Below, piece by piece: positions 1 through 64,000 of a DNA stretch of 64,000 nucleotides. Each line of letters begins with the position of its first letter. Positions within the stretch are counted from its first letter, which is position 1. A program made the position numbers and the translations under genes. The stretch spans positions 128,001 to 192,000 of the forward strand of contig CAWFQL010000012.1 of the NCBI GenBank assembly GCA_963817915.1, written 5' to 3'. This stretch comes from an uncultured candidate division Zixibacteria bacterium (GTDB taxonomy: Bacteria; Zixibacteria; MSB-5A5; UBA10806). Under the pieces are notes generated by a model. It was not told where the DNA came from. It saw only the letters and a list, made by a program, of their open reading frames with translations, and did no database searches.

Positions 1-809
1 GAAATATAGGCCATAACTAATGCGCATCCCACTAATGCGACAAATGGTAAGAGGAATAGCGACCATTGGCCCGAGGCGCTATCTGCTGAGGCCTTTGATG
101 CCCATCCCGGAGGAAGCCAGCTGAAAATTGGAGAATTGACAAAGCTTTTGGATGTAGAACTCCAAAAAGCGCCGGTATTTTGATTGTCGAGCGTTCTTCG
201 GTTGATAAGATTCATAGTTGCCCAAATTGCGACCCCCATGAGGCTTCCGACCACCGTCAGCAACACCTTGAGTCTGTTTTTCGATACTATCCGCGACAAA
301 AATGCGGCAAGAATAATTCCAATTGATCCGGGAATCGACGCCATTAGAATTGTTATTATTACTGCCAAAATGTAGAACCACAACGAAGCATTATAGAATA
401 TTCCGAGTAAGATAAGAGTGGGTACCAAAAAAAATATCGATAACTGAGTATTCAATAATGTGGCCTCAATAATTTTATAAATGAATATGCTCGATGATTT
501 AATTGGCAGTGTCAGCAACAGCTCAATCTCATTACCATAAAATATTGTTAACACTGCTTTAGATAGTCCGGTGTATAATAGGACAATAAAAACCGCGTAG
601 AATGCTATTGATGTCAGATGCTCGATTATAATGCCGCCACTGGACGGCTGATGTCGGGCATATTGATATATGGAGAAGGAAATACTGAACATGATAACGG
701 CGATAGCCAGAAATGCCAGTATCAACAAAATAAGTTTGCCCACCTTAGCGCCCTCTTTGAACATCGAAAGCGAATTTTTTAGCCTATATTTGAAAAGAGT
801 TAATATCAT
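1..809 (-). CDS. ABC transporter permease (runs off the left window edge)
   Basis: Manual translation MILTLFKYRLKNSLSMFKEGAKVGKLILLILAFLAIAV...EIELLLTLPIKSSSIFIYK is very hydrophobic; its ATG overlaps the TAA of the ABC ATPase (TAATG). Confidence 0.75.
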   Translation of the reverse strand, partial: MILTLFKYRLKNSLSMFKEGAKVGKLILLILAFLAIAVIMFSISFSIYQYARHQPSSGGIIIEHLTSIAFYAVFIVLLYTGLSKAVLTIFYGNEIELLLTLPIKSSSIFIYKIIEATLLNTQLSIFFLVPTLILLGIFYNASLWFYILAVIITILMASIPGSIGIILAAFLSRIVSKNRLKVLLTVVGSLMGVAIWATMNLINRRTLDNQNTGAFWSSTSKSFVNSPIFSWLPPGWASKASADSASGQWSLFLLPFVALVGCALVMAYI

Positions 810-1573
810 TATTGATTTTTAAGGTATTTTACAACTTCGTCGTATTCCGATCCACCGGTTAGCTCTATAAAAAGCTCTTCCAAAGTCGACTTCTGATTTG
901 CATTATCTCTTAGCTCATTGATTGATCCCTGCGCTGCAATTTTGCCTTTGTTGATTATATAAAGTCTGTCGCACATACTTTCGGCAATCTCGAGAATATG
1001 TGTAGAAAACAGGATGGCACAGCCGTTCCGGGCCAATTCGATCATCACATCTTTAATCTTGCGGGTCGCTCTGGGATCGAGGCCGCCGGTCGGCTCATCG
1101 AGAAGCAATACATCCGGTCGATGCAGGACTGCGGCTGCCAGTGAAACCTTTTGCTTGGTTCCATGCGATAATGAGGAAATCAGTTTTTTTTTGCTTTCTC
1201 CCAAGTCGAATAGATCAATCAAGTCAGTAATTCTTTTTTCACCGACCGCCTTTTCAAGCCTGAAAACCTCGGAGATGAAGTTGAAAAATTCAATCGGGGT
1301 GAGTTTTTCGTAGAGATTCGGGATATCAGGCACAAAACCGATTTTGGCCTTGGCGGCTACTGGATCTTTGGAAATATCAAATCCGCAAATGGAAATTTGA
1401 CCCTTATCCGGTTTTAGAAGCCCGATAAGCATTTTCAAAGTTGTAGTTTTCCCGGCTCCATTTGGGCCAAGAAATCCGACTATCTGGCCTGCCTCAACTT
1501 TGATAGTAATATCATCGACAGCTATTTTTTTGTCATAGCTTTTGCTTAAGTTGTCCGCTGATAGCTTTATCAT
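809..1573 (-). CDS. ABC transporter ATP-binding protein
   Basis: Walker A GPNGAGKTT, signature LSHGTKQ, Walker B LLLDEPT, H-loop STH. Confidence 0.95.
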   Translation of the reverse strand: MIKLSADNLSKSYDKKIAVDDITIKVEAGQIVGFLGPNGAGKTTTLKMLIGLLKPDKGQISICGFDISKDPVAAKAKIGFVPDIPNLYEKLTPIEFFNFISEVFRLEKAVGEKRITDLIDLFDLGESKKKLISSLSHGTKQKVSLAAAVLHRPDVLLLDEPTGGLDPRATRKIKDVMIELARNGCAILFSTHILEIAESMCDRLYIINKGKIAAQGSINELRDNANQKSTLEELFIELTGGSEYDEVVKYLKNQ

Positions 1574-1597
1574 AAATTATAGACTATTCCGTTTGAA

Positions 1598-1963
1598 TTA
1601 ATCTTTTGGTTGGTTTGGTATATCAGAATCGGGCGGTTTTTCTCCAGATTCTTTAGGGCTGTCATCCGCCTTATCAGGTCCCTTTTTTATTTCATCCAGA
1701 TAATTCATTCGAAGCTCGTAAATTGAATGTTGAAGATATTTCGCTTCGTTTTCTGAGAGATTCCCCTTGGTCTTTTCTTCCAGCATGGCCAGCATATCTA
1801 TGGTATGGCGGGCCATCTCGATATCTCGTTCTATTTTTCCGGAAACAATACTCGGCACCTTACCCATCTGCTGCCATGCCGCCGCCTGAAATGACAGGAT
1901 TAATTGCGTGAATAGAAATTCATTGTCGTATTGAATCGGATTAGGATCGTCAGGATTATTCAT
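1598..1963 (-). CDS. DUF1844-family protein
   Basis: ARHTIDMLAMLEEKTKGNLS...ELRMNY resembles DUF1844 (from recall). Confidence 0.8.
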   Translation of the reverse strand: MNNPDDPNPIQYDNEFLFTQLILSFQAAAWQQMGKVPSIVSGKIERDIEMARHTIDMLAMLEEKTKGNLSENEAKYLQHSIYELRMNYLDEIKKGPDKADDSPKESGEKPPDSDIPNQPKD

Positions 1964-2147
1964 CTATCCTATCCTCCGGCGAAAGCTTGACCGCCATGGA
2001 AAGCTTATGCTGAAGATCCATAATGTCGGCTTCTATCTGTTTAAGCAATCTTTCAAGGTCGAAGTCTTTGGCATATGGAATCAAGCCGTGTATGATAGCG
2101 GCAACCTCGTCGGTCTTATCCAATGCTATTTTTGCGGATGCTTTCAT
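1956..2147 (-). CDS. small hypothetical helical protein
   Basis: GGAG upstream of ATG 2147; overlaps the start of the next gene in the run. Confidence 0.55.
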   Translation of the reverse strand: MKASAKIALDKTDEVAAIIHGLIPYAKDFDLERLLKQIEADIMDLQHKLSMAVKLSPEDRIDE

Positions 2148-2192
2148 ATAATTTGCTCCCTTGTTTATGGCAAACCCGGCCAATAAATGTAA

Positions 2193-4323
2193 TTATCCAA
2201 TTTTCGCATATTTAATTTTCTTCCCCAATCTTCTTTTCAGGATCGTCTTTATCTGGCTGTTCTCAGACTTATTTAACGTAGGGTCGTCCTCAACCATATC
2301 GAATGCCAGCTGTCTTGCCAATGACACTAATCGAGTGTCGGTAATTCGGGCTACTTTTAAATCCGGAAGCCCATGTTGTCTGGTCCCAAGAACTTCACCC
2401 GGTCCCCTGATATCAAGGTCTGACTCGGCAATTTTAAATCCATCGTTGGTTGACGTCAAGACATCAATTCGTTTTTGAGCCTCCTCGCCAGGTTCTTTTC
2501 CCACGAGCAGGAAACAATATGATTTTATTCCGGCTCGGCCAACTCTCCCGCGCAACTGATGAAGCTGTGAAAGACCGAACCTTTCGGCATGTTCGATAAT
2601 CATGATAGTCGCGGAGGGAATATCAAGGCCGACTTCGACTATGGTTGTGGCGATTAAAATATCGATTTCCCTATTCTTGAATGATAACATGACCGCATTT
2701 TTTTCGGCGCTTTTCATCTGGCCATGCAATAATCCTAGCCTGAAATCCGAAAATTCGCCGTTTTTCAATTTCTCAAATGATTGTGTCGCGGCTTTCAAAT
2801 CCGATTTTTCGGTTTCTTCAACCAATGGAAACACTAAAAATGCCGAGTTGCCATCACGAATAGAGCTTTTGACAAAATCATACATATCTTGTCGCTTGTC
2901 TTCCGGAACGAATTTTGTTGAAACAGGGATTCTGCCCGGCGGCAATTCATCGATTATAGAAACATCGAGATCGCCGTAGATTGTCATTGCCAGCGAACGG
3001 GGGATTGGGGTGGCGGTCATTACAAGGATATCGGGACTAATTCCCTTGCTTTGCAGCGCGCCTCTCTGGGTTACGCCGAATCTGTGTTGTTCATCTATAA
3101 CCGCGAAGCCGAGCTTCTTAAATACAATGCCTTCCTGAATTAAGGCATGTGTGCCGATTGTCAATTTCGCCTTCCCTGACGATATCGATTCCATGACCGC
3201 TTTCCGTTCTTTATTCTTAATCGAACTGGTCAGAGAGCACTGTTTCTATCCCAAGCGGCGCCAAAAGCTCATTAATTAAGTAATAATGTTGCTCGGCCAA
3301 AATTTCGGTCGGCGCCATCAATGCCGCTTGATATCCGGACTCAATAGCGCCTAAAATTGCCAGTACGGCAACAATAGTCTTTCCGCTGCCGACATCGCCC
3401 TGAACAAGTCGGCTCATCTGATATTTGGCTCCCATATCGGCATATATCTCATTGAGAACTTTTATCTGTGCCTTAGTCAATTTGAATCCCAGGTTATTTA
3501 GAAGCTTACGGCCATTTATTTTGGGCGGAAGCAGGACTATGCCGTTGGCCTTTTCGCGACGTTTCTTATGCCGTCCAGCCATGATGAGTTCGAGATAAAA
3601 AAGCTCCTCAAATGCTAATCTCTGTCGTCCGGAGTCGGCCGCTTCGTATGTCTCAGGGAAATGAACCTGGCTGATAGATCGGGTTAAATCGGGAAGACCA
3701 TATTCGCGGCGCCATTTCTCAGGAATCGTCTCGCAAGGTGATTCAGCCAGTCGATCCAATGCTGGCTTGATTATTCGCCGAAGTCCTCTGGAGTGAAGCC
3801 CCATATTTTTCAATAATGAATTTTCGGGATAAATCGGTATGATTCGTCCCGAATGAATAGTCTCATCTTCGCTGGAACCGACTATTTCGAATTCGGGATG
3901 CGGCAAATACAAACGGCCGTATTCTCTGATTGTGCCTGATACGAACAAGATATCGCCGATCTCAAATGCTTGCTCTAAATACTTATATCCCGAAAACCAT
4001 ACCAATTCGAGGCTGCCGGTTCGATCTTCAAGCATCACGACAAAACGCAATTTTCGTCCACGAGTCATTCCAAATGCCGCAACTGTCCCAAGAATCGTCA
4101 CGCTCATTCCTGGGGCAATATCATTAATGGTAGATATCAGCGTCCTATCCAAGTATTTGCGTGGAACATAGTAGAAAAGATCAAGAACCGTAAAAATGCC
4201 GCATTTATTGAGGACCTCGGCTTTTTTAGGGCCGACACCTTTGAGATATTTAACATCCGAAAAAAGATAATCAAGCCCGACCGGGGCTCGATTTGACGAT
4301 TTTACGATATTTTTTTCAGGCAC
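2193..4323 (-). CDS. recG: ATP-dependent DNA helicase RecG (one frameshift near 3234)
   Basis: QGDVGSGKT, MAPTEILAEQH, IDEQHRFGV, MTATPIPRSL, SQLHQLRGRVGR; removing one base in ctctctg restores ETVLLTSSIKNKERKAVM. Confidence 0.95.
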
Positions 4324-4414
4324 ATTTAATCATAAAGTTGTAATCATTTAAAGTCAAGCCGGATAAACGATTTTCGGCTTTTTCAAATATTATCTGATGA
4401 CCTGATTAAAATAC

Positions 4415-4442
4415 TTGCCATATTTACCAAATTGACTATATT
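4415..4442 (+). promoter_or_regulatory. sigma70-type promoter of rpmB
   Basis: TTGCCA-N16-TATATT upstream of SD GGAGGA and ATG 4465. Confidence 0.5.
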
Positions 4443-4464
4443 GGCGCAGATTTTGGAGGAGACT

Positions 4465-4650
4465 ATGGCGCAAGTATGTGAAATATGCGGAAAAAAACCG
4501 GGCTACGGTTCAACTGTAAGCCATGCACACAATGTTTCCAAACGGCGATTCAATATTAATTTGAAATCCGTTAATGCTCGTGTGAATGGCAAACCGACAA
4601 AATTACGAGTTTGTACAGGCTGCCTGAAGGCCGGCAAGGTTATGAAATAA
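4465..4650 (+). CDS. rpmB: 50S ribosomal protein L28
   Basis: MAQVCEICGKKPGYGSTVSHAHNVSKRRFNINL...VCTGCLKAGKV; strong SD. Confidence 0.95.
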   Translation: MAQVCEICGKKPGYGSTVSHAHNVSKRRFNINLKSVNARVNGKPTKLRVCTGCLKAGKVMK

Positions 4651-4674
4651 CCTAATTCCGCATCGAATGAATCT

Positions 4675-4707
4675 GCCCCAATTGCTTGCTCGGTTGGGGT
4701 TTTTTTA
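4675..4707 (+). terminator. intrinsic terminator after rpmB
   Basis: gccccaattg...cggttggggt stem followed by a T-run. Confidence 0.7.
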
Positions 4708-5000
4708 TTGTTTTTTTTGCCTATCAGCGGCGTGCGATTGCCGCGTCCGGCATCCGCCGGACCACAATAGCAGGCGAGATTTCGTAAAATCATCCTAAAT
4801 ATCTTCAAATTAATATTTCAATAATCAATTCTTCTTTTGAGCCAATAGTTCTCCCGGCGCTATTGTGCTCCCGACCCAGGGGGTCGGGAGGCGGCAATCG
4901 CTTGGTGACGTGTCAAATTTGCCACAGTTTAGAGCTTTCGACACATTTAGCGGCCTGTCCATACTATCTTAATCCATTGCCTTATAAGGGCTTGCGTGTG

Positions 5001-5016
5001 CGGCACGATAATTGAT
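5001..5016 (+). promoter_or_regulatory. possible sigma54 (-24/-12) promoter
   Basis: CGGCACGATAATTGAT, i.e. GG-N10-GA, one mismatch at the -12 GC; about 50 nt upstream of ATG 5065. Confidence 0.45.
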
Positions 5017-5064
5017 TTAATATCGGCCGTGAACAGGAATAGAAACCAAATTCAGGAGGAGAAA

Positions 5065-6150
5065 ATGAAGAATTCAGGATCGATAGCGGCGATAATCGCG
5101 ATAGTATCAATAATGTTTGCGGTAGTGATGGTTGGCGGTCTCAGGCATATCCCGGAGGCAATTGAAGGCCCGAATATAAATGCCAATCCTGCAAATGCTT
5201 CTTATGCGAAGGATTCAGCTCATGCCAATTGCCCGGAAATTTATACCATAATTTCCGATCAGGGCAGGTTAGTAATCGGCGCTGATGATGGCATTTACAA
5301 AATGGAATCGCTGAAAAAGGGCAATGTCCCAGAAAAATGCGAACCTGGAATTGAGCTCATGCAACTCAATATCATCATGGCAAAGGATGATGTTCGCTAT
5401 GTCGGCGGCGAGGGGCTTTTTGAGCTTGATAAGGACTATTCGACAATGCTGGCACGATACAATTACGGCGAACAGGTCAATGCGCTTATCCCATACGGCA
5501 ATGGTGTCATGGTTGGCACAGAGCAGGGGCTATGGTTTCATTGCGATGATCCATTGTCTGAAACCGGTTGCGCGGATACATTGCTGAAACCAGGCGTAAT
5601 CGTCACTTCGCTGGCCAAAGATCGCGACGGTCTCTGGGTCGGGACTTATGGCGATGGGCTTTACTATTATGATGGCAATACATTTCACGAACGGACATTG
5701 AAACGCGACCCGATGGCATTAGCTACTGTCAATGCGCTCGAATATTCGTACCCGTTTCTATGGGTTGGAACTGACTACGCGTTGTTTCGTTACGATGGCG
5801 GCAAATGGAGCCAGATGTTTGTCGAGGATTCATCGGAGACATACAATGTAACATCAATAATGAGCACACCGGCCGCGACATATATCGGAACATCGGATTG
5901 CCTGATGAAATTCGCCGATGACAACTTGAAGATGATCGATGGTTTCGATGGCATGCTGATAGCGGGATTTTGCAAAAGCGAAAGGGGGGTATTGGTGGCC
6001 ACAAGATATGATGGAATATTCACATTTAATGGAAAGGAGGAAGTCGTTTCGCCGGACCAGCTGAAGCTCCGTCAATTAACAGGCGATGAGGTAGATGAAA
6101 AGATCTTGGCCGAGATTGAATCAAAATTATTCGCCCAGGGAGCCAAATAA
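5065..6150 (+). CDS. membrane-anchored beta-propeller protein (two-component regulator propeller-like repeats)
   Basis: N-terminal TM; repeats LWVGTYGDGLYYYDG, LWVGTDYALFRYDG, VMVGTEQGL; SD GGAGGAG before 5065. Confidence 0.7.
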   Translation: MKNSGSIAAIIAIVSIMFAVVMVGGLRHIPEAIEGPNINANPANASYAKDSAHANCPEIYTIISDQGRLVIGADDGIYKMESLKKGNVPEKCEPGIELMQLNIIMAKDDVRYVGGEGLFELDKDYSTMLARYNYGEQVNALIPYGNGVMVGTEQGLWFHCDDPLSETGCADTLLKPGVIVTSLAKDRDGLWVGTYGDGLYYYDGNTFHERTLKRDPMALATVNALEYSYPFLWVGTDYALFRYDGGKWSQMFVEDSSETYNVTSIMSTPAATYIGTSDCLMKFADDNLKMIDGFDGMLIAGFCKSERGVLVATRYDGIFTFNGKEEVVSPDQLKLRQLTGDEVDEKILAEIESKLFAQGAK

Positions 6151-6189
6151 ATTTAGAGTGTCTTAAACTAATGCTTATTGGTCACCAAT

Positions 6190-6219
6190 AGCCGTCCGGT
6201 GCAAGCCGGGCGGCTTTTA
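6190..6219 (+). terminator. intrinsic terminator
   Basis: agccgtccgg-tgcaag-ccgggcggct followed by ttt. Confidence 0.75.
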
Positions 6220-6309
6220 TTATCAGAAATAACTTGACTAAACTCTCTATTATTATTAATTATTACGTAAATAGACTTAGTTCTCAACCCATGACATGGG
6301 GGAGTAAAG

Positions 6310-7127
6310 ATGAGAAAATCAATTATAGTCTTTTTTCTATTATCCGGGATTTACCCTTTATTGGCATTTGCTCAGGACCCGGGGATGCCGGATTCGGTCA
6401 TTTTCGGCAATCTGGATGGTTCCCCGATCTATTCTGATAGAGTAGTCCATTTGCCCCTTTGGTTTAAAAATGATGAAGACCTAACGTTCATGACATTATC
6501 CGTTGGAATAGACAGGGCATTTGGACATTTCGGAGCACAAATACTATACAATTACCCATTAAATTCATGGGATGTCTGCTGGGACACACTTTATTCCTCG
6601 TCACCGTTTCCGGAATTTCCCGATTATTTATTTATGACATTGGTACTAATGAGTGACACCGGCGGGGAGCCAAATCCGCCATTAAATACCGATTCCAGTT
6701 GGCAACAAATATTGTCGATTAGGTTAATTCTAAATTCGGATTCGTCTCTGATTGGAGATACGACTTGTATCGCCGCTTTCTGGCCCGGAATATCCTCAGT
6801 CAGCGCTGGATGCATTATTATCGCCAGTCCCACTGAAGTTTCTGATAGGCTAATGATCCCGATCGCTCCGTCTCTTCTTCAAAACTACCCCAACCCCTTC
6901 AACGCCCAGACCACTATCAGCTATAGCTTGCCGACCGCCAGCGATGTCACTATCGATATCTTCGATATCCTTGGCCGAAAAATCACTTCGATGAATCAAG
7001 GCCGTTCAGTCCAGCGGGATCACATTCGGTAACATGGGATGCCAGCGATGCGGCTTCGGGAATCTATTTTTATCGGATCGATGCTAATGGATTTAACGAG
7101 ACAAGGCAGATGGTGCTGCTGAAATAA
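6310..7127 (+). CDS. secreted protein with T9SS type A-like CTD (frameshifted near 7005-7012)
   Basis: Signal peptide; QNYPNPFNAQTTISYSLP; the CTD continues in another frame to SGIYFYRIDANGFNETRQMVLLK-stop. Confidence 0.75.
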
Positions 7128-7151
7128 TACCTAGGGAGAGAAGTTGAAACC

Positions 7152-8598
7152 GTGAAATACTTTTCAGGATTTATTTTTATTTTAACCATATTGTTTTTTA
7201 GTAGAGCATCGGCCACGGATGTCTCCGGTGATGTCTGGGGCGAATGGAATTCCGAAAACAATCCCTATAATGTTGTCGGCGACCTGCATGTCCCGAGAGA
7301 TTCGACACTAATAATCAATCCCGGTTGTGAGATCATCTTTCAGGGACGTTATTCCTTATTGGTGGATACCTCGGCTACTTTTCGGGCTATAGGCACAGCA
7401 ACGGATTCTATTCTATTTACTGCCAGTGATATTGCGATAGGCTGGGGTGGTGCTATGTTCTTGGATTCCAGTTTACTATCAATGAAATATTGCATATCGG
7501 AGTATATGGTGAGCGCATGGCCTGGATGGCTTAATTCCTTTGATATTCAGTCTCTGACCGCAATAATTGATAGCTGTCTATTCCGCAATAATAATCATCG
7601 TTTCTCCCTTATTAGCGGTTTTAGATCTCAGCAATTATCCATCAGAAACAGTCGGTTTATAAATAATCGGTCTTCCAATGGACAGATAATAAGGTTAGGA
7701 GGAAGAGGCCCTTATTACATTGAAAACTGCGTGATCGAAAACAATGACATGATTTACATTTATTTTGTTTGGGGAGAAGGCGTAACGATAAGAAAAAATA
7801 CAATTAGAAATAACAGCTGCATGATCTTGAGCGTCTATCTTACTCAAATGATGATATTTGACCAAAATCTTATAATTAATAATACTTGCAACGAAACTGA
7901 CCGTTATGCCGGTTCAATTTTTTATGTTGAAGATGGCGGCATACGGGCCACCAGTAACACTATTGTAAACAATGTCTCCAGCCAGATTCCAATTGGAAGC
8001 CTGGGAAGTGAGCACGGACTTGGATCGGTGACTCTGAAAAATAATATTATCTGGGGCAACACGGTAACAGGCCCAAATTCATTCTATATTGTTCAAATTC
8101 CAACCACAATCGATTACAATGATATTCAGGGCTGGGTTAGCGGTAGTCATGGCATCGATAGTGACCCGATGTTCGTAGATAGCATCTCTGGCGATTATCA
8201 TCTTTTGCCTGGCTCGCCTTGTATTGATACTGGTGATTCAACCTTACCAAACGACCCCGACGGCAGCAGATCGGATATGGGCGCTTTTCCCTACGACCAC
8301 ATGGTAGATATCCAGGATATGATATTCCAATTCCATTCAATTATGCCTTAAAACAAAACTACCCTAACCCCTTCAACGCCCAGACCACTATCAGCTATAG
8401 CCTGCCGACCGCAAGCGATGTGACAATCGATATCTTCGATATCCTCGGGCGAAAAATAACTTCATTCAATCAGGGCCGTCACCTGCTGGATCGCATTCTG
8501 TAATCTGGGATGCCAGCGATGCGGCGTCGGGAATCTATTTTTATCGAATTAATGCCAATGACCATGTCGCTGCAAGGCAGATGGTGCTGCTGAAATAA
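7152..8598 (+). CDS. secreted parallel beta-helix protein with T9SS-type CTD (frameshifts near 8330-8350 and 8480)
   Basis: DVSGDVWGEW..PYNVVGDL, Asn-ladder repeats, DPMFVD...DYHLLPGSPCIDTGD...SDMGAF; CTD DNA follows out of frame. Confidence 0.8.
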
Positions 8599-8619
8599 TA
8601 TTTTCTGGAAATTTTAATA

Positions 8620-9870
8620 ATGATTCAGGCAGGGTCTATGCAAAAAAAAATAATTATTTTAACGGGAATACTGATTTTTGGGAGACTTCTTTTGCCTTCG
8701 CCTGCAATTTCGCAAAATGTGGAATTGGTCGGCAGTTTTGCAACGAATTTTTCTCATGGTGTTCAGGTCATTGCAAATTACGCCTATATAGCTGATTATG
8801 ACTTAGGTCTGCGAGTTGTTAATGTTACAGATCCGTCCCACCCGACTCAGATCGGGTCGTTACGGCTTCCATTGCTTAGGACTCTCCATTATTCGAATGG
8901 CCTTATTGCAGGTTGCGCTGTCGATATCTATACGATAAATGCCGAAAACCCAACATACCCGTTTTTGCTTGGCAGCGCAATGGTCGACGGATGGGCGCAA
9001 CAAGCTTATATTATGGGGGATTATATTTATATTGGGTCGGGCAGTCATGGTCTCACCGTAGCTAATATTACCGATCCAACGAATCCAGTCATCCTGGGGA
9101 ATTACTTTACGCCAGGCGCGGGCGAAGAAGTTCAAATAATCGGCGATTATGCATATCTTGCGGATTATGACCGCGGTCTTCAAATTATCAATGTTACCGA
9201 TCCTGCTAATCCTGAAACTGTCGGAAGCTTCGATACTCCCGGTTTGGCAATAGGAGTATTTGTTTCGGACCAATATGCTTATCTGGCGAATATGTCTGCC
9301 GGTCTTCAAATTATCGATATATTGGACCCCGCTCATCCATTCGTGGCCGGGCATTACGACACTCCCGATGAAGCTCAAGATGTGTTTGTTCAAGGGAATT
9401 ACGTTTATATCGCTGATCGATATTCAGGTTTGCAAATTCTCAATGCCGTTGACCCGGCCCATCCGATTCTAATTGGAAGTTATGATACACCTGGTTTAGC
9501 TACGAGCGTTTGGGTCCAGGGTAAATATATATATTTGACCGATGGCGCTTCTATGATGATCTTCATCTTTGGCACTTCCGGGACAGATGATGAATTGGAT
9601 TCGCCGACTCAATTTTCCCTCTCCCAAAACTACCCCAACCCCTTCAACGCTCAGACGACAATCAGCTATAGCATGCCAACCGCAAGCGATGTGACTATCG
9701 ATATCTTCGATATCCTTGGGCGAAGAATAACTTCGATAAATCAAGGCCATAAGTCTACTGGATCGCATTCAGTTATTTGGGATGCCAGCGATGCGGCTTC
9801 GGGAATATATTTTTATCGGATCAATGCCAACGGATATAAAAAAACGAAGCAGATGGCGCTGATGAAATAA
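8620..9870 (+). CDS. secreted LVIVD-repeat beta-propeller protein with T9SS-type CTD
   Basis: Repeats of YAYLADY..GLQIINVTDPANP..VGSFDTPG; C-terminal NYPNPFN...KQMALMK. Confidence 0.9.
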   Translation: MIQAGSMQKKIIILTGILIFGRLLLPSPAISQNVELVGSFATNFSHGVQVIANYAYIADYDLGLRVVNVTDPSHPTQIGSLRLPLLRTLHYSNGLIAGCAVDIYTINAENPTYPFLLGSAMVDGWAQQAYIMGDYIYIGSGSHGLTVANITDPTNPVILGNYFTPGAGEEVQIIGDYAYLADYDRGLQIINVTDPANPETVGSFDTPGLAIGVFVSDQYAYLANMSAGLQIIDILDPAHPFVAGHYDTPDEAQDVFVQGNYVYIADRYSGLQILNAVDPAHPILIGSYDTPGLATSVWVQGKYIYLTDGASMMIFIFGTSGTDDELDSPTQFSLSQNYPNPFNAQTTISYSMPTASDVTIDIFDILGRRITSINQGHKSTGSHSVIWDASDAASGIYFYRINANGYKKTKQMALMK

Positions 9871-9893
9871 AGAGATCAACAATGGAGGAATAA

Positions 9894-11162
9894 ATGTGGC
9901 AATTTGTTAGAATTATTCATTGCAAGTATATTATTACCTTGGCGTCAATCTTGATTGTTGCGATATCGGCCAATGCGCAAATAGAGCTTGTAAGCCGATT
10001 CGATCCAAGCGATGCGATAACTTCCATTTATGTGAAAGATAATTACGTTTATTTGTGTGTTTATAGACGGGCTCTTGAGATTGTCGATGTTACCGATCCC
10101 GCCAATCCTATTCAGGCTTCAAGAATTCCTTTGTATGGTCGGGCCGACGACATAGTGGTAGGCGGGTCTTTCGCTTATTTGGGATGCTACGGGGCGGGAC
10201 TGCAAATCGTAGATATATCGGATCCATATAACCCGTCGCTTGTTGGACAGTACTATCATGAGGCGTATTGCCATGGGCTATCATTAAGCGGCGATTATAT
10301 CTATGGGGCGTTTTGCAACTATTTTGATATTATAAATGTCTCTGATCCTCATAATCCCACGCTCGCGGACAGCCTTCATGTCCCGATGACTGAGTTTACT
10401 TCATCATTCCTCAACGGTCAATATGCCTATTTGCCGGATTTTATTTATCAACAATTATTCACTTTTAATATCGCTGATCCGGGTAATATTTCAATAACGG
10501 ACACGTTATCAATGTCGGGTCGATATTTGGGCGATCTAATTATACAGGGAAATTATGCCTATGCCGCGGCCTTTGCTAATGGAATTTACATATTAGATAT
10601 CTCAGACCCGGCTTCTCCCGAACTTATAAGAACTTATGGATATGGAAATATCTGGAATTTGACGTTTGAAGGAAACCTCCTTTTAGCAACGATCGAAAAT
10701 TTTGGACTACGATTAATTAATATTGAAGATCCATCCCATCCAAGGATGGGGGCATTTTATCGATTTACTCCTATAAGTGGCGGCTTAATTGTTTCAGGGA
10801 ATTATATTTTTGCAAGCGGAGTTTACCAAAATCATACACAGCTTTTTATTTTCAGCTATCAAACTACAGGAGTCAATGATGACAATGGCGATATTCCATC
10901 TGATTTTCAAATTTTCCAAAACTACCCCAACCCCTTCAATGCTCAGACTACTATCAGCTACAGCCTGCCGACCGCGAGTGATGTGACAATCGATATCTTC
11001 GATATCCTCGGGCGAAAAATCTCGATATTGGAGCAAGGCAATCAACAGGCGGGCGTACATTCAATGATCTGGGATGCCGGCGATGCGGCTTCAGGAATAT
11101 ATTTTTATCGAATAAACGCTAATGAATATAATGAAACAAGACAGATGATGTTGCTGAAATAA
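9894..11162 (+). CDS. secreted LVIVD-repeat protein with T9SS-type CTD
   Basis: LEIVDVTDPANP and LQIVDISDPYNP repeats; CTD; SD GGAGG. Confidence 0.9.
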   Translation: MWQFVRIIHCKYIITLASILIVAISANAQIELVSRFDPSDAITSIYVKDNYVYLCVYRRALEIVDVTDPANPIQASRIPLYGRADDIVVGGSFAYLGCYGAGLQIVDISDPYNPSLVGQYYHEAYCHGLSLSGDYIYGAFCNYFDIINVSDPHNPTLADSLHVPMTEFTSSFLNGQYAYLPDFIYQQLFTFNIADPGNISITDTLSMSGRYLGDLIIQGNYAYAAAFANGIYILDISDPASPELIRTYGYGNIWNLTFEGNLLLATIENFGLRLINIEDPSHPRMGAFYRFTPISGGLIVSGNYIFASGVYQNHTQLFIFSYQTTGVNDDNGDIPSDFQIFQNYPNPFNAQTTISYSLPTASDVTIDIFDILGRKISILEQGNQQAGVHSMIWDAGDAASGIYFYRINANEYNETRQMMLLK

Positions 11163-11199
11163 ATGAATTCGAATCTTATCAATTTAAAGGGGTTTACTC

Positions 11200-13312
11200 A
11201 TGAATAAATTGTTATTGATTTTGATCGTCGGCATAACCGCCTTAATGCCGGCCATTTCTTTCGGACAAGATATCGAGTACGTCGGTTCGGCATTAGGCTT
11301 TCATGTCGTTAGCGCCTGCGTAGACGGAAATACAGCTTATTGCGCCATTCAAGAGGGTTTATTAGTTTTGGATATTTCCAATTATGATAATCCCCCAATT
11401 GTTGGCAGGTATTTGATCGCAGGGAAGTGCAAAAGATATTGCTAAATCAGGGGATTATATTTATTTGGTTGATGATTCACCGCGGTTAAATGTAATAGAT
11501 ATTTCCGAACCATCTACTCCCGCCCTTGTAGGCGTGCTAAATACTGTCGGATTCCCCAACAGAATATGTATTTCCAACAATTATGCCTATGTTGCTGAAA
11601 ATTCTGGACTGGAAATCATAGGAATTTCAAATCCATCGGCTCCAATATCGCTGAGTTATATAAATACGGTTGTCGGTAAAGCAGTTTGTTTGAGCGGTCA
11701 TTTCGCCTATATGGCCTGCGGGACAGATGGTATGAAGATAATCAGTGTAGCCGACCCTTTGAACCCTCGAATTTTGTCGATGTATAGACTGAATTCAAAT
11801 TTTGTTGATGTAAAGGTAGCCGGATTATATGCTTATTTGGTTGAACCGTCAGAGCTAAGCATCATGAATGTCTCTGATTCATTGTATCCTGATTATGTCG
11901 GACATTATCAGGATGCCGGCAATGGTTATAGCATATCAATTTCTGGCAGCAAAGCTTATCTAAGTTATCGAAGCAGTGAGTTGCAGATTTTGAATCTCAG
12001 AACCCCTACAAATATTGTATTGTTGGGGAATTATCCTCACGCCGGACTAATGACCGGCCAGATTCTGTCAAATCAATTTATTTTCCAGGCTGGCGGCCAG
12101 CATGGATTTGATATAGTGGACGTCCGTGATCCGTCAAATCCGATATTAGCAGGATATTTTGGAAATAACTATACCTCGAAAGCAATTACCGCCGTTGGCA
12201 ATATTGCCTATCTGTATTCAAGTGACAGATTAGTCATAATGGATATTTCCAATCCAGCGATTCCAAATTTTGTGGCAGAGAGCGAGGTTATTCCAAATTC
12301 TTATGAGCCAAAAATTATTGTATCTGATTCAATTGCGTTTTTGCTGACTGGAAGGCAGTTTGTGTATTTATACAACATTTCCGATCCGAATCATCCTGCT
12401 CGCATTGGCATTTATCAGTCTCCAGATTATTCCTGCACAGATGTTTACGTTCAAGATAATTATGCTTATTTCACCAATAATGGTAACGGACTACAGATCG
12501 TGAATTTCAGCGATCCGGCAAATCCCGTAATAATTGACCATGACACTCCAATCGGAGACGCCAGCAGTATATTTGTATCAGGCGATTATGCTTATATCGG
12601 CGGTCATTTTGGCCTAAAATTAGTATATATTAGCGATCCGTCAAATCCAAACGTAGTATCGAGTCTATCTTTATCTAGTGATGTTGCTGATATAATCGTA
12701 AGAGATAATTATGCATATCTGGCAGGTGGATCCTCTGGCCTGAATGTAGTGGATGTATCAAACCCGTACGAACCCGATAGTTTCCCGCGCTTTCATACAT
12801 TAGGGGCGGCGCAAAGATTATCCCTTTCGGGCAATTATATCTTTATAGCCGAGCATCTAACGGGTATTGAGGCAGTTGATGTTTCAGACCCGGCAGATTT
12901 AATATTAGCGGATTACTATGATACCCCCGGCAATTCCGTTGATATATCGAATATTGGCGAATATATTTATGTCGCTGATGGCTCATCAATGTTGGTCCTC
13001 CGATTCAATCCGCGGACTGGGCTGATGGACGATATTCAGGATTTACCCCGGAATTTCTCCCTCTCCCAAAACTACCCCAACCCCTTCAACGCCCAGACCA
13101 CAATCAATTATAGCCTGCCGCAGGCAGGCGACGTGACAATCGATATCTTCGATATCCTCGGACGAAAGATAGCTTCGATAAATCAAGGACATCAGTCTAC
13201 TGGATCGCATTTTATAACATGGGATGCCAGCGATGCGGCTTCGGGAATCTATTTTTATCGGATCAATGCTAATGGATTTAGCGAGACAAGGCAGATGGTG
13301 CTGCTAAAATAG
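11200..13312 (+). CDS. secreted LVIVD-repeat protein with T9SS-type CTD (frameshift near 11425)
   Basis: Signal-peptide ORF 11200 joins ORF 11465 if one base is removed (AGSAKDIAKSGDYIYLVD); many LVIVD repeats; CTD. Confidence 0.85.
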
Positions 13313-13349
13313 AGTGATTTTAATAATATTAATTTAAAGGGGAATACTT

Positions 13350-15794
13350 ATGAAAAGATCGCTATTAATTCTAATATTTGGCATCTTATTAACTTCAAAT
13401 TCATACGCTATTGAGCCGCTTTTCGATACTCGAATTGATTATCCGGTGAATGATTCGGCCAATTTTGTCTATTGCGCGGAATTAAATGGCGATAATTCCA
13501 TCGATATGGTCGTAGTACCATCGAATTCAGACAGCATCTTGATTTTCATAAATAGGGGCGATGGCACATTTTTTCCGCCAACTAAATTTCTGGTTGGACC
13601 TCGGATGAAGTCAGCTTATGCCTCTGATCTGGATAATGACGGAAGCAGTGATCTTGCGATAATCAACAATTCAACCGGAAGTCGATTGCATATTTTTTGG
13701 AATAATGGATTTGGTGAATTCGAGGCTGGCCCCACTTTTTCATTTGAAAGTACTTCATGGCTTTCGGCGGTACATTGCGCCGACCTCAATGGTGATAATC
13801 ATAACGATATTCTTGCGACAGATTTTGTGTTAGGCCGCGTTTACGTCTTTTTATATGATGGCTATCGTCATTTCGCGCATTATGTGATTTATTACCCTGG
13901 TTCAGAACCCGCATCAGTGGTCGCGTTCGATTTGGATAATGATGGAGATAAGGATATCGCAACCGCCAATCAGGGAGCAGGCCAATATGGGATAAGCATT
14001 TTAAAAAATGATGGCAACGGCATTTTCGGTCCTGATACTTTATATCGTTACAATAACAGCACAAATTTTATTCGGGCCGCTGATTTTAACAATGATGGTT
14101 TTATGGATCTAACCTGTATTGCCGATACTGGCGTAGTCGTAATGCTCAATGATGGCAACGGTGTATTCGCTTCCAGGTCCATGATTGGAGGATCAATAGG
14201 GATGAGAGCCGTATATCCTTCTGATCTGAACGGTGATAACTTTATAGACCTTGCCGCAGTAAATTACAATCGGAGCACGATGACAACCTATTCGAACAAT
14301 GGCGACGGGACATTTACTAATATTGCAATATATAGCGCTGGCGATCAGCCACGTTCAGTCTTCTGTGCTGATTTAGACGAAGATGGCGCCAATGATATCG
14401 CGGTATCTAATCAGGATGGGAAAAGCGTTTCAATTTATAAGAACAAAGGTGATGGAACATTCTTTAACCCGTCATTACTCGATATTGCATATCTTCCCGT
14501 CCAGATAATCTGTCCCGATATTGATGGAAATGGATTTAGCGATATCGTGGCATTAGGCCCCTTAGCTACAACCTCAATCTATTTAAGCAATGGTAGCGGA
14601 TTTTCGGAGCCTATTAATTTAGATCGAGATTTTCCCGCTGATGGAATAAATTCGGCTGATTTCAATCGAGATGGTTTCACGGATCTAGCCATTTGGACTA
14701 ATGAATTTAATCAATTTCTCGAAATTCGCATTTTGAACGGCAATGGCGATGGTTCATTTCAATCTCCGCATTTATTATATGTTGAGTCACCAATCCAATT
14801 TAATTCATTATCTTGTTTTGATTTAAATCGCGATTCATACGACGATCTTATTATCGGAGGGGATTATGATACGATTTGGGTCAAGTTTAACGACGGTACC
14901 GGCGATTTTGGGAATAGTATTCCAATTGCTTTGGATGAACAGGATACGCGCGCGTTAGCTATAGGCGATATCAACAATGATGGCATTAGCGATATTGTTA
15001 CCGGTTATATTGGTAAATTCACAATTATAGAAAATAATGGCGATGGCACATTTGGCGATATCACATCATATACCGACACTACTAATTTTAACAGCATTTT
15101 GGTTATAGATTTCGATCAAGATGATACTCTTGACATTGTGCTGGCTGGCAATCATTACTTATCACTTTGGCATCAGGTGGGCGACGGGGGCTTTGAAAAT
15201 TCCAGTGTAATTAGCATTTCTTCGACAATGTACGGAACCGGGTTTTGGAACGCAGATATAGATGGAGATGGGATTTCAGACATTCTTCATTTTTCAAATC
15301 CTGGAAATTTATTAAATATTTATGCCAAGCAGGGAGAATTGCAATTTCAGCCTACATTTGGATATGGCATTGGCGGCCGCGCAAATTCAGGCGCCAGCGG
15401 CGATTTTGACGGAAACGGTACTGCCGATGTCGCAGCATCGGTTGTTTTTCAATATAATCCCCAAATAGCAGTATTGTATAATCGCAGAATTCCAACAGGA
15501 ATTAATGACGATGAATTCATTCCATTACCAGTCAAAAGTGTTCTTTCCCAAAACTTTCCCAATCCTTTCAATGCCCAGACGACAATTAAATACAGCCTGC
15601 CGATCGCTAGCCATGTTACTATTGATATCTTCGATATCCTTGGGCGGAAAATCTCAACTCTGGCGCAAGGCCGTCAACTCGCAGGATCACATGCGGTCAT
15701 CTGGGACGCCAGCGGGACAGCGTCAGGAATATATTTTTACCGAATCGATGCCAATGGATATAAAGAAACAAGACAGATGGTATTGCTGAAATAA
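13350..15794 (+). CDS. secreted FG-GAP/VCBS repeat protein with T9SS-type CTD
   Basis: Many DxNxDGxxD...NxGDGTF repeats; C-terminal NFPNPFNAQT...RQMVLLK. Confidence 0.9.
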   Translation: MKRSLLILIFGILLTSNSYAIEPLFDTRIDYPVNDSANFVYCAELNGDNSIDMVVVPSNSDSILIFINRGDGTFFPPTKFLVGPRMKSAYASDLDNDGSSDLAIINNSTGSRLHIFWNNGFGEFEAGPTFSFESTSWLSAVHCADLNGDNHNDILATDFVLGRVYVFLYDGYRHFAHYVIYYPGSEPASVVAFDLDNDGDKDIATANQGAGQYGISILKNDGNGIFGPDTLYRYNNSTNFIRAADFNNDGFMDLTCIADTGVVVMLNDGNGVFASRSMIGGSIGMRAVYPSDLNGDNFIDLAAVNYNRSTMTTYSNNGDGTFTNIAIYSAGDQPRSVFCADLDEDGANDIAVSNQDGKSVSIYKNKGDGTFFNPSLLDIAYLPVQIICPDIDGNGFSDIVALGPLATTSIYLSNGSGFSEPINLDRDFPADGINSADFNRDGFTDLAIWTNEFNQFLEIRILNGNGDGSFQSPHLLYVESPIQFNSLSCFDLNRDSYDDLIIGGDYDTIWVKFNDGTGDFGNSIPIALDEQDTRALAIGDINNDGISDIVTGYIGKFTIIENNGDGTFGDITSYTDTTNFNSILVIDFDQDDTLDIVLAGNHYLSLWHQVGDGGFENSSVISISSTMYGTGFWNADIDGDGISDILHFSNPGNLLNIYAKQGELQFQPTFGYGIGGRANSGASGDFDGNGTADVAASVVFQYNPQIAVLYNRRIPTGINDDEFIPLPVKSVLSQNFPNPFNAQTTIKYSLPIASHVTIDIFDILGRKISTLAQGRQLAGSHAVIWDASGTASGIYFYRIDANGYKETRQMVLLK

Positions 15795-15839
15795 CATGAC
15801 AGATCATTTTTGCGCTACTCAAGTTGCCTGGAGGACTCA

Positions 15840-17506
15840 ATGAAAAGTATTGCTACAGCGTTGCTCATATTGCTCTCGCTTTGGTGCTCGTCGGCTGTTT
15901 TAGCTCCAAGATTCATTATTTGCGCCGCCGATCAACTATCCCGCTGGAGCATGCCCTCTGGCTGTTGTTGCCTGTGATTTTAACGGCGACGGCATCGGCG
16001 ACCTGGCCACTTTAGTTGGATGCGGATCAGGAGTATCTGTATTGATAAATAATGGCGATGGAACTTTTCGGCCGGCGGTTGGTTATGCTGCCGGTTCGTA
16101 CTCTGTTTCGATATTTGCCTGCGATCTCAATGGGGACGGGGACAACGATATTGCTGTATCCAATTTATATTCCAATACTGTAACTATTTTAATAAACAAT
16201 GGCAATGGAACTTTTCAGACGGCAGTAAGCTATCCTACCGGTACGGGCCCTACGACTGTTTTTGCGTGTGATCTTGACGGAGATGGAGATAATGACCTGG
16301 CTATATCGAATGCCGGCGCCAGCGACATATCCATATTAAGAAACAACGGCGATGGAACTTTTCAGGCGGCGTATTACATCCCTGTGTGGGAAAATCCCGA
16401 GTGGCTTTATGCCTGCGATATTGATGGCGATGGGGACAATGACTTGGTTGTACAACATTATTTAACCAGTTATATTTCTATATTAAAGAACAACGGCGAT
16501 GCTACTTTTCAGCCGAGGGTTGACATAGACTTACCACTTTGCAACAGCAAAGATCTTATTGCAGGTGATTTTGACCTCGATGGAGATAATAGATCTTGCC
16601 GCATTATGTATTGACGATTGGGTTTATATATTAATTAACAATGGCGATGGGACTTTTCATGCAGGCGGCAATTGTGGAATGGATTATTGGGTAAATGATA
16701 TTTTTGCGTCCGATCTTAATTGCGATGGGTTTAAAGATTTGGTAGTGACATATTGGGAATCAGGTTCCATCTCTATAGCGCTTAATAACGGTGATGGTAC
16801 TTTTCAAGCGCATGACGACTATGTTGTAGGCGGGCGGCCTTTTGCCGCCGCCGCCGCGGATTTTGATGTTGATGGCGATAATGACCTGGCCCTTGCCAAT
16901 ATAAATATAGATAGCGTCTCAATACTACTTAATAGAACATTGACTTTGCCCGGTGAGATTGACGGAGCTGTGACCGAAATCGACGGCACGACACCGATTG
17001 ATAATGTTATAGTGAAGGCCCTGCAAAGCTATTTGGAGGTCAAACGTGATACCACAGATACAAACGGCCAATATTCTCTGACTAATCTTTCGCCTGGGCT
17101 TTATGAAGTTCGCGCTTCGAAGGATGGATACGAAACCCAGACTCAACAAAATATCGAGGTGATCAGCGGGCAGGCATTGACTTTAAATATCCAATTGAGT
17201 CAATGGATGCCGCCATGCGCTTACGTTCCAGGTGATGTCAATGGCAGTAATACCTTTAATGGACTAGATGTGACCTACGGGGTTAATTACTTCAATGGGG
17301 GAGCAATACCACCATATTTTTGCGAATGTGCGCCAGACAATACCTGGTTTGTTTCCGGAGATGTCAATGGCAGCTGCAGCTTTAATGGTCTCGATGTTAC
17401 CTATATGGTCAATTATTTCAGAGGGGGAACGGCTCCAATACCTTGTGCTGATTGTCCGCCGCCAGGATTGTCGTCTCCTATGCCGAAAGCTGAGATGGAT
17501 GATTGA
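15840..17506 (+). CDS. secreted FG-GAP repeat + carboxypeptidase-regulatory-like + dockerin-like protein (frameshifts near 15906 and 16590)
   Basis: SD GGAGG and ATG 15840 (MKSIATALLILLSLWCSSAVLA-QDSLFAPP); once repaired it is collinear with the paralog at 17565. Confidence 0.8.
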
Positions 17507-17564
17507 AGTTGTGATACGAAGCAGAAAATCAATTTTAGGTTAGCGCAAATAACGGGAGGACTCG

Positions 17565-19217
17565 ATGAGAAGTATTGTTGCCGCGTTGTTTATATTGATC
17601 TGGCTATTGCCAGCCTCGGCAGTCTTTGCTCAAGACTCGCTTTTTGCTCCTGTAGTCCAATACCCCGCAGGAATCCTTCCCGCGGCGATATTTGCAGGTG
17701 ATCTTGATGGGGATGGGATTAATGATCTGGCGGTTGCAAACGTTGCTTCCAACGACATCTCAATTCTAAGAGGCAACGGCGACGGCACATTTCAAACCGC
17801 AATAAATTATTTTGCTGATTACCAGCCAAAGCTGATATCTGGTGATGACTTTGACGGGGACGGGGATATTGATCTGGCGGCCGCAAATGTTGATTCTAAT
17901 CAGATCTCAATATTAAAGAATAATGGTGATGGCACATTTCAGGCCCCATCTAGCTATAGCCTGAGGGGAAATCCTATGTCAATGTTTGCCGCCGATTTTG
18001 ACGGAGATGGGCATTGCGATCTGGTAACTGCAAACGCCTATACGGACAACCTTTCAATATTGATGAATAATGGCGATGGTACTTTTCAAGCCCCAGTCAT
18101 ATACACCACCGGGGACTATCCTTCAGCGATTACAGCTTGTGATTTCGACTTGGATGGGGATATTGATTTGGCTGTAGCCGAAGGCCCCGATACTATATCA
18201 ATAATGATGAATGACGGCCATGGGGTATTTCAGCCTCCAGTCCAATACACTGCCGGTTTATACTCGAACTCAATTGTCGCCAGTGATCTTGATGGTGATG
18301 GAGACGCGGATCTGGCTATCGTGGCTACCGAACAAAATAGAGTATGTGTACTTTTGAATAATGGCGATGGCACATTTCAAAATGGCGGCGACTATCCTGC
18401 GGGGACCATTCCAATGGCTGTTACTTCCGCAGATTACGACAATGACGGAGACAATGATCTGGCTGTTTCTTATACTGGAGAAGGCACTGTCTTAATCTAC
18501 CTGAACAATGGAAATGGTGTTTTTGGGGAGCCAAACAGTTTTTTTGTAGGAGGTTTTCCTCTTTCTATCATTTCTTCTGATCTTGACGCTGACGGTGATA
18601 TTGACCTGGCCATGGCTAGTTTTTCCACAGTCTCCATATTGCTCAACCAACATGTTGGCGCCTTTGGCGAAGTTATTGGTACTGTGACTGAACTCGATCA
18701 AATGACTCCGATTGACAGTGTTCTGGTTAGAGCATTCCAAAACGATATTGAAATTGCCAGAGACATAGCCAATGCCCAGGGCTATTACAATCTTGAGGCC
18801 CTCACTCCCGGGATATATGATATCGCGGCTTCAAAAACCGGATATGAAAGTCAGATTCTGCAGGAAATCGAAATTGTTTCCGGGCGAACAATGAACATAG
18901 ATTTTATACTGCTTACCGGGGATTCGCCCTGCTCTTATATCGCAGGCGATATTAATAACAGCGGTCAGTCAAACGGTCTTGATGTTGTTTACGGCGTGAA
19001 CTACTTCAAGGGTGATACGCCGCCGCCATATTCTTGTGAATGCACAACAGGTGAAACCTGGTATGTCGCGGGCGATGTCAATGGCAGTTGCAATTTCAAT
19101 GGCCTCGATATTTCATATTTCGTGAACTACCTTAAAGGCGGACCATCCATGATACCATGCCCATTATGTGCTCCGGCAACATTGTCTTCCCATGCCCTGG
19201 AGGATCTAGCACAATAG
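17565..19217 (+). CDS. secreted FG-GAP repeat + carboxypeptidase-regulatory-like + dockerin-like protein
   Basis: Signal peptide; DLDGDGxxDLA repeats; LTPGIYDIAASKTGY; duplicated GDxNxSxxxNGLD C-terminal motif. Confidence 0.9.
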   Translation: MRSIVAALFILIWLLPASAVFAQDSLFAPVVQYPAGILPAAIFAGDLDGDGINDLAVANVASNDISILRGNGDGTFQTAINYFADYQPKLISGDDFDGDGDIDLAAANVDSNQISILKNNGDGTFQAPSSYSLRGNPMSMFAADFDGDGHCDLVTANAYTDNLSILMNNGDGTFQAPVIYTTGDYPSAITACDFDLDGDIDLAVAEGPDTISIMMNDGHGVFQPPVQYTAGLYSNSIVASDLDGDGDADLAIVATEQNRVCVLLNNGDGTFQNGGDYPAGTIPMAVTSADYDNDGDNDLAVSYTGEGTVLIYLNNGNGVFGEPNSFFVGGFPLSIISSDLDADGDIDLAMASFSTVSILLNQHVGAFGEVIGTVTELDQMTPIDSVLVRAFQNDIEIARDIANAQGYYNLEALTPGIYDIAASKTGYESQILQEIEIVSGRTMNIDFILLTGDSPCSYIAGDINNSGQSNGLDVVYGVNYFKGDTPPPYSCECTTGETWYVAGDVNGSCNFNGLDISYFVNYLKGGPSMIPCPLCAPATLSSHALEDLAQ

Positions 19218-19258
19218 ATAAAATGCTTAAATAAAAAATTGAGTTATTTAGTAATCAT

Positions 19259-19288
19259 TCGCTGTCGGGTTTTCTCGCCCGACAGCGA
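19259..19288. terminator. probable bidirectional terminator hairpin between convergent genes
   Basis: tcgctgtcggg-ttttctcg-cccgacagcga, perfect 11-bp stem. Confidence 0.7.
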
Positions 19289-19331
19289 TATTTATTTGAT
19301 GAATTAAGTGGCCCGAATTATAGGCCATCAT

Positions 19332-20120
19332 TTATTTAAATATCTCTGCGAAAAATTGCTTCATGGCTTCCCATGAACGTTTGTCGGCTTTTTCATTATA
19401 AGCCGAGCCTGTGGATGGATCACTGCCTGCAGTTGGTATCGTAAAGCTATGCACGGCGCCGCTGTATAATACCAATTGCCAATCGACATTAGCCTTGTTC
19501 ATCTCGTCCTCGAAACCGGCAATTTTCTCAGCATTAGAATAGGGGTCGTTCGCGCCGTGAAGGATCAGCACCTTGCATCTGATATTCTTGGCATCGGCCG
19601 GATTTGGCGTATCAAGCGTGCCATGAAAGCTGACCACTCCGGCGATATCGGCCCCGCTTCGAGCCAATTCCAAAACTGCCCCGCCGCCAAAGCAATACCC
19701 GATCGCTGCGATTTTTTCGGGATTAACAAATTTATTGCTTTTTAGCAAATCCAAGGCGGCGTTAATCCGTGCTCGCAGCAGTTGACGATCTTTATAGTAT
19801 ATTCCGGCCTGGGCCGATGCGTCTTGAGGGTTTTGTGGTCTGATTCCCTTGCCATAAATATCAGCCGCGAATGCGATATAACCGAGTCCCGCCAATTGTT
19901 CAGCTCGCATTTTCTCGTAAGACGTCAATCCCATCCATTGATGCGCGATCAAGATGCCGGGACGTTTACCGGTTAAAGAATCATCATACGCTAGATATCC
20001 TTCGAGAGTTGTCCCGCCCTGCATGTATTCCACGGTCTCGGTGCGAATGCGGGCGGATGAATTGCCGTAAACAACGGCTGTTATGATAATGACCATTGAT
20101 AGAAATCCAATAAACCTCAT
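19332..20120 (-). CDS. dienelactone hydrolase family protein (exported)
   Basis: AIGYCFGG nucleophile motif, SFHG, LHGAND, AVHSFT; signal peptide. Confidence 0.9.
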   Translation of the reverse strand: MRFIGFLSMVIIITAVVYGNSSARIRTETVEYMQGGTTLEGYLAYDDSLTGKRPGILIAHQWMGLTSYEKMRAEQLAGLGYIAFAADIYGKGIRPQNPQDASAQAGIYYKDRQLLRARINAALDLLKSNKFVNPEKIAAIGYCFGGGAVLELARSGADIAGVVSFHGTLDTPNPADAKNIRCKVLILHGANDPYSNAEKIAGFEDEMNKANVDWQLVLYSGAVHSFTIPTAGSDPSTGSAYNEKADKRSWEAMKQFFAEIFK

Positions 20121-20286
20121 TATGTCCTCCTTTAGACATTCCTACACCCGTTTGAAACGACATTAATGGTGCGTAAGTTTCTGCCACACAATAAAAAAAA
20201 CAGCCTTTTCGAAACATTTATCCGTATATATTCATTGTATGGGTATGCTAATAAAATCGGGCAGTTCAAAACATAAGGAGACTGAT

Positions 20287-22167
20287 ATGGCCAGAAAACT
20301 CTTGTTGGCAGGCGTTTTACTTTCAATTGCAATTCTAATGCTATCAAATACTGTTTTTGCGCAGAGCGGCAAGTTGCCCGAAAGGTCACAAATAGCTGAT
20401 AAATACAGATGGCATTTGCAGGATATTTATACTGATACAACAACGTGGAAAATCGATCTCGATAAATTTATCGCTCGGCTTCCCGAATTCGAAAAATATA
20501 AAGGCAAATTGGGAGGATCCGCTGATATACTCTATAGATGCCTTTCGTTGAAGGATAGCCTCGGGATCGTTTTTGGGAAGCTGTATGTCTATGCCGGCAT
20601 GAAACTCGATGAAGATACCAGGGTATCGCAGCAGCAGGAAATGCAAAGAAAAATCGGCGGAGTAAGTTCGCAGTTCGACGAAGTAACTTCATTCATAAGC
20701 CCCGAAATATTATCAATTCCGAATGATAAGATCGAAGGATTTCTAATATCCGATTCAAGGCTGAAATTATATGCGTTTTATATCGAAAATTTGATTAGGA
20801 CTAAAGCCCATATACTTTCACCCTCCGAAGAATCGATTCTGGCGCTCGCTGGAATTGCGACTCGAGGACCTGAGAATATTTTCAACATGATTGATAATGC
20901 CGATATCAAATATCCGACTGTCACCGATTCCAAAGGCGAAAAAATTCAGCTTTCCAAAGAACGATATTATGAAGTAATGGAATCCAGCGATCGCAAATTG
21001 CGCGCAGATGCCGCCAAGGCGTACAACGAAGCCTACACCGCTTATTTCAACGCATTAGGGGCGACTCTAACAAGTTCGGTTAATGACGATTGGTTTTACG
21101 CCCAGGCTCGCAAATATAAAACTTGCCTGGAGCACTCCCTTGATAATGATAATATCCCTGCATCCGTCTTCATGAATCTTATCTCTGCGGTCGATTCCAA
21201 TCTCGCCCCGCTGCATAAATGGGTTTCAATCAGAAAACGCATGATGGGCATTAGCGATATGCATTCTTATGACCTATGGGTGCCGCTGGTTCCAGAAGCC
21301 AAAGAGAAAATTCCGTATGATCAGGCCGCTGAGACTATCCAGAAAGGTCTAAAGCCTCTCGGAAGCGATTATCTTAAAAATGTCAATACCGCGCTTGCAT
21401 CCAATTGGATAGATGTCTACGAAACCGAAGGCAAGACAAGCGGCGGGTATTCATGGGGCTCCTATGCTACCCATCCCTATATATTGATGAATTATAACGA
21501 CAATATGACCAGCCTGTTCACATTGGCGCATGAGATGGGACATACCATGCACGCCTTTTACTCGGATCGGACGCAGCCGTATATTTATTCTGACCCTTCG
21601 CTGTTCGTCGCTGAAGTGGCCTCGACCACTAATGAAGCTCTTCTTATTAAGTACCTTTTGGATAATACCAAAGATAAAAAGAAAAAAATGTATCTCTTGA
21701 CCTACTATATCGAACAGATAATCGGCTCGTTCTATACGCAAGTGATGTTTTCTGAATTCGAAAAAAAGATACATGAAGTGGTCGAACAGGGCGGGGCGTT
21801 ATCATCGGAATCGATGAAAAATATGTATCGTGAAATCTATCAAAAATACTGGGGCCCGGAATTGGTATTGGATGATTGGTCAGGTATCGGCGGCATGACG
21901 ATCCCGCATTTCTACAGAAGCTATTATGTCTATGTGTACGCTACCAGCTACGCCGCCGCTCAGACTGTTTCGCAAAAAATCCTCAACGGCGACAAAAATG
22001 AACTCAAAAATTACATGACATTTTTGTCATCCGGCGGCAACGATTACCCCGTAGAGGAGTTGAAAAAGGCGGGGGTCGATTTGACCACATCTCAGCCGGT
22101 CGATGCCACGATAAAGCTTTTTTCTGACCTCGTAAATCAGATGGACAAACTTTTGAGCGAAAAATAA
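20287..22167 (+). CDS. pepF: oligoendopeptidase F (M3B) with signal peptide
   Basis: WIDVYETEGKTSGGYS, HPYILMNY, TLAHEMGHTMH, FVAEVAST, IPHFY; SD AAGGAG. Confidence 0.92.
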   Translation: MARKLLLAGVLLSIAILMLSNTVFAQSGKLPERSQIADKYRWHLQDIYTDTTTWKIDLDKFIARLPEFEKYKGKLGGSADILYRCLSLKDSLGIVFGKLYVYAGMKLDEDTRVSQQQEMQRKIGGVSSQFDEVTSFISPEILSIPNDKIEGFLISDSRLKLYAFYIENLIRTKAHILSPSEESILALAGIATRGPENIFNMIDNADIKYPTVTDSKGEKIQLSKERYYEVMESSDRKLRADAAKAYNEAYTAYFNALGATLTSSVNDDWFYAQARKYKTCLEHSLDNDNIPASVFMNLISAVDSNLAPLHKWVSIRKRMMGISDMHSYDLWVPLVPEAKEKIPYDQAAETIQKGLKPLGSDYLKNVNTALASNWIDVYETEGKTSGGYSWGSYATHPYILMNYNDNMTSLFTLAHEMGHTMHAFYSDRTQPYIYSDPSLFVAEVASTTNEALLIKYLLDNTKDKKKKMYLLTYYIEQIIGSFYTQVMFSEFEKKIHEVVEQGGALSSESMKNMYREIYQKYWGPELVLDDWSGIGGMTIPHFYRSYYVYVYATSYAAAQTVSQKILNGDKNELKNYMTFLSSGGNDYPVEELKKAGVDLTTSQPVDATIKLFSDLVNQMDKLLSEK

Positions 22168-22191
22168 AGTCGGTAGATTGCCGTACATCTT

Positions 22192-22228
22192 GCGGGGGCT
22201 TGATTTTCAAGTCCCCGTTTGTTTTTGT
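22192..22228 (+). terminator. intrinsic terminator after pepF
   Basis: gcgggggcttg...caagtccccgt followed by a T-rich tail. Confidence 0.7.
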
Positions 22229-22325
22229 TAAATCATAAAATCCTGAACGGAACTTAATACGAATGATTTGATTTAATCATTTTAATAGAGTAATTTGGAA
22301 ATTACTTTATGATAAGGAAGTATTT

Positions 22326-24953
22326 ATGCCCGAAATAGATCCCGTATGCGGAATGGAAGTTGAACCGGAAACCGCCGAATTCAAAACCAAATACAAAGGC
22401 AAAGAGTATTATTTCTGTGCCAAGTCTTGTCTTGAAAATTTCACGGCGGAGCCCGAGCAATATCTTCATCCCAATGTCATAGTCGATGATGGATTGCATA
22501 GTTCGGCATCCAGCACTCACAAGGGCCATTTGGTTCAGTATGCTATTCCTATTTTCAAATTTAATCCCGATAACGTGCTTGCCCAGATGGTCGAATTTAA
22601 TAATCGGATCGGCGATGGCATCGATATCTCCCTCAACGAACGCAAAACCGAAATTATTCTAAAATACGATTCGTCAAAAACTGATCCAGGAAAGCTTTTT
22701 GAGCATCTGGCCAAAATGGGAGTCGAAATCCCCATGCAAAAAACCGAACTGGATATTTCCGGCATGAGCTGCGCTTCATGCGTGCTTAAGATCGAAACCA
22801 GCCTTCGCGGCACCGATGGTGTCTTGTCGGCGGCTGTAAATTTCGGCATGGAAAAAGCCTTTGTTACTCACCTGCCCAAACTTGGATTTGATAATCTAAA
22901 GAAGGTGGTTGAGGACGCGGGATATAAAGTTATTGAGACCTCTCAAATTCCAGGTATTGATTCCGAAAGAGAAGCGCGCGAAAAGGATTATAAAAAGCTC
23001 AAATCCAAATTTATTTTATCAGCCATTGGCGCCGGTGTTGTGATGTTTCTGGCGATGACTATGATTTTGGAGCCAAATGTTAGTCATATAATTCAATTGT
23101 TTATGACCATTCCTGTTATTGTCTGGGGAGGTTCGCAGTTTTATCGTGGATTCTGGTCATCATTGAAACATAAATCGGCGGATATGAATACGCTCGTAGC
23201 TGTCGGAACTGGGGCGGCATTTATCTACAGCCTGGTAGCGACTATTTCGCCCGACCTGTTTGTTTCGACAGGTCATGAAGTAAATGTCTATTACGATACG
23301 GCGGCCGTTATTATAGCGTTGATATTGTTGGGAAAGGTGCTCGAAGCGAGGGCTAAAGGTAAGACATCGGAAGCTATTAAAAAATTAATAGGCTTACAGC
23401 CGAAAACCGCGAGAGTCATCAGGGATGATATCGAAAAAGATATCGAAATCGCGCAGGTAGTTATCGGCGATATTGTAATAGTTCGCCCCGGTGAAAAAAT
23501 ACCGGTCGATGGTAAAGTAATCGATGGCTATTCCAGTATCGATGAATCCATGCTTACAGGCGAAAGCCTTCCTGTGGAGAAAAAAGCTGGAGATAATATA
23601 ATCGGTGCTACCATCAATAAAGTCGGCAGCCTTAGATTCAAAGCCACAAAAATCGGCAAAGATACTGTCCTGGCTCAGATTATAAAAATGGTACAAGAAG
23701 CGCAGGGCTCTAAAGCGCCAATTCAAAGATACGCCGATAAAATTGCGAGCATTTTTGTCCCGATTGTAATCGGTATCGCCGTATTGACATTCGCCATCTG
23801 GATAATGTTGGGCCCGCAACCTTCATTCATAATGGCGCTGATGAACTTTGTTGCTGTTTTGATAATCGCCTGCCCCTGCGCGCTCGGTCTCGCCACACCT
23901 ACGGCAATTATGGTTGGCGCCGGCCTGGGCGCGGAGAATGGTATACTGATTAAAGGCGGGGAAAGCCTTGAGAAAATACATAGTATAGACACCGTCGTAT
24001 TCGATAAAACAGGCACCCTGACGTTGGGCAAGCCGGAAGTCACGGATATTCTAGCATTTCCGCCATTCGATAAGGACCAGGTACTGCTATATGCCGTATC
24101 GCTTGAGAAACTTTCCGAGCACCCGCTTGCCGAAGCTGTCATTAATAAGGCTGCAGAAAAAAACATTGCTCCAATGTATGTCGATAAATTCGCCGCTCTT
24201 CCGGGGTTTGGCATAGAAGGATTCATTGGAAGCAGGAAGATACTTCTGGGCAATACACGGTTAATGAGCGAGGCCGGCATAAATTTGACTGAAAGTATCG
24301 GCGCGTTAGAGAAATTTTCCCTCGAAGGTAAAACTCCGGTAATTCTGGCGATTGACCGGGAGATTGCCGGAATAATCGCGGTATCGGATACAATAAAACC
24401 CGAGGCTATTTCGGTTGTGGAAAAACTCCACCAACGAAAAATCTCGGTTGCGATGATTACCGGTGACAACGAATTTTCCGCAAAGGCGATCGCGGATAAA
24501 ATTCAAATTGACCATGTTTATGCTAATGTTCTTCCCGATCAGAAAGCCAGTCGAATCAATAAACTCCAGGAAACAGGATCGGTCGTAGCAATGGTTGGAG
24601 ACGGTATCAATGACGCGGTCGCCCTGGTTCAGGCAGATGTCGGAATCGCAATCGGCTCAGGGACAGATATCGCTATGGAAGCATCCGATATCACTTTGAT
24701 GAAAAATGATCTCAACGGAGTTATTAAATCGATTGAACTTTCAAAGAAAACATTAAGCACGATAAAATGGAATCTCTTCTGGGCCTTCATTTACAATATT
24801 ATCGGAATCCCGATCGCCGCCGGAATCCTTTTTCCATTGATGGGCACTAAAGGCCTGCTAAATCCGATGATAGCCGCCGGAGCGATGGCGTTTTCATCGG
24901 TTTTTGTAGTCACCAATTCTCTACGGCTCAAAAAGGCAAAATTGAAAGTATAA
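22326..24953 (+). CDS. copA: Cu(+)-translocating P1B-ATPase with N-terminal YHS and HMA domains
   Basis: DPVCGM..YYFC (YHS), [38 protein letters not shown] and MAFSS. Confidence 0.95.
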
Positions 24954-24981
24954 ATAATCGAAAGCTTTATAAGGAGGTTTT

Positions 24982-25128
24982 ATGTCAATAGATCCAGTCT
25001 GCAAAATGAAGGTTGAAGAGAGCAAGGCCGCCGCCAAAAGCGACTACAAAGGCAAAACCTATTATTTCTGCGCCAAATCTTGTAAGGAAAAATTCGATAG
25101 GGAACCAGAAAAATATTTGGGCAAATAG
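24982..25128 (+). CDS. stand-alone YHS-domain protein, 48 aa (absent from the ORF track)
   Basis: [57 protein letters not shown]. Confidence 0.9.
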   Translation: MSIDPVCKMKVEESKAAAKSDYKGKTYYFCAKSCKEKFDREPEKYLGK

Positions 25129-25457
25129 GCGCTTCGATTTCCGCATAGACGATCAAATGTCAATTGTGGGCATCATTTGGATGCCCATTTTAATGATAAT
25201 AGATTCACATTAACTCCCGTTATCCCCAAAATTATTGTTTCCATCTTAGACCGATTTTAGTATTATAGCCGCATGGTTTTGACTCGCTCGAGCCCGCTAA
25301 CTAATTTTCCCAATTTTTCATTGATAGATACTATCCCCATTAGATTTAATTCAAGTTGTCCCCAAAATTACTCACCCATTTATTTAAAGGAAATATAATA
25401 AGAATCAAAATGAGATATTGATGTAAGCGCGAATAATTTACCGAGTAAGGAGGCCCG

Positions 25458-26681
25458 ATGGCAAAAAAATTATTATTGATGCTATTGTTTCTAACATTCC
25501 TAACGGCGACATGCTTTGCCCTGGAGGTAATTCAGGACACTACCGCCGGACCTCCGGCTCCAGCGCCGCCGACCAATGTGCGGGTGGCTGATAAGCCAAA
25601 CGACGCCGGACATGGCCTGATCGTAAAATGGGATTTGTCCATTGATGACTCCAATGGTCTTGGCAACGTAGTAGCATATGATATTCAACGATCAGCCAGC
25701 GCGGACGGCCCCTTTATATCAAGAGGAGTTGTGGCCAAAGGGATGAATTCCTATGCCGATGTCGATGAAACAGTGCCATCAGCGGATAACCCAAGCCTCA
25801 ATTACATGGCCCCCAATAGCACATGGTACTATAAAGTCGTATCGATCTCGGACAAGAATGTCCGTTCGAATCCCAGCGAAGTTATTTCAGGCACGACAGT
25901 TGAAAATTGGATTCATACGGGTAAGATCCCTATTTTTGTAGCCGCCATACTTTTTACTGTATTCATTTTGATTTTCATTCAGGTTGCAAAGAAGGGCAAA
26001 AACCTTTACGTCAGGCCGATCGCCGGTATCAATGCTGTCGATGATGCCATCGGCAGAGCTACCGAGATGGGCAAGCCTATTCTTTTCATTCTTGGACTTG
26101 GTACAGCCGGTGATATCGCGACTATCGCAGGGTTTACGATTCTTTCGCGCGTAGCCAAACGAACCGCGGAATATCAAACGAAAGTAATTGTGCCTGTTCA
26201 AGACCCCGTCGTGCTTGCTGTCGCGCAAGAAACAGTTAGAACAGCTTATCTTGAGGTTGGCCGTCCCGATCAATACAATCCTGACAATATCTTTTTCCTT
26301 ACATCGATGCAATTCCCGTATGTGGCGGCTGTCAATGGCATCATGCTTCGCGAACGGCCCGCGACAAATTTTTATATGGGCACATTCTATGCCGAATCGT
26401 TGATTCTCGCTGAAACCGGCAATATCGCGGGTTCTATTCAGATAGCGGGTACTGATCAAATCGCTCAGCTGCCGTTTTTTGTCGCGGCCACCGACTATAC
26501 ACTTATCGGCGAAGAGCTTTACGCGGCCTCGGCTTATCTTTCTCAAGAACCGGTCCAGCTCGGTACCCTTAAAGCTCAGGATTATACTAAAGCAGTTGTC
26601 ATGGCTATAATAGTTTTGGGCGCAATCGCAATCACCCTCGGATGGACCTTCATTCGAGATATGGTAACTATAACCCTGTAA
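25458..26681 (+). CDS. module copy 1, subunit A: signal peptide + FN3 + TM + DUF6754-like domain + TM
   Basis: FN3-like PTNVRVAD..VKWD..YDIQRS..YYKVVS; RPIAGINAVDDAIGRATEMG, FYAESLILAETG, DYTLIGEELYAASAYLS. Confidence 0.8.
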   Translation: MAKKLLLMLLFLTFLTATCFALEVIQDTTAGPPAPAPPTNVRVADKPNDAGHGLIVKWDLSIDDSNGLGNVVAYDIQRSASADGPFISRGVVAKGMNSYADVDETVPSADNPSLNYMAPNSTWYYKVVSISDKNVRSNPSEVISGTTVENWIHTGKIPIFVAAILFTVFILIFIQVAKKGKNLYVRPIAGINAVDDAIGRATEMGKPILFILGLGTAGDIATIAGFTILSRVAKRTAEYQTKVIVPVQDPVVLAVAQETVRTAYLEVGRPDQYNPDNIFFLTSMQFPYVAAVNGIMLRERPATNFYMGTFYAESLILAETGNIAGSIQIAGTDQIAQLPFFVAATDYTLIGEELYAASAYLSQEPVQLGTLKAQDYTKAVVMAIIVLGAIAITLGWTFIRDMVTITL

Positions 26682-26693
26682 CCTGGAGACACT

Positions 26694-27314
26694 ATGAAAA
26701 GAGAAATTCCATTATTGATTGTCATGGTTACAGGAATACTGATGTTTTTTCAGTATTTTATACCAAGCAATCTTTCCGAGAGAACATTTACCTTTTTGAA
26801 TGATTGGGTAATGGTAATCGGTATTCTTTCGTTGCCATTAGGAATCTGGAGTCTGGTTAAGGCCAATATTCAAAAATTATCTATTAAAGATGAATGGTTC
26901 TATTCGGCGGTCTTGCTCGCTGGCTTTTTTGTCATGGTCATAAGCGGCTTAAAGCCTAACTGGAGAACTGGTAGCGATATGCTGCATGTCACACTTTTCA
27001 ATAATATCCTTATCCCCATCCAGTCTACTATTTTTTCGCTGCTGGCATTTTTTGTCGCCAGCGCGGCTTATAGAGCATTTCGAGCGCGCTCAGTGCTCGC
27101 GACTATTCTCTTGGTCACCGCTTTGATTATCATGTTCCGTTTAATCCCACTCGGTCCGATCTCGGACGTCAACAATTGGCTTGTCGAAAAAATATTAACT
27201 GTTCCCAATATGGCGGCTAAACGGGCCATCGCGATGGGTATCGCGCTCGGCGCGACCGCAACGGCCATCAAGATCATCATGGGAATCGAACGAACCTATA
27301 TGGGTCGGGATTAG
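26694..27314 (+). CDS. module copy 1, subunit B: uncharacterised polytopic membrane protein
   Basis: MKREIP, LLAFFVASAAYRAFRAR, KIIMGIERTY are conserved in three paralogs. Confidence 0.85.
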   Translation: MKREIPLLIVMVTGILMFFQYFIPSNLSERTFTFLNDWVMVIGILSLPLGIWSLVKANIQKLSIKDEWFYSAVLLAGFFVMVISGLKPNWRTGSDMLHVTLFNNILIPIQSTIFSLLAFFVASAAYRAFRARSVLATILLVTALIIMFRLIPLGPISDVNNWLVEKILTVPNMAAKRAIAMGIALGATATAIKIIMGIERTYMGRD

Positions 27315-27320
27315 GAGGCG

Positions 27321-28166
27321 ATGGTAATGGAATTCTTACACAGAATGATGCAAATCGACCGTCGCTGGATTTACCTGGCAATAGGTCTCGCAGTTATTAT
27401 ACCCGCGATGATACCATTTACGGTGCCGGTTTCTGTTTCCACTGAAGTAAAAAAGATTTACGACTTCGTGGAAAATCTTGGGCCGAATGATTACGTAATG
27501 GTTGCTCTAGATTATGATCCATCCTCAATGGCCGAGCTAAATCCCATGGCAGAGGCAGTGCTTAAACACGCGTTCTCGCTTAATAGAAAAGTCGTCATCG
27601 TAACCCTGGCGCAATTCGGTCCCGGGATGGTAGAAGAGATAGTTACCCGACTCGGCAATGAATACAAGAAGGTTCGCGGAGTGGATTACACATTCCTCGG
27701 CTATCGGCCTTATCCGGCCATCACAATCATGCTGATGGGCACCGATTTCCGCGTACCGTTCCCGCAAGATTATTATGGGACGCCGCTTGATTCACTTCCA
27801 ATGATGCGCGGTATCAAGAATTTTTCGAATGTTAAAGGTGTTATTGATCTCACCGCCGGCAATACGGCCGATTTCTGGATCACCTACGGTAATGGTCGCT
27901 ACGATGTGCCTCTTGCCATCGGGATTACAGGCGTTATGGCCGCCGACTATTATCAATACCTTCAGTCCAATCAGATATTTGGGATTATTCCTGGCGTTAA
28001 GGGAGCCGCGGAGTACGAACGGCTTATCGATAAGCCGGGTCAGGGAATGCAGCAGGCTTCATATCAGGTTGTCGCCCACTCAGTTATTATTCTATTCATC
28101 CTGCTCTCAAATATCGCATTCTTTGTCACCCGCAACCAGAAATCAAAGACGGGAGGTGTGAAATGA
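27321..28166 (+). CDS. module copy 1, subunit C: 2-TM protein with a large central soluble domain
   Basis: DRRWIY, DYDPSSMAELNPMA, GVKGAAEYE, AH..IILF..LSNIAFF are conserved in three paralogs. Confidence 0.85.
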   Translation: MVMEFLHRMMQIDRRWIYLAIGLAVIIPAMIPFTVPVSVSTEVKKIYDFVENLGPNDYVMVALDYDPSSMAELNPMAEAVLKHAFSLNRKVVIVTLAQFGPGMVEEIVTRLGNEYKKVRGVDYTFLGYRPYPAITIMLMGTDFRVPFPQDYYGTPLDSLPMMRGIKNFSNVKGVIDLTAGNTADFWITYGNGRYDVPLAIGITGVMAADYYQYLQSNQIFGIIPGVKGAAEYERLIDKPGQGMQQASYQVVAHSVIILFILLSNIAFFVTRNQKSKTGGVK

Positions 28167-28786
28167 CATCTCAATTATTATGGAACACTGTCGCCGCCTT
28201 CCTTACCCTTTGCATATTCAGTTTTCTATACAAGGATAACCCCTTCTATAAATTCGCGGAGCGGCTCGTGGCCGGTATCGCTACTGGCTATTGGACTATG
28301 CTTTTGTTTCACACCAACTTTGTGCCGATAGTCTGGAACCGTCTGGTTCATGAACACAATTATTGGTATATTATTCCCACATTTCTCGGGCTTTTGATGT
28401 GGACTCGTTTTTCAAAAAAATGGTCGTGGCTATCCCGTTATTCGATCGCCTTCTATATAGGTATCTCGTCCGGTATTTCAATTACCCTGGCGCTTTACGC
28501 GTCGCTTTTCAGACAGTTAGAGGCGACAGTCAAATATCCCCTAACAATGGATGCGGCGGGATTGTCTGCATTGCTGATCATCATCGGAGTAATATCCGCT
28601 CTCATATACTTCTTCTTCTCAGCCGCACATAAAGGCGCGATGGGATTTGGTTCGAAACTTGGAATTTATATCATTATGATCGGATTCGGTGCCGGTTTTG
28701 GCCTTACGGTAATGGGACGTATAGCCTTGCTGGTTCAAAGAGTTATCTTCCTGAAGGGGTATGTTCAATCCTTTTTTGGGATGTAG
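28163..28786 (+). CDS. module copy 1, subunit D: uncharacterised polytopic membrane protein
   Basis: FSFLYKDNPFYKFAE, YFFFS..HKG, MIGFGAGFGLTVMGR are conserved in three paralogs; ATGA overlap with C. Confidence 0.85.
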   Translation: MTSQLLWNTVAAFLTLCIFSFLYKDNPFYKFAERLVAGIATGYWTMLLFHTNFVPIVWNRLVHEHNYWYIIPTFLGLLMWTRFSKKWSWLSRYSIAFYIGISSGISITLALYASLFRQLEATVKYPLTMDAAGLSALLIIIGVISALIYFFFSAAHKGAMGFGSKLGIYIIMIGFGAGFGLTVMGRIALLVQRVIFLKGYVQSFFGM

Positions 28787-28812
28787 CTAAAGGACTATTA
28801 AATTGTCCGCAT

Positions 28813-28840
28813 AGGGGCCGGCTATCCGGCCTCTTTGCTT
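28813..28840 (+). terminator. intrinsic terminator after module copy 1
   Basis: aggggccgg-ctat-ccggcctct followed by a T-rich tail. Confidence 0.7.
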
Positions 28841-28905
28841 TTCTATTCGCGAGCATCAGATTTTATTTGGAACCTATACGATAAAAACATATATATTACT
28901 TTAGT

Positions 28906-31606
28906 ATGTCATCAAGTCGTGCCAGGGTTTATTTTGTAGTCTTAATAACGGTTTCATTCGGCCTGTCATGTGTCTATTTCAATACTATGTTCACGGCTGA
29001 AAAGAAATTTAAGCAGGCGGAAAAAAGCCAGTTCGCCGAAAAGATCCAAGACCAAAATATGAATGCTCCGCCGCAAAGTATCCCCAAGCCGAAGCAAGGC
29101 AATAAGCGATCCAGATTTGAGGAAGGCGTGACCGTAGCAGATCCTCAGGAAAAAGCGCTTTACGATGATGTTATTAAGAAAGCCGGAACAGTCCTGAAAT
29201 ATCATCCTAATTCAAAATGGATAGATGAAGCCCTCTGGCTCATAGGCAAATCATATTTTAATACCGGCGAATATACTCTGGCCGATAGAAAATTCAAGGA
29301 ATTGGTAACCAATCATCCGGAATCAAAATACGCCGATGACTCCTACTACTATATGGGACTCTGCGAAATAATTCTGGGGCATAGCGATGCCGCCTTGACA
29401 GCATTCAGCGAAATCGAGCACTCCAAGAAAAAAAGCCCATACATGGATGATGTTTATTTCACGGGCGGAGTAATGGCCATGAACTCTGATAACTATTCGG
29501 AGGCCGTAGAGCTTTTCAAAAAATATCTTACTGAATTTTCCGGCGAGGATTCCTCCGCGCAAGCCTCGTTCATGATAGGTAAGAGCCAAGAAAAATTGGG
29601 CAATTACATGGACGCCTACCATGCCTACAAAAATGTCGAAAAATACAAACCATCAAAGCAGCTTTATTTCGATGCTACCATTGCGGCCGCCTCGGCAATC
29701 TTAAGAACCGATTCGATTGCGGTAGGAATGGCGGTCCTTCTGGATCTTGCCGATAATCAAAAATATTTCAGCAGATCCGGCGAAATTCGAATGAAGATAG
29801 CCGAAGGATATTACCTCGAAAAACAATTCGATAAGGCAATTGAAATTTATAAAGTCGTTACGGAAAAATATCCTCGAACCAATGATGCCGCTGAAGCTTA
29901 TTATCGCCTGGGAATTATTTATCAAAATGATTTATTTGACATTAAATCCGCAAAGGAATCCTTCACGAAGGCGCAAGGCGAATATCCTCAATCGGAATAC
30001 CGCAATTTGGCCGCAGCGAGACTTGCTCAGATAGCAAAACTCGAGACCTATCAGACGCAGATTCAACGAGCCGATTCACTTGAATTAGCTATCGCGAACG
30101 AAAAGAATACGCCGGTTTCGAATCGATTCGGCAAAATCTACAGGCGACTCGCTACATGTTGCGAGCCTCGATTCCTCAAAATCGATTTCGCCCGATACCG
30201 CTATCGCCTTACAGAGGGTTGATTCGACGCAATCGTCCGATACACCAAAAATGCTAGTCGATAGTACTGTTTCACCGAAGCAAGACAAAAAGCCTGATTC
30301 CTTGATGACGCTGGCCGACAGCTCTGTATCAACGAACCCAAACAAAATGCCTGATTCCCTAAAAACACCGGCCGATAGCTCTGTCTCACAAAAACAAAAC
30401 AAAAAGCCTGATTCCCTGGCGATCAATTATCCAACGCTTGGGCCATATCTCCGGGACATGATCAAGAATATAAATTCATCCGCAATCGCCCCCGAGGACT
30501 CATCCCTTAAATCGAATACACAGGACAGCTCCAAAGCGACTGTTTACGGTCCGAATCCGGAAAAATCGGCAAAAGCGCCTGCACTTAGCCCGGTGGATTC
30601 TATCGGATTCGCCGAAATCAAGGCAAGACAGGATAGCATTCGATTGGATATTTCCACTGCCGGGATTGATGCGCGTTACCAGCTCGCGGAGCTTTACGCC
30701 TATGAATTGAATCGTCCGGATTCCGCCCTGAATGCGTATAAGAATTTGTTAGAAAAATTCCCCAATTCCCGCTATGCCGCCAAATCTCTTTTAGCCTCTG
30801 CTTATATCGAAATGAACCGCGGCGATTCGATCAGCGCCAATACTTATTTGAAGGATCTAGTAGACAAATATCCTCGTAGCGTCCAGGCCGCCGAGGCCGC
30901 GGATCTGCTGAATTTCAAGATCAATCTTTCAGACAACGCTGTCGGCCTTTATGCCGTCGCTGAAAGTCTGGTGTTCCAAGGTAATAATCCCGACTCTGCG
31001 ATTGCATTATATAAATATATTGCCAGTGAATTTCCCGATCTTGCGCCTAATGCCTCATTTGCGGTCGCCTGGATATTAGACCAGGTTGAAGGAACGACTG
31101 ACAGCTCGGCTTATTTCGCGTATTCTCTGGTAAATGAAAAATACCCGCAGACCGAGTTTGCCGAGGCGGCCAAAATCCGCATAGGTTTAATCAAAAAAGA
31201 AGAGACAAAACGAATTCCTAAACGGGAGCAGCCACAACAAACCGATGAAAACATTCCTGACACATCCAGTCAGATTTCTGGTAATATTCCGATGGCGCCC
31301 CCCATCAAAACCGCAGGCGATTTCGTATATCCTCAAGCGCTCTTTGGCCGTGACCTAAAAGGAAATGTGATCTTTAAAATTAAGATGGACATTAGCGGCA
31401 AGGTCCAGGATTATGAGATTATCGGACCGTCCGGTGAAACCGCAATTGATTCATCCGCCACCGCCGCCTTACTAAAAACGGTTTTCGATACATCCAAGCT
31501 CGATCTGGCACAACTTGACAATTATTTTCAGTATTCGATACATTTCAAACGACCACAAGTAGATATTTATAATAATCCTTATGATAGTCTTAATTGGAGG
31601 CGATAA
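28906..31606 (+). CDS. large TPR lipoprotein with a C-terminal TonB_C-like domain (frameshift near 30121)
   Basis: Lipobox-like GLSC; TPRs such as HPNSKWIDEALWLIGKSYF and KYPRT..AAEAYYRLG; C-terminal YPQ..GNVIFKIKMDISGKV..SG..AIDSSA; removing one base joins the two ORFs. Confidence 0.75.
30236..30418 (+). repeat. about three 57-bp coding tandem repeats (19 aa)
   Basis: SDTPKMLVDSTVSPKQDKK / PDSLMTLADSSVSTNPNKM / PDSLKTPADSSVSQKQNKK / PDSL. Confidence 0.8.
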
Positions 31607-32430
31607 TAAAATATTCTAACTGCTACCCAATTATTAACAAAGAATATTTATCTTCCTCGGTTATAAAATTTAAAATTAAGGCAGATGAGATCGCGTCGAT
31701 TTCCAGACCTGGCCAATTTGTCCAAATCCGTACCAGCGATGACTATTTTCCTCTGTGGCCGAGACCGTTCTCCATCCATGACGCCGATTCTCAAAAAGGC
31801 GTTATCGACATCATTTTTAGGATTTCGGGGCTTGGCACATCTAAGCTCGCCCAAATGAATATTGAACAAAAATTGCATGTTTTCGGGCCGTTGGGCAACG
31901 GATTTCCCAATCTCGATAAAAATTCCAATTCATTGCTTGTCGCCGGTGGGGTTGGTTTGCCCCCATTATATTTCCTTGCAAAAAGGGCAATAAGAAATGG
32001 TGTTTCCCCCGCCAGGATTTCCATGATTTCCGGGGCAAGAAATAATGCCGAATTATTTGCCCAGAATGAAATAACCGAACTTGGAATCGATTTACAAATC
32101 TGTACTGACGATGGAAGTAAAGGCACAAAAGGAACCGCAGTGGATCTATTAGGAAAAAAGCTATCCGAAATGAAGTATAATCATGTTTATTCCTGCGGGC
32201 CTTCCGCCATGCTGCAGAAAATAGATCAACTTCTGATAAATAAGAATCTTCAAGGCTTTTTCTCGCTTGAAGCATTGATGCCATGCGGTTATGGCATATG
32301 CAGCGGATGCGCGATAAAGACCATTCCATCACCGGATTGCGGCCCGACTGACGACAAGAGAGACTATCATCTAAAACGAGTCTGCTACGATGGTCCTGTT
32401 TTCAAATCAGGGGAGGTGATGTGGGAATGA
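31594..32430 (+). CDS. pyrK: dihydroorotate dehydrogenase B electron-transfer subunit
   Basis: PGQFV, RPFSI, GPLGNGF, GGVGLPP, CGP, MPCGYGICSGC...VCYDGPVF; adjacent to pyrD (start codon uncertain). Confidence 0.9.
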   Translation: MEAIIKYSNCYPIINKEYLSSSVIKFKIKADEIASISRPGQFVQIRTSDDYFPLWPRPFSIHDADSQKGVIDIIFRISGLGTSKLAQMNIEQKLHVFGPLGNGFPNLDKNSNSLLVAGGVGLPPLYFLAKRAIRNGVSPARISMISGARNNAELFAQNEITELGIDLQICTDDGSKGTKGTAVDLLGKKLSEMKYNHVYSCGPSAMLQKIDQLLINKNLQGFFSLEALMPCGYGICSGCAIKTIPSPDCGPTDDKRDYHLKRVCYDGPVFKSGEVMWE

Positions 32431-33344
32431 ACATCAATCTTGAGGTCGAGATTTCCGGACTAAAATTCAAAAATCCAATTCTGACTGCGTCCGGATGTTT
32501 TTCATACGGGGAAGAGGCAGCCGAATTATATGATCTATCTTTGCTCGGCGGAATCATCACCAAATCAATAACTCTTTTGCCCCGTGAGGGTCACCCGCCG
32601 CCTAAAGTATGTGAAACAGATGCAGGGATGCTTAACGCTATAGGATTATCTAATGTCGGCGTAGAAAAACTTATCTCAGATAAGCTGCCATTCTTAATGA
32701 AATTCGATACTGTCAGAATAGTCAGCATCGCTGGTTCCACAATAGATGAATATGCCAGGTTGGCTGAGATTCTCTCCGCGCAAAAAACGGTAGACGCGTT
32801 GGAGGTAAATATCTCATGTCCCAATGTAGATGAGGGCGGCCTGGAATTTGGGGCATTTAGCGGCCCCGCAGGCAAAGTCATTAATGAAGTAAAGAAACAT
32901 TTCAAAAGACCTGTAATAGCCAAGCTCTCGCCTAATGTCACCAATATCGTCGAAATTGCCGAAAGCGTGGCTGATAATGGCGCTGATGCGGTGTCCTTGA
33001 TAAATACGCTCGTCGGAGCTTCAATTGATATTAATAAAAGAAAATTCAAGCTCTCGAATACTTTCGGAGGCTTATCGGGTCCTGCCATCCGGCCGGTCGC
33101 GATTGCGATGGTATATAAAGTATCAAAAGCCGTAAAAATTCCGATAATCGGAATTGGAGGAGTAACGACTTCTTCTGATGCCATCGAATTTCTTTTGGCG
33201 GGCGCTAAGGCTGTTCAGGTCGGGACCGCTTGTTTTATCGAGCCCAATGCTCCGTTGAATATTATTGAGGGAATTACAAACTACCTTCAATCTCAGGGAG
33301 AAAACAACATCAATAATATTATTGGTACTGTTGGCAAATCATGA
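32427..33344 (+). CDS. pyrD: dihydroorotate dehydrogenase B catalytic subunit
   Basis: NPILTASG, MLNAIGLSN, NISCPNV, KLSPNVT, GGLSGPAIRP. Confidence 0.95.
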   Translation: MNINLEVEISGLKFKNPILTASGCFSYGEEAAELYDLSLLGGIITKSITLLPREGHPPPKVCETDAGMLNAIGLSNVGVEKLISDKLPFLMKFDTVRIVSIAGSTIDEYARLAEILSAQKTVDALEVNISCPNVDEGGLEFGAFSGPAGKVINEVKKHFKRPVIAKLSPNVTNIVEIAESVADNGADAVSLINTLVGASIDINKRKFKLSNTFGGLSGPAIRPVAIAMVYKVSKAVKIPIIGIGGVTTSSDAIEFLLAGAKAVQVGTACFIEPNAPLNIIEGITNYLQSQGENNINNIIGTVGKS

Positions 33345-34183
33345 ATTTTGTAGAAAAGCTGTTGAACGCCGCCAGAAGCAATAAAAGCTGGCTATGTATC
33401 GGACTCGACCCCGATATTTCCAAAATACCGCAAAAATTCGGCAATTCCATCGAATCAATCCTCAAATTCAATAAGGCAATAATCGAGGCTGCTTCGGACA
33501 AAGTTTGCGCCTTTAAACCTAACTCGGCATTCTATGAATCTCATGGTGCCGAGGGATGGAATATTCTTGCGGAAACCATAAAGGCGGTTCCTTCCCATAT
33601 CCCTGTTATTCTCGATTTTAAAAGGGGCGATATCGGTAATACATCCAAAATGTATGCCATAGCTGCATTTGAGAAATTGGGCGCCGATGCGGTGACTGTC
33701 AGCCCATATCTCGGCGGTGATTCGATACAGCCATTTCTTGATTTTGCCGACAAAGGCGTTTTTGTCTTATGCTTGACATCGAATCCGTCTTCAGCAGACA
33801 TTCAGAAGAAAGTGATTGATTCCAATTCTTCATCCCATTTGGCAATTTATGAATATATCGCCGAACTCTCTCTCCAATGGAATAAAAACAAAAATATCGG
33901 ATTGGTTGTCGGCGCTTCATCGACCCAAGAGCTCAAAAATATTCGTGACAGAATCGGCCCGACTATTCCTATCTTGATTCCCGGCGTGGGAGCTCAGGGC
34001 GGTGACTTGGAAAAATCGATTATCGCTGGCTCCAATGAAAAAGGGGAGATGGCGATTATCAATGTCTCGCGGGCGATTATCTATCCCGGAACCGATGGCG
34101 ATCCTGTCGAGAAAATAGAATCTCAGGCAGAATTTTATCGGAAGAAGATTCAAGAGGGAATCGAAAATAAGCTTCACAAATAA
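33341..34183 (+). CDS. pyrF: orotidine-5'-phosphate decarboxylase
   Basis: LCIGLDP, AFKPN, LDFKRGDIGNT, IPGVGAQGG. Confidence 0.95.
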   Translation: MNFVEKLLNAARSNKSWLCIGLDPDISKIPQKFGNSIESILKFNKAIIEAASDKVCAFKPNSAFYESHGAEGWNILAETIKAVPSHIPVILDFKRGDIGNTSKMYAIAAFEKLGADAVTVSPYLGGDSIQPFLDFADKGVFVLCLTSNPSSADIQKKVIDSNSSSHLAIYEYIAELSLQWNKNKNIGLVVGASSTQELKNIRDRIGPTIPILIPGVGAQGGDLEKSIIAGSNEKGEMAIINVSRAIIYPGTDGDPVEKIESQAEFYRKKIQEGIENKLHK

Positions 34184-34194
34184 TTCTAAACAAC

Positions 34195-34223
34195 TTGCCA
34201 TTCGCTAATTTCCATAATATAGT
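34195..34223 (+). promoter_or_regulatory. sigma70-type promoter placed to give a leaderless mRNA
   Basis: TTGCCA-N17-TATAGT ends 6 nt before ATG 34230; no SD. Confidence 0.55.
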
Positions 34224-34229
34224 AATTTT

Positions 34230-34652
34230 ATGAAGAAATACCTCATCCTCGCAATATTAGCCATCATGGCCTGCGGAGGCAAACCCGGCCCCAAAGAAGT
34301 TGTCTTTGATTTCATCGACGGCGTCTTGTTATCGGATTCGCTGAAAATAACTAACGATCTTGATGTTATCTCATTTACGAAATACCTGATGACTAAGATG
34401 ACCCCTGAAGATTCTACCAAAGTATTGGCAGAAAAGCCGGTCGAAATCATCCAATCTCTTCTTGGCGATGGCGAAACCCGTGCAAGATGGAAAAGGCTCC
34501 AAATAATCGTCAATAAAGAGACAATTGAAAAGGATACCGCCCAGGTCGAAGTTTCATTTATCGATAAGACTATCGGTCATCAGCTTTACTCGAAAATGCT
34601 CCTGGCTAAACAGCTGGACGGAAGCTGGCGAATTTTCTATTTTGTCAGATAA
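34230..34652 (+). CDS. small lipoprotein (possibly NTF2/DUF4878-like)
   Basis: Lipobox IMAC; GPKEVVFDF...DTAQVEV...DGSWRI. Confidence 0.7.
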   Translation: MKKYLILAILAIMACGGKPGPKEVVFDFIDGVLLSDSLKITNDLDVISFTKYLMTKMTPEDSTKVLAEKPVEIIQSLLGDGETRARWKRLQIIVNKETIEKDTAQVEVSFIDKTIGHQLYSKMLLAKQLDGSWRIFYFVR

Positions 34653-34724
34653 ATAATTGTTATTCAATTTCGATTCGCATACCCCCGGATATTTACAATC
34701 TTAAGTATTGCCCCTAAAAAGCTC

Positions 34725-34753
34725 TTGACAGCTCCCGCATTAAGCCTTACCAT
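34725..34753 (+). promoter_or_regulatory. sigma70-type promoter
   Basis: TTGACA-N17-TACCAT. Confidence 0.55.
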
Positions 34754-35069
34754 AGCAATGACTTCAACGGTCGGTTGGCCTTGTGAAAATTGGGCCTGCA
34801 ATTATTAGTAAGGCAAATTTTATAATTCACAAGACGGCTGATAGAAATTGTCCAAAATAATCAAAATTGTCTTCGCTAAGTATCTTAGGACGGAAGAGAA
34901 TCTTACAAATCGTAACGAACTGCATCACCGAATTAATGGGATTGAGCAAGTTAATCTGCAATAAAACAATATTAATATCAATTTGGAGGTGAAACATTCT
35001 GACAAAAGCATCGCACCGATTAAATGGTTTTTAGGATTAAGACTAAATACTACTCGGAGGATATGAACA

Positions 35070-38000
35070 ATGAAAAAAATGCTGATGTTTGTCATTATTA
35101 TATTGATGGTTGTCCCCTGCTTGTTAGAGGCAGACGAAATCAATGGGCAGAAATCAAATGAGGGAAATACCCCAGGTATTTTGTCCTCCAATGCCCCAAA
35201 AGATGCTCAAAATATTACGTTAGGCGGCGGCCCCGATGCTTTTGGATACATTTGGAAGGATTCGAACGACCCCGGCGGCCCCGTATTTAATTGGGTCGAT
35301 ATCACCACCGTCGGAACAGAAATCACCCCCTGGCCGAACGGCACAGTCGACGATGGCTATACAAATCCAATTCCCATGGGAATGACATTTAATTTCTATG
35401 GGATTGATTACACCGACATTACAGTCTCCACCAATGGGTGGGTATCATTTCTGGCTCAGACCAATTCCTATCTAACTAATGTTTCTATACCAGCCTCTGC
35501 AAATCCAAATGGCCTCCTGGCTGTTGAATGGGACGATTTGGACGGTGGAACGGTAGGCCATTGCTATTATTACTATGATTCGGCGCAGAACCAATTTATC
35601 GTTTCATGGGTAAATTGGCCGTATTACCCGGATCCTCTTAACCCCCATGATTTTCAGGTAATCTTAAATGGCGCTGACAATTCCGTCATTTATCAATATG
35701 GTACCGGGACGTTCCGCGCGTTTTCGACTGTAGGAATTGAAAATGAAACTGGTATTATTGGTCTGCAGGTTGCCTATAATCAGGCTTACCTTACAAATAA
35801 TCTTGCGATCAAATTATTGGTCCCACCGGTATACGCCCATGATACCGCTCCCTTGCGCTTTACTGGATTACCTCAGGCAGGCTCAGTTGGTGTGCCGATC
35901 AACCCTGAAGCCTACTTCATTAATCTTGGCTCCAATGCTGAAAATAACGTCCCGGTTCGATTAGTAATTACTCCCGGAACATATAATTCCGTTCAGAATA
36001 TCCCGACTTTGGCTTCCGGGGATTCCACTATCGTGACATTTTCCACTTTTACTCCGACAACCAGCGGAATTTATACGCTGACCGCAATTTCCGAATTGCC
36101 TGGAGATGCCGATAGGACCAACGATACCATACGCGCCTCTATCATCATTTACGATACGATAATGGATTTCGAATCCAATTCTGGCGGTTTTCCTGGTACC
36201 GGAGATTGGCAGTGGGGTACTCCCACATCGGGACCGAATGCCGCATTTTCCGGAGTCAATTGCTGGGGAACAAATTTATCCGGCAATTATTCTGCGGGAA
36301 TAAGCACTTTGGAATTCAGTCTAGTCCTTGGTGCTTCAAGCCCGGCGATATCATTCGCTCAATGGTACGATACTGAAAATCTATTTGATGGCTGCAATTT
36401 CTCAATTTCGACCGATCTTGGCGGCACCTGGACAGTAGTATCGCCGATTGGTGGATATGTCGATACAAGTCGTACCGCAAATCCGCTATTCCCAGATTCG
36501 ATTTTCACAGGACACGGCCATACTTCTTGGGAAATTAAGACATTCCCGCTTACAGCCTACGCCGGGCAGACCGTTATGGCTAAATTGGCCTTGGGGGCGG
36601 ATCCTACAGTGTTCTATTCTGGCTGGTACGTTGATGATCTAGGATTAATTGATTGTCAATTTACCTTCCCCAATATTGCAGTTTCACCATCAAATTTGCA
36701 GGGAGCCGCGCTTCCCGGCAATTCAACAATTGTTCCTTTGACTATCTCGAATACTGGTCCTGGCCCGCTTCATTTTAATGCCAGAGCCGCGCAAGATATA
36801 ATTCAACCGCTCTCACCAATCTTTGGATCTGATGGAAATCGCACTTTAGCCTCGCGTCAGGAACCGATAGGCTATCGAACCACAAGCGACAAAGAGGGTG
36901 CCAAGAATAACGCTGAACCATATTATCCTCCGGTGTTAACCGGCTTTGGCGGTCCGGATGCATTTGGATATTATTGGATTGATTCTGATGAACCTCAAGG
37001 GCCGGTATATGGCTGGGTCGATATTTCGACGAATGGTACTGTAATCAATCCCTGGCCGCATGGCACCACGGATGATGGCTATTCAGACCCGATTCCGATG
37101 GGTGGCACATTTAACTTCTATGGAATCGATTATACCGATATTGTAATTTCCACCAACGGCTGGATTTCATTCCTGCCACAGACTTCTGCTGGTTTTTCCA
37201 ACGCCATGATCCCCAATTCCTCAAACCCCAATGCCATTATCGCGGTTGAATGGGACGATCTCTCTGGCAGAACCACGGGGAATTGCTATTACTACTTTGA
37301 TGCGGGCACAAATGAATTCATCGTCTCATGGAATGATTGGGAATACTACGCTTCACCTTACGATCCCCGTAGTTTCCAGGTAATATTAGATATGTCCACC
37401 GGCAGTATACGCTGTCAGTATGGTCTCGCGTCCTACCATACCTCTTCAACAGTCGGAATTGAAAACGATTCAGGGACCGACGGCCTTCAGGTCGCCTATA
37501 ATCAAGCTTATCTTCATGGCGAAATGGCGATTCTTTATACGGCCCCGGTTCAATGGCTTTCAATTGACCCGACATCGGGTTCAATCCCAAGCGGCGGAAG
37601 TCCGGTAACAATCAACGTTACCATGGATGCCTTGAATCTTGCTCAAGGCACTTATACCGGCCGGATAGTAATGGGTAGCAACGATCCGGACAGCGTAACA
37701 TTTGATATCCCCGTGACATTTATTGTAGGAGAAGGTGGACCGCCGCCTGCTCCAGCATTATTGGCTCCCGCCAATGGTTCATCGGTCACCACGGCTACAG
37801 TCCAATTTGACTGGGCTGACGCTCCGACGGCCACAAGATATGTTGTCGAAGTGGCCACCGATGATCTTTTCAATGGCGTCGTCGCGCATGATTCTGCTTT
37901 GACCGCATCTAATTACCAATTTGATTTCCCGACCCTGGGAACATATTTCTGGAGAGTAACTGCGGCCAACGATCAGGGATTCTCGCCGCGAACTGCAGTC

Positions 38001-38354
38001 TGGTCGTTTATTAGAACAACAGGAGGAACGTGCCAGTATGTAGTCGGAGATGCCAACGGCAGCAACACCTTTAACGGCCTTGATGTCACCTATAGTGTGA
38101 ATTACTTCAAGGGTGGAGCTCCCCCGCCGTATTCCTGCGAATGCACTCCCGGCAATACCTGGTTTGTCACAGGCGACGTTAACGGTTCGTGTTCATTCAA
38201 TGGGCTGGATGTTACCTACATGGTCAACTACTTTAAGGGCGGTCCTGCTATTCAGCCTTGTCCCAATTGCCCGCCCGCGCGCGATATCGCTCCCAATCCC
38301 GGGGAAAATATTTCTTCTCACGGGGATGCAAAAATTGGGGGTTCGTCGGAATAG
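35070..38354 (+). CDS. large secreted multidomain protein: duplicated GGPDAFGY domain, CARDB/Ig-like and MAM-like segments, dockerin-like tail
   Basis: Signal peptide; two ~200-aa internal copies; WQWGTP..GWYVDD; C-terminal GDANGSNTFNGLD and GDVNGSCSFNGLD. Confidence 0.85.
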   Translation: MKKMLMFVIIILMVVPCLLEADEINGQKSNEGNTPGILSSNAPKDAQNITLGGGPDAFGYIWKDSNDPGGPVFNWVDITTVGTEITPWPNGTVDDGYTNPIPMGMTFNFYGIDYTDITVSTNGWVSFLAQTNSYLTNVSIPASANPNGLLAVEWDDLDGGTVGHCYYYYDSAQNQFIVSWVNWPYYPDPLNPHDFQVILNGADNSVIYQYGTGTFRAFSTVGIENETGIIGLQVAYNQAYLTNNLAIKLLVPPVYAHDTAPLRFTGLPQAGSVGVPINPEAYFINLGSNAENNVPVRLVITPGTYNSVQNIPTLASGDSTIVTFSTFTPTTSGIYTLTAISELPGDADRTNDTIRASIIIYDTIMDFESNSGGFPGTGDWQWGTPTSGPNAAFSGVNCWGTNLSGNYSAGISTLEFSLVLGASSPAISFAQWYDTENLFDGCNFSISTDLGGTWTVVSPIGGYVDTSRTANPLFPDSIFTGHGHTSWEIKTFPLTAYAGQTVMAKLALGADPTVFYSGWYVDDLGLIDCQFTFPNIAVSPSNLQGAALPGNSTIVPLTISNTGPGPLHFNARAAQDIIQPLSPIFGSDGNRTLASRQEPIGYRTTSDKEGAKNNAEPYYPPVLTGFGGPDAFGYYWIDSDEPQGPVYGWVDISTNGTVINPWPHGTTDDGYSDPIPMGGTFNFYGIDYTDIVISTNGWISFLPQTSAGFSNAMIPNSSNPNAIIAVEWDDLSGRTTGNCYYYFDAGTNEFIVSWNDWEYYASPYDPRSFQVILDMSTGSIRCQYGLASYHTSSTVGIENDSGTDGLQVAYNQAYLHGEMAILYTAPVQWLSIDPTSGSIPSGGSPVTINVTMDALNLAQGTYTGRIVMGSNDPDSVTFDIPVTFIVGEGGPPPAPALLAPANGSSVTTATVQFDWADAPTATRYVVEVATDDLFNGVVAHDSALTASNYQFDFPTLGTYFWRVTAANDQGFSPRTAVWSFIRTTGGTCQYVVGDANGSNTFNGLDVTYSVNYFKGGAPPPYSCECTPGNTWFVTGDVNGSCSFNGLDVTYMVNYFKGGPAIQPCPNCPPARDIAPNPGENISSHGDAKIGGSSE

Positions 38355-38393
38355 ACGCTGTGTAGATAATTCAAGGGGAAATATGCTTTTCAA

Positions 38394-38433
38394 GATTCGG
38401 GCTCTTCTTAGGATGAAGGGCCCGATTCTTTTT
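38394..38433 (+). terminator. intrinsic terminator
   Basis: tcgggctcttc...gaagggcccga followed by ttcttttt. Confidence 0.65.
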
Positions 38434-38452
38434 GGCGGCCATATCCAATTGC

Positions 38453-38480
38453 TTGACATTAAATGCCAATATGATATATT
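38453..38480 (+). promoter_or_regulatory. sigma70-type promoter of the putative selenoprotein gene
   Basis: TTGACA-N16-TATATT with an extended -10 TG. Confidence 0.55.
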
Positions 38481-38675
38481 TGTATATAGTAGAGCTTGTA
38501 GACGTTGCTGGCTCAATGTACTGTCAAACACTTCTTTTTTTGAATGACTTAACATGACTGGAACGATTTGCTCGAAAATCCCCTCCGCTCAAATCCAGTT
38601 GCTTCATTTAATCGAATGTTTAATAATTGGTAGAATTAGGATAAATCCACAATGGCGCGTCAGGAAGGTACAATT

Positions 38676-40061
38676 ATGAGAAGATTTACAGCGTTGTTAT
38701 TTTTTCTACTGTTTGGTCCAATTTTGATTGGGAATAGCCTGGCTACTCAGCGCATAGTTGTTGCCGAATTATTCACAAATACCGGGTGAAGCTATTGCCC
38801 AGATGCTGATCAGGAATTGGATCAGATAGCAAATGCCCGTCCGAATGATCTCGCCGTAATACGCTACCACGTCAACTGGCCAAGCCCTACAGACCCATAC
38901 TATCAATTTAATATCAGCGAGAATATGGCTAGAAATAACTACTACTCGAACATTTACACTCCGTATATTTATTTCGATGGCAACATAGTGGGAGGATCTT
39001 ATAGTAGCTGGGCCAGTCAAATAAATTCTGAAAGCCAGGTAGCCTCTCCTCTCGATATACAGTTATCGGGGAGCTTGAATTATAATACCAGGCTGGGGAC
39101 TATCGATGTCATGATCATCGCCACTTCAGCTATTAGCTATACCAGCCTGAAGATGCGGCTCGCAATTACCGAATCCAATATTCGCTGGCAAGCCCCCAAC
39201 GGAACATTAAATCATCATCAAACTTTCCGCGATATGGTGCCAAGCACTTCCGGCCAGGCTTTCACTATTGCTCAGGGTGACACCGCTATATTCCATGAAC
39301 CGATTAATCTCAGATCGCCCATGGTACTTTCAAATTGCAGCATTGTAGTGTTCGTGCAATCGGATAACGGCAGCCGGAGAATCCTCCAGGGAGCCAAAAT
39401 CGCGGTGCCGTCATTACAGCGCGTTTATGAGTTGTCGCCATTTTCTCTGGTTGCGCCGCGGAATGATTCAACGCTTTCCACTTGTTATCCTATCTGCACA
39501 TGGCGGCGAAGCAGCGATCCTGATTCGGGGTACGCGATCAACTACGAAGTCCAGATCAGCCTCGACCCTGAGTTCACTAATCCGATTGTTTCGGATCCGC
39601 CATTATCAGATTCGACATGGACTTGTCCATACTGCCTGATGAATGATACGCTCTTTTATTGGCGTGTACGAGCCTTCAACGGCCACGCGCCGGATAAATA
39701 CAGCACTCAGACATATCAATTTCGAATCCATGAAGTCTCATGCCAGTATGTCGCGGGCGATGTCAATGGGAATGGCGTCGCTAATGGTCTCGATGTCACA
39801 TACATGGTAAATTATTTGCGTGGGGGAGTAGCCCCACCAGATACATGCGAGTGCGGAACTAATCCAAATTTTTTGGTGTCATCGGATGCGAATGGCAGTT
39901 GTAGTGTGAATGGCCTCGATGTCACCTATATGGTAAATTTCTACAGGGGAGGCGGCGCACCGATATCATTCTGCACCGATTGCCCGTCCGGTGGCAGATC
40001 GTCCCTACTTTCAACTAAAAGAGAAATCTCTCACCAGCCAGTAAAGCCAAAGATAGAGTAG
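38676..40061 (+). CDS. putative secreted selenoprotein: Omp28/thioredoxin-like UxxC domain + FN3-like + dockerin-like tail
   Basis: ATG 38676 gives signal peptide MRRFTALLFFLLFGPILIGNSLA, then TQRIVVAELFTNTG-TGA(38787-38789)-SYCP, in frame with ORF 38817. Confidence 0.8.
38791..38830 (+). promoter_or_regulatory. bacterial SECIS-like hairpin
   Basis: GCTAT/ATAGC lower stem, CTGATC/GATCAG upper stem and a G-containing loop AGGAATTG about 22 nt after the TGA. Confidence 0.55.
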
Positions 40062-40086
40062 CGATTTCGAGACAATTCAAATAATT

Positions 40087-40116
40087 AGCCGGCGGAAATA
40101 CATTCTGCCGGCTTTC
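40087..40116. terminator. terminator hairpin between convergent genes
   Basis: agccggcggaa...ttctgccggct followed by tt. Confidence 0.7.
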
Positions 40117-40162
40117 TATTTGGGCCAATTATCGGACAAATATAAAATGCTTCTAAAATTAT

Positions 40163-40661
40163 CTAATGCTCTGATTCTTCCGATTCATGCTTCTCATCCG
40201 GTAATGCCAGCGAATCTGATTTCAAAAGCGATTCCTGAACCGGTTTTACTCCCGCGCCATATGTATATACCATCTCTCCGCCAAGGTAGCCGCCAACACT
40301 CACTACGCCAGCCGCGACTACACTTATCCCAAATGCCAACCATCCAAAGCTGCTATAAATCTTCTTGCCAAAGCTCAAACGGAAAATTAGCGAGACAATG
40401 ACAACACTTAAATAAATATACCCCATCGTCTCGTGAGTATCTAAAATTTCTCCTGCGGCTTTCGGCAGCTTTACGGCATCCTCAGTCAAAAGTCCGCTTA
40501 TTACGGCCGCCGCGGCTCCAAGGACTGCAAATACCGTCAAAATGGTACCTGTCAAAATAAATGATTCCTTCTCTGGTAATTATCCCGATAAAATCGCAGG
40601 CAACGATTACGAATATCAATGCTATCGGGAAATGAATAATCATCGGATGAATATTAGGCAT
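40163..40661 (-). CDS. DUF2231-family membrane protein (frameshift near 40570)
   Basis: True start MPNIHPMIIHFPIAL at 40661 with SD GGAG; H-E-T-M-G and GYLGGEMVYTYGAGV motifs. Confidence 0.8.
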
Positions 40662-40895
40662 GATTATCTCCTATAATAATTTTTGGCTTGTTGAAATATT
40701 TGGTCTATCTGCAGTTTTGTCATTGCGGATAAAATATAGCACATGTTTAGGATTTTGTTCAACCGCTGATTATTACCAAATCTACGAATTCGGGGCGCAG
40801 CTTTATCGTTTGGCCAATGTGAGCTCTTTTTCTTGAATTGTGTCTCTATTCATGCTAATGAAATATCCAACCAATTTTATTTTAAAGGAGATTTG

Positions 40896-41279
40896 ATGAA
40901 AAAGATTGTAAGCACCGAAAAAGCACCAAAAGCAATAGGACCTTACAGCCAGGCCGTGATTGAACCGAAAACCGGACTTATTTACACTGCGGGACAAATT
41001 GCATTGGATCCGACAACCGGTGAAATAGTTGGCAATGACATTCAGACTCAGGCAAAACAGGTATTCAATAATCTGCAAGCAGTACTAAAGGCTGCCGGGA
41101 GCGGATTTGATAATGTCCTTAAGACTACAGTTTTTCTAAAAGATATGAACGATTTCGCTAAGGTAAATGAGGTTTATTCCGAATACTTTAATAGGGATTT
41201 TCCCGCAAGGTCCGCAGTCGAAGTTTCCAGACTGCCCAAAAACGCGTTGATAGAAATAGAGTTGGTCGCACACATTTAG
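40896..41279 (+). CDS. ridA: RidA/YjgF enamine deaminase
   Basis: [53 protein letters not shown]. Confidence 0.92.
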
Positions 41280-41400
41280 AGCAAAAACAAAGCAAACTGC
41301 CTTAATATTAGTTGACATGTCGGGTATCAAATTATAATTAGGGGTTCAAAGCCATGGACTTTATGGCTTTCAAGGAGGGGACAGCTTCGTCTCTGCAAGA

Positions 41401-42291
41401 GTGACTGAAAAAGGCATCATTGTTTTTACCAACAAGTTAATCGTAATAGTCGGCATTATTCTATTATGTCCGACTTTTAATTTATATGCGGCACCCGGTG
41501 AGACAGCGCTGGATTTTCTCAATATTCCTGTAGGAGCCCACACAGCCGCCTTGGGGCAGGCCAACTATGCGGGCATAATCGGGCCCGAAGCCATTTTCGC
41601 CAATCCATCGCTACTCGGCAGTAGAACCGGTGGATTCGCATCTCATCAAGAGCTTTTCATGGATACCCGTTCCGAGGCCGCATCGGTCGCCCTGAGAGTC
41701 TCGCCAAGATATTCATTAGGGTTTGGAATTAATATGTTTGAACCGGGGAATATCGTAGGATATTCTGCCAACGATATCAAAACCGGCAATATCGCCGCAG
41801 GCGATTACATGGGCAGATTGGCTTTTGTCATCAATGGCAAAATAACCTATGGCGCTTCAATATCATATTATCATCAGAAGCTTGCGGATATTAGCGGAAG
41901 CGGTTTAGGATTTGGATTCGGGGCCACCTACGAAAATAATACCGGTCGATTCGCCCTCTCTTTCGATAACTTCGGAGCCAATTTCGGAATCGGGAATTCC
42001 AAGGCTCCCTTGCCGAGCCGCCTGGCCCTATCAACCTGGATTCCTCTCTGGAAAAATAACGTCAATATTAATGCCGATTTAATTTATAATCGTGCTTTCG
42101 GGTGGAAAATCGCGGGTGGAGTGGAATACAGAATAGTCAATGGTTTCAGCCTCCGAGCAGGCAGCAACAATGCCGATCCATTGTCGCTGGGATTTAATCT
42201 GGGCATTCGGGAAATATCATTTGATTATTCATATATTCCGTTGGGGACATTCGGGGACCGGCATATTTTCAGCGTATCAATTTTTCGATAA
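41401..42291 (+). CDS. PorV/PorQ-family (UPF0164-like) outer-membrane barrel
   Basis: TALDFLNIPVGAHTAALGQA..AIFANPS; C-terminal FDYSYIPLGTFGDRHIFSVSIF. Confidence 0.75.
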   Translation: MTEKGIIVFTNKLIVIVGIILLCPTFNLYAAPGETALDFLNIPVGAHTAALGQANYAGIIGPEAIFANPSLLGSRTGGFASHQELFMDTRSEAASVALRVSPRYSLGFGINMFEPGNIVGYSANDIKTGNIAAGDYMGRLAFVINGKITYGASISYYHQKLADISGSGLGFGFGATYENNTGRFALSFDNFGANFGIGNSKAPLPSRLALSTWIPLWKNNVNINADLIYNRAFGWKIAGGVEYRIVNGFSLRAGSNNADPLSLGFNLGIREISFDYSYIPLGTFGDRHIFSVSIFR

Positions 42292-42359
42292 TTGTTGACA
42301 CTAATGTCAAATTAATATAGTTAATATTGCTAATAAACGTAACTTTACGGGGAGGTTTC

Positions 42360-42905
42360 ATGAAAAAAGCTCTACCTTTGATATTGGTTTTGGTCATTGC
42401 CAGTAGCGCGATGGCGATTACTGATCTGTCGCTTGGCGTCTACGGCGGCCTAAATAGCCCAATTGTTCAGCAAGATACAAAGTCCGGTACCGGCTTTGGT
42501 CTAAAGGGCACATTCGCCCCTACTCCGATGATTGCCGCGTCAGTATTTTTCGAATCACGCAAATACGGTAGCCCTGAAAAAACAATCAGAGGCATTACGA
42601 TGAAAACTGATGGTGGCAAAGTATCGGTTTTCGGATTGGAAGCTCAAATCGGCAGTGTGGGTGGAGCTATGGGGCCGCACTTTTATTGGGCTGTCGGAGT
42701 CGGCAGCTACAAATGGAAACGAGACGGTTACAGCGACCTCTCCAAAGTGGCCTATCATTTGGGGCCCGGTCTGGAGATCAACCTGCCGATGCATATCGGA
42801 ATTGAAGCTAAAGGAAAATTTGAAATAGTGCCTACCGGAGGTGGAGGTTCACGCAAGAATTTCCTCATCTTCGTTGGCGCAAATTATCACATCGGCTTGA
42901 TGTAG
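42360..42905 (+). CDS. small outer-membrane beta-barrel protein
   Basis: SD GGAGG; signal peptide; alternating beta strands; ends FVGANYHIG. Confidence 0.75.
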   Translation: MKKALPLILVLVIASSAMAITDLSLGVYGGLNSPIVQQDTKSGTGFGLKGTFAPTPMIAASVFFESRKYGSPEKTIRGITMKTDGGKVSVFGLEAQIGSVGGAMGPHFYWAVGVGSYKWKRDGYSDLSKVAYHLGPGLEINLPMHIGIEAKGKFEIVPTGGGGSRKNFLIFVGANYHIGLM

Positions 42906-42915
42906 GAGCGTTAAT

Positions 42916-43437
42916 ATGAAAAAAACACTAATCACCATAAGCGCCCTGATCATTCCCGTATTGATCGCGGGCTGTATTGCAACGGGAACCGTAGTTCTTG
43001 TGTACGATGTCGACTCCTTCGTATCGACCGATAACAGTGTCAACAAAGTTCATATAGACCTTAACTCGAATTCGGATTATACCAAGAACAAAGACAAGGT
43101 AAAATCGGTCGATGCTATTTCAGTCGTAGGTTGGCTGATTAATAATACCAGCACCGCAGATTCCGCTGAAATCTGGATGTCAGATGACAGCACTTACACA
43201 ACTCCGGCTCAAGTCAGAGCCAATGCCATCCAGATATTTGCTTCACCAAGTGTCCCTGCCAACGATTCTCTGATGATCGATTGGGCCGAAGGCATGTCGC
43301 ATATCAGGAATTTTGCGGCCATCGAATCAGAAGTTAATGGCGATGGAAATTTCTGGGTATATGGCATCGCTGCCCGTACACCATTCAATATGGGAGTGCG
43401 GGCCAGCCTTATAATTACGATTACTGCCGGATTGTAA
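42916..43437 (+). CDS. hypothetical lipoprotein
   Basis: Lipobox IAGC; SD GGAG. Confidence 0.75.
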   Translation: MKKTLITISALIIPVLIAGCIATGTVVLVYDVDSFVSTDNSVNKVHIDLNSNSDYTKNKDKVKSVDAISVVGWLINNTSTADSAEIWMSDDSTYTTPAQVRANAIQIFASPSVPANDSLMIDWAEGMSHIRNFAAIESEVNGDGNFWVYGIAARTPFNMGVRASLIITITAGL

Positions 43438-43470
43438 AATCTAAGCGCTTTTTCAGAAACGATATCATAT

Positions 43471-43503
43471 GCGGGAGTAGATCATTTCTACTCCCGCTTT
43501 TTG
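43471..43503. terminator. intrinsic terminator between convergent genes
   Basis: gcgggagtaga-tcatt-tctactcccgc followed by ttttt. Confidence 0.8.
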
Positions 43504-43518
43504 TATTAAAATAGCTTA

Positions 43519-44637
43519 TTAAAAAACCTGGCCAAAATTAAAAAATATTCGCATCCCCTCTCCGCTGAATCCGGTATCCAAACGAACAAGAAAATTGGCT
43601 GTGCTATAGCGAAGACCGACTCCCCAATTGCTATGCCAATTCGAAAAATTGAAATGAGAGAGGTTAGGCCAGACCCGTCCGGCATCGACAAATAGCACGC
43701 CGCCGAGTCGTTTGTAGAGATGAGCCCGATATTCAATTGATGTTAATGCCATGGCTTTATCAAGGAACCTATCGGCTTTATATCCTCTTGCTGTCCAGCC
43801 ATCACCGATTTTGCTTAGTTCCTGGTATGGCGTGTCGCCGTTAATATCCTGAATCCATAATCTTAATGCGACAACGTGATTTTTCGAAAAAATCCTATTA
43901 TATGAATTTGCCTCGATCCTGATTTTTGAAAAATCATTATTGTCGGAAAATGCCTTAATCGCTTTTTCAAATCGAGATTCGATCTTCATCCCCGATGATG
44001 GATCAAGCCAATTATCGCGGTTATCATATTTGATCATTATCGACGCCGCGATAATATCGGTTTCGCCCGTGCCAGGGGTGTCATTCGAGATCGTATTCCA
44101 GGATTGATCATAACCATAAACGCTGTGATGAGAAAACCGCAGTCCGATTTCGCCTACGAGCTTTTCTGTGAATCCGCGACTCAGAGCAAATTGAATTCTC
44201 GTCAATTCGCGGGGAAACTGATTCTTGTTGTCTTTGGTGTTATTGCCAATGCCGAAATAATTGCTTTTTAGAAATTTATCAAATTCTATTTTAAAATCTA
44301 AAGCCCATTTAAATCGTTTTCGATGACGAAATTCGAAATCGGGAATAGAAAATGCCAGGGCATACCACTGCTCGCCCTTTGTGCTCCCGAATAATATGAT
44401 ATCGTAGGATTCATTTTTCTTATGGATATTTTTCAATACTCCTTTGGCGCCAAATCCGAAACCGATATCTGAATCAAACATCGCGATCGGCAAGGCGCTC
44501 ATCGAAAACTGTTTTGGCAAAGAGATCTGGCTATTGGTGCCCTCTTGGCTAGATGTTCTTAAAAGCGGGAAAAAGCAGACTATAAATATCAGCGAAAGCT
44601 GTATTTTACGGAAATTATCTTTATCCTTTTCGCCCAT
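43519..44637 (-). CDS. Omp85/BamA-TamA family barrel without evident POTRA domains
   Basis: YDNRDN..PSSG, ARGYKADRF lid motif, LFVDAGRVW, GVGLRY, RLDTG, terminal FFNFGQVF. Confidence 0.8.
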   Translation of the reverse strand: MGEKDKDNFRKIQLSLIFIVCFFPLLRTSSQEGTNSQISLPKQFSMSALPIAMFDSDIGFGFGAKGVLKNIHKKNESYDIILFGSTKGEQWYALAFSIPDFEFRHRKRFKWALDFKIEFDKFLKSNYFGIGNNTKDNKNQFPRELTRIQFALSRGFTEKLVGEIGLRFSHHSVYGYDQSWNTISNDTPGTGETDIIAASIMIKYDNRDNWLDPSSGMKIESRFEKAIKAFSDNNDFSKIRIEANSYNRIFSKNHVVALRLWIQDINGDTPYQELSKIGDGWTARGYKADRFLDKAMALTSIEYRAHLYKRLGGVLFVDAGRVWPNLSHFNFSNWHSNWGVGLRYSTANFLVRLDTGFSGEGMRIFFNFGQVF

Positions 44638-44647
44638 TCCGCGCGAA

Positions 44648-46030
44648 TTATACCATCTTATTCAAATTTCCGTAGGCTTTTTTTGCCGAATGGGTCAAAT
44701 CGAATAAGCCGGGTATCAGCCTCAAAAATCTTAGCCGCTTGAATGGTGAGACTGCCGGCTTAATCCTTAAAGCCCGGCCCAACGATGACGCCTTACGATA
44801 TAGTTGACTGAATGAATCATAGAATTCCTTCGTTCCGAGCTTAGTTGGCAGTATGCTGTGGGCCAAATCATAAAGCCTGGTATCGTCATACATTAATTTA
44901 TCCTTCATCTTCTCGTGGAATTCAGTGCCCGGAAATGGAGTCAAAATCGTAAATTCATGATAATATATTTTCATCTTGTCCATATATCTGAGAATTTCTT
45001 CGAAATCTTTTTTGGTGTATTCAGGCCTGATTATAAATGCTCCCAACGGATCGACATTGTTTTCATGCAAGATATCGATAGCTCTGTTGTTATTCTCTAC
45101 AGTGCTTTTTTTGTTGAGGCTTTTCAAGTCTTCATTATTAGATGATTCCAGTCCCAGGAATACTTTTTTCAGGCCGATTTCAGCCCATTTTTCCACAAGG
45201 TCCGGATGACGGTTTATCTCATCTACTCGGCTTAAAATATAATACTTCTTATTGATATTTCGGGATTTTATAAGGCTATAAATATCGAGAGTATGTTGAT
45301 AATCGAAAAATAGATTATCATCACCCGCGTAAATATATTCCTCCTTTATTTGAGAAAGCTCTTCAACTACGAGCTTCGGCGATCTTTTGAGATATCGCCT
45401 TTTAGTCAGAACGGGGCAGGGGCAGAAATTGCACTGATAAGAACATCCGGCCGAAGTTATGATTAATGCAGTCGGACGCCAGACCAAATGAAAATATCGA
45501 TGACGATTATGCGATGTTAGGTCCCTACGCGGCATTGGCAGGTGATCCAAGTTGGTTACCGGCGACTTAATAGATGTATAATGAAGCTTGCCATCACTTC
45601 TAATCGCCAAACCTTCAATATCTTCCATAGATATATTTTGTTCGAAATTATTGACTGCCTGTGCAAATGAATCTGGCCGATGGCCAATTACGATAATATC
45701 AATATAAGGTTTATTGAAATCTGACGGCATCAAGGTGGCGTGAACTCCACCGACTACAGTCATTGCGAGCGGATTAATCTCCTTCACTTTCCTTAGAACA
45801 GTAAGCATGCGATGAACATGTATAACTGATCCAGATATTCCGACAACATCCGGCATATAATCCTCTATGACTCGTTCCCAGTTATTCTCCAACTTCATAT
45901 CGAGAATCTTTACATCGTGATTTGGAATGGCCCCGGCAAGGTATTCCAATCCCAATGGCTCTATATTGATCAGCTTTTTGGGGATAACACTCAATCGATC
46001 GGCGTCGGGGTATATCAAAAGTACTCTCAT
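44648..46030 (-). CDS. cobalamin-binding (class B) radical SAM enzyme, HpnR-like
   Basis: EPLGLEYLAG, VVGGVHAT, CSYQCNFC, FLGLES, ILTPFPGT, YDLAHSILPT. Confidence 0.85.
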   Translation of the reverse strand: MRVLLIYPDADRLSVIPKKLINIEPLGLEYLAGAIPNHDVKILDMKLENNWERVIEDYMPDVVGISGSVIHVHRMLTVLRKVKEINPLAMTVVGGVHATLMPSDFNKPYIDIIVIGHRPDSFAQAVNNFEQNISMEDIEGLAIRSDGKLHYTSIKSPVTNLDHLPMPRRDLTSHNRHRYFHLVWRPTALIITSAGCSYQCNFCPCPVLTKRRYLKRSPKLVVEELSQIKEEYIYAGDDNLFFDYQHTLDIYSLIKSRNINKKYYILSRVDEINRHPDLVEKWAEIGLKKVFLGLESSNNEDLKSLNKKSTVENNNRAIDILHENNVDPLGAFIIRPEYTKKDFEEILRYMDKMKIYYHEFTILTPFPGTEFHEKMKDKLMYDDTRLYDLAHSILPTKLGTKEFYDSFSQLYRKASSLGRALRIKPAVSPFKRLRFLRLIPGLFDLTHSAKKAYGNLNKMV

Positions 46031-46113
46031 ATGTTTTCCTTTTTATCGAGGGGCGCCGCTTTCAGCGCGACGCCCCCGTCCCCCTGATTCCACTCCTGTT
46101 GGAGTGTAAAAGT

Positions 46114-48285
46114 TTACCTTAGCAGGCTCATCTTCTTGGTTTGCGTATAATCATCAGCCAGCAATCTGTAAAAATAGATTCCGCTCGAAACATCCTCGCC
46201 ACGCATATTATGGCCATCCCAGATTATATTCTTTTCACCGGGATTCTGGTACTCATCGACAAGCACCCTGATTTCCTGACCAAGAATATCATAGATAGTC
46301 AATCTGACATTGGCGCCTTGCGGCAGACTATAAGATATATTGGTTTCAGGGTTAAATGGATTGGGATAATTCTGATTCAGTTGAAACTGTTCGGGCTGTT
46401 CGATATTGTCACCGGCTATAAGATGACGACCATTTTGATGTCTGATCGCATACATGAGTTTGTCGGCAAGATAAATCAACTGTTCGGCTGAGAAAGCCGT
46501 GATATGCCTGGCCCTTTTTTCTAATCGAACATGCAATTTGAATAGTTCGAGTCCGGCCAGAGCTGAATGATTGTGGCCATCCTCCAATCTCTCGCGAACA
46601 TGATAAAGAGTCCGCTGGAGGAATTCGGCTGTATTGCGCCTGCTGATAGTGCCATTTTCTCTGAATAGCGCAACGACATCGGATAATTGATCAGCTCCAG
46701 TCGCGGGGTCAGCATATGACGCCAGATCGAGCACCCTGCCTTCCGCGTAATAAGCTACGGGAGAATGAGCAACTATAAAATCCTTTGTCACATTATAGAT
46801 AAAGTAGTCTGTGGGCGTAAGGTTCATTACCTCGAAGCCTGGAATCTGCGAAAAGAATGGCACTACGGCATCGGGCACTGTCACCGAAATTATCGCTGAA
46901 GGGTCCAATTGGTGCCCGTTGATTTTGATCGATGAATAATCTACCCGCGAACCGGGAGGATTAGACGAATTGTACACATAAGACAAATTGGAGACATGCA
47001 GGAAAAAGTCTTCGACATAAGGCAGGTTATAAACTGAAAATTCCAGCCCCGCCATCAGAGACGCTCCGGTTGTCTGGAACGTTACCAATTTCAGGCCCAG
47101 TCCCGTTTGCTGATCGAATCCATACGGAACTGCCTGGAAAATATCCGAACCCTTTACCGCCCCCTCATAAATTGTCTGCGAAATAAATCCCTGTGGCTGT
47201 ATGGCGATATCTGTACCGGTGAGATTGCGGAACGCGTCGGACAGCATGTTGCCCATGGCATTATCGCGGCATAAACCTTCAGTCAATTGCTTTTTTAATT
47301 CGGTTGATGCCCGCGCGACTACATCGGTATATACCGGCCCAAAACGAGGATCGGCTTCGACACCCGCGGCGAGATTGCTTATCATTCCGGCAAGTGTCGG
47401 CTCCGCCGGCACTGTGGCATCTACAGATAGCAGCTCATAACTGTGACTTTGAACAACACCGTTATCGGTGATAATTTTGAGCTTGCCGATATACCTGCCA
47501 AATTCGCCCGCCTGTACAACCAACGTATTGCCTATTTGAATAGGGGTCGGAATCAATGTGTGAGTATGGCCGCCTATAATGACATCTATACCGGAAATCG
47601 TCGCTGCCGCCATTTGATCATAATCGACTCCCATATGCGAAACCAGAAATACCATATCGCAGCCTAATCCATTTCGAAGCGAATCAACCCAACCTTGTGC
47701 CACCGCAAGCGGAGGTGTCACAACGACTGGTGACGGATTCGATATCTGGTTGGTCAAATCGGTCATCAATCCGAAAATTCCGATCCTGAGTCCGCCGATT
47801 TCCTTTATAGTATAAGGTTGGACAAAATATCCAAGTTGCGGTTCGCCCGTGATATCGAGATTGGCGCAAAGCACCGGAAATCCCTGGGATGGAAAACCGG
47901 CCTGGTTCAATACATATTCCAATGTTTGCGGATAGAGATCGAATTCATGGTTGCCTAATTCCAGAGCGTCATAATTGAGCGCTTTCATGATTTCCAATTC
48001 TGCAATTCCCAAATACTCTTGAAACATGAAATCCCCGACAAATAGATCGCCGCTATGAAATAGCATAACATTGGGCTCCGTCATCCGATTCATGCCGACC
48101 AGTGTGGCAATCCGAGCCATCCCGCCCCAGGTCCAATCGCCATTTGAGTCCTTGGGACCGTACGATAATAAATGTGAATGGGTATCATTGACATGGAGGA
48201 TCGTCAAGGTGTCCACCTGTCCCAGTGCCAGCGAGAACATCCCCAAAATCGCGGCGATAACGAAAACCAGTCTTAATCTTTTCAT
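46114..48285 (-). CDS. secreted 5'-nucleotidase/metallophosphoesterase with a FIMAH-like domain and a T9SS/FlgD-type CTD
   Basis: HVNDTHSH, SGD, LGNHEFD, SHMG, GGHTH; NYPNPFNPET...SSGIYFYRL. Confidence 0.9.
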   Translation of the reverse strand: MKRLRLVFVIAAILGMFSLALGQVDTLTILHVNDTHSHLLSYGPKDSNGDWTWGGMARIATLVGMNRMTEPNVMLFHSGDLFVGDFMFQEYLGIAELEIMKALNYDALELGNHEFDLYPQTLEYVLNQAGFPSQGFPVLCANLDITGEPQLGYFVQPYTIKEIGGLRIGIFGLMTDLTNQISNPSPVVVTPPLAVAQGWVDSLRNGLGCDMVFLVSHMGVDYDQMAAATISGIDVIIGGHTHTLIPTPIQIGNTLVVQAGEFGRYIGKLKIITDNGVVQSHSYELLSVDATVPAEPTLAGMISNLAAGVEADPRFGPVYTDVVARASTELKKQLTEGLCRDNAMGNMLSDAFRNLTGTDIAIQPQGFISQTIYEGAVKGSDIFQAVPYGFDQQTGLGLKLVTFQTTGASLMAGLEFSVYNLPYVEDFFLHVSNLSYVYNSSNPPGSRVDYSSIKINGHQLDPSAIISVTVPDAVVPFFSQIPGFEVMNLTPTDYFIYNVTKDFIVAHSPVAYYAEGRVLDLASYADPATGADQLSDVVALFRENGTISRRNTAEFLQRTLYHVRERLEDGHNHSALAGLELFKLHVRLEKRARHITAFSAEQLIYLADKLMYAIRHQNGRHLIAGDNIEQPEQFQLNQNYPNPFNPETNISYSLPQGANVRLTIYDILGQEIRVLVDEYQNPGEKNIIWDGHNMRGEDVSSGIYFYRLLADDYTQTKKMSLLR

Positions 48286-48338
48286 CTTTGCTCTCCTTTC
48301 AAGAGAACTGAGGTTTAAGGTTCACAATTCTAATGCAA

Positions 48339-48354
48339 AGCAAGAGATATGCCA
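48339..48354 (-). promoter_or_regulatory. sigma54 (-24/-12) promoter
   Basis: Minus strand TGGCATATCTCTTGCT, an exact GG-N10-GC, about 55 nt upstream of ATG 48285. Confidence 0.7.
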
Positions 48355-48635
48355 TCGACAATAATGCGACTCTATATTCGATTATTTCACTGAAAGACTT
48401 GATCTTAGATTGTCAGAAAAGCAATCCAATGATGTCAGCGTGGTGATTACTTCATTACCCTAATAAATAGAAAACGCAATTTTCGATGTCAATGAAATAT
48501 TAATAACTGGAATCCAGATAATTGATTAGAGCGAATAACTCTGATGGTTACCTCGTCCTTCGGATAGATACTATATACTCTTAAAGATAATATTCTGATA
48601 TTTGGAATTGGATCAAATTGGATTCTTGTCTATAT

Positions 48636-48998
48636 TTATTTACCTATAATCATTTTTATTGAGATCAAAAGCAGGGCAATCCCGAATATCCGCTCCAATA
48701 TGACATTAGAAACATTCGTGGCGAGTCTGGCTCCGAAGAGGCTGCCGACAAAAAATCCCAGGCAGATCAAAGCGGCGATTTTTAGATCAACATACCCTTG
48801 TCTATAATAAGTCCAGGCCGCCAAAAATCCTATCGGCGGCACCAGTAATGCCAGTGTCGTCCCTTGTGCCTGATGTTGTGTCATTCCGAAAATAAAGATC
48901 AGCGCCGGTACGATTATAACCCCTCCGCCAATTCCGATTAGCCCGCTCAGCGCGCCAGCGATTAATCCCAATAAAATGTAAAATAAGAAATTATCCAT
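48636..48998 (-). CDS. half-size TSUP (TauE/SafE) family membrane protein
   Basis: GLIAGALSGLIGIGGGVIIVP...QHQAQGTTL. Confidence 0.88.
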   Translation of the reverse strand: MDNFLFYILLGLIAGALSGLIGIGGGVIIVPALIFIFGMTQHQAQGTTLALLVPPIGFLAAWTYYRQGYVDLKIAALICLGFFVGSLFGARLATNVSNVILERIFGIALLLISIKMIIGK

Positions 48999-49202
48999 AA
49001 TATCTCCTCCAAAGGTCTTATACTACTTCGAATAGTATTAATTCCACTGAAAAATCGCCTCCATAATAATATCAAGAATACCAATTCGAAGTTCCGGCAA
49101 AGTTCCCGTTACGGGCTGTAATTTTCGCTTGACTTAATATATCCCAAATTGCATGTTAGCGCTCAGGTTTTGGGTATTAGATGAGGGAATGAATCGGGGA
49201 AA

Positions 49203-50785
49203 ATGCTGAATAAAATAGGCTTCTACATAGCTCTGATAATCATATTACCTCTGCTTATATGGTTAGCCTATGAACGGCCGCATCCCGGATCCCAATCTTA
49301 CCCGCCCTACGATCTTACAGCCATCTCAAATCCTATAGATACAATTGGTTCAATAACATTGAATTGGCATATCCTTGCCGGTGATTCTGTTAATGCCCCA
49401 TCATTCCCCGATTATAAAATTTATCGTTCGGATTCTCAAAATGGCCCATTTAATGAAATTGGGATAGTGCCGCATTCTGCTCCTTACGCGACAATTCTTA
49501 CTCGTCAATTCATGGATACTACAGTTGCCGTTGGTTCGTCATATTATTATAAAGTAAATTGCTCAATCGACGGTAGTCCCGTTGAATCGAATATCGCCGG
49601 ACCGGTTTCATATTCGAAACCAACTCAAGCGATGGCAGGTGTTCGAGGGGAGACTATTATATTCCCCCCAACACAGCTTCGCGCGTTTGACTCCCCCAAT
49701 GATGAAGGTCATTCGATTACTCTCGAATGGAAAATTTCACCCAACGACACTCCCAAAAGCTTAAAATTCAGGGGCTATGACATATATAGAGCGGCCAATC
49801 CTGACGGCCCATTCGAGATTATAAGCGATGCCACGGGCGGCGAAACTGACCCCGGACGCCATATGAAAATTTTGAATGACGGTAATAATGTCGGCGATGG
49901 CGTGAACTATTATTATTATGTAGCGGCCAAATGGAATGGCCAGATCGCAAAATCGAATATAGCGGGTCCGGCTCAAGTCCAGCGCCCAATGGTTCCATAC
50001 CGGTCGAGCGGTATCATTGATTCTTTTGGGCATACTGATAGGGACAATATTATTCTATATCAATCAGGCGAAATCGGGCAAAGAGCTATTCATTCGCAAA
50101 ATCGCCGGTCTGGAAGCTGTCGATGAGGCAGTCGGAAGAGCCACCGAGATGGGCAAAAAGGTATTCTATATTCCCGGCACTCAGGATATGGATAATGTCC
50201 AGACAATTGCCGGATTGACCATACTTTCCCGTGTGGCAAAATTAACCGCCGAATATGAAACCAAGGTTAGATGTCCCTGTATCTCGTTCGCTGGTCATGA
50301 TCACTGCGCGCGAGGTGGTTAAGGAATCTTATCTCAATGCCGGCAGACCGGACTATTACAGCGATGACATGGTTTATTACCTGACGGACGACCAATTTGG
50401 GTATGCCGCCGCTATCGATGGTCTTGTTATTCGTCAGAAGCCGGCCACCATCTTTTATCAGGGCGCATTTTACGCGGAATCACTTATTCTCGCGGAAACC
50501 GGCAACTCAATTGGCGCGATTCAAATCGCGGGCACTGCCATGCCTGCCCAATTACCGTTTTTTGTAGCGGCCTGCGATTATACTCTTATAGGTGAAGAGC
50601 TATTCGCTGCATCGGCATATCTTTCCCGCGAACCGAAGCTCCTTGGCTCTCTCAAGGGTCAGGACATCGGCGGGAAATTAGTGTTTTTGACATTGGCGAT
50701 TATTTTCATGGTTATCGCTACAATTGGCGCCATCAACAGCTCCAATATTGTGGCCACTGTATCACGAATCTTTAATGTGAATTAG
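49203..50785 (+). CDS. module copy 2, subunit A: two FN3 + TM + DUF6754-like domain (frameshifts near 49978 and 50265)
   Basis: Three ORF fragments join by single-base removals; RKIAGLEAVDEAVGRATEMG, FYAESLILAETG, GEELFAASAYLS. Confidence 0.8.
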
Positions 50786-50798
50786 GCAGGGTAGTTTT

Positions 50799-51461
50799 TT
50801 GAGACGAGAAATTCCTCTTATCCTCACCGCGGTCATCGGCCTGACATACTTTATCCAATTTTTCGTGCCTCATAGACCGATGGGCTTCTTGTCCAATATG
50901 TTTACCGACTGGGTCATGATTATAGCAGCTTGCGCCATCTGGCTGGGAGCATTGAATCTTCTAAAAGTCTCATTAGACAAAATATATAAGAAAGATCACG
51001 ATTGGTTCTTTGCCGTAGTTACCATTATCTCATTTCTATTGATAATTATCGTGGGCTTCTTCTTCTCAGGCGGACGGAGATTCCAGGATCCCGGCACCAG
51101 ATTTGACTGGCTCTACATTAATATATACACACCTTTGATGGCTACTATGTTCGCCATGCTGGCGTTCTTTGTGGCCTCGGCATCATATCGAGCTTTCAGA
51201 GCCCGCAACGCTCAGGCAACTGTACTGCTTATAGCGGCATTCATAGTCATGCTCGGCAGAACACCATTCGGAGATTGGTTCAGTTATCGTATACTTTTCC
51301 TGCCTGCCGGTTGGGGAATAGGTGATCTTTCGAATATCATTATGAATTATTTCAATGTTGCCGGACAGAGGGCAATTATGATCGGTATTGCGCTTGGAAC
51401 TGTATCAACCTCGCTTCGCATAATTCTCGGTATCGAACGAACCTATCTGGGGAGCGATTGA
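50799..51461 (+). CDS. module copy 2, subunit B
   Basis: TTG start; RREIP, MLAFFVASASYRAFRAR, RIILGIERTY. Confidence 0.85.
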   Translation: MRREIPLILTAVIGLTYFIQFFVPHRPMGFLSNMFTDWVMIIAACAIWLGALNLLKVSLDKIYKKDHDWFFAVVTIISFLLIIIVGFFFSGGRRFQDPGTRFDWLYINIYTPLMATMFAMLAFFVASASYRAFRARNAQATVLLIAAFIVMLGRTPFGDWFSYRILFLPAGWGIGDLSNIIMNYFNVAGQRAIMIGIALGTVSTSLRIILGIERTYLGSD

Positions 51462-51462
51462 T

Positions 51463-52362
51463 ATGCAAAGCCTTTTCAAAATGCTCCTCGCTCTCGATAG
51501 AAGAATCATATTCATAGTTATCTTCCTCGCATTGTCCATTCCTATATTCTTGCATATGAAAATAGATATCGATGTTACCCGCGAGGTTGTCTCCTTCTAC
51601 AACGCCATCGAGCATCTTCCCGCTGGATCCAGGATATTGGTTTCATGCGACTATGACCCAGGCTCCGAGCCGGAGCTTCAGCCAATGGCCGAGGCCGGAT
51701 TCAGATACTTCGTAAGCAATCACTTAAAATTCGTAATTATCGGACTCTGGCCGCAAGGCTCGATGCAGGCTAATAAGGCACTTGTTACGGTCAATGAAAT
51801 AAAGAGCGGATTTACGGTTGAAAATGGCGATACTCTCTATTTTGGACGAGACCTGATTGTCGTGGGAGCCGATACCGCCCGCTACGGAAGGGATTTCATT
51901 AATCTCGGTTATCAATCCGGCAATGAATTGGTTATACAGAGATTGGGATCATCCATAAGAGAGACATTCCCCAATGACGCTAAATTCGGACGCCCTATTG
52001 ATACTTATCCACTTATGAGCAGCATCAACAAGCTTGCAGACTTCGATTTTATTTTCAATTTATCAGCCGGATATCCGGGTACTGTCGAATGGGTTCAATT
52101 TGCTGTTGATAGATTCCATGTCGCCTGCGGAGCGGGAAATACTGCGGTTCAAGCGCCCCAGGTTTATCCATATCTCGATAGCGGTCAGCTAACGGGTCTC
52201 ATGGGCGGCATGAAGGGCGGCGCCGAATTTGAAAAGCTTGTCAATTTCAAGGCCAAGGCTACTATGTCAATGGTCAGCCAGACGGCCGCGCATATATTCG
52301 TGATTCTATTTATCATAATTGGCAACATGGCTTACTTCGTAACTCGCGGCAAGAAGGCTTAA
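51463..52362 (+). CDS. module copy 2, subunit C
   Basis: DRRIIF, DYDPGSEPELQPMA, GGMKGGAEFE, AHIFVILFIIIGN. Confidence 0.85.
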   Translation: MQSLFKMLLALDRRIIFIVIFLALSIPIFLHMKIDIDVTREVVSFYNAIEHLPAGSRILVSCDYDPGSEPELQPMAEAGFRYFVSNHLKFVIIGLWPQGSMQANKALVTVNEIKSGFTVENGDTLYFGRDLIVVGADTARYGRDFINLGYQSGNELVIQRLGSSIRETFPNDAKFGRPIDTYPLMSSINKLADFDFIFNLSAGYPGTVEWVQFAVDRFHVACGAGNTAVQAPQVYPYLDSGQLTGLMGGMKGGAEFEKLVNFKAKATMSMVSQTAAHIFVILFIIIGNMAYFVTRGKKA

Positions 52363-52378
52363 GAAGGGTAATTTACTA

Positions 52379-53110
52379 ATGGGTTTCTGGGATACATTCG
52401 GAATTTGGGCTGCCGCCATTTTGACATTGGGGATAATATCATTCCTTTATAAAGACAATCCGTTTTATAAATTATGCGAGGCTATTTTCGTTGGTATATC
52501 CGCCGGATATTATTTTGTTTCTCTGTATTACCAAAACCTGCTCCCCAAGCTTTTCGATAATCTCGGCGTGACCAAATTATTCGGCTTCTCCAATGACAAC
52601 GGCGCGCTGCAAAATGTTTTCGCTGGTCAATGGGATTCAAGAATCTGGTATATTTTCGCGGGCGTATTGGGTGTGATGATGCTATTGCGTCTCGTCCCCA
52701 AAATTGGATGGATTTCTCGTTGGCCGCTGGCATTGATTGTCGGATCGACCGCGGGCCTTTATATGGTCACTTATTTCCAGTCCAACTTCTTAAGCCAGTT
52801 GCAGGTGACTGTAGTCCCGCTGATTAATTTTGGAAAAATCCACGCCCTTAATGGAGCATCAAATGCTGAAGACTTCTTCGGTGCATATCTTGGAAATATC
52901 GTCTTAGTAATAGGCACATTGACAGGTCTTGTTTATTTCTATTTCTCCAAAGAGCATAAGGGAGCGATGGGTGGCGCGGCCAAGATTGGAATTTATTTTT
53001 TGATGATCACCTTCGGAGCTTCCTTCGGCTATACGGTCATGTCGCGTATGTCATTGCTCATCGGCAGATTATATTTTCTATTCGGCGACTGGATGGGCAT
53101 AGTCAAATAG
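52379..53110 (+). CDS. module copy 2, subunit D
   Basis: SFLYKDNPFYK, YFYFSKEHKG, FGASFGYTVMSR. Confidence 0.85.
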   Translation: MGFWDTFGIWAAAILTLGIISFLYKDNPFYKLCEAIFVGISAGYYFVSLYYQNLLPKLFDNLGVTKLFGFSNDNGALQNVFAGQWDSRIWYIFAGVLGVMMLLRLVPKIGWISRWPLALIVGSTAGLYMVTYFQSNFLSQLQVTVVPLINFGKIHALNGASNAEDFFGAYLGNIVLVIGTLTGLVYFYFSKEHKGAMGGAAKIGIYFLMITFGASFGYTVMSRMSLLIGRLYFLFGDWMGIVK

Positions 53111-53179
53111 CAGTTTCCCGATTGAAATTGTGGTTTTTTATACCAATAGGAAGTTTTACAGCCGTATTACATTGAATTC

Positions 53180-54439
53180 ATGATGAAATTAATATTACGA
53201 AATGGAATTTTAGCATTAGCGATCCTTCAAATCGCGGCTGTTTCCGGAATCGCTCAGGCACAGTCACCTGAAGAACACGCACCCATATTGAAATCAGCGG
53301 TTGCCGATACCGGATTCGTATTTCATTATAGCATGCTGTCTCCTCCGCCCGGCCCGGTCACAAATATTATTGCGGAAGATTTGCCCAATGATCCCGGCAA
53401 AGCCGTGGAATTATCGTGGTCGGTAGCTCCTGGCGATGACAAGATTTATCAGGCCGTTACCGATTATGGCATTTATCGTTCCCAAAGCCCCGATAGCGGG
53501 TTTGCGCTTATATCGCGGATTCCATCGGGATCGAATGGCTTCTCCGATTCCGATACTTCGCTGGTCAACGGACAAAAATATTATTACAAAGTTGCGGCGA
53601 TATATAAATCAGATACATTAATGTCGGCAGTCGCCGGTCCCGCGATTCCCGAGCCGCAATGGTTCCATAAAAAGAGAACTGCCGTTTTTATCATGACAAT
53701 TATCTTCTGCGGTTCGGCCTTATTCCTTATCTCGCGGGCTCAAAAAGGCCGCAAAACGTATGTTCGTCCGATTGCAGGAATCAATGCGGTAGATGAGGCT
53801 ATCGGTCGTGCCACCGAGATGGGCCGTCCAATCTTGTTCGTGCCCGGTTTGGGAGCGGCTTCCGATGTCGCCACTATTGCCGCCTTCACGATTCTGGCAA
53901 GGGTCTCAAAAAAAATTGCTGAATACCAGACAAGAATAATTGTACCTAATTACGATCCGGTTGTCATGGCTATCTGCCAGGAAGTAGTCAAAGAATCTTG
54001 TTCCGCCGCCGGTAGGCCGGAATCCTATGATCAGAAAGATGTCTATTTCCTGACTCAGGATCAATTCCCCTATACAGCCGCAGTCAACGGTACCATGCTT
54101 CGTGAAAAGCCCGCCGCCAATTTCTACCTGGGTAAATTTTACGCTGAATCGTTAATACTCGCCGAGACCGGATTCGTATCAGGTTCAATTCAAATTGCCG
54201 GAACCGATGAGCTTGTGCAGATACCATTCTTCATAGCCTCATGCGATTTCACCCTGATGGGCGAGGAGCTCTATGCCGCCTCCGCTTATCTTTCACAGGA
54301 ACCCCAGCAATTGGGCACATTGAAGGCTCAGGACTGGGGCAAAGTTATCGCCATAAGTTTGATGATCGCCGGATTGATAGTATATTATTTTTCTACCACT
54401 GCGGGTGATGCCTTTTCATTATGGATTCAGGGAGGATGA
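53180..54439 (+). CDS. module copy 3, subunit A: signal peptide + FN3 + TM + DUF6754-like domain
   Basis: RPIAGINAVDEAIGRATEMG, FYAESLILAETG, GEELYAASAYLS. Confidence 0.85.
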   Translation: MMKLILRNGILALAILQIAAVSGIAQAQSPEEHAPILKSAVADTGFVFHYSMLSPPPGPVTNIIAEDLPNDPGKAVELSWSVAPGDDKIYQAVTDYGIYRSQSPDSGFALISRIPSGSNGFSDSDTSLVNGQKYYYKVAAIYKSDTLMSAVAGPAIPEPQWFHKKRTAVFIMTIIFCGSALFLISRAQKGRKTYVRPIAGINAVDEAIGRATEMGRPILFVPGLGAASDVATIAAFTILARVSKKIAEYQTRIIVPNYDPVVMAICQEVVKESCSAAGRPESYDQKDVYFLTQDQFPYTAAVNGTMLREKPAANFYLGKFYAESLILAETGFVSGSIQIAGTDELVQIPFFIASCDFTLMGEELYAASAYLSQEPQQLGTLKAQDWGKVIAISLMIAGLIVYYFSTTAGDAFSLWIQGG

Positions 54440-54473
54440 TTTAGCCCTTAGCCGGCTTAATCTGTAGAGAGAA

Positions 54474-55124
54474 TTGAAAAGAGAAATTCCAATAGCGATT
54501 ATTTTTGCCTGCGGCGTCTTCATGGTGATCCAATACTTTGTGCCTCACTATGTATCCGCGACAATTTATCAAAATGCGCTTAATTGGACAATTATTGTCG
54601 GCATATTTACTCTTGTTATCGGTACTGGCTCGCTGATCGGGCTTCATTATGATAAAATCGCCAGGCGAAAAGAAAAATGGCCCTATTCGATTGTTACTCT
54701 CGTAGCTCTGGCTGTCATGACAATTATCGGTCTATCATCCCCCAATGCGATACAAAACCCACAAGGCCTTTTCATGAAGATCTATTTCTACGTCTTGTCG
54801 CCGGTCCTTGCCACCATGTTTGCATTGCTGGCATTCTTCATTGCCTCGGCTTCTTATAGGGCATTCAGGGCCAGGAATCTGCTGGCCACCTTGCTTCTGT
54901 GCTCGGCTGTAATTGTAATGCTTGGCCGCATCTCTGTAGGCGATATGATTACTGGATGGCTGCCGCCGGGAGTCCGGCTTTCTGATGTTGCCACCTATAT
55001 ACTTGAATTTCCAAATACTGCGGCCAAAAGAGCCATATATATAGGAGTCGGCCTGGGAATCGCCGCCACTTCGCTAAAAATTATACTCGGTATCGAACGT
55101 ACCTGGCTGGGAGGAAGCAAATAA
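54474..55124 (+). CDS. module copy 3, subunit B
   Basis: TTG start; KREIP, LLAFFIASASYRAFRAR, KIILGIERTW. Confidence 0.85.
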   Translation: MKREIPIAIIFACGVFMVIQYFVPHYVSATIYQNALNWTIIVGIFTLVIGTGSLIGLHYDKIARRKEKWPYSIVTLVALAVMTIIGLSSPNAIQNPQGLFMKIYFYVLSPVLATMFALLAFFIASASYRAFRARNLLATLLLCSAVIVMLGRISVGDMITGWLPPGVRLSDVATYILEFPNTAAKRAIYIGVGLGIAATSLKIILGIERTWLGGSK

Positions 55125-55957
55125 TGGCAAGTAGCTTCTGGCAAAAGGTTATGGATGTCGACCGTCGATGGATTTATCTGATAATCGGCATTGTCACATT
55201 TCTTCCAATGCTTACCGCTATCAGATTGCCGGTCAAGATTACTCCCGAAGTAGAATCAGTCTATGATCGTCTCGAATCGCTTCCGCCCAATACAGTAGTC
55301 ATGATCGCCATGGAATACGATCCCGCAACCGCCGCTGAGCTTCAGCCGATGGCCCGTGCAATCTTACGCCATTGCTTCTCGAAAAATCTACGGGTAATCT
55401 CAACTGCGCTCATGATCGACGGCGTCATTATGATAGAGCAGGATCTAAAATTGATATCAGCCGAGTATGGCAAAAAATATGGCGTCGATTATGTCTTCTT
55501 TGGCTATAAGCCCTATATGCAAATGGTAGTTTTAAATATGGGCGAGAATTTCCGCAAGCCATTCCCGAAAGACTTCTACAATAACAGCCTCGACGATCTC
55601 CCTATGATGAAAGGCTTGAATAACTATTCCAATATCGATTGCATCGTTAACGTTAACGCCACTTCCGGCGCCGATTATTGGATCAACTATGCGAGCGGAC
55701 GATATGGCGTGCCTCTCGCGCTGGGAGTCACCGCTGTCATGGCTACGGATTATTATACCTTCTTGCAATCCAAACAACTTTTTGGCTTGATGGGTGGACT
55801 CAAAGGCGCTGCCGAATACGAAATTCTAACCGGACGGCCAAAGGACGTGGCCAATCGTTCGATGACATCTGTATCGGTGGCTCATGTATTCATCGTCTTG
55901 TTTATTATTATCGGTAATATAGCCTTCTTTGCGGCGGGCGGAAGGAAGAAGGTTTAG
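55124..55957 (+). CDS. module copy 3, subunit C
   Basis: DRRWIY, EYDPATAAELQPMA, GGLKGAAEYE; TAATG coupling to B. Confidence 0.85.
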   Translation: MASSFWQKVMDVDRRWIYLIIGIVTFLPMLTAIRLPVKITPEVESVYDRLESLPPNTVVMIAMEYDPATAAELQPMARAILRHCFSKNLRVISTALMIDGVIMIEQDLKLISAEYGKKYGVDYVFFGYKPYMQMVVLNMGENFRKPFPKDFYNNSLDDLPMMKGLNNYSNIDCIVNVNATSGADYWINYASGRYGVPLALGVTAVMATDYYTFLQSKQLFGLMGGLKGAAEYEILTGRPKDVANRSMTSVSVAHVFIVLFIIIGNIAFFAAGGRKKV

Positions 55958-55959
55958 AT

Positions 55960-56706
55960 ATGGAGCAATTATCTATCGGCACATTGCTCTGGATGACCTT
56001 CGCGGCATTTCTCACCCTTTCGATTTTTTCGTTCCTCTGGCGCGATAACCCGTTTTACAGATTTGCCGAGCATCTGATCGTTGGTGTCTCCGCCGGATAC
56101 TGGATCGCGATTTTATACCATACATCATTGAAGGATCTCTGGCTCGATCCCTTGAGCGCGTCCATTCAAGCCTTCGGACAACCCGGGGGAGTGTTCATTG
56201 CGAAAATTGGAATTTTAGTAGCAAATCTCACCCCCGGAATTTTGGGCATAATGATGTTCAGCCGCTTTTTTGAAAAGATATCCTGGATTTCAAGATGGCC
56301 AATCGCGTTTTACCTGGGAATATCAACCGGTGTCGCCTTGCCGTTATTCCTTCAAAGTTTCGTGGCCCGTCAAATATCAGCGAATATGATCGATCCTCGC
56401 GCAATAACCAATACAATGACATCAGACCTGACCATCCTATTCACCACCGGAAATAGCACACTTTTATTCTGGCAGGGATTTGGACAGCTTTATATTGTTG
56501 TTGGATGTATCTGCGGCCTGGCATACTTCTATTTTTCCGCCGAGCACAAAGGTCTCATGGGCGGAGCCGCCAAGATCGGTATCTGGACTTTGATGATCGG
56601 CTTCGGCGCGACTTTTGGCTACACTGTGATGTCGAGGATATCTCTCCTTATCGGCCGATTTAATTTTCTGATCAATTGGGTTAATGCCCTCCGAAATCAT
56701 TTCTGA
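55960..56706 (+). CDS. module copy 3, subunit D
   Basis: FSFLWRDNPFYRFAE, YFYFSAEHKG, FGATFGYTVMSR. Confidence 0.85.
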   Translation: MEQLSIGTLLWMTFAAFLTLSIFSFLWRDNPFYRFAEHLIVGVSAGYWIAILYHTSLKDLWLDPLSASIQAFGQPGGVFIAKIGILVANLTPGILGIMMFSRFFEKISWISRWPIAFYLGISTGVALPLFLQSFVARQISANMIDPRAITNTMTSDLTILFTTGNSTLLFWQGFGQLYIVVGCICGLAYFYFSAEHKGLMGGAAKIGIWTLMIGFGATFGYTVMSRISLLIGRFNFLINWVNALRNHF

Positions 56707-56752
56707 TAATCCGCGGGAACGATTGTTGTTCCGGAAATGTTAATTTACGGCT

Positions 56753-58567
56753 ATGAAAGCCGGTTTACTTATCATAATAATGATTCTATGCATTCTCCTG
56801 GGAATGCATAATATTGTTTTGGCCTCGGGCGCAATCTGCCTTTATGACAGCACGAACATCTATATCAACAATGATTTGAATTCCACCATTAATGTCTTCA
56901 GAACGTTTCAGATCACGAACGAATCCGGACAGAAATACGCCGACATTTCAATCCCCATAAATGATTATATCAGAGTAGGCAAGATCAAAGGGTATGCTCT
57001 GCAGAAAAATGGAGATAAGATTAATCTTACAAAAAAAGATATACAATCCCAATCTACTGCCGGAACCCAGGGAGCAGGCATAAGCAAGACCGTTACATTT
57101 TCGATAAGATCCGCCAATATCGGCGCGATTATTCATTACGAATATGAACTTAAAATTAAAAGTCTTCTGTATTTACCTCGGATAACGAGAGGATCTGCGT
57201 ATCCGACCGATAGATTTGTTGTTCGAATTGAAAATGACAAGAAAACCAATATAAAATACGATTACGCCGGGTTGACTCTTCTAAGGGAAGATCATGCAAT
57301 AAGCTTATTCGCCGAGAATCTTTCTGAACGAGCCGATGAACCATATTCCTGTCCCGACAACGTTTTCCTCCTAATTAGCTCGGATGCGTTCACCTATAAC
57401 GGCATGAAATATCCTTCTCGTTCGTGGCCGGAAGCAGGTAGATTTTTCGCGCAGCTGGCCCTGCAAGCCGAAAAACCGTTCGATGAAATAAAATCACTGG
57501 CCGATAGATTGGTTGCCAATTCCGAAAATCGCATGGATTCACTAAATGCGATTTTCAGCTTCATGTCGGATTCAATCACCTATGTGGCCCTGCAAATTGG
57601 CCGAGGCGATTTTCATCCTCAGCCCTGCGCGTCGGTCATAAATAAGCGGCTGGGGGATTGCAAAGATCAATCGACGTTATTGAGTGCGCTTTATCGCGCC
57701 GTCGGCGTCGATGCTTATCCCGCGCTTGTTTCAACGGACGATTTTCCCCAAGTCGGCAATCTAAATCCATGGCCCGGCTGGTTCAATCACGCCATAACAG
57801 CAATCAAAACAGACGATGGCGACCTGCTACTCGATCCCGGCGACCCTCGAATGGCCCTGTCAACAATTTCCCCGGCGCTTCGAAATAAATATTACCTCGT
57901 TTGCGATGGTATTTCGCAATTAAAAAAGGCTTCGGCCGGACCAATACCTGAATTCGGTATTGAATGGCAATTCAATATCTCGTTTGATTCATCCGACAGC
58001 ATTATGGCCAATTTCACAATTCGCTACACCAATGACGCCGAATTCTACTATAATAAAATCATTAGAGGAAATAGTGACGAGAAGATAAAACAAATGGTAG
58101 AATCATCATTGAAGAATGCCGGGTGGGAAGTGCTCGATTTAAAGTTGGAGCCGATAAAATATTTCCAGGATGAGCTTGGCATCACCGGTGCATTTATAAC
58201 GTTCAATAATCCCGAAAAGGCTGCGTCTAATTTTAATCTGGCCTCGCCGCTCGTGAATTATCTGCTCGCCGACATTTTTTCAAGCGCAAGAAAAAATGAC
58301 TACTGCAGGCCCGGCACAATTCGATTTCTGGAAATAATTAATGTTGAACTCTCCTCCGATGAAGTCACTGCCAATCCGTCTTACAATGATTCCTGGGAAA
58401 AGGATGAATTCCAATTTGCCGATGAAATGATCGAAAGCCAAAATCTGGATATTTATCAAAGGGAGTTTAATTTTAATGGCGGAATTATTACGCTTGATGA
58501 TTATAATTCATTTCGCGATGTCCTGATTGCCAAAAAAAACCAGAGATATGTCATTCTTAAAAAATAA
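56753..58567 (+). CDS. exported DUF3857/transglutaminase-like protein with an intact Cys motif
   Basis: ITYVALQIG, GDCKDQSTLL, WFNHAI, LLDP. Confidence 0.8.
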   Translation: MKAGLLIIIMILCILLGMHNIVLASGAICLYDSTNIYINNDLNSTINVFRTFQITNESGQKYADISIPINDYIRVGKIKGYALQKNGDKINLTKKDIQSQSTAGTQGAGISKTVTFSIRSANIGAIIHYEYELKIKSLLYLPRITRGSAYPTDRFVVRIENDKKTNIKYDYAGLTLLREDHAISLFAENLSERADEPYSCPDNVFLLISSDAFTYNGMKYPSRSWPEAGRFFAQLALQAEKPFDEIKSLADRLVANSENRMDSLNAIFSFMSDSITYVALQIGRGDFHPQPCASVINKRLGDCKDQSTLLSALYRAVGVDAYPALVSTDDFPQVGNLNPWPGWFNHAITAIKTDDGDLLLDPGDPRMALSTISPALRNKYYLVCDGISQLKKASAGPIPEFGIEWQFNISFDSSDSIMANFTIRYTNDAEFYYNKIIRGNSDEKIKQMVESSLKNAGWEVLDLKLEPIKYFQDELGITGAFITFNNPEKAASNFNLASPLVNYLLADIFSSARKNDYCRPGTIRFLEIINVELSSDEVTANPSYNDSWEKDEFQFADEMIESQNLDIYQREFNFNGGIITLDDYNSFRDVLIAKKNQRYVILKK

Positions 58568-60464
58568 TTTATCAGGCAAATTCCTGGTCGGCATATTCCT
58601 GGCCGCGGCTGTTTTCTCCATTTGGAATATTAGCGCTTTTCCCCAGGATGATTTCGAAGGACTCGAAGGCAAATACATAGCAATATATGATTCTACTTAT
58701 ATTTGGCCGGATGGAAGCGGCGGGTATGATTATTACAGATATTTCTTTTCCGAGGTGGAGCTGGCGGAAAAAGGGAGAAATATCTTATCTACTCCCGCCA
58801 CTCCAATTCTGGACAAAGACGATATAATTGATCTGTTTGCGTTCACCAAATCGCCAACTGGGGAATTGCTTGTTGCGGATTCCGCGGATATTGCCAGAAT
58901 CGATATGCCCAATGGGCAAAAACGATTTTTCGTAAATTTTCGTCGACCCGAGCCTGGTGCGAAACTATATCTCGAATGGACTCTTAAATCAAATCAAGCC
59001 AATATCGCGGGTCAGCGTTTTATCGGAAGAACAGTGCCCGTCGATTCCGCAACTATAGTGATTACATTTCCGGATAATTGGGTATTCAATTTTCGGGTAG
59101 CGCCTGAAATTAATTTGCCTTCTAATAAGGTCTATACCGGAGTCTCAAAGTCGACATCTCTCGTCAGCCATATATGGAGCGTTCGGAATCTTGGCTCACT
59201 GATAAAGGAAGAATTCGCGCCCCCGGTCGAACGATTGATTCCATCGATCTATTTCTCATTCAAATATGACAAGCTATGGTCGGAAGATAATATTCGAGAA
59301 ATGAATTGGAATGTTATCGCTCGTTTTTATGGCGGGGAATTCAATGATTTTATAAAAGATCATTCTATTCTCGACAATGTCGCCGACTCCATAAAATCAA
59401 TCGATACCAGCGCGATGCAAATGGCAAAATCGGGTTTTAAATGGTTAACGGAGCATTTTCGAACCATAAATCCAGAATTAAAATTCTCAAAGGATCTCGA
59501 TGAAACCCTGGAAAAGGGAAGAGCAACTCAGGCTGAAGCGGCGTCGATCCTTTTCGGGCTATTTTCAAAACTTGGTATTAATTGCAAACCATTTCTTGCT
59601 TCCTCTCGAAAAGTCGGGAATCCATTGATCGATGTTCCCGCGTTATTCTGGTTTGATCGGATTTTAATCGCATCGTATATCAATGGCGATACAATTTGGA
59701 CGGATCCCTTTTATCTCAATTTCAATTTTACTCTCATGCCATTTGAAGACCAGGGCGTTTACGCGATGGATATAGGGAAGGATGGTGGAAATTTCATTAT
59801 TACCGCCACTCCCGATTATCGTGATAATGGCATGGCTGTCCATATGAAACTCGATATCGACTCGCTCGGCGCGATAGAAGGGGCGGCCACCGAAGTGTAT
59901 TCAGGTGCCATGATAGCGGAGATTTCTTCTTATATGGCCTCGCTCGATCCCGCAGTATTAAAGACCACATGGGAAAAGAGCCTGGCAAAATCATTTCCCG
60001 GAGTCAAAATAGGCAATTTCATAACTTTGGCATCGGATTCTATCGGCCAGACCTACAGAATAGGATATTCATTTACCACTTCGCCTCTCGTTCGGCCTTA
60101 TGCAAATCGCGCCTATTTCCCGATTGATATTTTAGGGCGATGGAAGAGTTTGCCAATTCTGCCATCATTGGATCGAATTTTCCCGATTGAAATCAATCGG
60201 CCGCGATTTGAGCTTGAACGAATAACTCTCAATATCGCTCCCTCCTTCGAAATTGAGTACCTGCCCGAAAACTATTCTATGGATAATTATTTGGGGGAAT
60301 TATATTCGGTGGTGCGCCAGGATTCGCGCTCGGTAACAATTACTAAGGGGCTCGGCCTAAAAAAATCGGAATTGCCGCCTTCAGCTTACACGACCCTACA
60401 GAAATTTTTCAACAAGGCTCGCGCCGAGGCAGATAAACAGATAATACTTAAAAAGGTCGATTGA
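58548..60464 (+). CDS. exported DUF3857/transglutaminase-like paralog lacking the catalytic Cys
   Basis: Same layout (ETLEKGRATQAEAASIL, WFDRIL, WTDP; C-terminal LQKFFNKA..DKQIILKK); overlaps the upstream gene. Confidence 0.7.
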   Translation: MSFLKNNLSGKFLVGIFLAAAVFSIWNISAFPQDDFEGLEGKYIAIYDSTYIWPDGSGGYDYYRYFFSEVELAEKGRNILSTPATPILDKDDIIDLFAFTKSPTGELLVADSADIARIDMPNGQKRFFVNFRRPEPGAKLYLEWTLKSNQANIAGQRFIGRTVPVDSATIVITFPDNWVFNFRVAPEINLPSNKVYTGVSKSTSLVSHIWSVRNLGSLIKEEFAPPVERLIPSIYFSFKYDKLWSEDNIREMNWNVIARFYGGEFNDFIKDHSILDNVADSIKSIDTSAMQMAKSGFKWLTEHFRTINPELKFSKDLDETLEKGRATQAEAASILFGLFSKLGINCKPFLASSRKVGNPLIDVPALFWFDRILIASYINGDTIWTDPFYLNFNFTLMPFEDQGVYAMDIGKDGGNFIITATPDYRDNGMAVHMKLDIDSLGAIEGAATEVYSGAMIAEISSYMASLDPAVLKTTWEKSLAKSFPGVKIGNFITLASDSIGQTYRIGYSFTTSPLVRPYANRAYFPIDILGRWKSLPILPSLDRIFPIEINRPRFELERITLNIAPSFEIEYLPENYSMDNYLGELYSVVRQDSRSVTITKGLGLKKSELPPSAYTTLQKFFNKARAEADKQIILKKVD

Positions 60465-60466
60465 TT

Positions 60467-61291
60467 ATGCCCGAATTGCCCGAGGTAGAAACCATCGTCA
60501 ATGATTTACGGCCCGAAATCGTGGGGAAGAAAATTGTTGAGATCAATTGCATCACACCGTCGACATGGCGTAATAAAATCCCAGAAAATGATTTGATGAT
60601 CGGCTCGAAAATCGATTCTATCGGACGAAGGGGCAAAAATATACTAATTTATCTATCCAATAATTTAGTTTTAATTGTCCACCTCAAAATGACCGGCCGA
60701 CTCATATACGAACCTGAATTAGCCCCGCTGACAAAACACACTCATTTTATCGCGAAATTAGATCAAGGCTTTCTCCGCTTTAATGATGTTCGCAAATTCG
60801 GCTATATCGATCTTGTCGATGCGGATAAATTGGAATCGATAGAATATCTTAATAAGCTCGGACCAGATGCTCTAATTATCTCAAAATCGGATTTCATAAA
60901 GATAATTAAAAGTAAAAATCGAATTGTCAAATCGTTGCTGTTAGACCAGACAGTTATCGCTGGAATAGGCAATATCTATTCCGATGAAGCGCTTTTTATG
61001 GCGGGCATTAATCCTCGTGCCATCAGTTCAAAATTGAGCGCGGAAAAGGCCGGATTGCTTCATAATGCGATAATCTCAACCTTAAAAAAAGCCATCAAAT
61101 CAAGGGGATCATCTGTATCAGATTATGTCGACGGCTCAGGCAAGCCCGGTGGGTTCCAATATCATCTAAAAGTATATGGACGAGAAGGCGAACCCTGTCG
61201 CAAATGCGGCAAGCCCATAAAACGAGTCAAACTCGGCAGTCGTTCCAGCCATTATTGTTCTCATTGCCAGAAAATGAATAACCCCATTTAA
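60467..61291 (+). CDS. mutM: formamidopyrimidine-DNA glycosylase
   Basis: MPELPEVET, RRGK, HLKMTG, GIGNIYSDE, C-terminal CRKC...CSHCQ zinc finger. Confidence 0.97.
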   Translation: MPELPEVETIVNDLRPEIVGKKIVEINCITPSTWRNKIPENDLMIGSKIDSIGRRGKNILIYLSNNLVLIVHLKMTGRLIYEPELAPLTKHTHFIAKLDQGFLRFNDVRKFGYIDLVDADKLESIEYLNKLGPDALIISKSDFIKIIKSKNRIVKSLLLDQTVIAGIGNIYSDEALFMAGINPRAISSKLSAEKAGLLHNAIISTLKKAIKSRGSSVSDYVDGSGKPGGFQYHLKVYGREGEPCRKCGKPIKRVKLGSRSSHYCSHCQKMNNPI

Positions 61292-61323
61292 GTGCTGATT
61301 AGGTATAGGAAATTTACTCGAAT

Positions 61324-62451
61324 TTATATGGCTTTTTCGTAAATTCGATATCTTTTATATATTTTGGCGCCCATATCTGTCGCGGCTTTAGTCATGAGAG
61401 TATTCCGTTCCAGGATCCATGAGAGTTCGCCCCATGTATATCCGCATTCAAGCCCGTATTTGTATGTATCGACAAAAAATATCATATCGAGGCCGATCTT
61501 ATGGTATTTATGAACAATACCCATCGTGATCAATCTAACGCCCGATAATATTTTATTTATCTTTGTGTAATAGAGGAACTTCAACGCCCCTAATGGGAGC
61601 ATGCGGCCGTTCATTTTCTTGAATATCGGATTATAATCGGGCAGCGCTAATGAAAATCCCGCAGGCTCATCATCGACAAAAGCGAGCAAAGCCAACTTGG
61701 GCTCCAATATTTTCTTGAAATCATCGGCGGTTACCTGGAATTCCTCCGGCGTCATCGGTACGAATCCCCAATTTTTGCTCCATGCCGCGTTGTAGATTGT
61801 CCTGATTATCTCAAGCTCACGATCGAAATCGTTCATGTTAATTGAACGGGTTTTAATTCTCTGCCGAGTTCGTATTTTCTCAACTATTTTAAGTATCCTC
61901 TCCGAAGGCATATTATGCTGATCTATATAAAATGCCAACAGGTCCTCGGCTTTTTGAAGTCCCATTTTCTCGCAAAGCCCCTGATAATAAGGCGGATTGT
62001 AGGTCATCATGAATGTCGGGTATTTATCGAAACCATCGATTAAAAAACCTATCTCATCGTTGGTGGAAAAATTCATCGGCCCCCGAATGATATTCATACC
62101 CTCATTTTTTACGAATTTTTCCGCCTCCGCCATCAACGCATTAGCCACATCGAGATCATCGATACAATCCAAAAATCCGAAAAAGCCGGTCTTTTCCTCG
62201 TGAAAGCTATTGTGAAGATCATTGACAATTCCCGCTATTCTGCCGACTGCCTGGCCATCTTTATATGCCAGATAATACGTTGCTCGCGCATGCTGGAAAA
62301 ATGGGTTATGCTTTTTGTCGAAAAACTTTTTTCGTTCTGAAATCAATGGCGGGACATAATACTTTTCATTTTTGTAGAGCCTGAACGGAATCTTGATGAA
62401 TGTCATCAATTCATTGTTGTCTTTTACTTCGCGAATTTCCACAGCGGCCAT
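61324..62451 (-). CDS. GNAT-fold acyltransferase, bacterial ceramide synthase (CerS)-like
   Basis: VPPL..HNPFF..GRIAG..GFFGF..RGPMNFSTN..MTYNPPYY..YNAAWSKNWGFVP..ELSWILE; directly downstream of spt. Confidence 0.7.
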   Translation of the reverse strand: MAAVEIREVKDNNELMTFIKIPFRLYKNEKYYVPPLISERKKFFDKKHNPFFQHARATYYLAYKDGQAVGRIAGIVNDLHNSFHEEKTGFFGFLDCIDDLDVANALMAEAEKFVKNEGMNIIRGPMNFSTNDEIGFLIDGFDKYPTFMMTYNPPYYQGLCEKMGLQKAEDLLAFYIDQHNMPSERILKIVEKIRTRQRIKTRSINMNDFDRELEIIRTIYNAAWSKNWGFVPMTPEEFQVTADDFKKILEPKLALLAFVDDEPAGFSLALPDYNPIFKKMNGRMLPLGALKFLYYTKINKILSGVRLITMGIVHKYHKIGLDMIFFVDTYKYGLECGYTWGELSWILERNTLMTKAATDMGAKIYKRYRIYEKAI

Positions 62452-63633
62452 CTATATGATCTCCATCTTTTTCCCGATATCATGGAATGTCTGCAAAACC
62501 TTGTCGATTTGGGCATCGGTATGCGTAGCGGTATAGCTGGTGCGGATCAACGCCTGCCCCGGCGGCACCGCCGGCGCGATTATCGGATTTGTGAATAGTC
62601 CCGCCTCGGTCAATGCTTTCCAGAAGGCGAATGTCTTCATGTCATCGCCGATGAATATTGGCACAATGGGAGTTTCCGTGGTGCCGATTTTGTACCCCAT
62701 CGCCTTGAATTCCTTATGCACGCGATGAGTAATTTCCCAGAGTCGTTTGCGCCTTTCAGGTTCTTCCCGCAATATTTTCAAGGTTGCCCTGACTGCGGCC
62801 ACAGCGGCCGGAGGCGGCGACGCTGAGAATATCAAGGCTCGCGAAAAATGCTTCACGTAGCGAATGACATCGTCATCTGCCACTATAAATCCGCCGAGCG
62901 ACGCGAATGATTTCGAAAATGTCCCCATGATAATATCGACTTTATCTTCTAGATGGAAATGCTCCGCGGTGCCGCGTCCATTCTCGCCCAGGACGCCGAT
63001 TGAATGAGCGTCATCTACCATTACCCTGGCTTTGTGTTTCTTGGCGAGATGGGTAATCTCGGGCAACTTGGCAATATCGCCTTCCATCGAAAATACGCCG
63101 TCCGTAATAATAAGCTTACCGCGGGCTCCGTCATTTCGTTCGAGCAGACGGCCAAGCTCATCCATATCATTGTGACGGTATTTCTTGAATTCGCCGAATG
63201 ACAGCCTGCAGCCATCGACTATCGACGCGTGATTTGATCTATCTCCGAAAATATAATCATCTTTTCCTGCTACAGTGGAAATCGTTCCCTGATTGGTTTG
63301 GAAGCCGGTAGAAAAGACCAATGCAGAGTGTCTTCCCATAAAATCCGCAAGTTCTTCTTCCAATTTCACATGTATATCGAGCGTGCCATTGAGAAATCTC
63401 GATCCGGTGCATCCGGAACCGTATTTATCGACCGCGGCATGAATAGCCTCTTTGACCTTCGGATGGTCTGTCAGGCCAAGATAATTATTCGAGCCGATCA
63501 TTATTACTTCCTTCCCCTCGGCAATGACAACTGTGCCGGGGGATGAGGAAATTCGCCTGAAATACGGATACAAACCTGCGGCCTGAATCTCTTTATCGGC
63601 CTGGAAATTTCTGCATTTTTCAAATAAATCCAT
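62452..63633 (-). CDS. spt: serine palmitoyltransferase-like alpha-oxoamine synthase
   Basis: GSNNYLGL, GSRFLNGT, NHASI, DGVFSMEGD, DDAH, GTFSKSFASLGG. Confidence 0.75.
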   Translation of the reverse strand: MDLFEKCRNFQADKEIQAAGLYPYFRRISSSPGTVVIAEGKEVIMIGSNNYLGLTDHPKVKEAIHAAVDKYGSGCTGSRFLNGTLDIHVKLEEELADFMGRHSALVFSTGFQTNQGTISTVAGKDDYIFGDRSNHASIVDGCRLSFGEFKKYRHNDMDELGRLLERNDGARGKLIITDGVFSMEGDIAKLPEITHLAKKHKARVMVDDAHSIGVLGENGRGTAEHFHLEDKVDIIMGTFSKSFASLGGFIVADDDVIRYVKHFSRALIFSASPPPAAVAAVRATLKILREEPERRKRLWEITHRVHKEFKAMGYKIGTTETPIVPIFIGDDMKTFAFWKALTEAGLFTNPIIAPAVPPGQALIRTSYTATHTDAQIDKVLQTFHDIGKKMEII

Positions 63634-63748
63634 CTGGGATCTCCGAATAGTCATAATCAACTTGCTACACGCTGATTTTTCAGCTAATTTACCACCATAA
63701 AAATGAAATTATTCAATGAGCTACAAAATGTCAAGGAGATAAAGGCGA

Positions 63749-64000
63749 ATGGGCACAGCGCTGGTCACAGGGGCTAATGGGTTTGTAGGTTCACATATTT
63801 GTGAGGCCCTGATTGCGTCCGGGTACGAGGTAAAGGCTCTTGTCAGAAAGACTTCCGATCTCACCAATATAAAAAACCTGAATGTCAAATTGGCTTACGG
63901 TGATTTGAACCAGCCGGAAACGCTGCCCGATGCTCTTCAAGGCGTAGATTTTGTCATTAATAACGCCGGCCTTACAAAAACCCTCGACAATTCACAATTC
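63749..64000 (+). CDS. NAD-dependent epimerase/dehydratase (extended SDR), possibly CerR-like; runs off the right edge
   Basis: Manual translation MGTALVTGANGFVGSHICEALIASGYEVKALVRKTSD...GDL...VINNAGLTK. Confidence 0.8.
   Translation, partial: MGTALVTGANGFVGSHICEALIASGYEVKALVRKTSDLTNIKNLNVKLAYGDLNQPETLPDALQGVDFVINNAGLTKTLDNSQF

What the first reader, a model, noticed from the sequence alone, without database searches (positions are those of the whole stretch)
25458..56706. Uncharacterised four-gene membrane complex present in three paralogous copies
Seen in sequence: the same A-B-C-D gene order occurs at 25458-28786, 49203-53110 and 53180-56706, with tight or overlapping spacing. Near-invariant motifs are A: IAG..AVD.A.GRATEMG, FYAESLILAETG, GEEL.AASAYLS; B: AFF.ASA.YRAFRAR, GIERT; C: YDP....EL.PMA, KG.AE.E; D: DNPFY, FGA.FG.TVM.R. 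No ATPase, substrate-binding protein, kinase or redox-cofactor motif is visible, and it matches no ABC, TRAP, ECF or Rnf layout that I know. From recall, A's conserved domain resembles DUF6754, of unknown function. Inference: a heterotetrameric transporter or transmembrane signalling machine, always duplicated as a complete unit.
Basis: partly seen in the sequence, partly recalled or inferred. Interest (0 to 1): 0.9.

Follow-up and report, generated by a model that had tools for sequence, protein, structure and literature searches.

The report
Actin-fold ATPase-linked four-protein membrane machine
These three gene blocks, plus a fourth elsewhere in the genome, are old copies of a widespread four-protein membrane unit with no study found in the literature searched; it occurs together with one actin-fold ATPase-like gene, so it is likely the membrane half of a new kind of transporter predicted to run on ATP, with a cargo that is still unknown.

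Summary
Observation confirmed with corrections. A-B-C-D occurs three times in the window and once more on contig C17. Copy 2's A gene is split by two frameshifts. A is FN3 + DUF6754; B, C and D have no family. The order holds after 193 of 217 A genes examined, in about ten phyla, and natural C-D fusions exist. AlphaFold gives A and C the same membrane-tethered Rossmann layout, predicted to face opposite sides; B and D are six-helix proteins of inferred opposite orientation. The 'missing' ATPase exists elsewhere: a single long GlmL/MutL-like actin-fold protein and a 376-aa partner. In 151 genomes of one patchy phylum, 38 of 40 DUF6754 carriers have the long form and 0 of 111 others do; none of the 40 has the B12 mutases searched for. 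Complex prediction weakly supports ATPase docking on A (0.57, best control 0.00; mark reached by 116 of 157 solved and 2 of 215 mismatched pairs, weak at this score). Best reading (0.45): ATP-driven importer, one motor shared by several cassettes; cargo unknown. The scan reported this system earlier on other DNA and on copy 4.

The parts
25458..26681 (+). A1, 407 aa: signal peptide, one FN3-like outer domain, TM, cytoplasmic Rossmann-fold DUF6754 domain, TM
   Evidence: PF20539 E 1e-117, residues 149-401; model pLDDT 92; FN3 label from Pfam hits of homologues; sidedness inferred from charges
26694..27314 (+). B1, 206 aa: six predicted TM helices, N-terminus inferred inside, conserved AYRAFRAR loop and GIER tail
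   Evidence: not folded; no Pfam or NCBIfam family
27321..28166 (+). C1, 281 aa: TM, Rossmann-fold domain inferred to lie outside, TM
   Evidence: fold from the natural C-D fusion P0155
28163..28786 (+). D1, 207 aa: three short-helix/long-helix repeats, N-terminus inferred outside; overlaps C1 by 4 nt
   Evidence: repeat 1 versus 2 P 0.0044, reversed control 0.57
49203..50785 (+). A2, split by two frameshifts into three frames (49203-50126, 50017-50322, 50255-50785); two FN3-like repeats then DUF6754
50799..51461 (+). B2, 220 aa
51463..52362 (+). C2, 299 aa
52379..53110 (+). D2, 243 aa
53180..54439 (+). A3, 419 aa, FN3-like domain + DUF6754
   Evidence: E 1.4e-115
54474..55124 (+). B3, 216 aa
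55124..55957 (+). C3, 277 aa
55960..56706 (+). D3, 248 aa. Parts outside the window: copy 4 at G000:C17:458916-462191; ATPase c1 at C17:63958-65841; partner c0 at C18:86226-87353; helpers Y and X at C15:12340-13246

Best explanation
Each A-B-C-D cassette likely encodes one inner-membrane complex that is predicted to import a small polar solute, driven by a single actin-fold ATPase-like protein that is encoded elsewhere in the genome and predicted to dock on the cytoplasmic domain of A. Shown: gene order, fusions, co-occurrence, intact nucleotide-binding motifs in the ATPase-like protein c1. Predicted: A and C share one membrane-tethered Rossmann layout; D is three helical-hairpin repeats. Inferred: B and D sit in opposite orientation and form a twelve-helix core, capped by A inside and C outside; the nucleotide cycle of c1, with its partner c0, moves A's domain and so opens the core alternately to each side; the four old paralogues share one motor and differ in cargo, with A's variable outer domain as a tuning part. 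Cargo is not identified; amino acids or peptides are only a guess.
For: Order: B, C, D follow A in 193 of 217 A hits in 162 long loci (some loci redundant), 14 cut by a locus end, 10 lone. C-D fusions: P0149, P0150, P0155, P0156, P0162 among 14 long D hits; model of P0155 pLDDT 86, pTM 0.85. Mirror layout: A and C both run TM-helix-six strand/helix units-TM; 13 of the top 50 fold matches are shared and several start at the same template residue. Insertions mark sides: FG-GAP, WD40 and a C-like domain sit in B's loop near residue 95; C-D fusions other than P0149 add one TM between C and D. Motor: c1 has invariant D16-G18-S-T-T-T-K23, D294-G-G-A-T-T and G436-G437 over 62 sequences. In 151 genomes of the phylum of G090: DUF6754 40; long PF13941 protein in 38 of those 40 and 0 of 111 others; c0 in 37 of 40 and 1 of 111, a contig-edge fragment. 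Full order Y-X-c1-c0-A-B-C-D in L055, L079, L092, L165, L186, L188, L202. One motor, many cassettes: 3-6 DUF6754 matches in 41 of 41 genomes, c0 in 60 of 61 with a single match in 58. Docking: weak support, score 0.57 against best of 3 controls 0.00, including the control with c1 replaced; the mark was reached by 116 of 157 solved and 2 of 215 mismatched pairs, at 0.60 or under by 18 of 157 and both mismatches; runs agree in at least 94% of contacts, partner pLDDT at least 77. A's inner domain is far more conserved than C's outer one (mean column identity 64% versus 34%), as expected if all paralogues bind one partner. Conserved polar residues in or beside TM helices: D E33, R186, R193; C H253, N264; A Q227, D228, K231.
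Against: No transport, ATPase or binding assay exists. A-C homology is barely visible in sequence (best in-register alignment 102 columns, E 0.012, probability 6%, and only with broadened alignments; reversed control E 0.042); B-D homology is not visible and B was not folded. Co-directional neighbours are heterogeneous: 136 of 155 neighbour representatives scanned show no recurring catabolic enzyme, binding protein or regulator across phyla, unlike many substrate-specific importers. The docking pass is weak, used trimmed chains and my own alignments, and gave no contacts. The nearest named relatives of c1 are annotated as enzyme-reactivating chaperones, not transport motors (PMC4682846, passage). 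Carriers include an anammox-family record (L117), so peptide feeding cannot be the only use. Kin in the co-occurrence sample are not independent.
Confidence: 0.45

Rival explanations
1. A-D is an ion-coupled carrier or gated channel, and c1/c0 is an assembly, gating or reactivating factor that works on A's Rossmann domain the way reactivases work on their client enzymes, not a motor for each transport cycle.
For: Inverted-topology cores are typical of secondary carriers (established knowledge). Conserved charged residues in D and C helices. RCK/Ktr/Trk gating domains are among the fold matches of both A and C (Z 8.3-9.4, rmsd 2.8-4.3, 114-139 aligned). MutL/GlmL is described as a reactivating chaperone (PMC4682846, passage).
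Against: The RCK rows tie with sirtuins, dehydrogenases and glycosyltransferases, so they show only a common fold. C's copy of the domain faces outside, unlike RCK rings. The near-strict retention of c1 and c0 fits either reading.
Confidence: 0.17
2. The complex is a transmembrane sensor: A's and B's variable outer domains read the envelope and c1 is a nucleotide switch that relays the state inward.
For: Outer domains vary from none (255-aa A) to more than 1,000 residues, with FN3, PQQ-type, FG-GAP and WD40 propellers. Neighbours look like housekeeping genes.
Against: No kinase, cyclase, sigma factor or DNA-binding gene recurs beside it across phyla. The outer domain is dispensable while the twelve-helix core is invariant, which is more membrane than a relay needs (inference).
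Confidence: 0.13
3. It is a membrane-embedded ATP-dependent enzyme or group translocator: c1 activates a substrate chemically, as hydantoinase/oxoprolinase-type proteins do, and A-D hands it across or modifies a lipid or envelope component.
For: c1 has weak Hydantoinase_A hits (E 3e-4 to 3e-3). c0 carries barrel-sandwich hybrid repeats (RnfC_N, NQRA_N, Biotin_lipoyl weak hits). A has an unusually large set of invariant acidic residues (E56, E166, E172, D199, E205, E206, D228).
Against: No His is invariant in c0 over 59 sequences, so a phospho-histidine relay is unlikely; no pathway enzyme travels with the operon.
Confidence: 0.15
4. It is a structural anchor or export platform, like PilM/PilN/PilO, where an actin-fold protein binds the tail of a membrane subunit to position an envelope machine.
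For: Actin-fold protein plus membrane subunits with a conserved cytoplasmic tail (B's GIER); analogy recalled.
Against: No secretin, pilin or outer-membrane partner recurs; several paralogues per genome with one ATPase is unlike such platforms.
Confidence: 0.1

Closest known systems
Pfam DUF6754 (PF20539)
   Same: A's conserved TM-Rossmann-TM part is this family.
   Different: The family is catalogued without function and covers only A; B, C, D, c0, X and Y have no family. No paper with the name or accession was found.
GlmL/MutL (PF13941, NF040745) and Or-4 (NF040744), accessory proteins of B12-dependent mutases
   Same: c1 matches PF13941 over its whole profile (E 7e-128) and keeps the actin-fold nucleotide motifs.
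   Different: c1 is about 600-630 aa with an extra C-terminal domain, scores far below both NCBIfam cut-offs (229 of 475; 222 of 600), pairs with c0, and tracks DUF6754 rather than GlmE or lysine/ornithine aminomutase.
ABC importers with a shared ATPase (MsmX, MsmK) and group II ECF transporters
   Same: One energising module, several membrane modules encoded apart (PMC8144104, passages).
   Different: The ATPase here is actin-fold, not P-loop; no binding protein, T or S component; four different membrane subunits with mirrored Rossmann caps.
RCK-gated K+ transporters (KtrAB, TrkAH) and transhydrogenase PntB domain III
   Same: Membrane proteins with a Rossmann domain at the membrane face; appear among fold matches of A and C (5but, 4g65, 6i8v, 4j16).
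   Different: Z values tie with unrelated Rossmann enzymes; one domain is outside; no pore-loop filter or NADP-site motif among the conserved columns.
Diol dehydratase reactivase DdrAB (recalled, not tested by a call)
   Same: Actin-fold ATPase with a swivelling domain that grips a small alpha/beta subunit; c1 + c0 + A's domain would be a split analogue.
   Different: Soluble, no membrane part; sequence search of the PDB with c0 and c1 profiles did not return it.

Membership tests
DUF6754 (PF20539) | Profile match above the curated cut-off | tested here: met
   A1 392 bits, A3 385 bits, A2 pieces 124 and 259 bits; cut-off 27
ABC importer | P-loop nucleotide-binding domain (PF00005) as the partner ATPase | tested here: not met
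   No A-D protein hits it; the co-occurring ATPase-like protein is PF13941. One locus of 162, L165, has an oligopeptide ABC ATPase inside an array.
ABC importer | BPD_transp permease and solute-binding protein | tested here: not met
   No such Pfam hit in A-D; SBP_bac_5 beside 1 of 136 neighbour representatives scanned
TRAP transporter | DctP, DctQ, DctM families | tested here: not met
   No Pfam or NCBIfam hit
ECF transporter | EcfA/A' ATPases, T component, S component | tested here: not met
   No Pfam or NCBIfam hit for B, C, D; partner ATPase is not ABC-type
Rnf/Nqr membrane subunits (RnfA/E, NqrD/E) | Conserved Cys pairs for an intramembrane iron site, flavin and Fe-S partners | tested here: not met
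   No Cys among the columns conserved at 90% or more in B or D; no family hit. The defining feature is recalled.
GlmL / Or-4 mutase accessory protein (for c1) | NCBIfam score above cut-off | tested here: not met
   229 of 475, 222 of 600, 168 of 204
GlmL / Or-4 mutase accessory protein (for c1) | B12 mutase genes in the genome or beside it | tested here: not met
   PF06368 and PF09043 not found in G000 (94% complete) nor in any of the 40 DUF6754 carriers; found over cut-off in 2 and 1 of 151 genomes, all non-carriers, and beside the one short GlmL in G138
ASKHA (actin/Hsp70/sugar kinase) fold (for c1) | Phosphate-1, phosphate-2 and adenosine motifs | tested here: met
   Invariant D16/G18/S19/T20/T21/K23, D294/G296/G297/T299/T300, G436/G437; motif names recalled
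ASKHA (actin/Hsp70/sugar kinase) fold (for c1) | ATP hydrolysis | not testable with these tools
   Needs purified protein
RCK-gated K+ transporter (Ktr/Trk) | RCK fold of the soluble domain | tested here: inconclusive
   Z 8.3-9.4, tied with unrelated Rossmann folds
AmiS/UreI three-hairpin channel (for B, D) | Six helices as three hairpin repeats around a pore | tested here: inconclusive
   D shows three repeats; D was not folded alone and B not at all; family feature recalled

The most novel reading that the evidence does not exclude
A new class of primary active transporter powered by an actin/Hsp70-fold ATPase: a pseudo-symmetric A-B-C-D permease with mirrored Rossmann caps, several paralogous permeases per cell plugged into one motor, present across many mostly uncultured phyla.
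Probability: 0.4. Interest if true: 0.9.

Novelty: categorically new. Interest (0 to 1): 0.74.

Why it matters
To my knowledge the ATP-driven solute transporters described so far use ABC/ECF, P-type or rotary ATPases, not an actin-fold enzyme. If this system is one, it adds a mechanism class. Even under the rival readings it is a six- to eight-gene membrane machine present in all 41 genomes of this lineage tested, with 2,535 protein clusters at 50% identity matching A, and it explains why a protein labelled as a B12-mutase helper sits in genomes without such mutases. Cultured planctomycetes carry the C-D fusion (P0155, P0156), so it can be tested now.

Tried and rejected
Fold searches gave no specific family: Foldseek no match at E <= 0.001 for A or the C-D fusion; VIA best Z 10.3 for A and 9.8-9.9 for C, all generic Rossmann; D's part was barely tested there. 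PDB sequence searches: nothing at E <= 10 for B, D, c1; only weak rows for c0 (RNA polymerase beta' insert, RraA, Spt5 KOW, E 0.04-0.6). ESM Atlas: only unnamed clusters for B and C. Profile-profile A-C and B-D not significant. No A-B, B-C or A-D fusion among 120 long A hits shown of 766, 28 long B hits, 150 shown representatives of 2,535. First C-D block alignment (A7) was misaligned and discarded. P0149/L083 fusion lacks the extra TM of the other fusions and may be a stop-loss artefact, so P0155 was folded. Promoter/terminator scan around copy 1 at chance level. No match in plasmids. No sequencing run was listed, so the A2 frameshifts could not be checked against reads. Literature: 'DUF6754' 0 papers; five accessions, two of them InterPro numbers typed from recall, 0 papers; combined terms 0; GlmL searches returned nothing on this system in the listings; Zixibacteria transport listing showed no relevant title (listing only). 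Subscription papers and supplements were not searched and may mention these genes. Mutase-reactivase role for c1 rejected. Search of the phylum of G089 held only 7 genomes and was not informative.
Full report
Observation. The three A-B-C-D blocks are in the window at the stated coordinates, tightly spaced, with every quoted motif. Paralogues are 31-50% identical. A fourth complete copy lies at G000:C17:458916-462191. A carries Pfam DUF6754 in its C-terminal 255 residues; B, C and D have no Pfam or NCBIfam family above a cut-off. Copy 2's A is in three frames; the pieces match single 527-531-aa orthologues, and 3 of 36 genes tested in this assembly map to more than one frame, among them the TPR gene behind copy 1, so assembly error is the simpler reading, though unproven. 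The nearest named records are mostly Zixibacteria, which makes that the likely phylum.

Spread. All 41 genomes tested among relatives hold 3-6 DUF6754 matches; 0 of 14 control genomes do. The best 80 of 626 confirmed GTDB stretches come from records named Zixibacteria, Ignavibacteria, Eisenbacteria, CSSED10-310, Cloacimonadota, Fermentibacteria, WOR-3/Stahlbacteria, Poribacteria, Planctomycetota and Edwardsbacteria, with about 4,700 stretches estimated in all. A's profile matches 2,535 clusters at 50% identity. In 162 long loci, some redundant, 193 of 217 A hits are followed by B, C, D in order, 14 are cut by the locus end and 10 stand alone; B was preceded by A in all 205 countable cases. Pairwise distances of the four subunits correlate at 0.83-0.88 over 185 cassettes, and the four copies of this genome fall in separate clades, copies 1-3 each with orthologues in relatives (shared ancestry alone also gives such correlations). 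The copies are old paralogues.

Anatomy. AlphaFold of A's conserved part (pLDDT 92) gives TM, helix, six strand/helix units, TM. The natural C-D fusion P0155 (pLDDT 86, pTM 0.85) gives C the same order of elements with a small insertion, and D three units of a short and a long helix; D's first two units align at P 0.0044 against 0.57 for a reversed control, the third does not. Thirteen of the top 50 fold matches are common to A and C. Charges place A's domain inside and C's outside, B's N-terminus inside. Large domains inserted in B's second outer loop, including FG-GAP and WD40 propellers and a C-like domain (L122), mark that loop as outside; four of five C-D fusions, and D homologues P0151-P0154, add a TM before D, which puts D's N-terminus outside. 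So A/C and B/D look like mirror pairs across the membrane. This rests on models and topology: in sequence A-C reaches only E 0.012 over 102 in-register columns, and B-D nothing. A's outer part ranges from absent to over 1,000 residues.

The missing ATPase. Earlier notes of this scan pointed to an actin-fold ATPase; I tested that. Two proteins are the commonest neighbours of the arrays (20 and 21 of 130 loci): c1, a long PF13941 MutL/GlmL-like protein, and c0, a 375-aa protein with barrel-sandwich repeats and, by weak hits and recall, a swivel-like and a KOW-like domain. G000 has one of each, on other contigs. Two more small genes, Y and X, complete an eight-gene order Y-X-c1-c0-A-B-C-D in at least seven loci from more than one phylum, and both are in G000; in short-A systems X lies directly before A. 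In a patchy phylum (151 genomes around G090, a record titled Brocadiaceae) DUF6754 is in 40; long c1 in 38 of them and in none of the other 111; c0 in 37 of them and as one fragment elsewhere. The one short GlmL in a non-carrier lies beside GlmE, and no carrier has GlmE or a lysine/ornithine aminomutase, so c1 is not a mutase helper; that role of MutL/GlmL is stated in PMC4682846 (passage seen). c1 and c0 are fused in a divergent subfamily (L136, L179), which was seen only in cassette-bearing genomes but not next to cassettes. A prediction with c1 (10-609), c0 (155-373) and A's inner domain gave weak support: 0.57 against a best control of 0.00, also when c1 was replaced; the mark was reached by 116 of 157 solved and 2 of 215 mismatched pairs, but at 0.60 or under by 18 of the 157 and both mismatches; runs agree in at least 94% of contacts, partner pLDDT at least 77. 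No solved relative of c1 was found by sequence, which makes a pass from memory less likely.

Mechanism. I commit to an ATP-driven importer (0.45): B and D as an antiparallel twelve-helix core, C as outer cap and likely binding site, A as inner cap and coupling site, c1/c0 as one motor shared by the paralogues, as MsmX/MsmK and ECF modules are shared (PMC8144104, passages seen). Shown are order, fusions, co-occurrence and motifs; folds and docking are predicted; transport, direction and coupling are inferred. Rivals: ion-coupled carrier or gated channel with c1 as assembly or gating factor (0.17), membrane enzyme or group translocator (0.15), sensor (0.13), scaffold (0.10).

Novelty. Membership tests fail for ABC, TRAP, ECF, Rnf/Nqr and GlmL/Or-4; only DUF6754 and the actin-fold motifs are met. 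Searches of the held library for DUF6754 and the family accessions found no paper; subscription papers and supplements were not covered. The scan has reported this system before in other genomes and on copy 4; those are unchecked AI notes and not counted as support. New here, as far as those short notes show, are the mirror layout from two models, the carrier/non-carrier count with a mutase control, and the docking test. Verdict: real, categorically new as a system, function unproven; interest 0.74.

Noticed in passing
window 28906-31606 (+): TPR protein with a C-terminal TonB_C-like domain in two frames; a relative has it as one 872-aa ORF (L047:13703-16318), so it is probably another frameshift in this assembly.
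   Followed up: partly
window 61324-63660 (-): PLP aminotransferase (PF00155) directly followed by a 375-aa protein without Pfam family; from recall this pair resembles serine palmitoyltransferase plus bacterial ceramide synthase, which would suggest sphingolipid synthesis in this lineage. Conserved beside copy 3 in relatives.
   Followed up: no
window 56753-60464 (+): Two DUF3857/transglutaminase-like genes follow copy 3 and do so in five related loci, a lineage-level link only.
   Followed up: partly
window 48636-48998 (-): Half-length TauE/SafE protein of 120 aa, divergent from copy 2.
   Followed up: no
L031 (G000:C17:451000-466000): Copy 4 lies among genes that look like cell-wall peptide turnover: an enolase-family epimerase-like gene (also near cassettes in six Poribacteria loci), an M23 peptidase, and by recall LD- and DD-carboxypeptidase-like genes. 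A possible hint at muropeptide cargo, not general across phyla.
   Followed up: partly
L122:1255-2595: B protein with a whole C-like Rossmann domain inserted in its outer loop, although the next gene is a normal C.
   Followed up: partly
L165:7739-9769: A fused oligopeptide ABC ATPase gene sits co-directionally between two cassettes in one planctomycete-phylum genome.
   Followed up: no
L136:55-3216, L179:7278-9749, L180, L181: Divergent c1/c0 subfamily, sometimes fused and with an N-terminal zinc ribbon, lacking c0's C-terminal domain; not beside cassettes but seen only in cassette-bearing genomes.
   Followed up: partly
L094, L123, L130, L098, L099: Cloacimonadota and Fermentibacteria loci carry an extra A after D (giant in Cloacimonadota), which suggests interchangeable A subunits on one B-C-D core.
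   Followed up: partly
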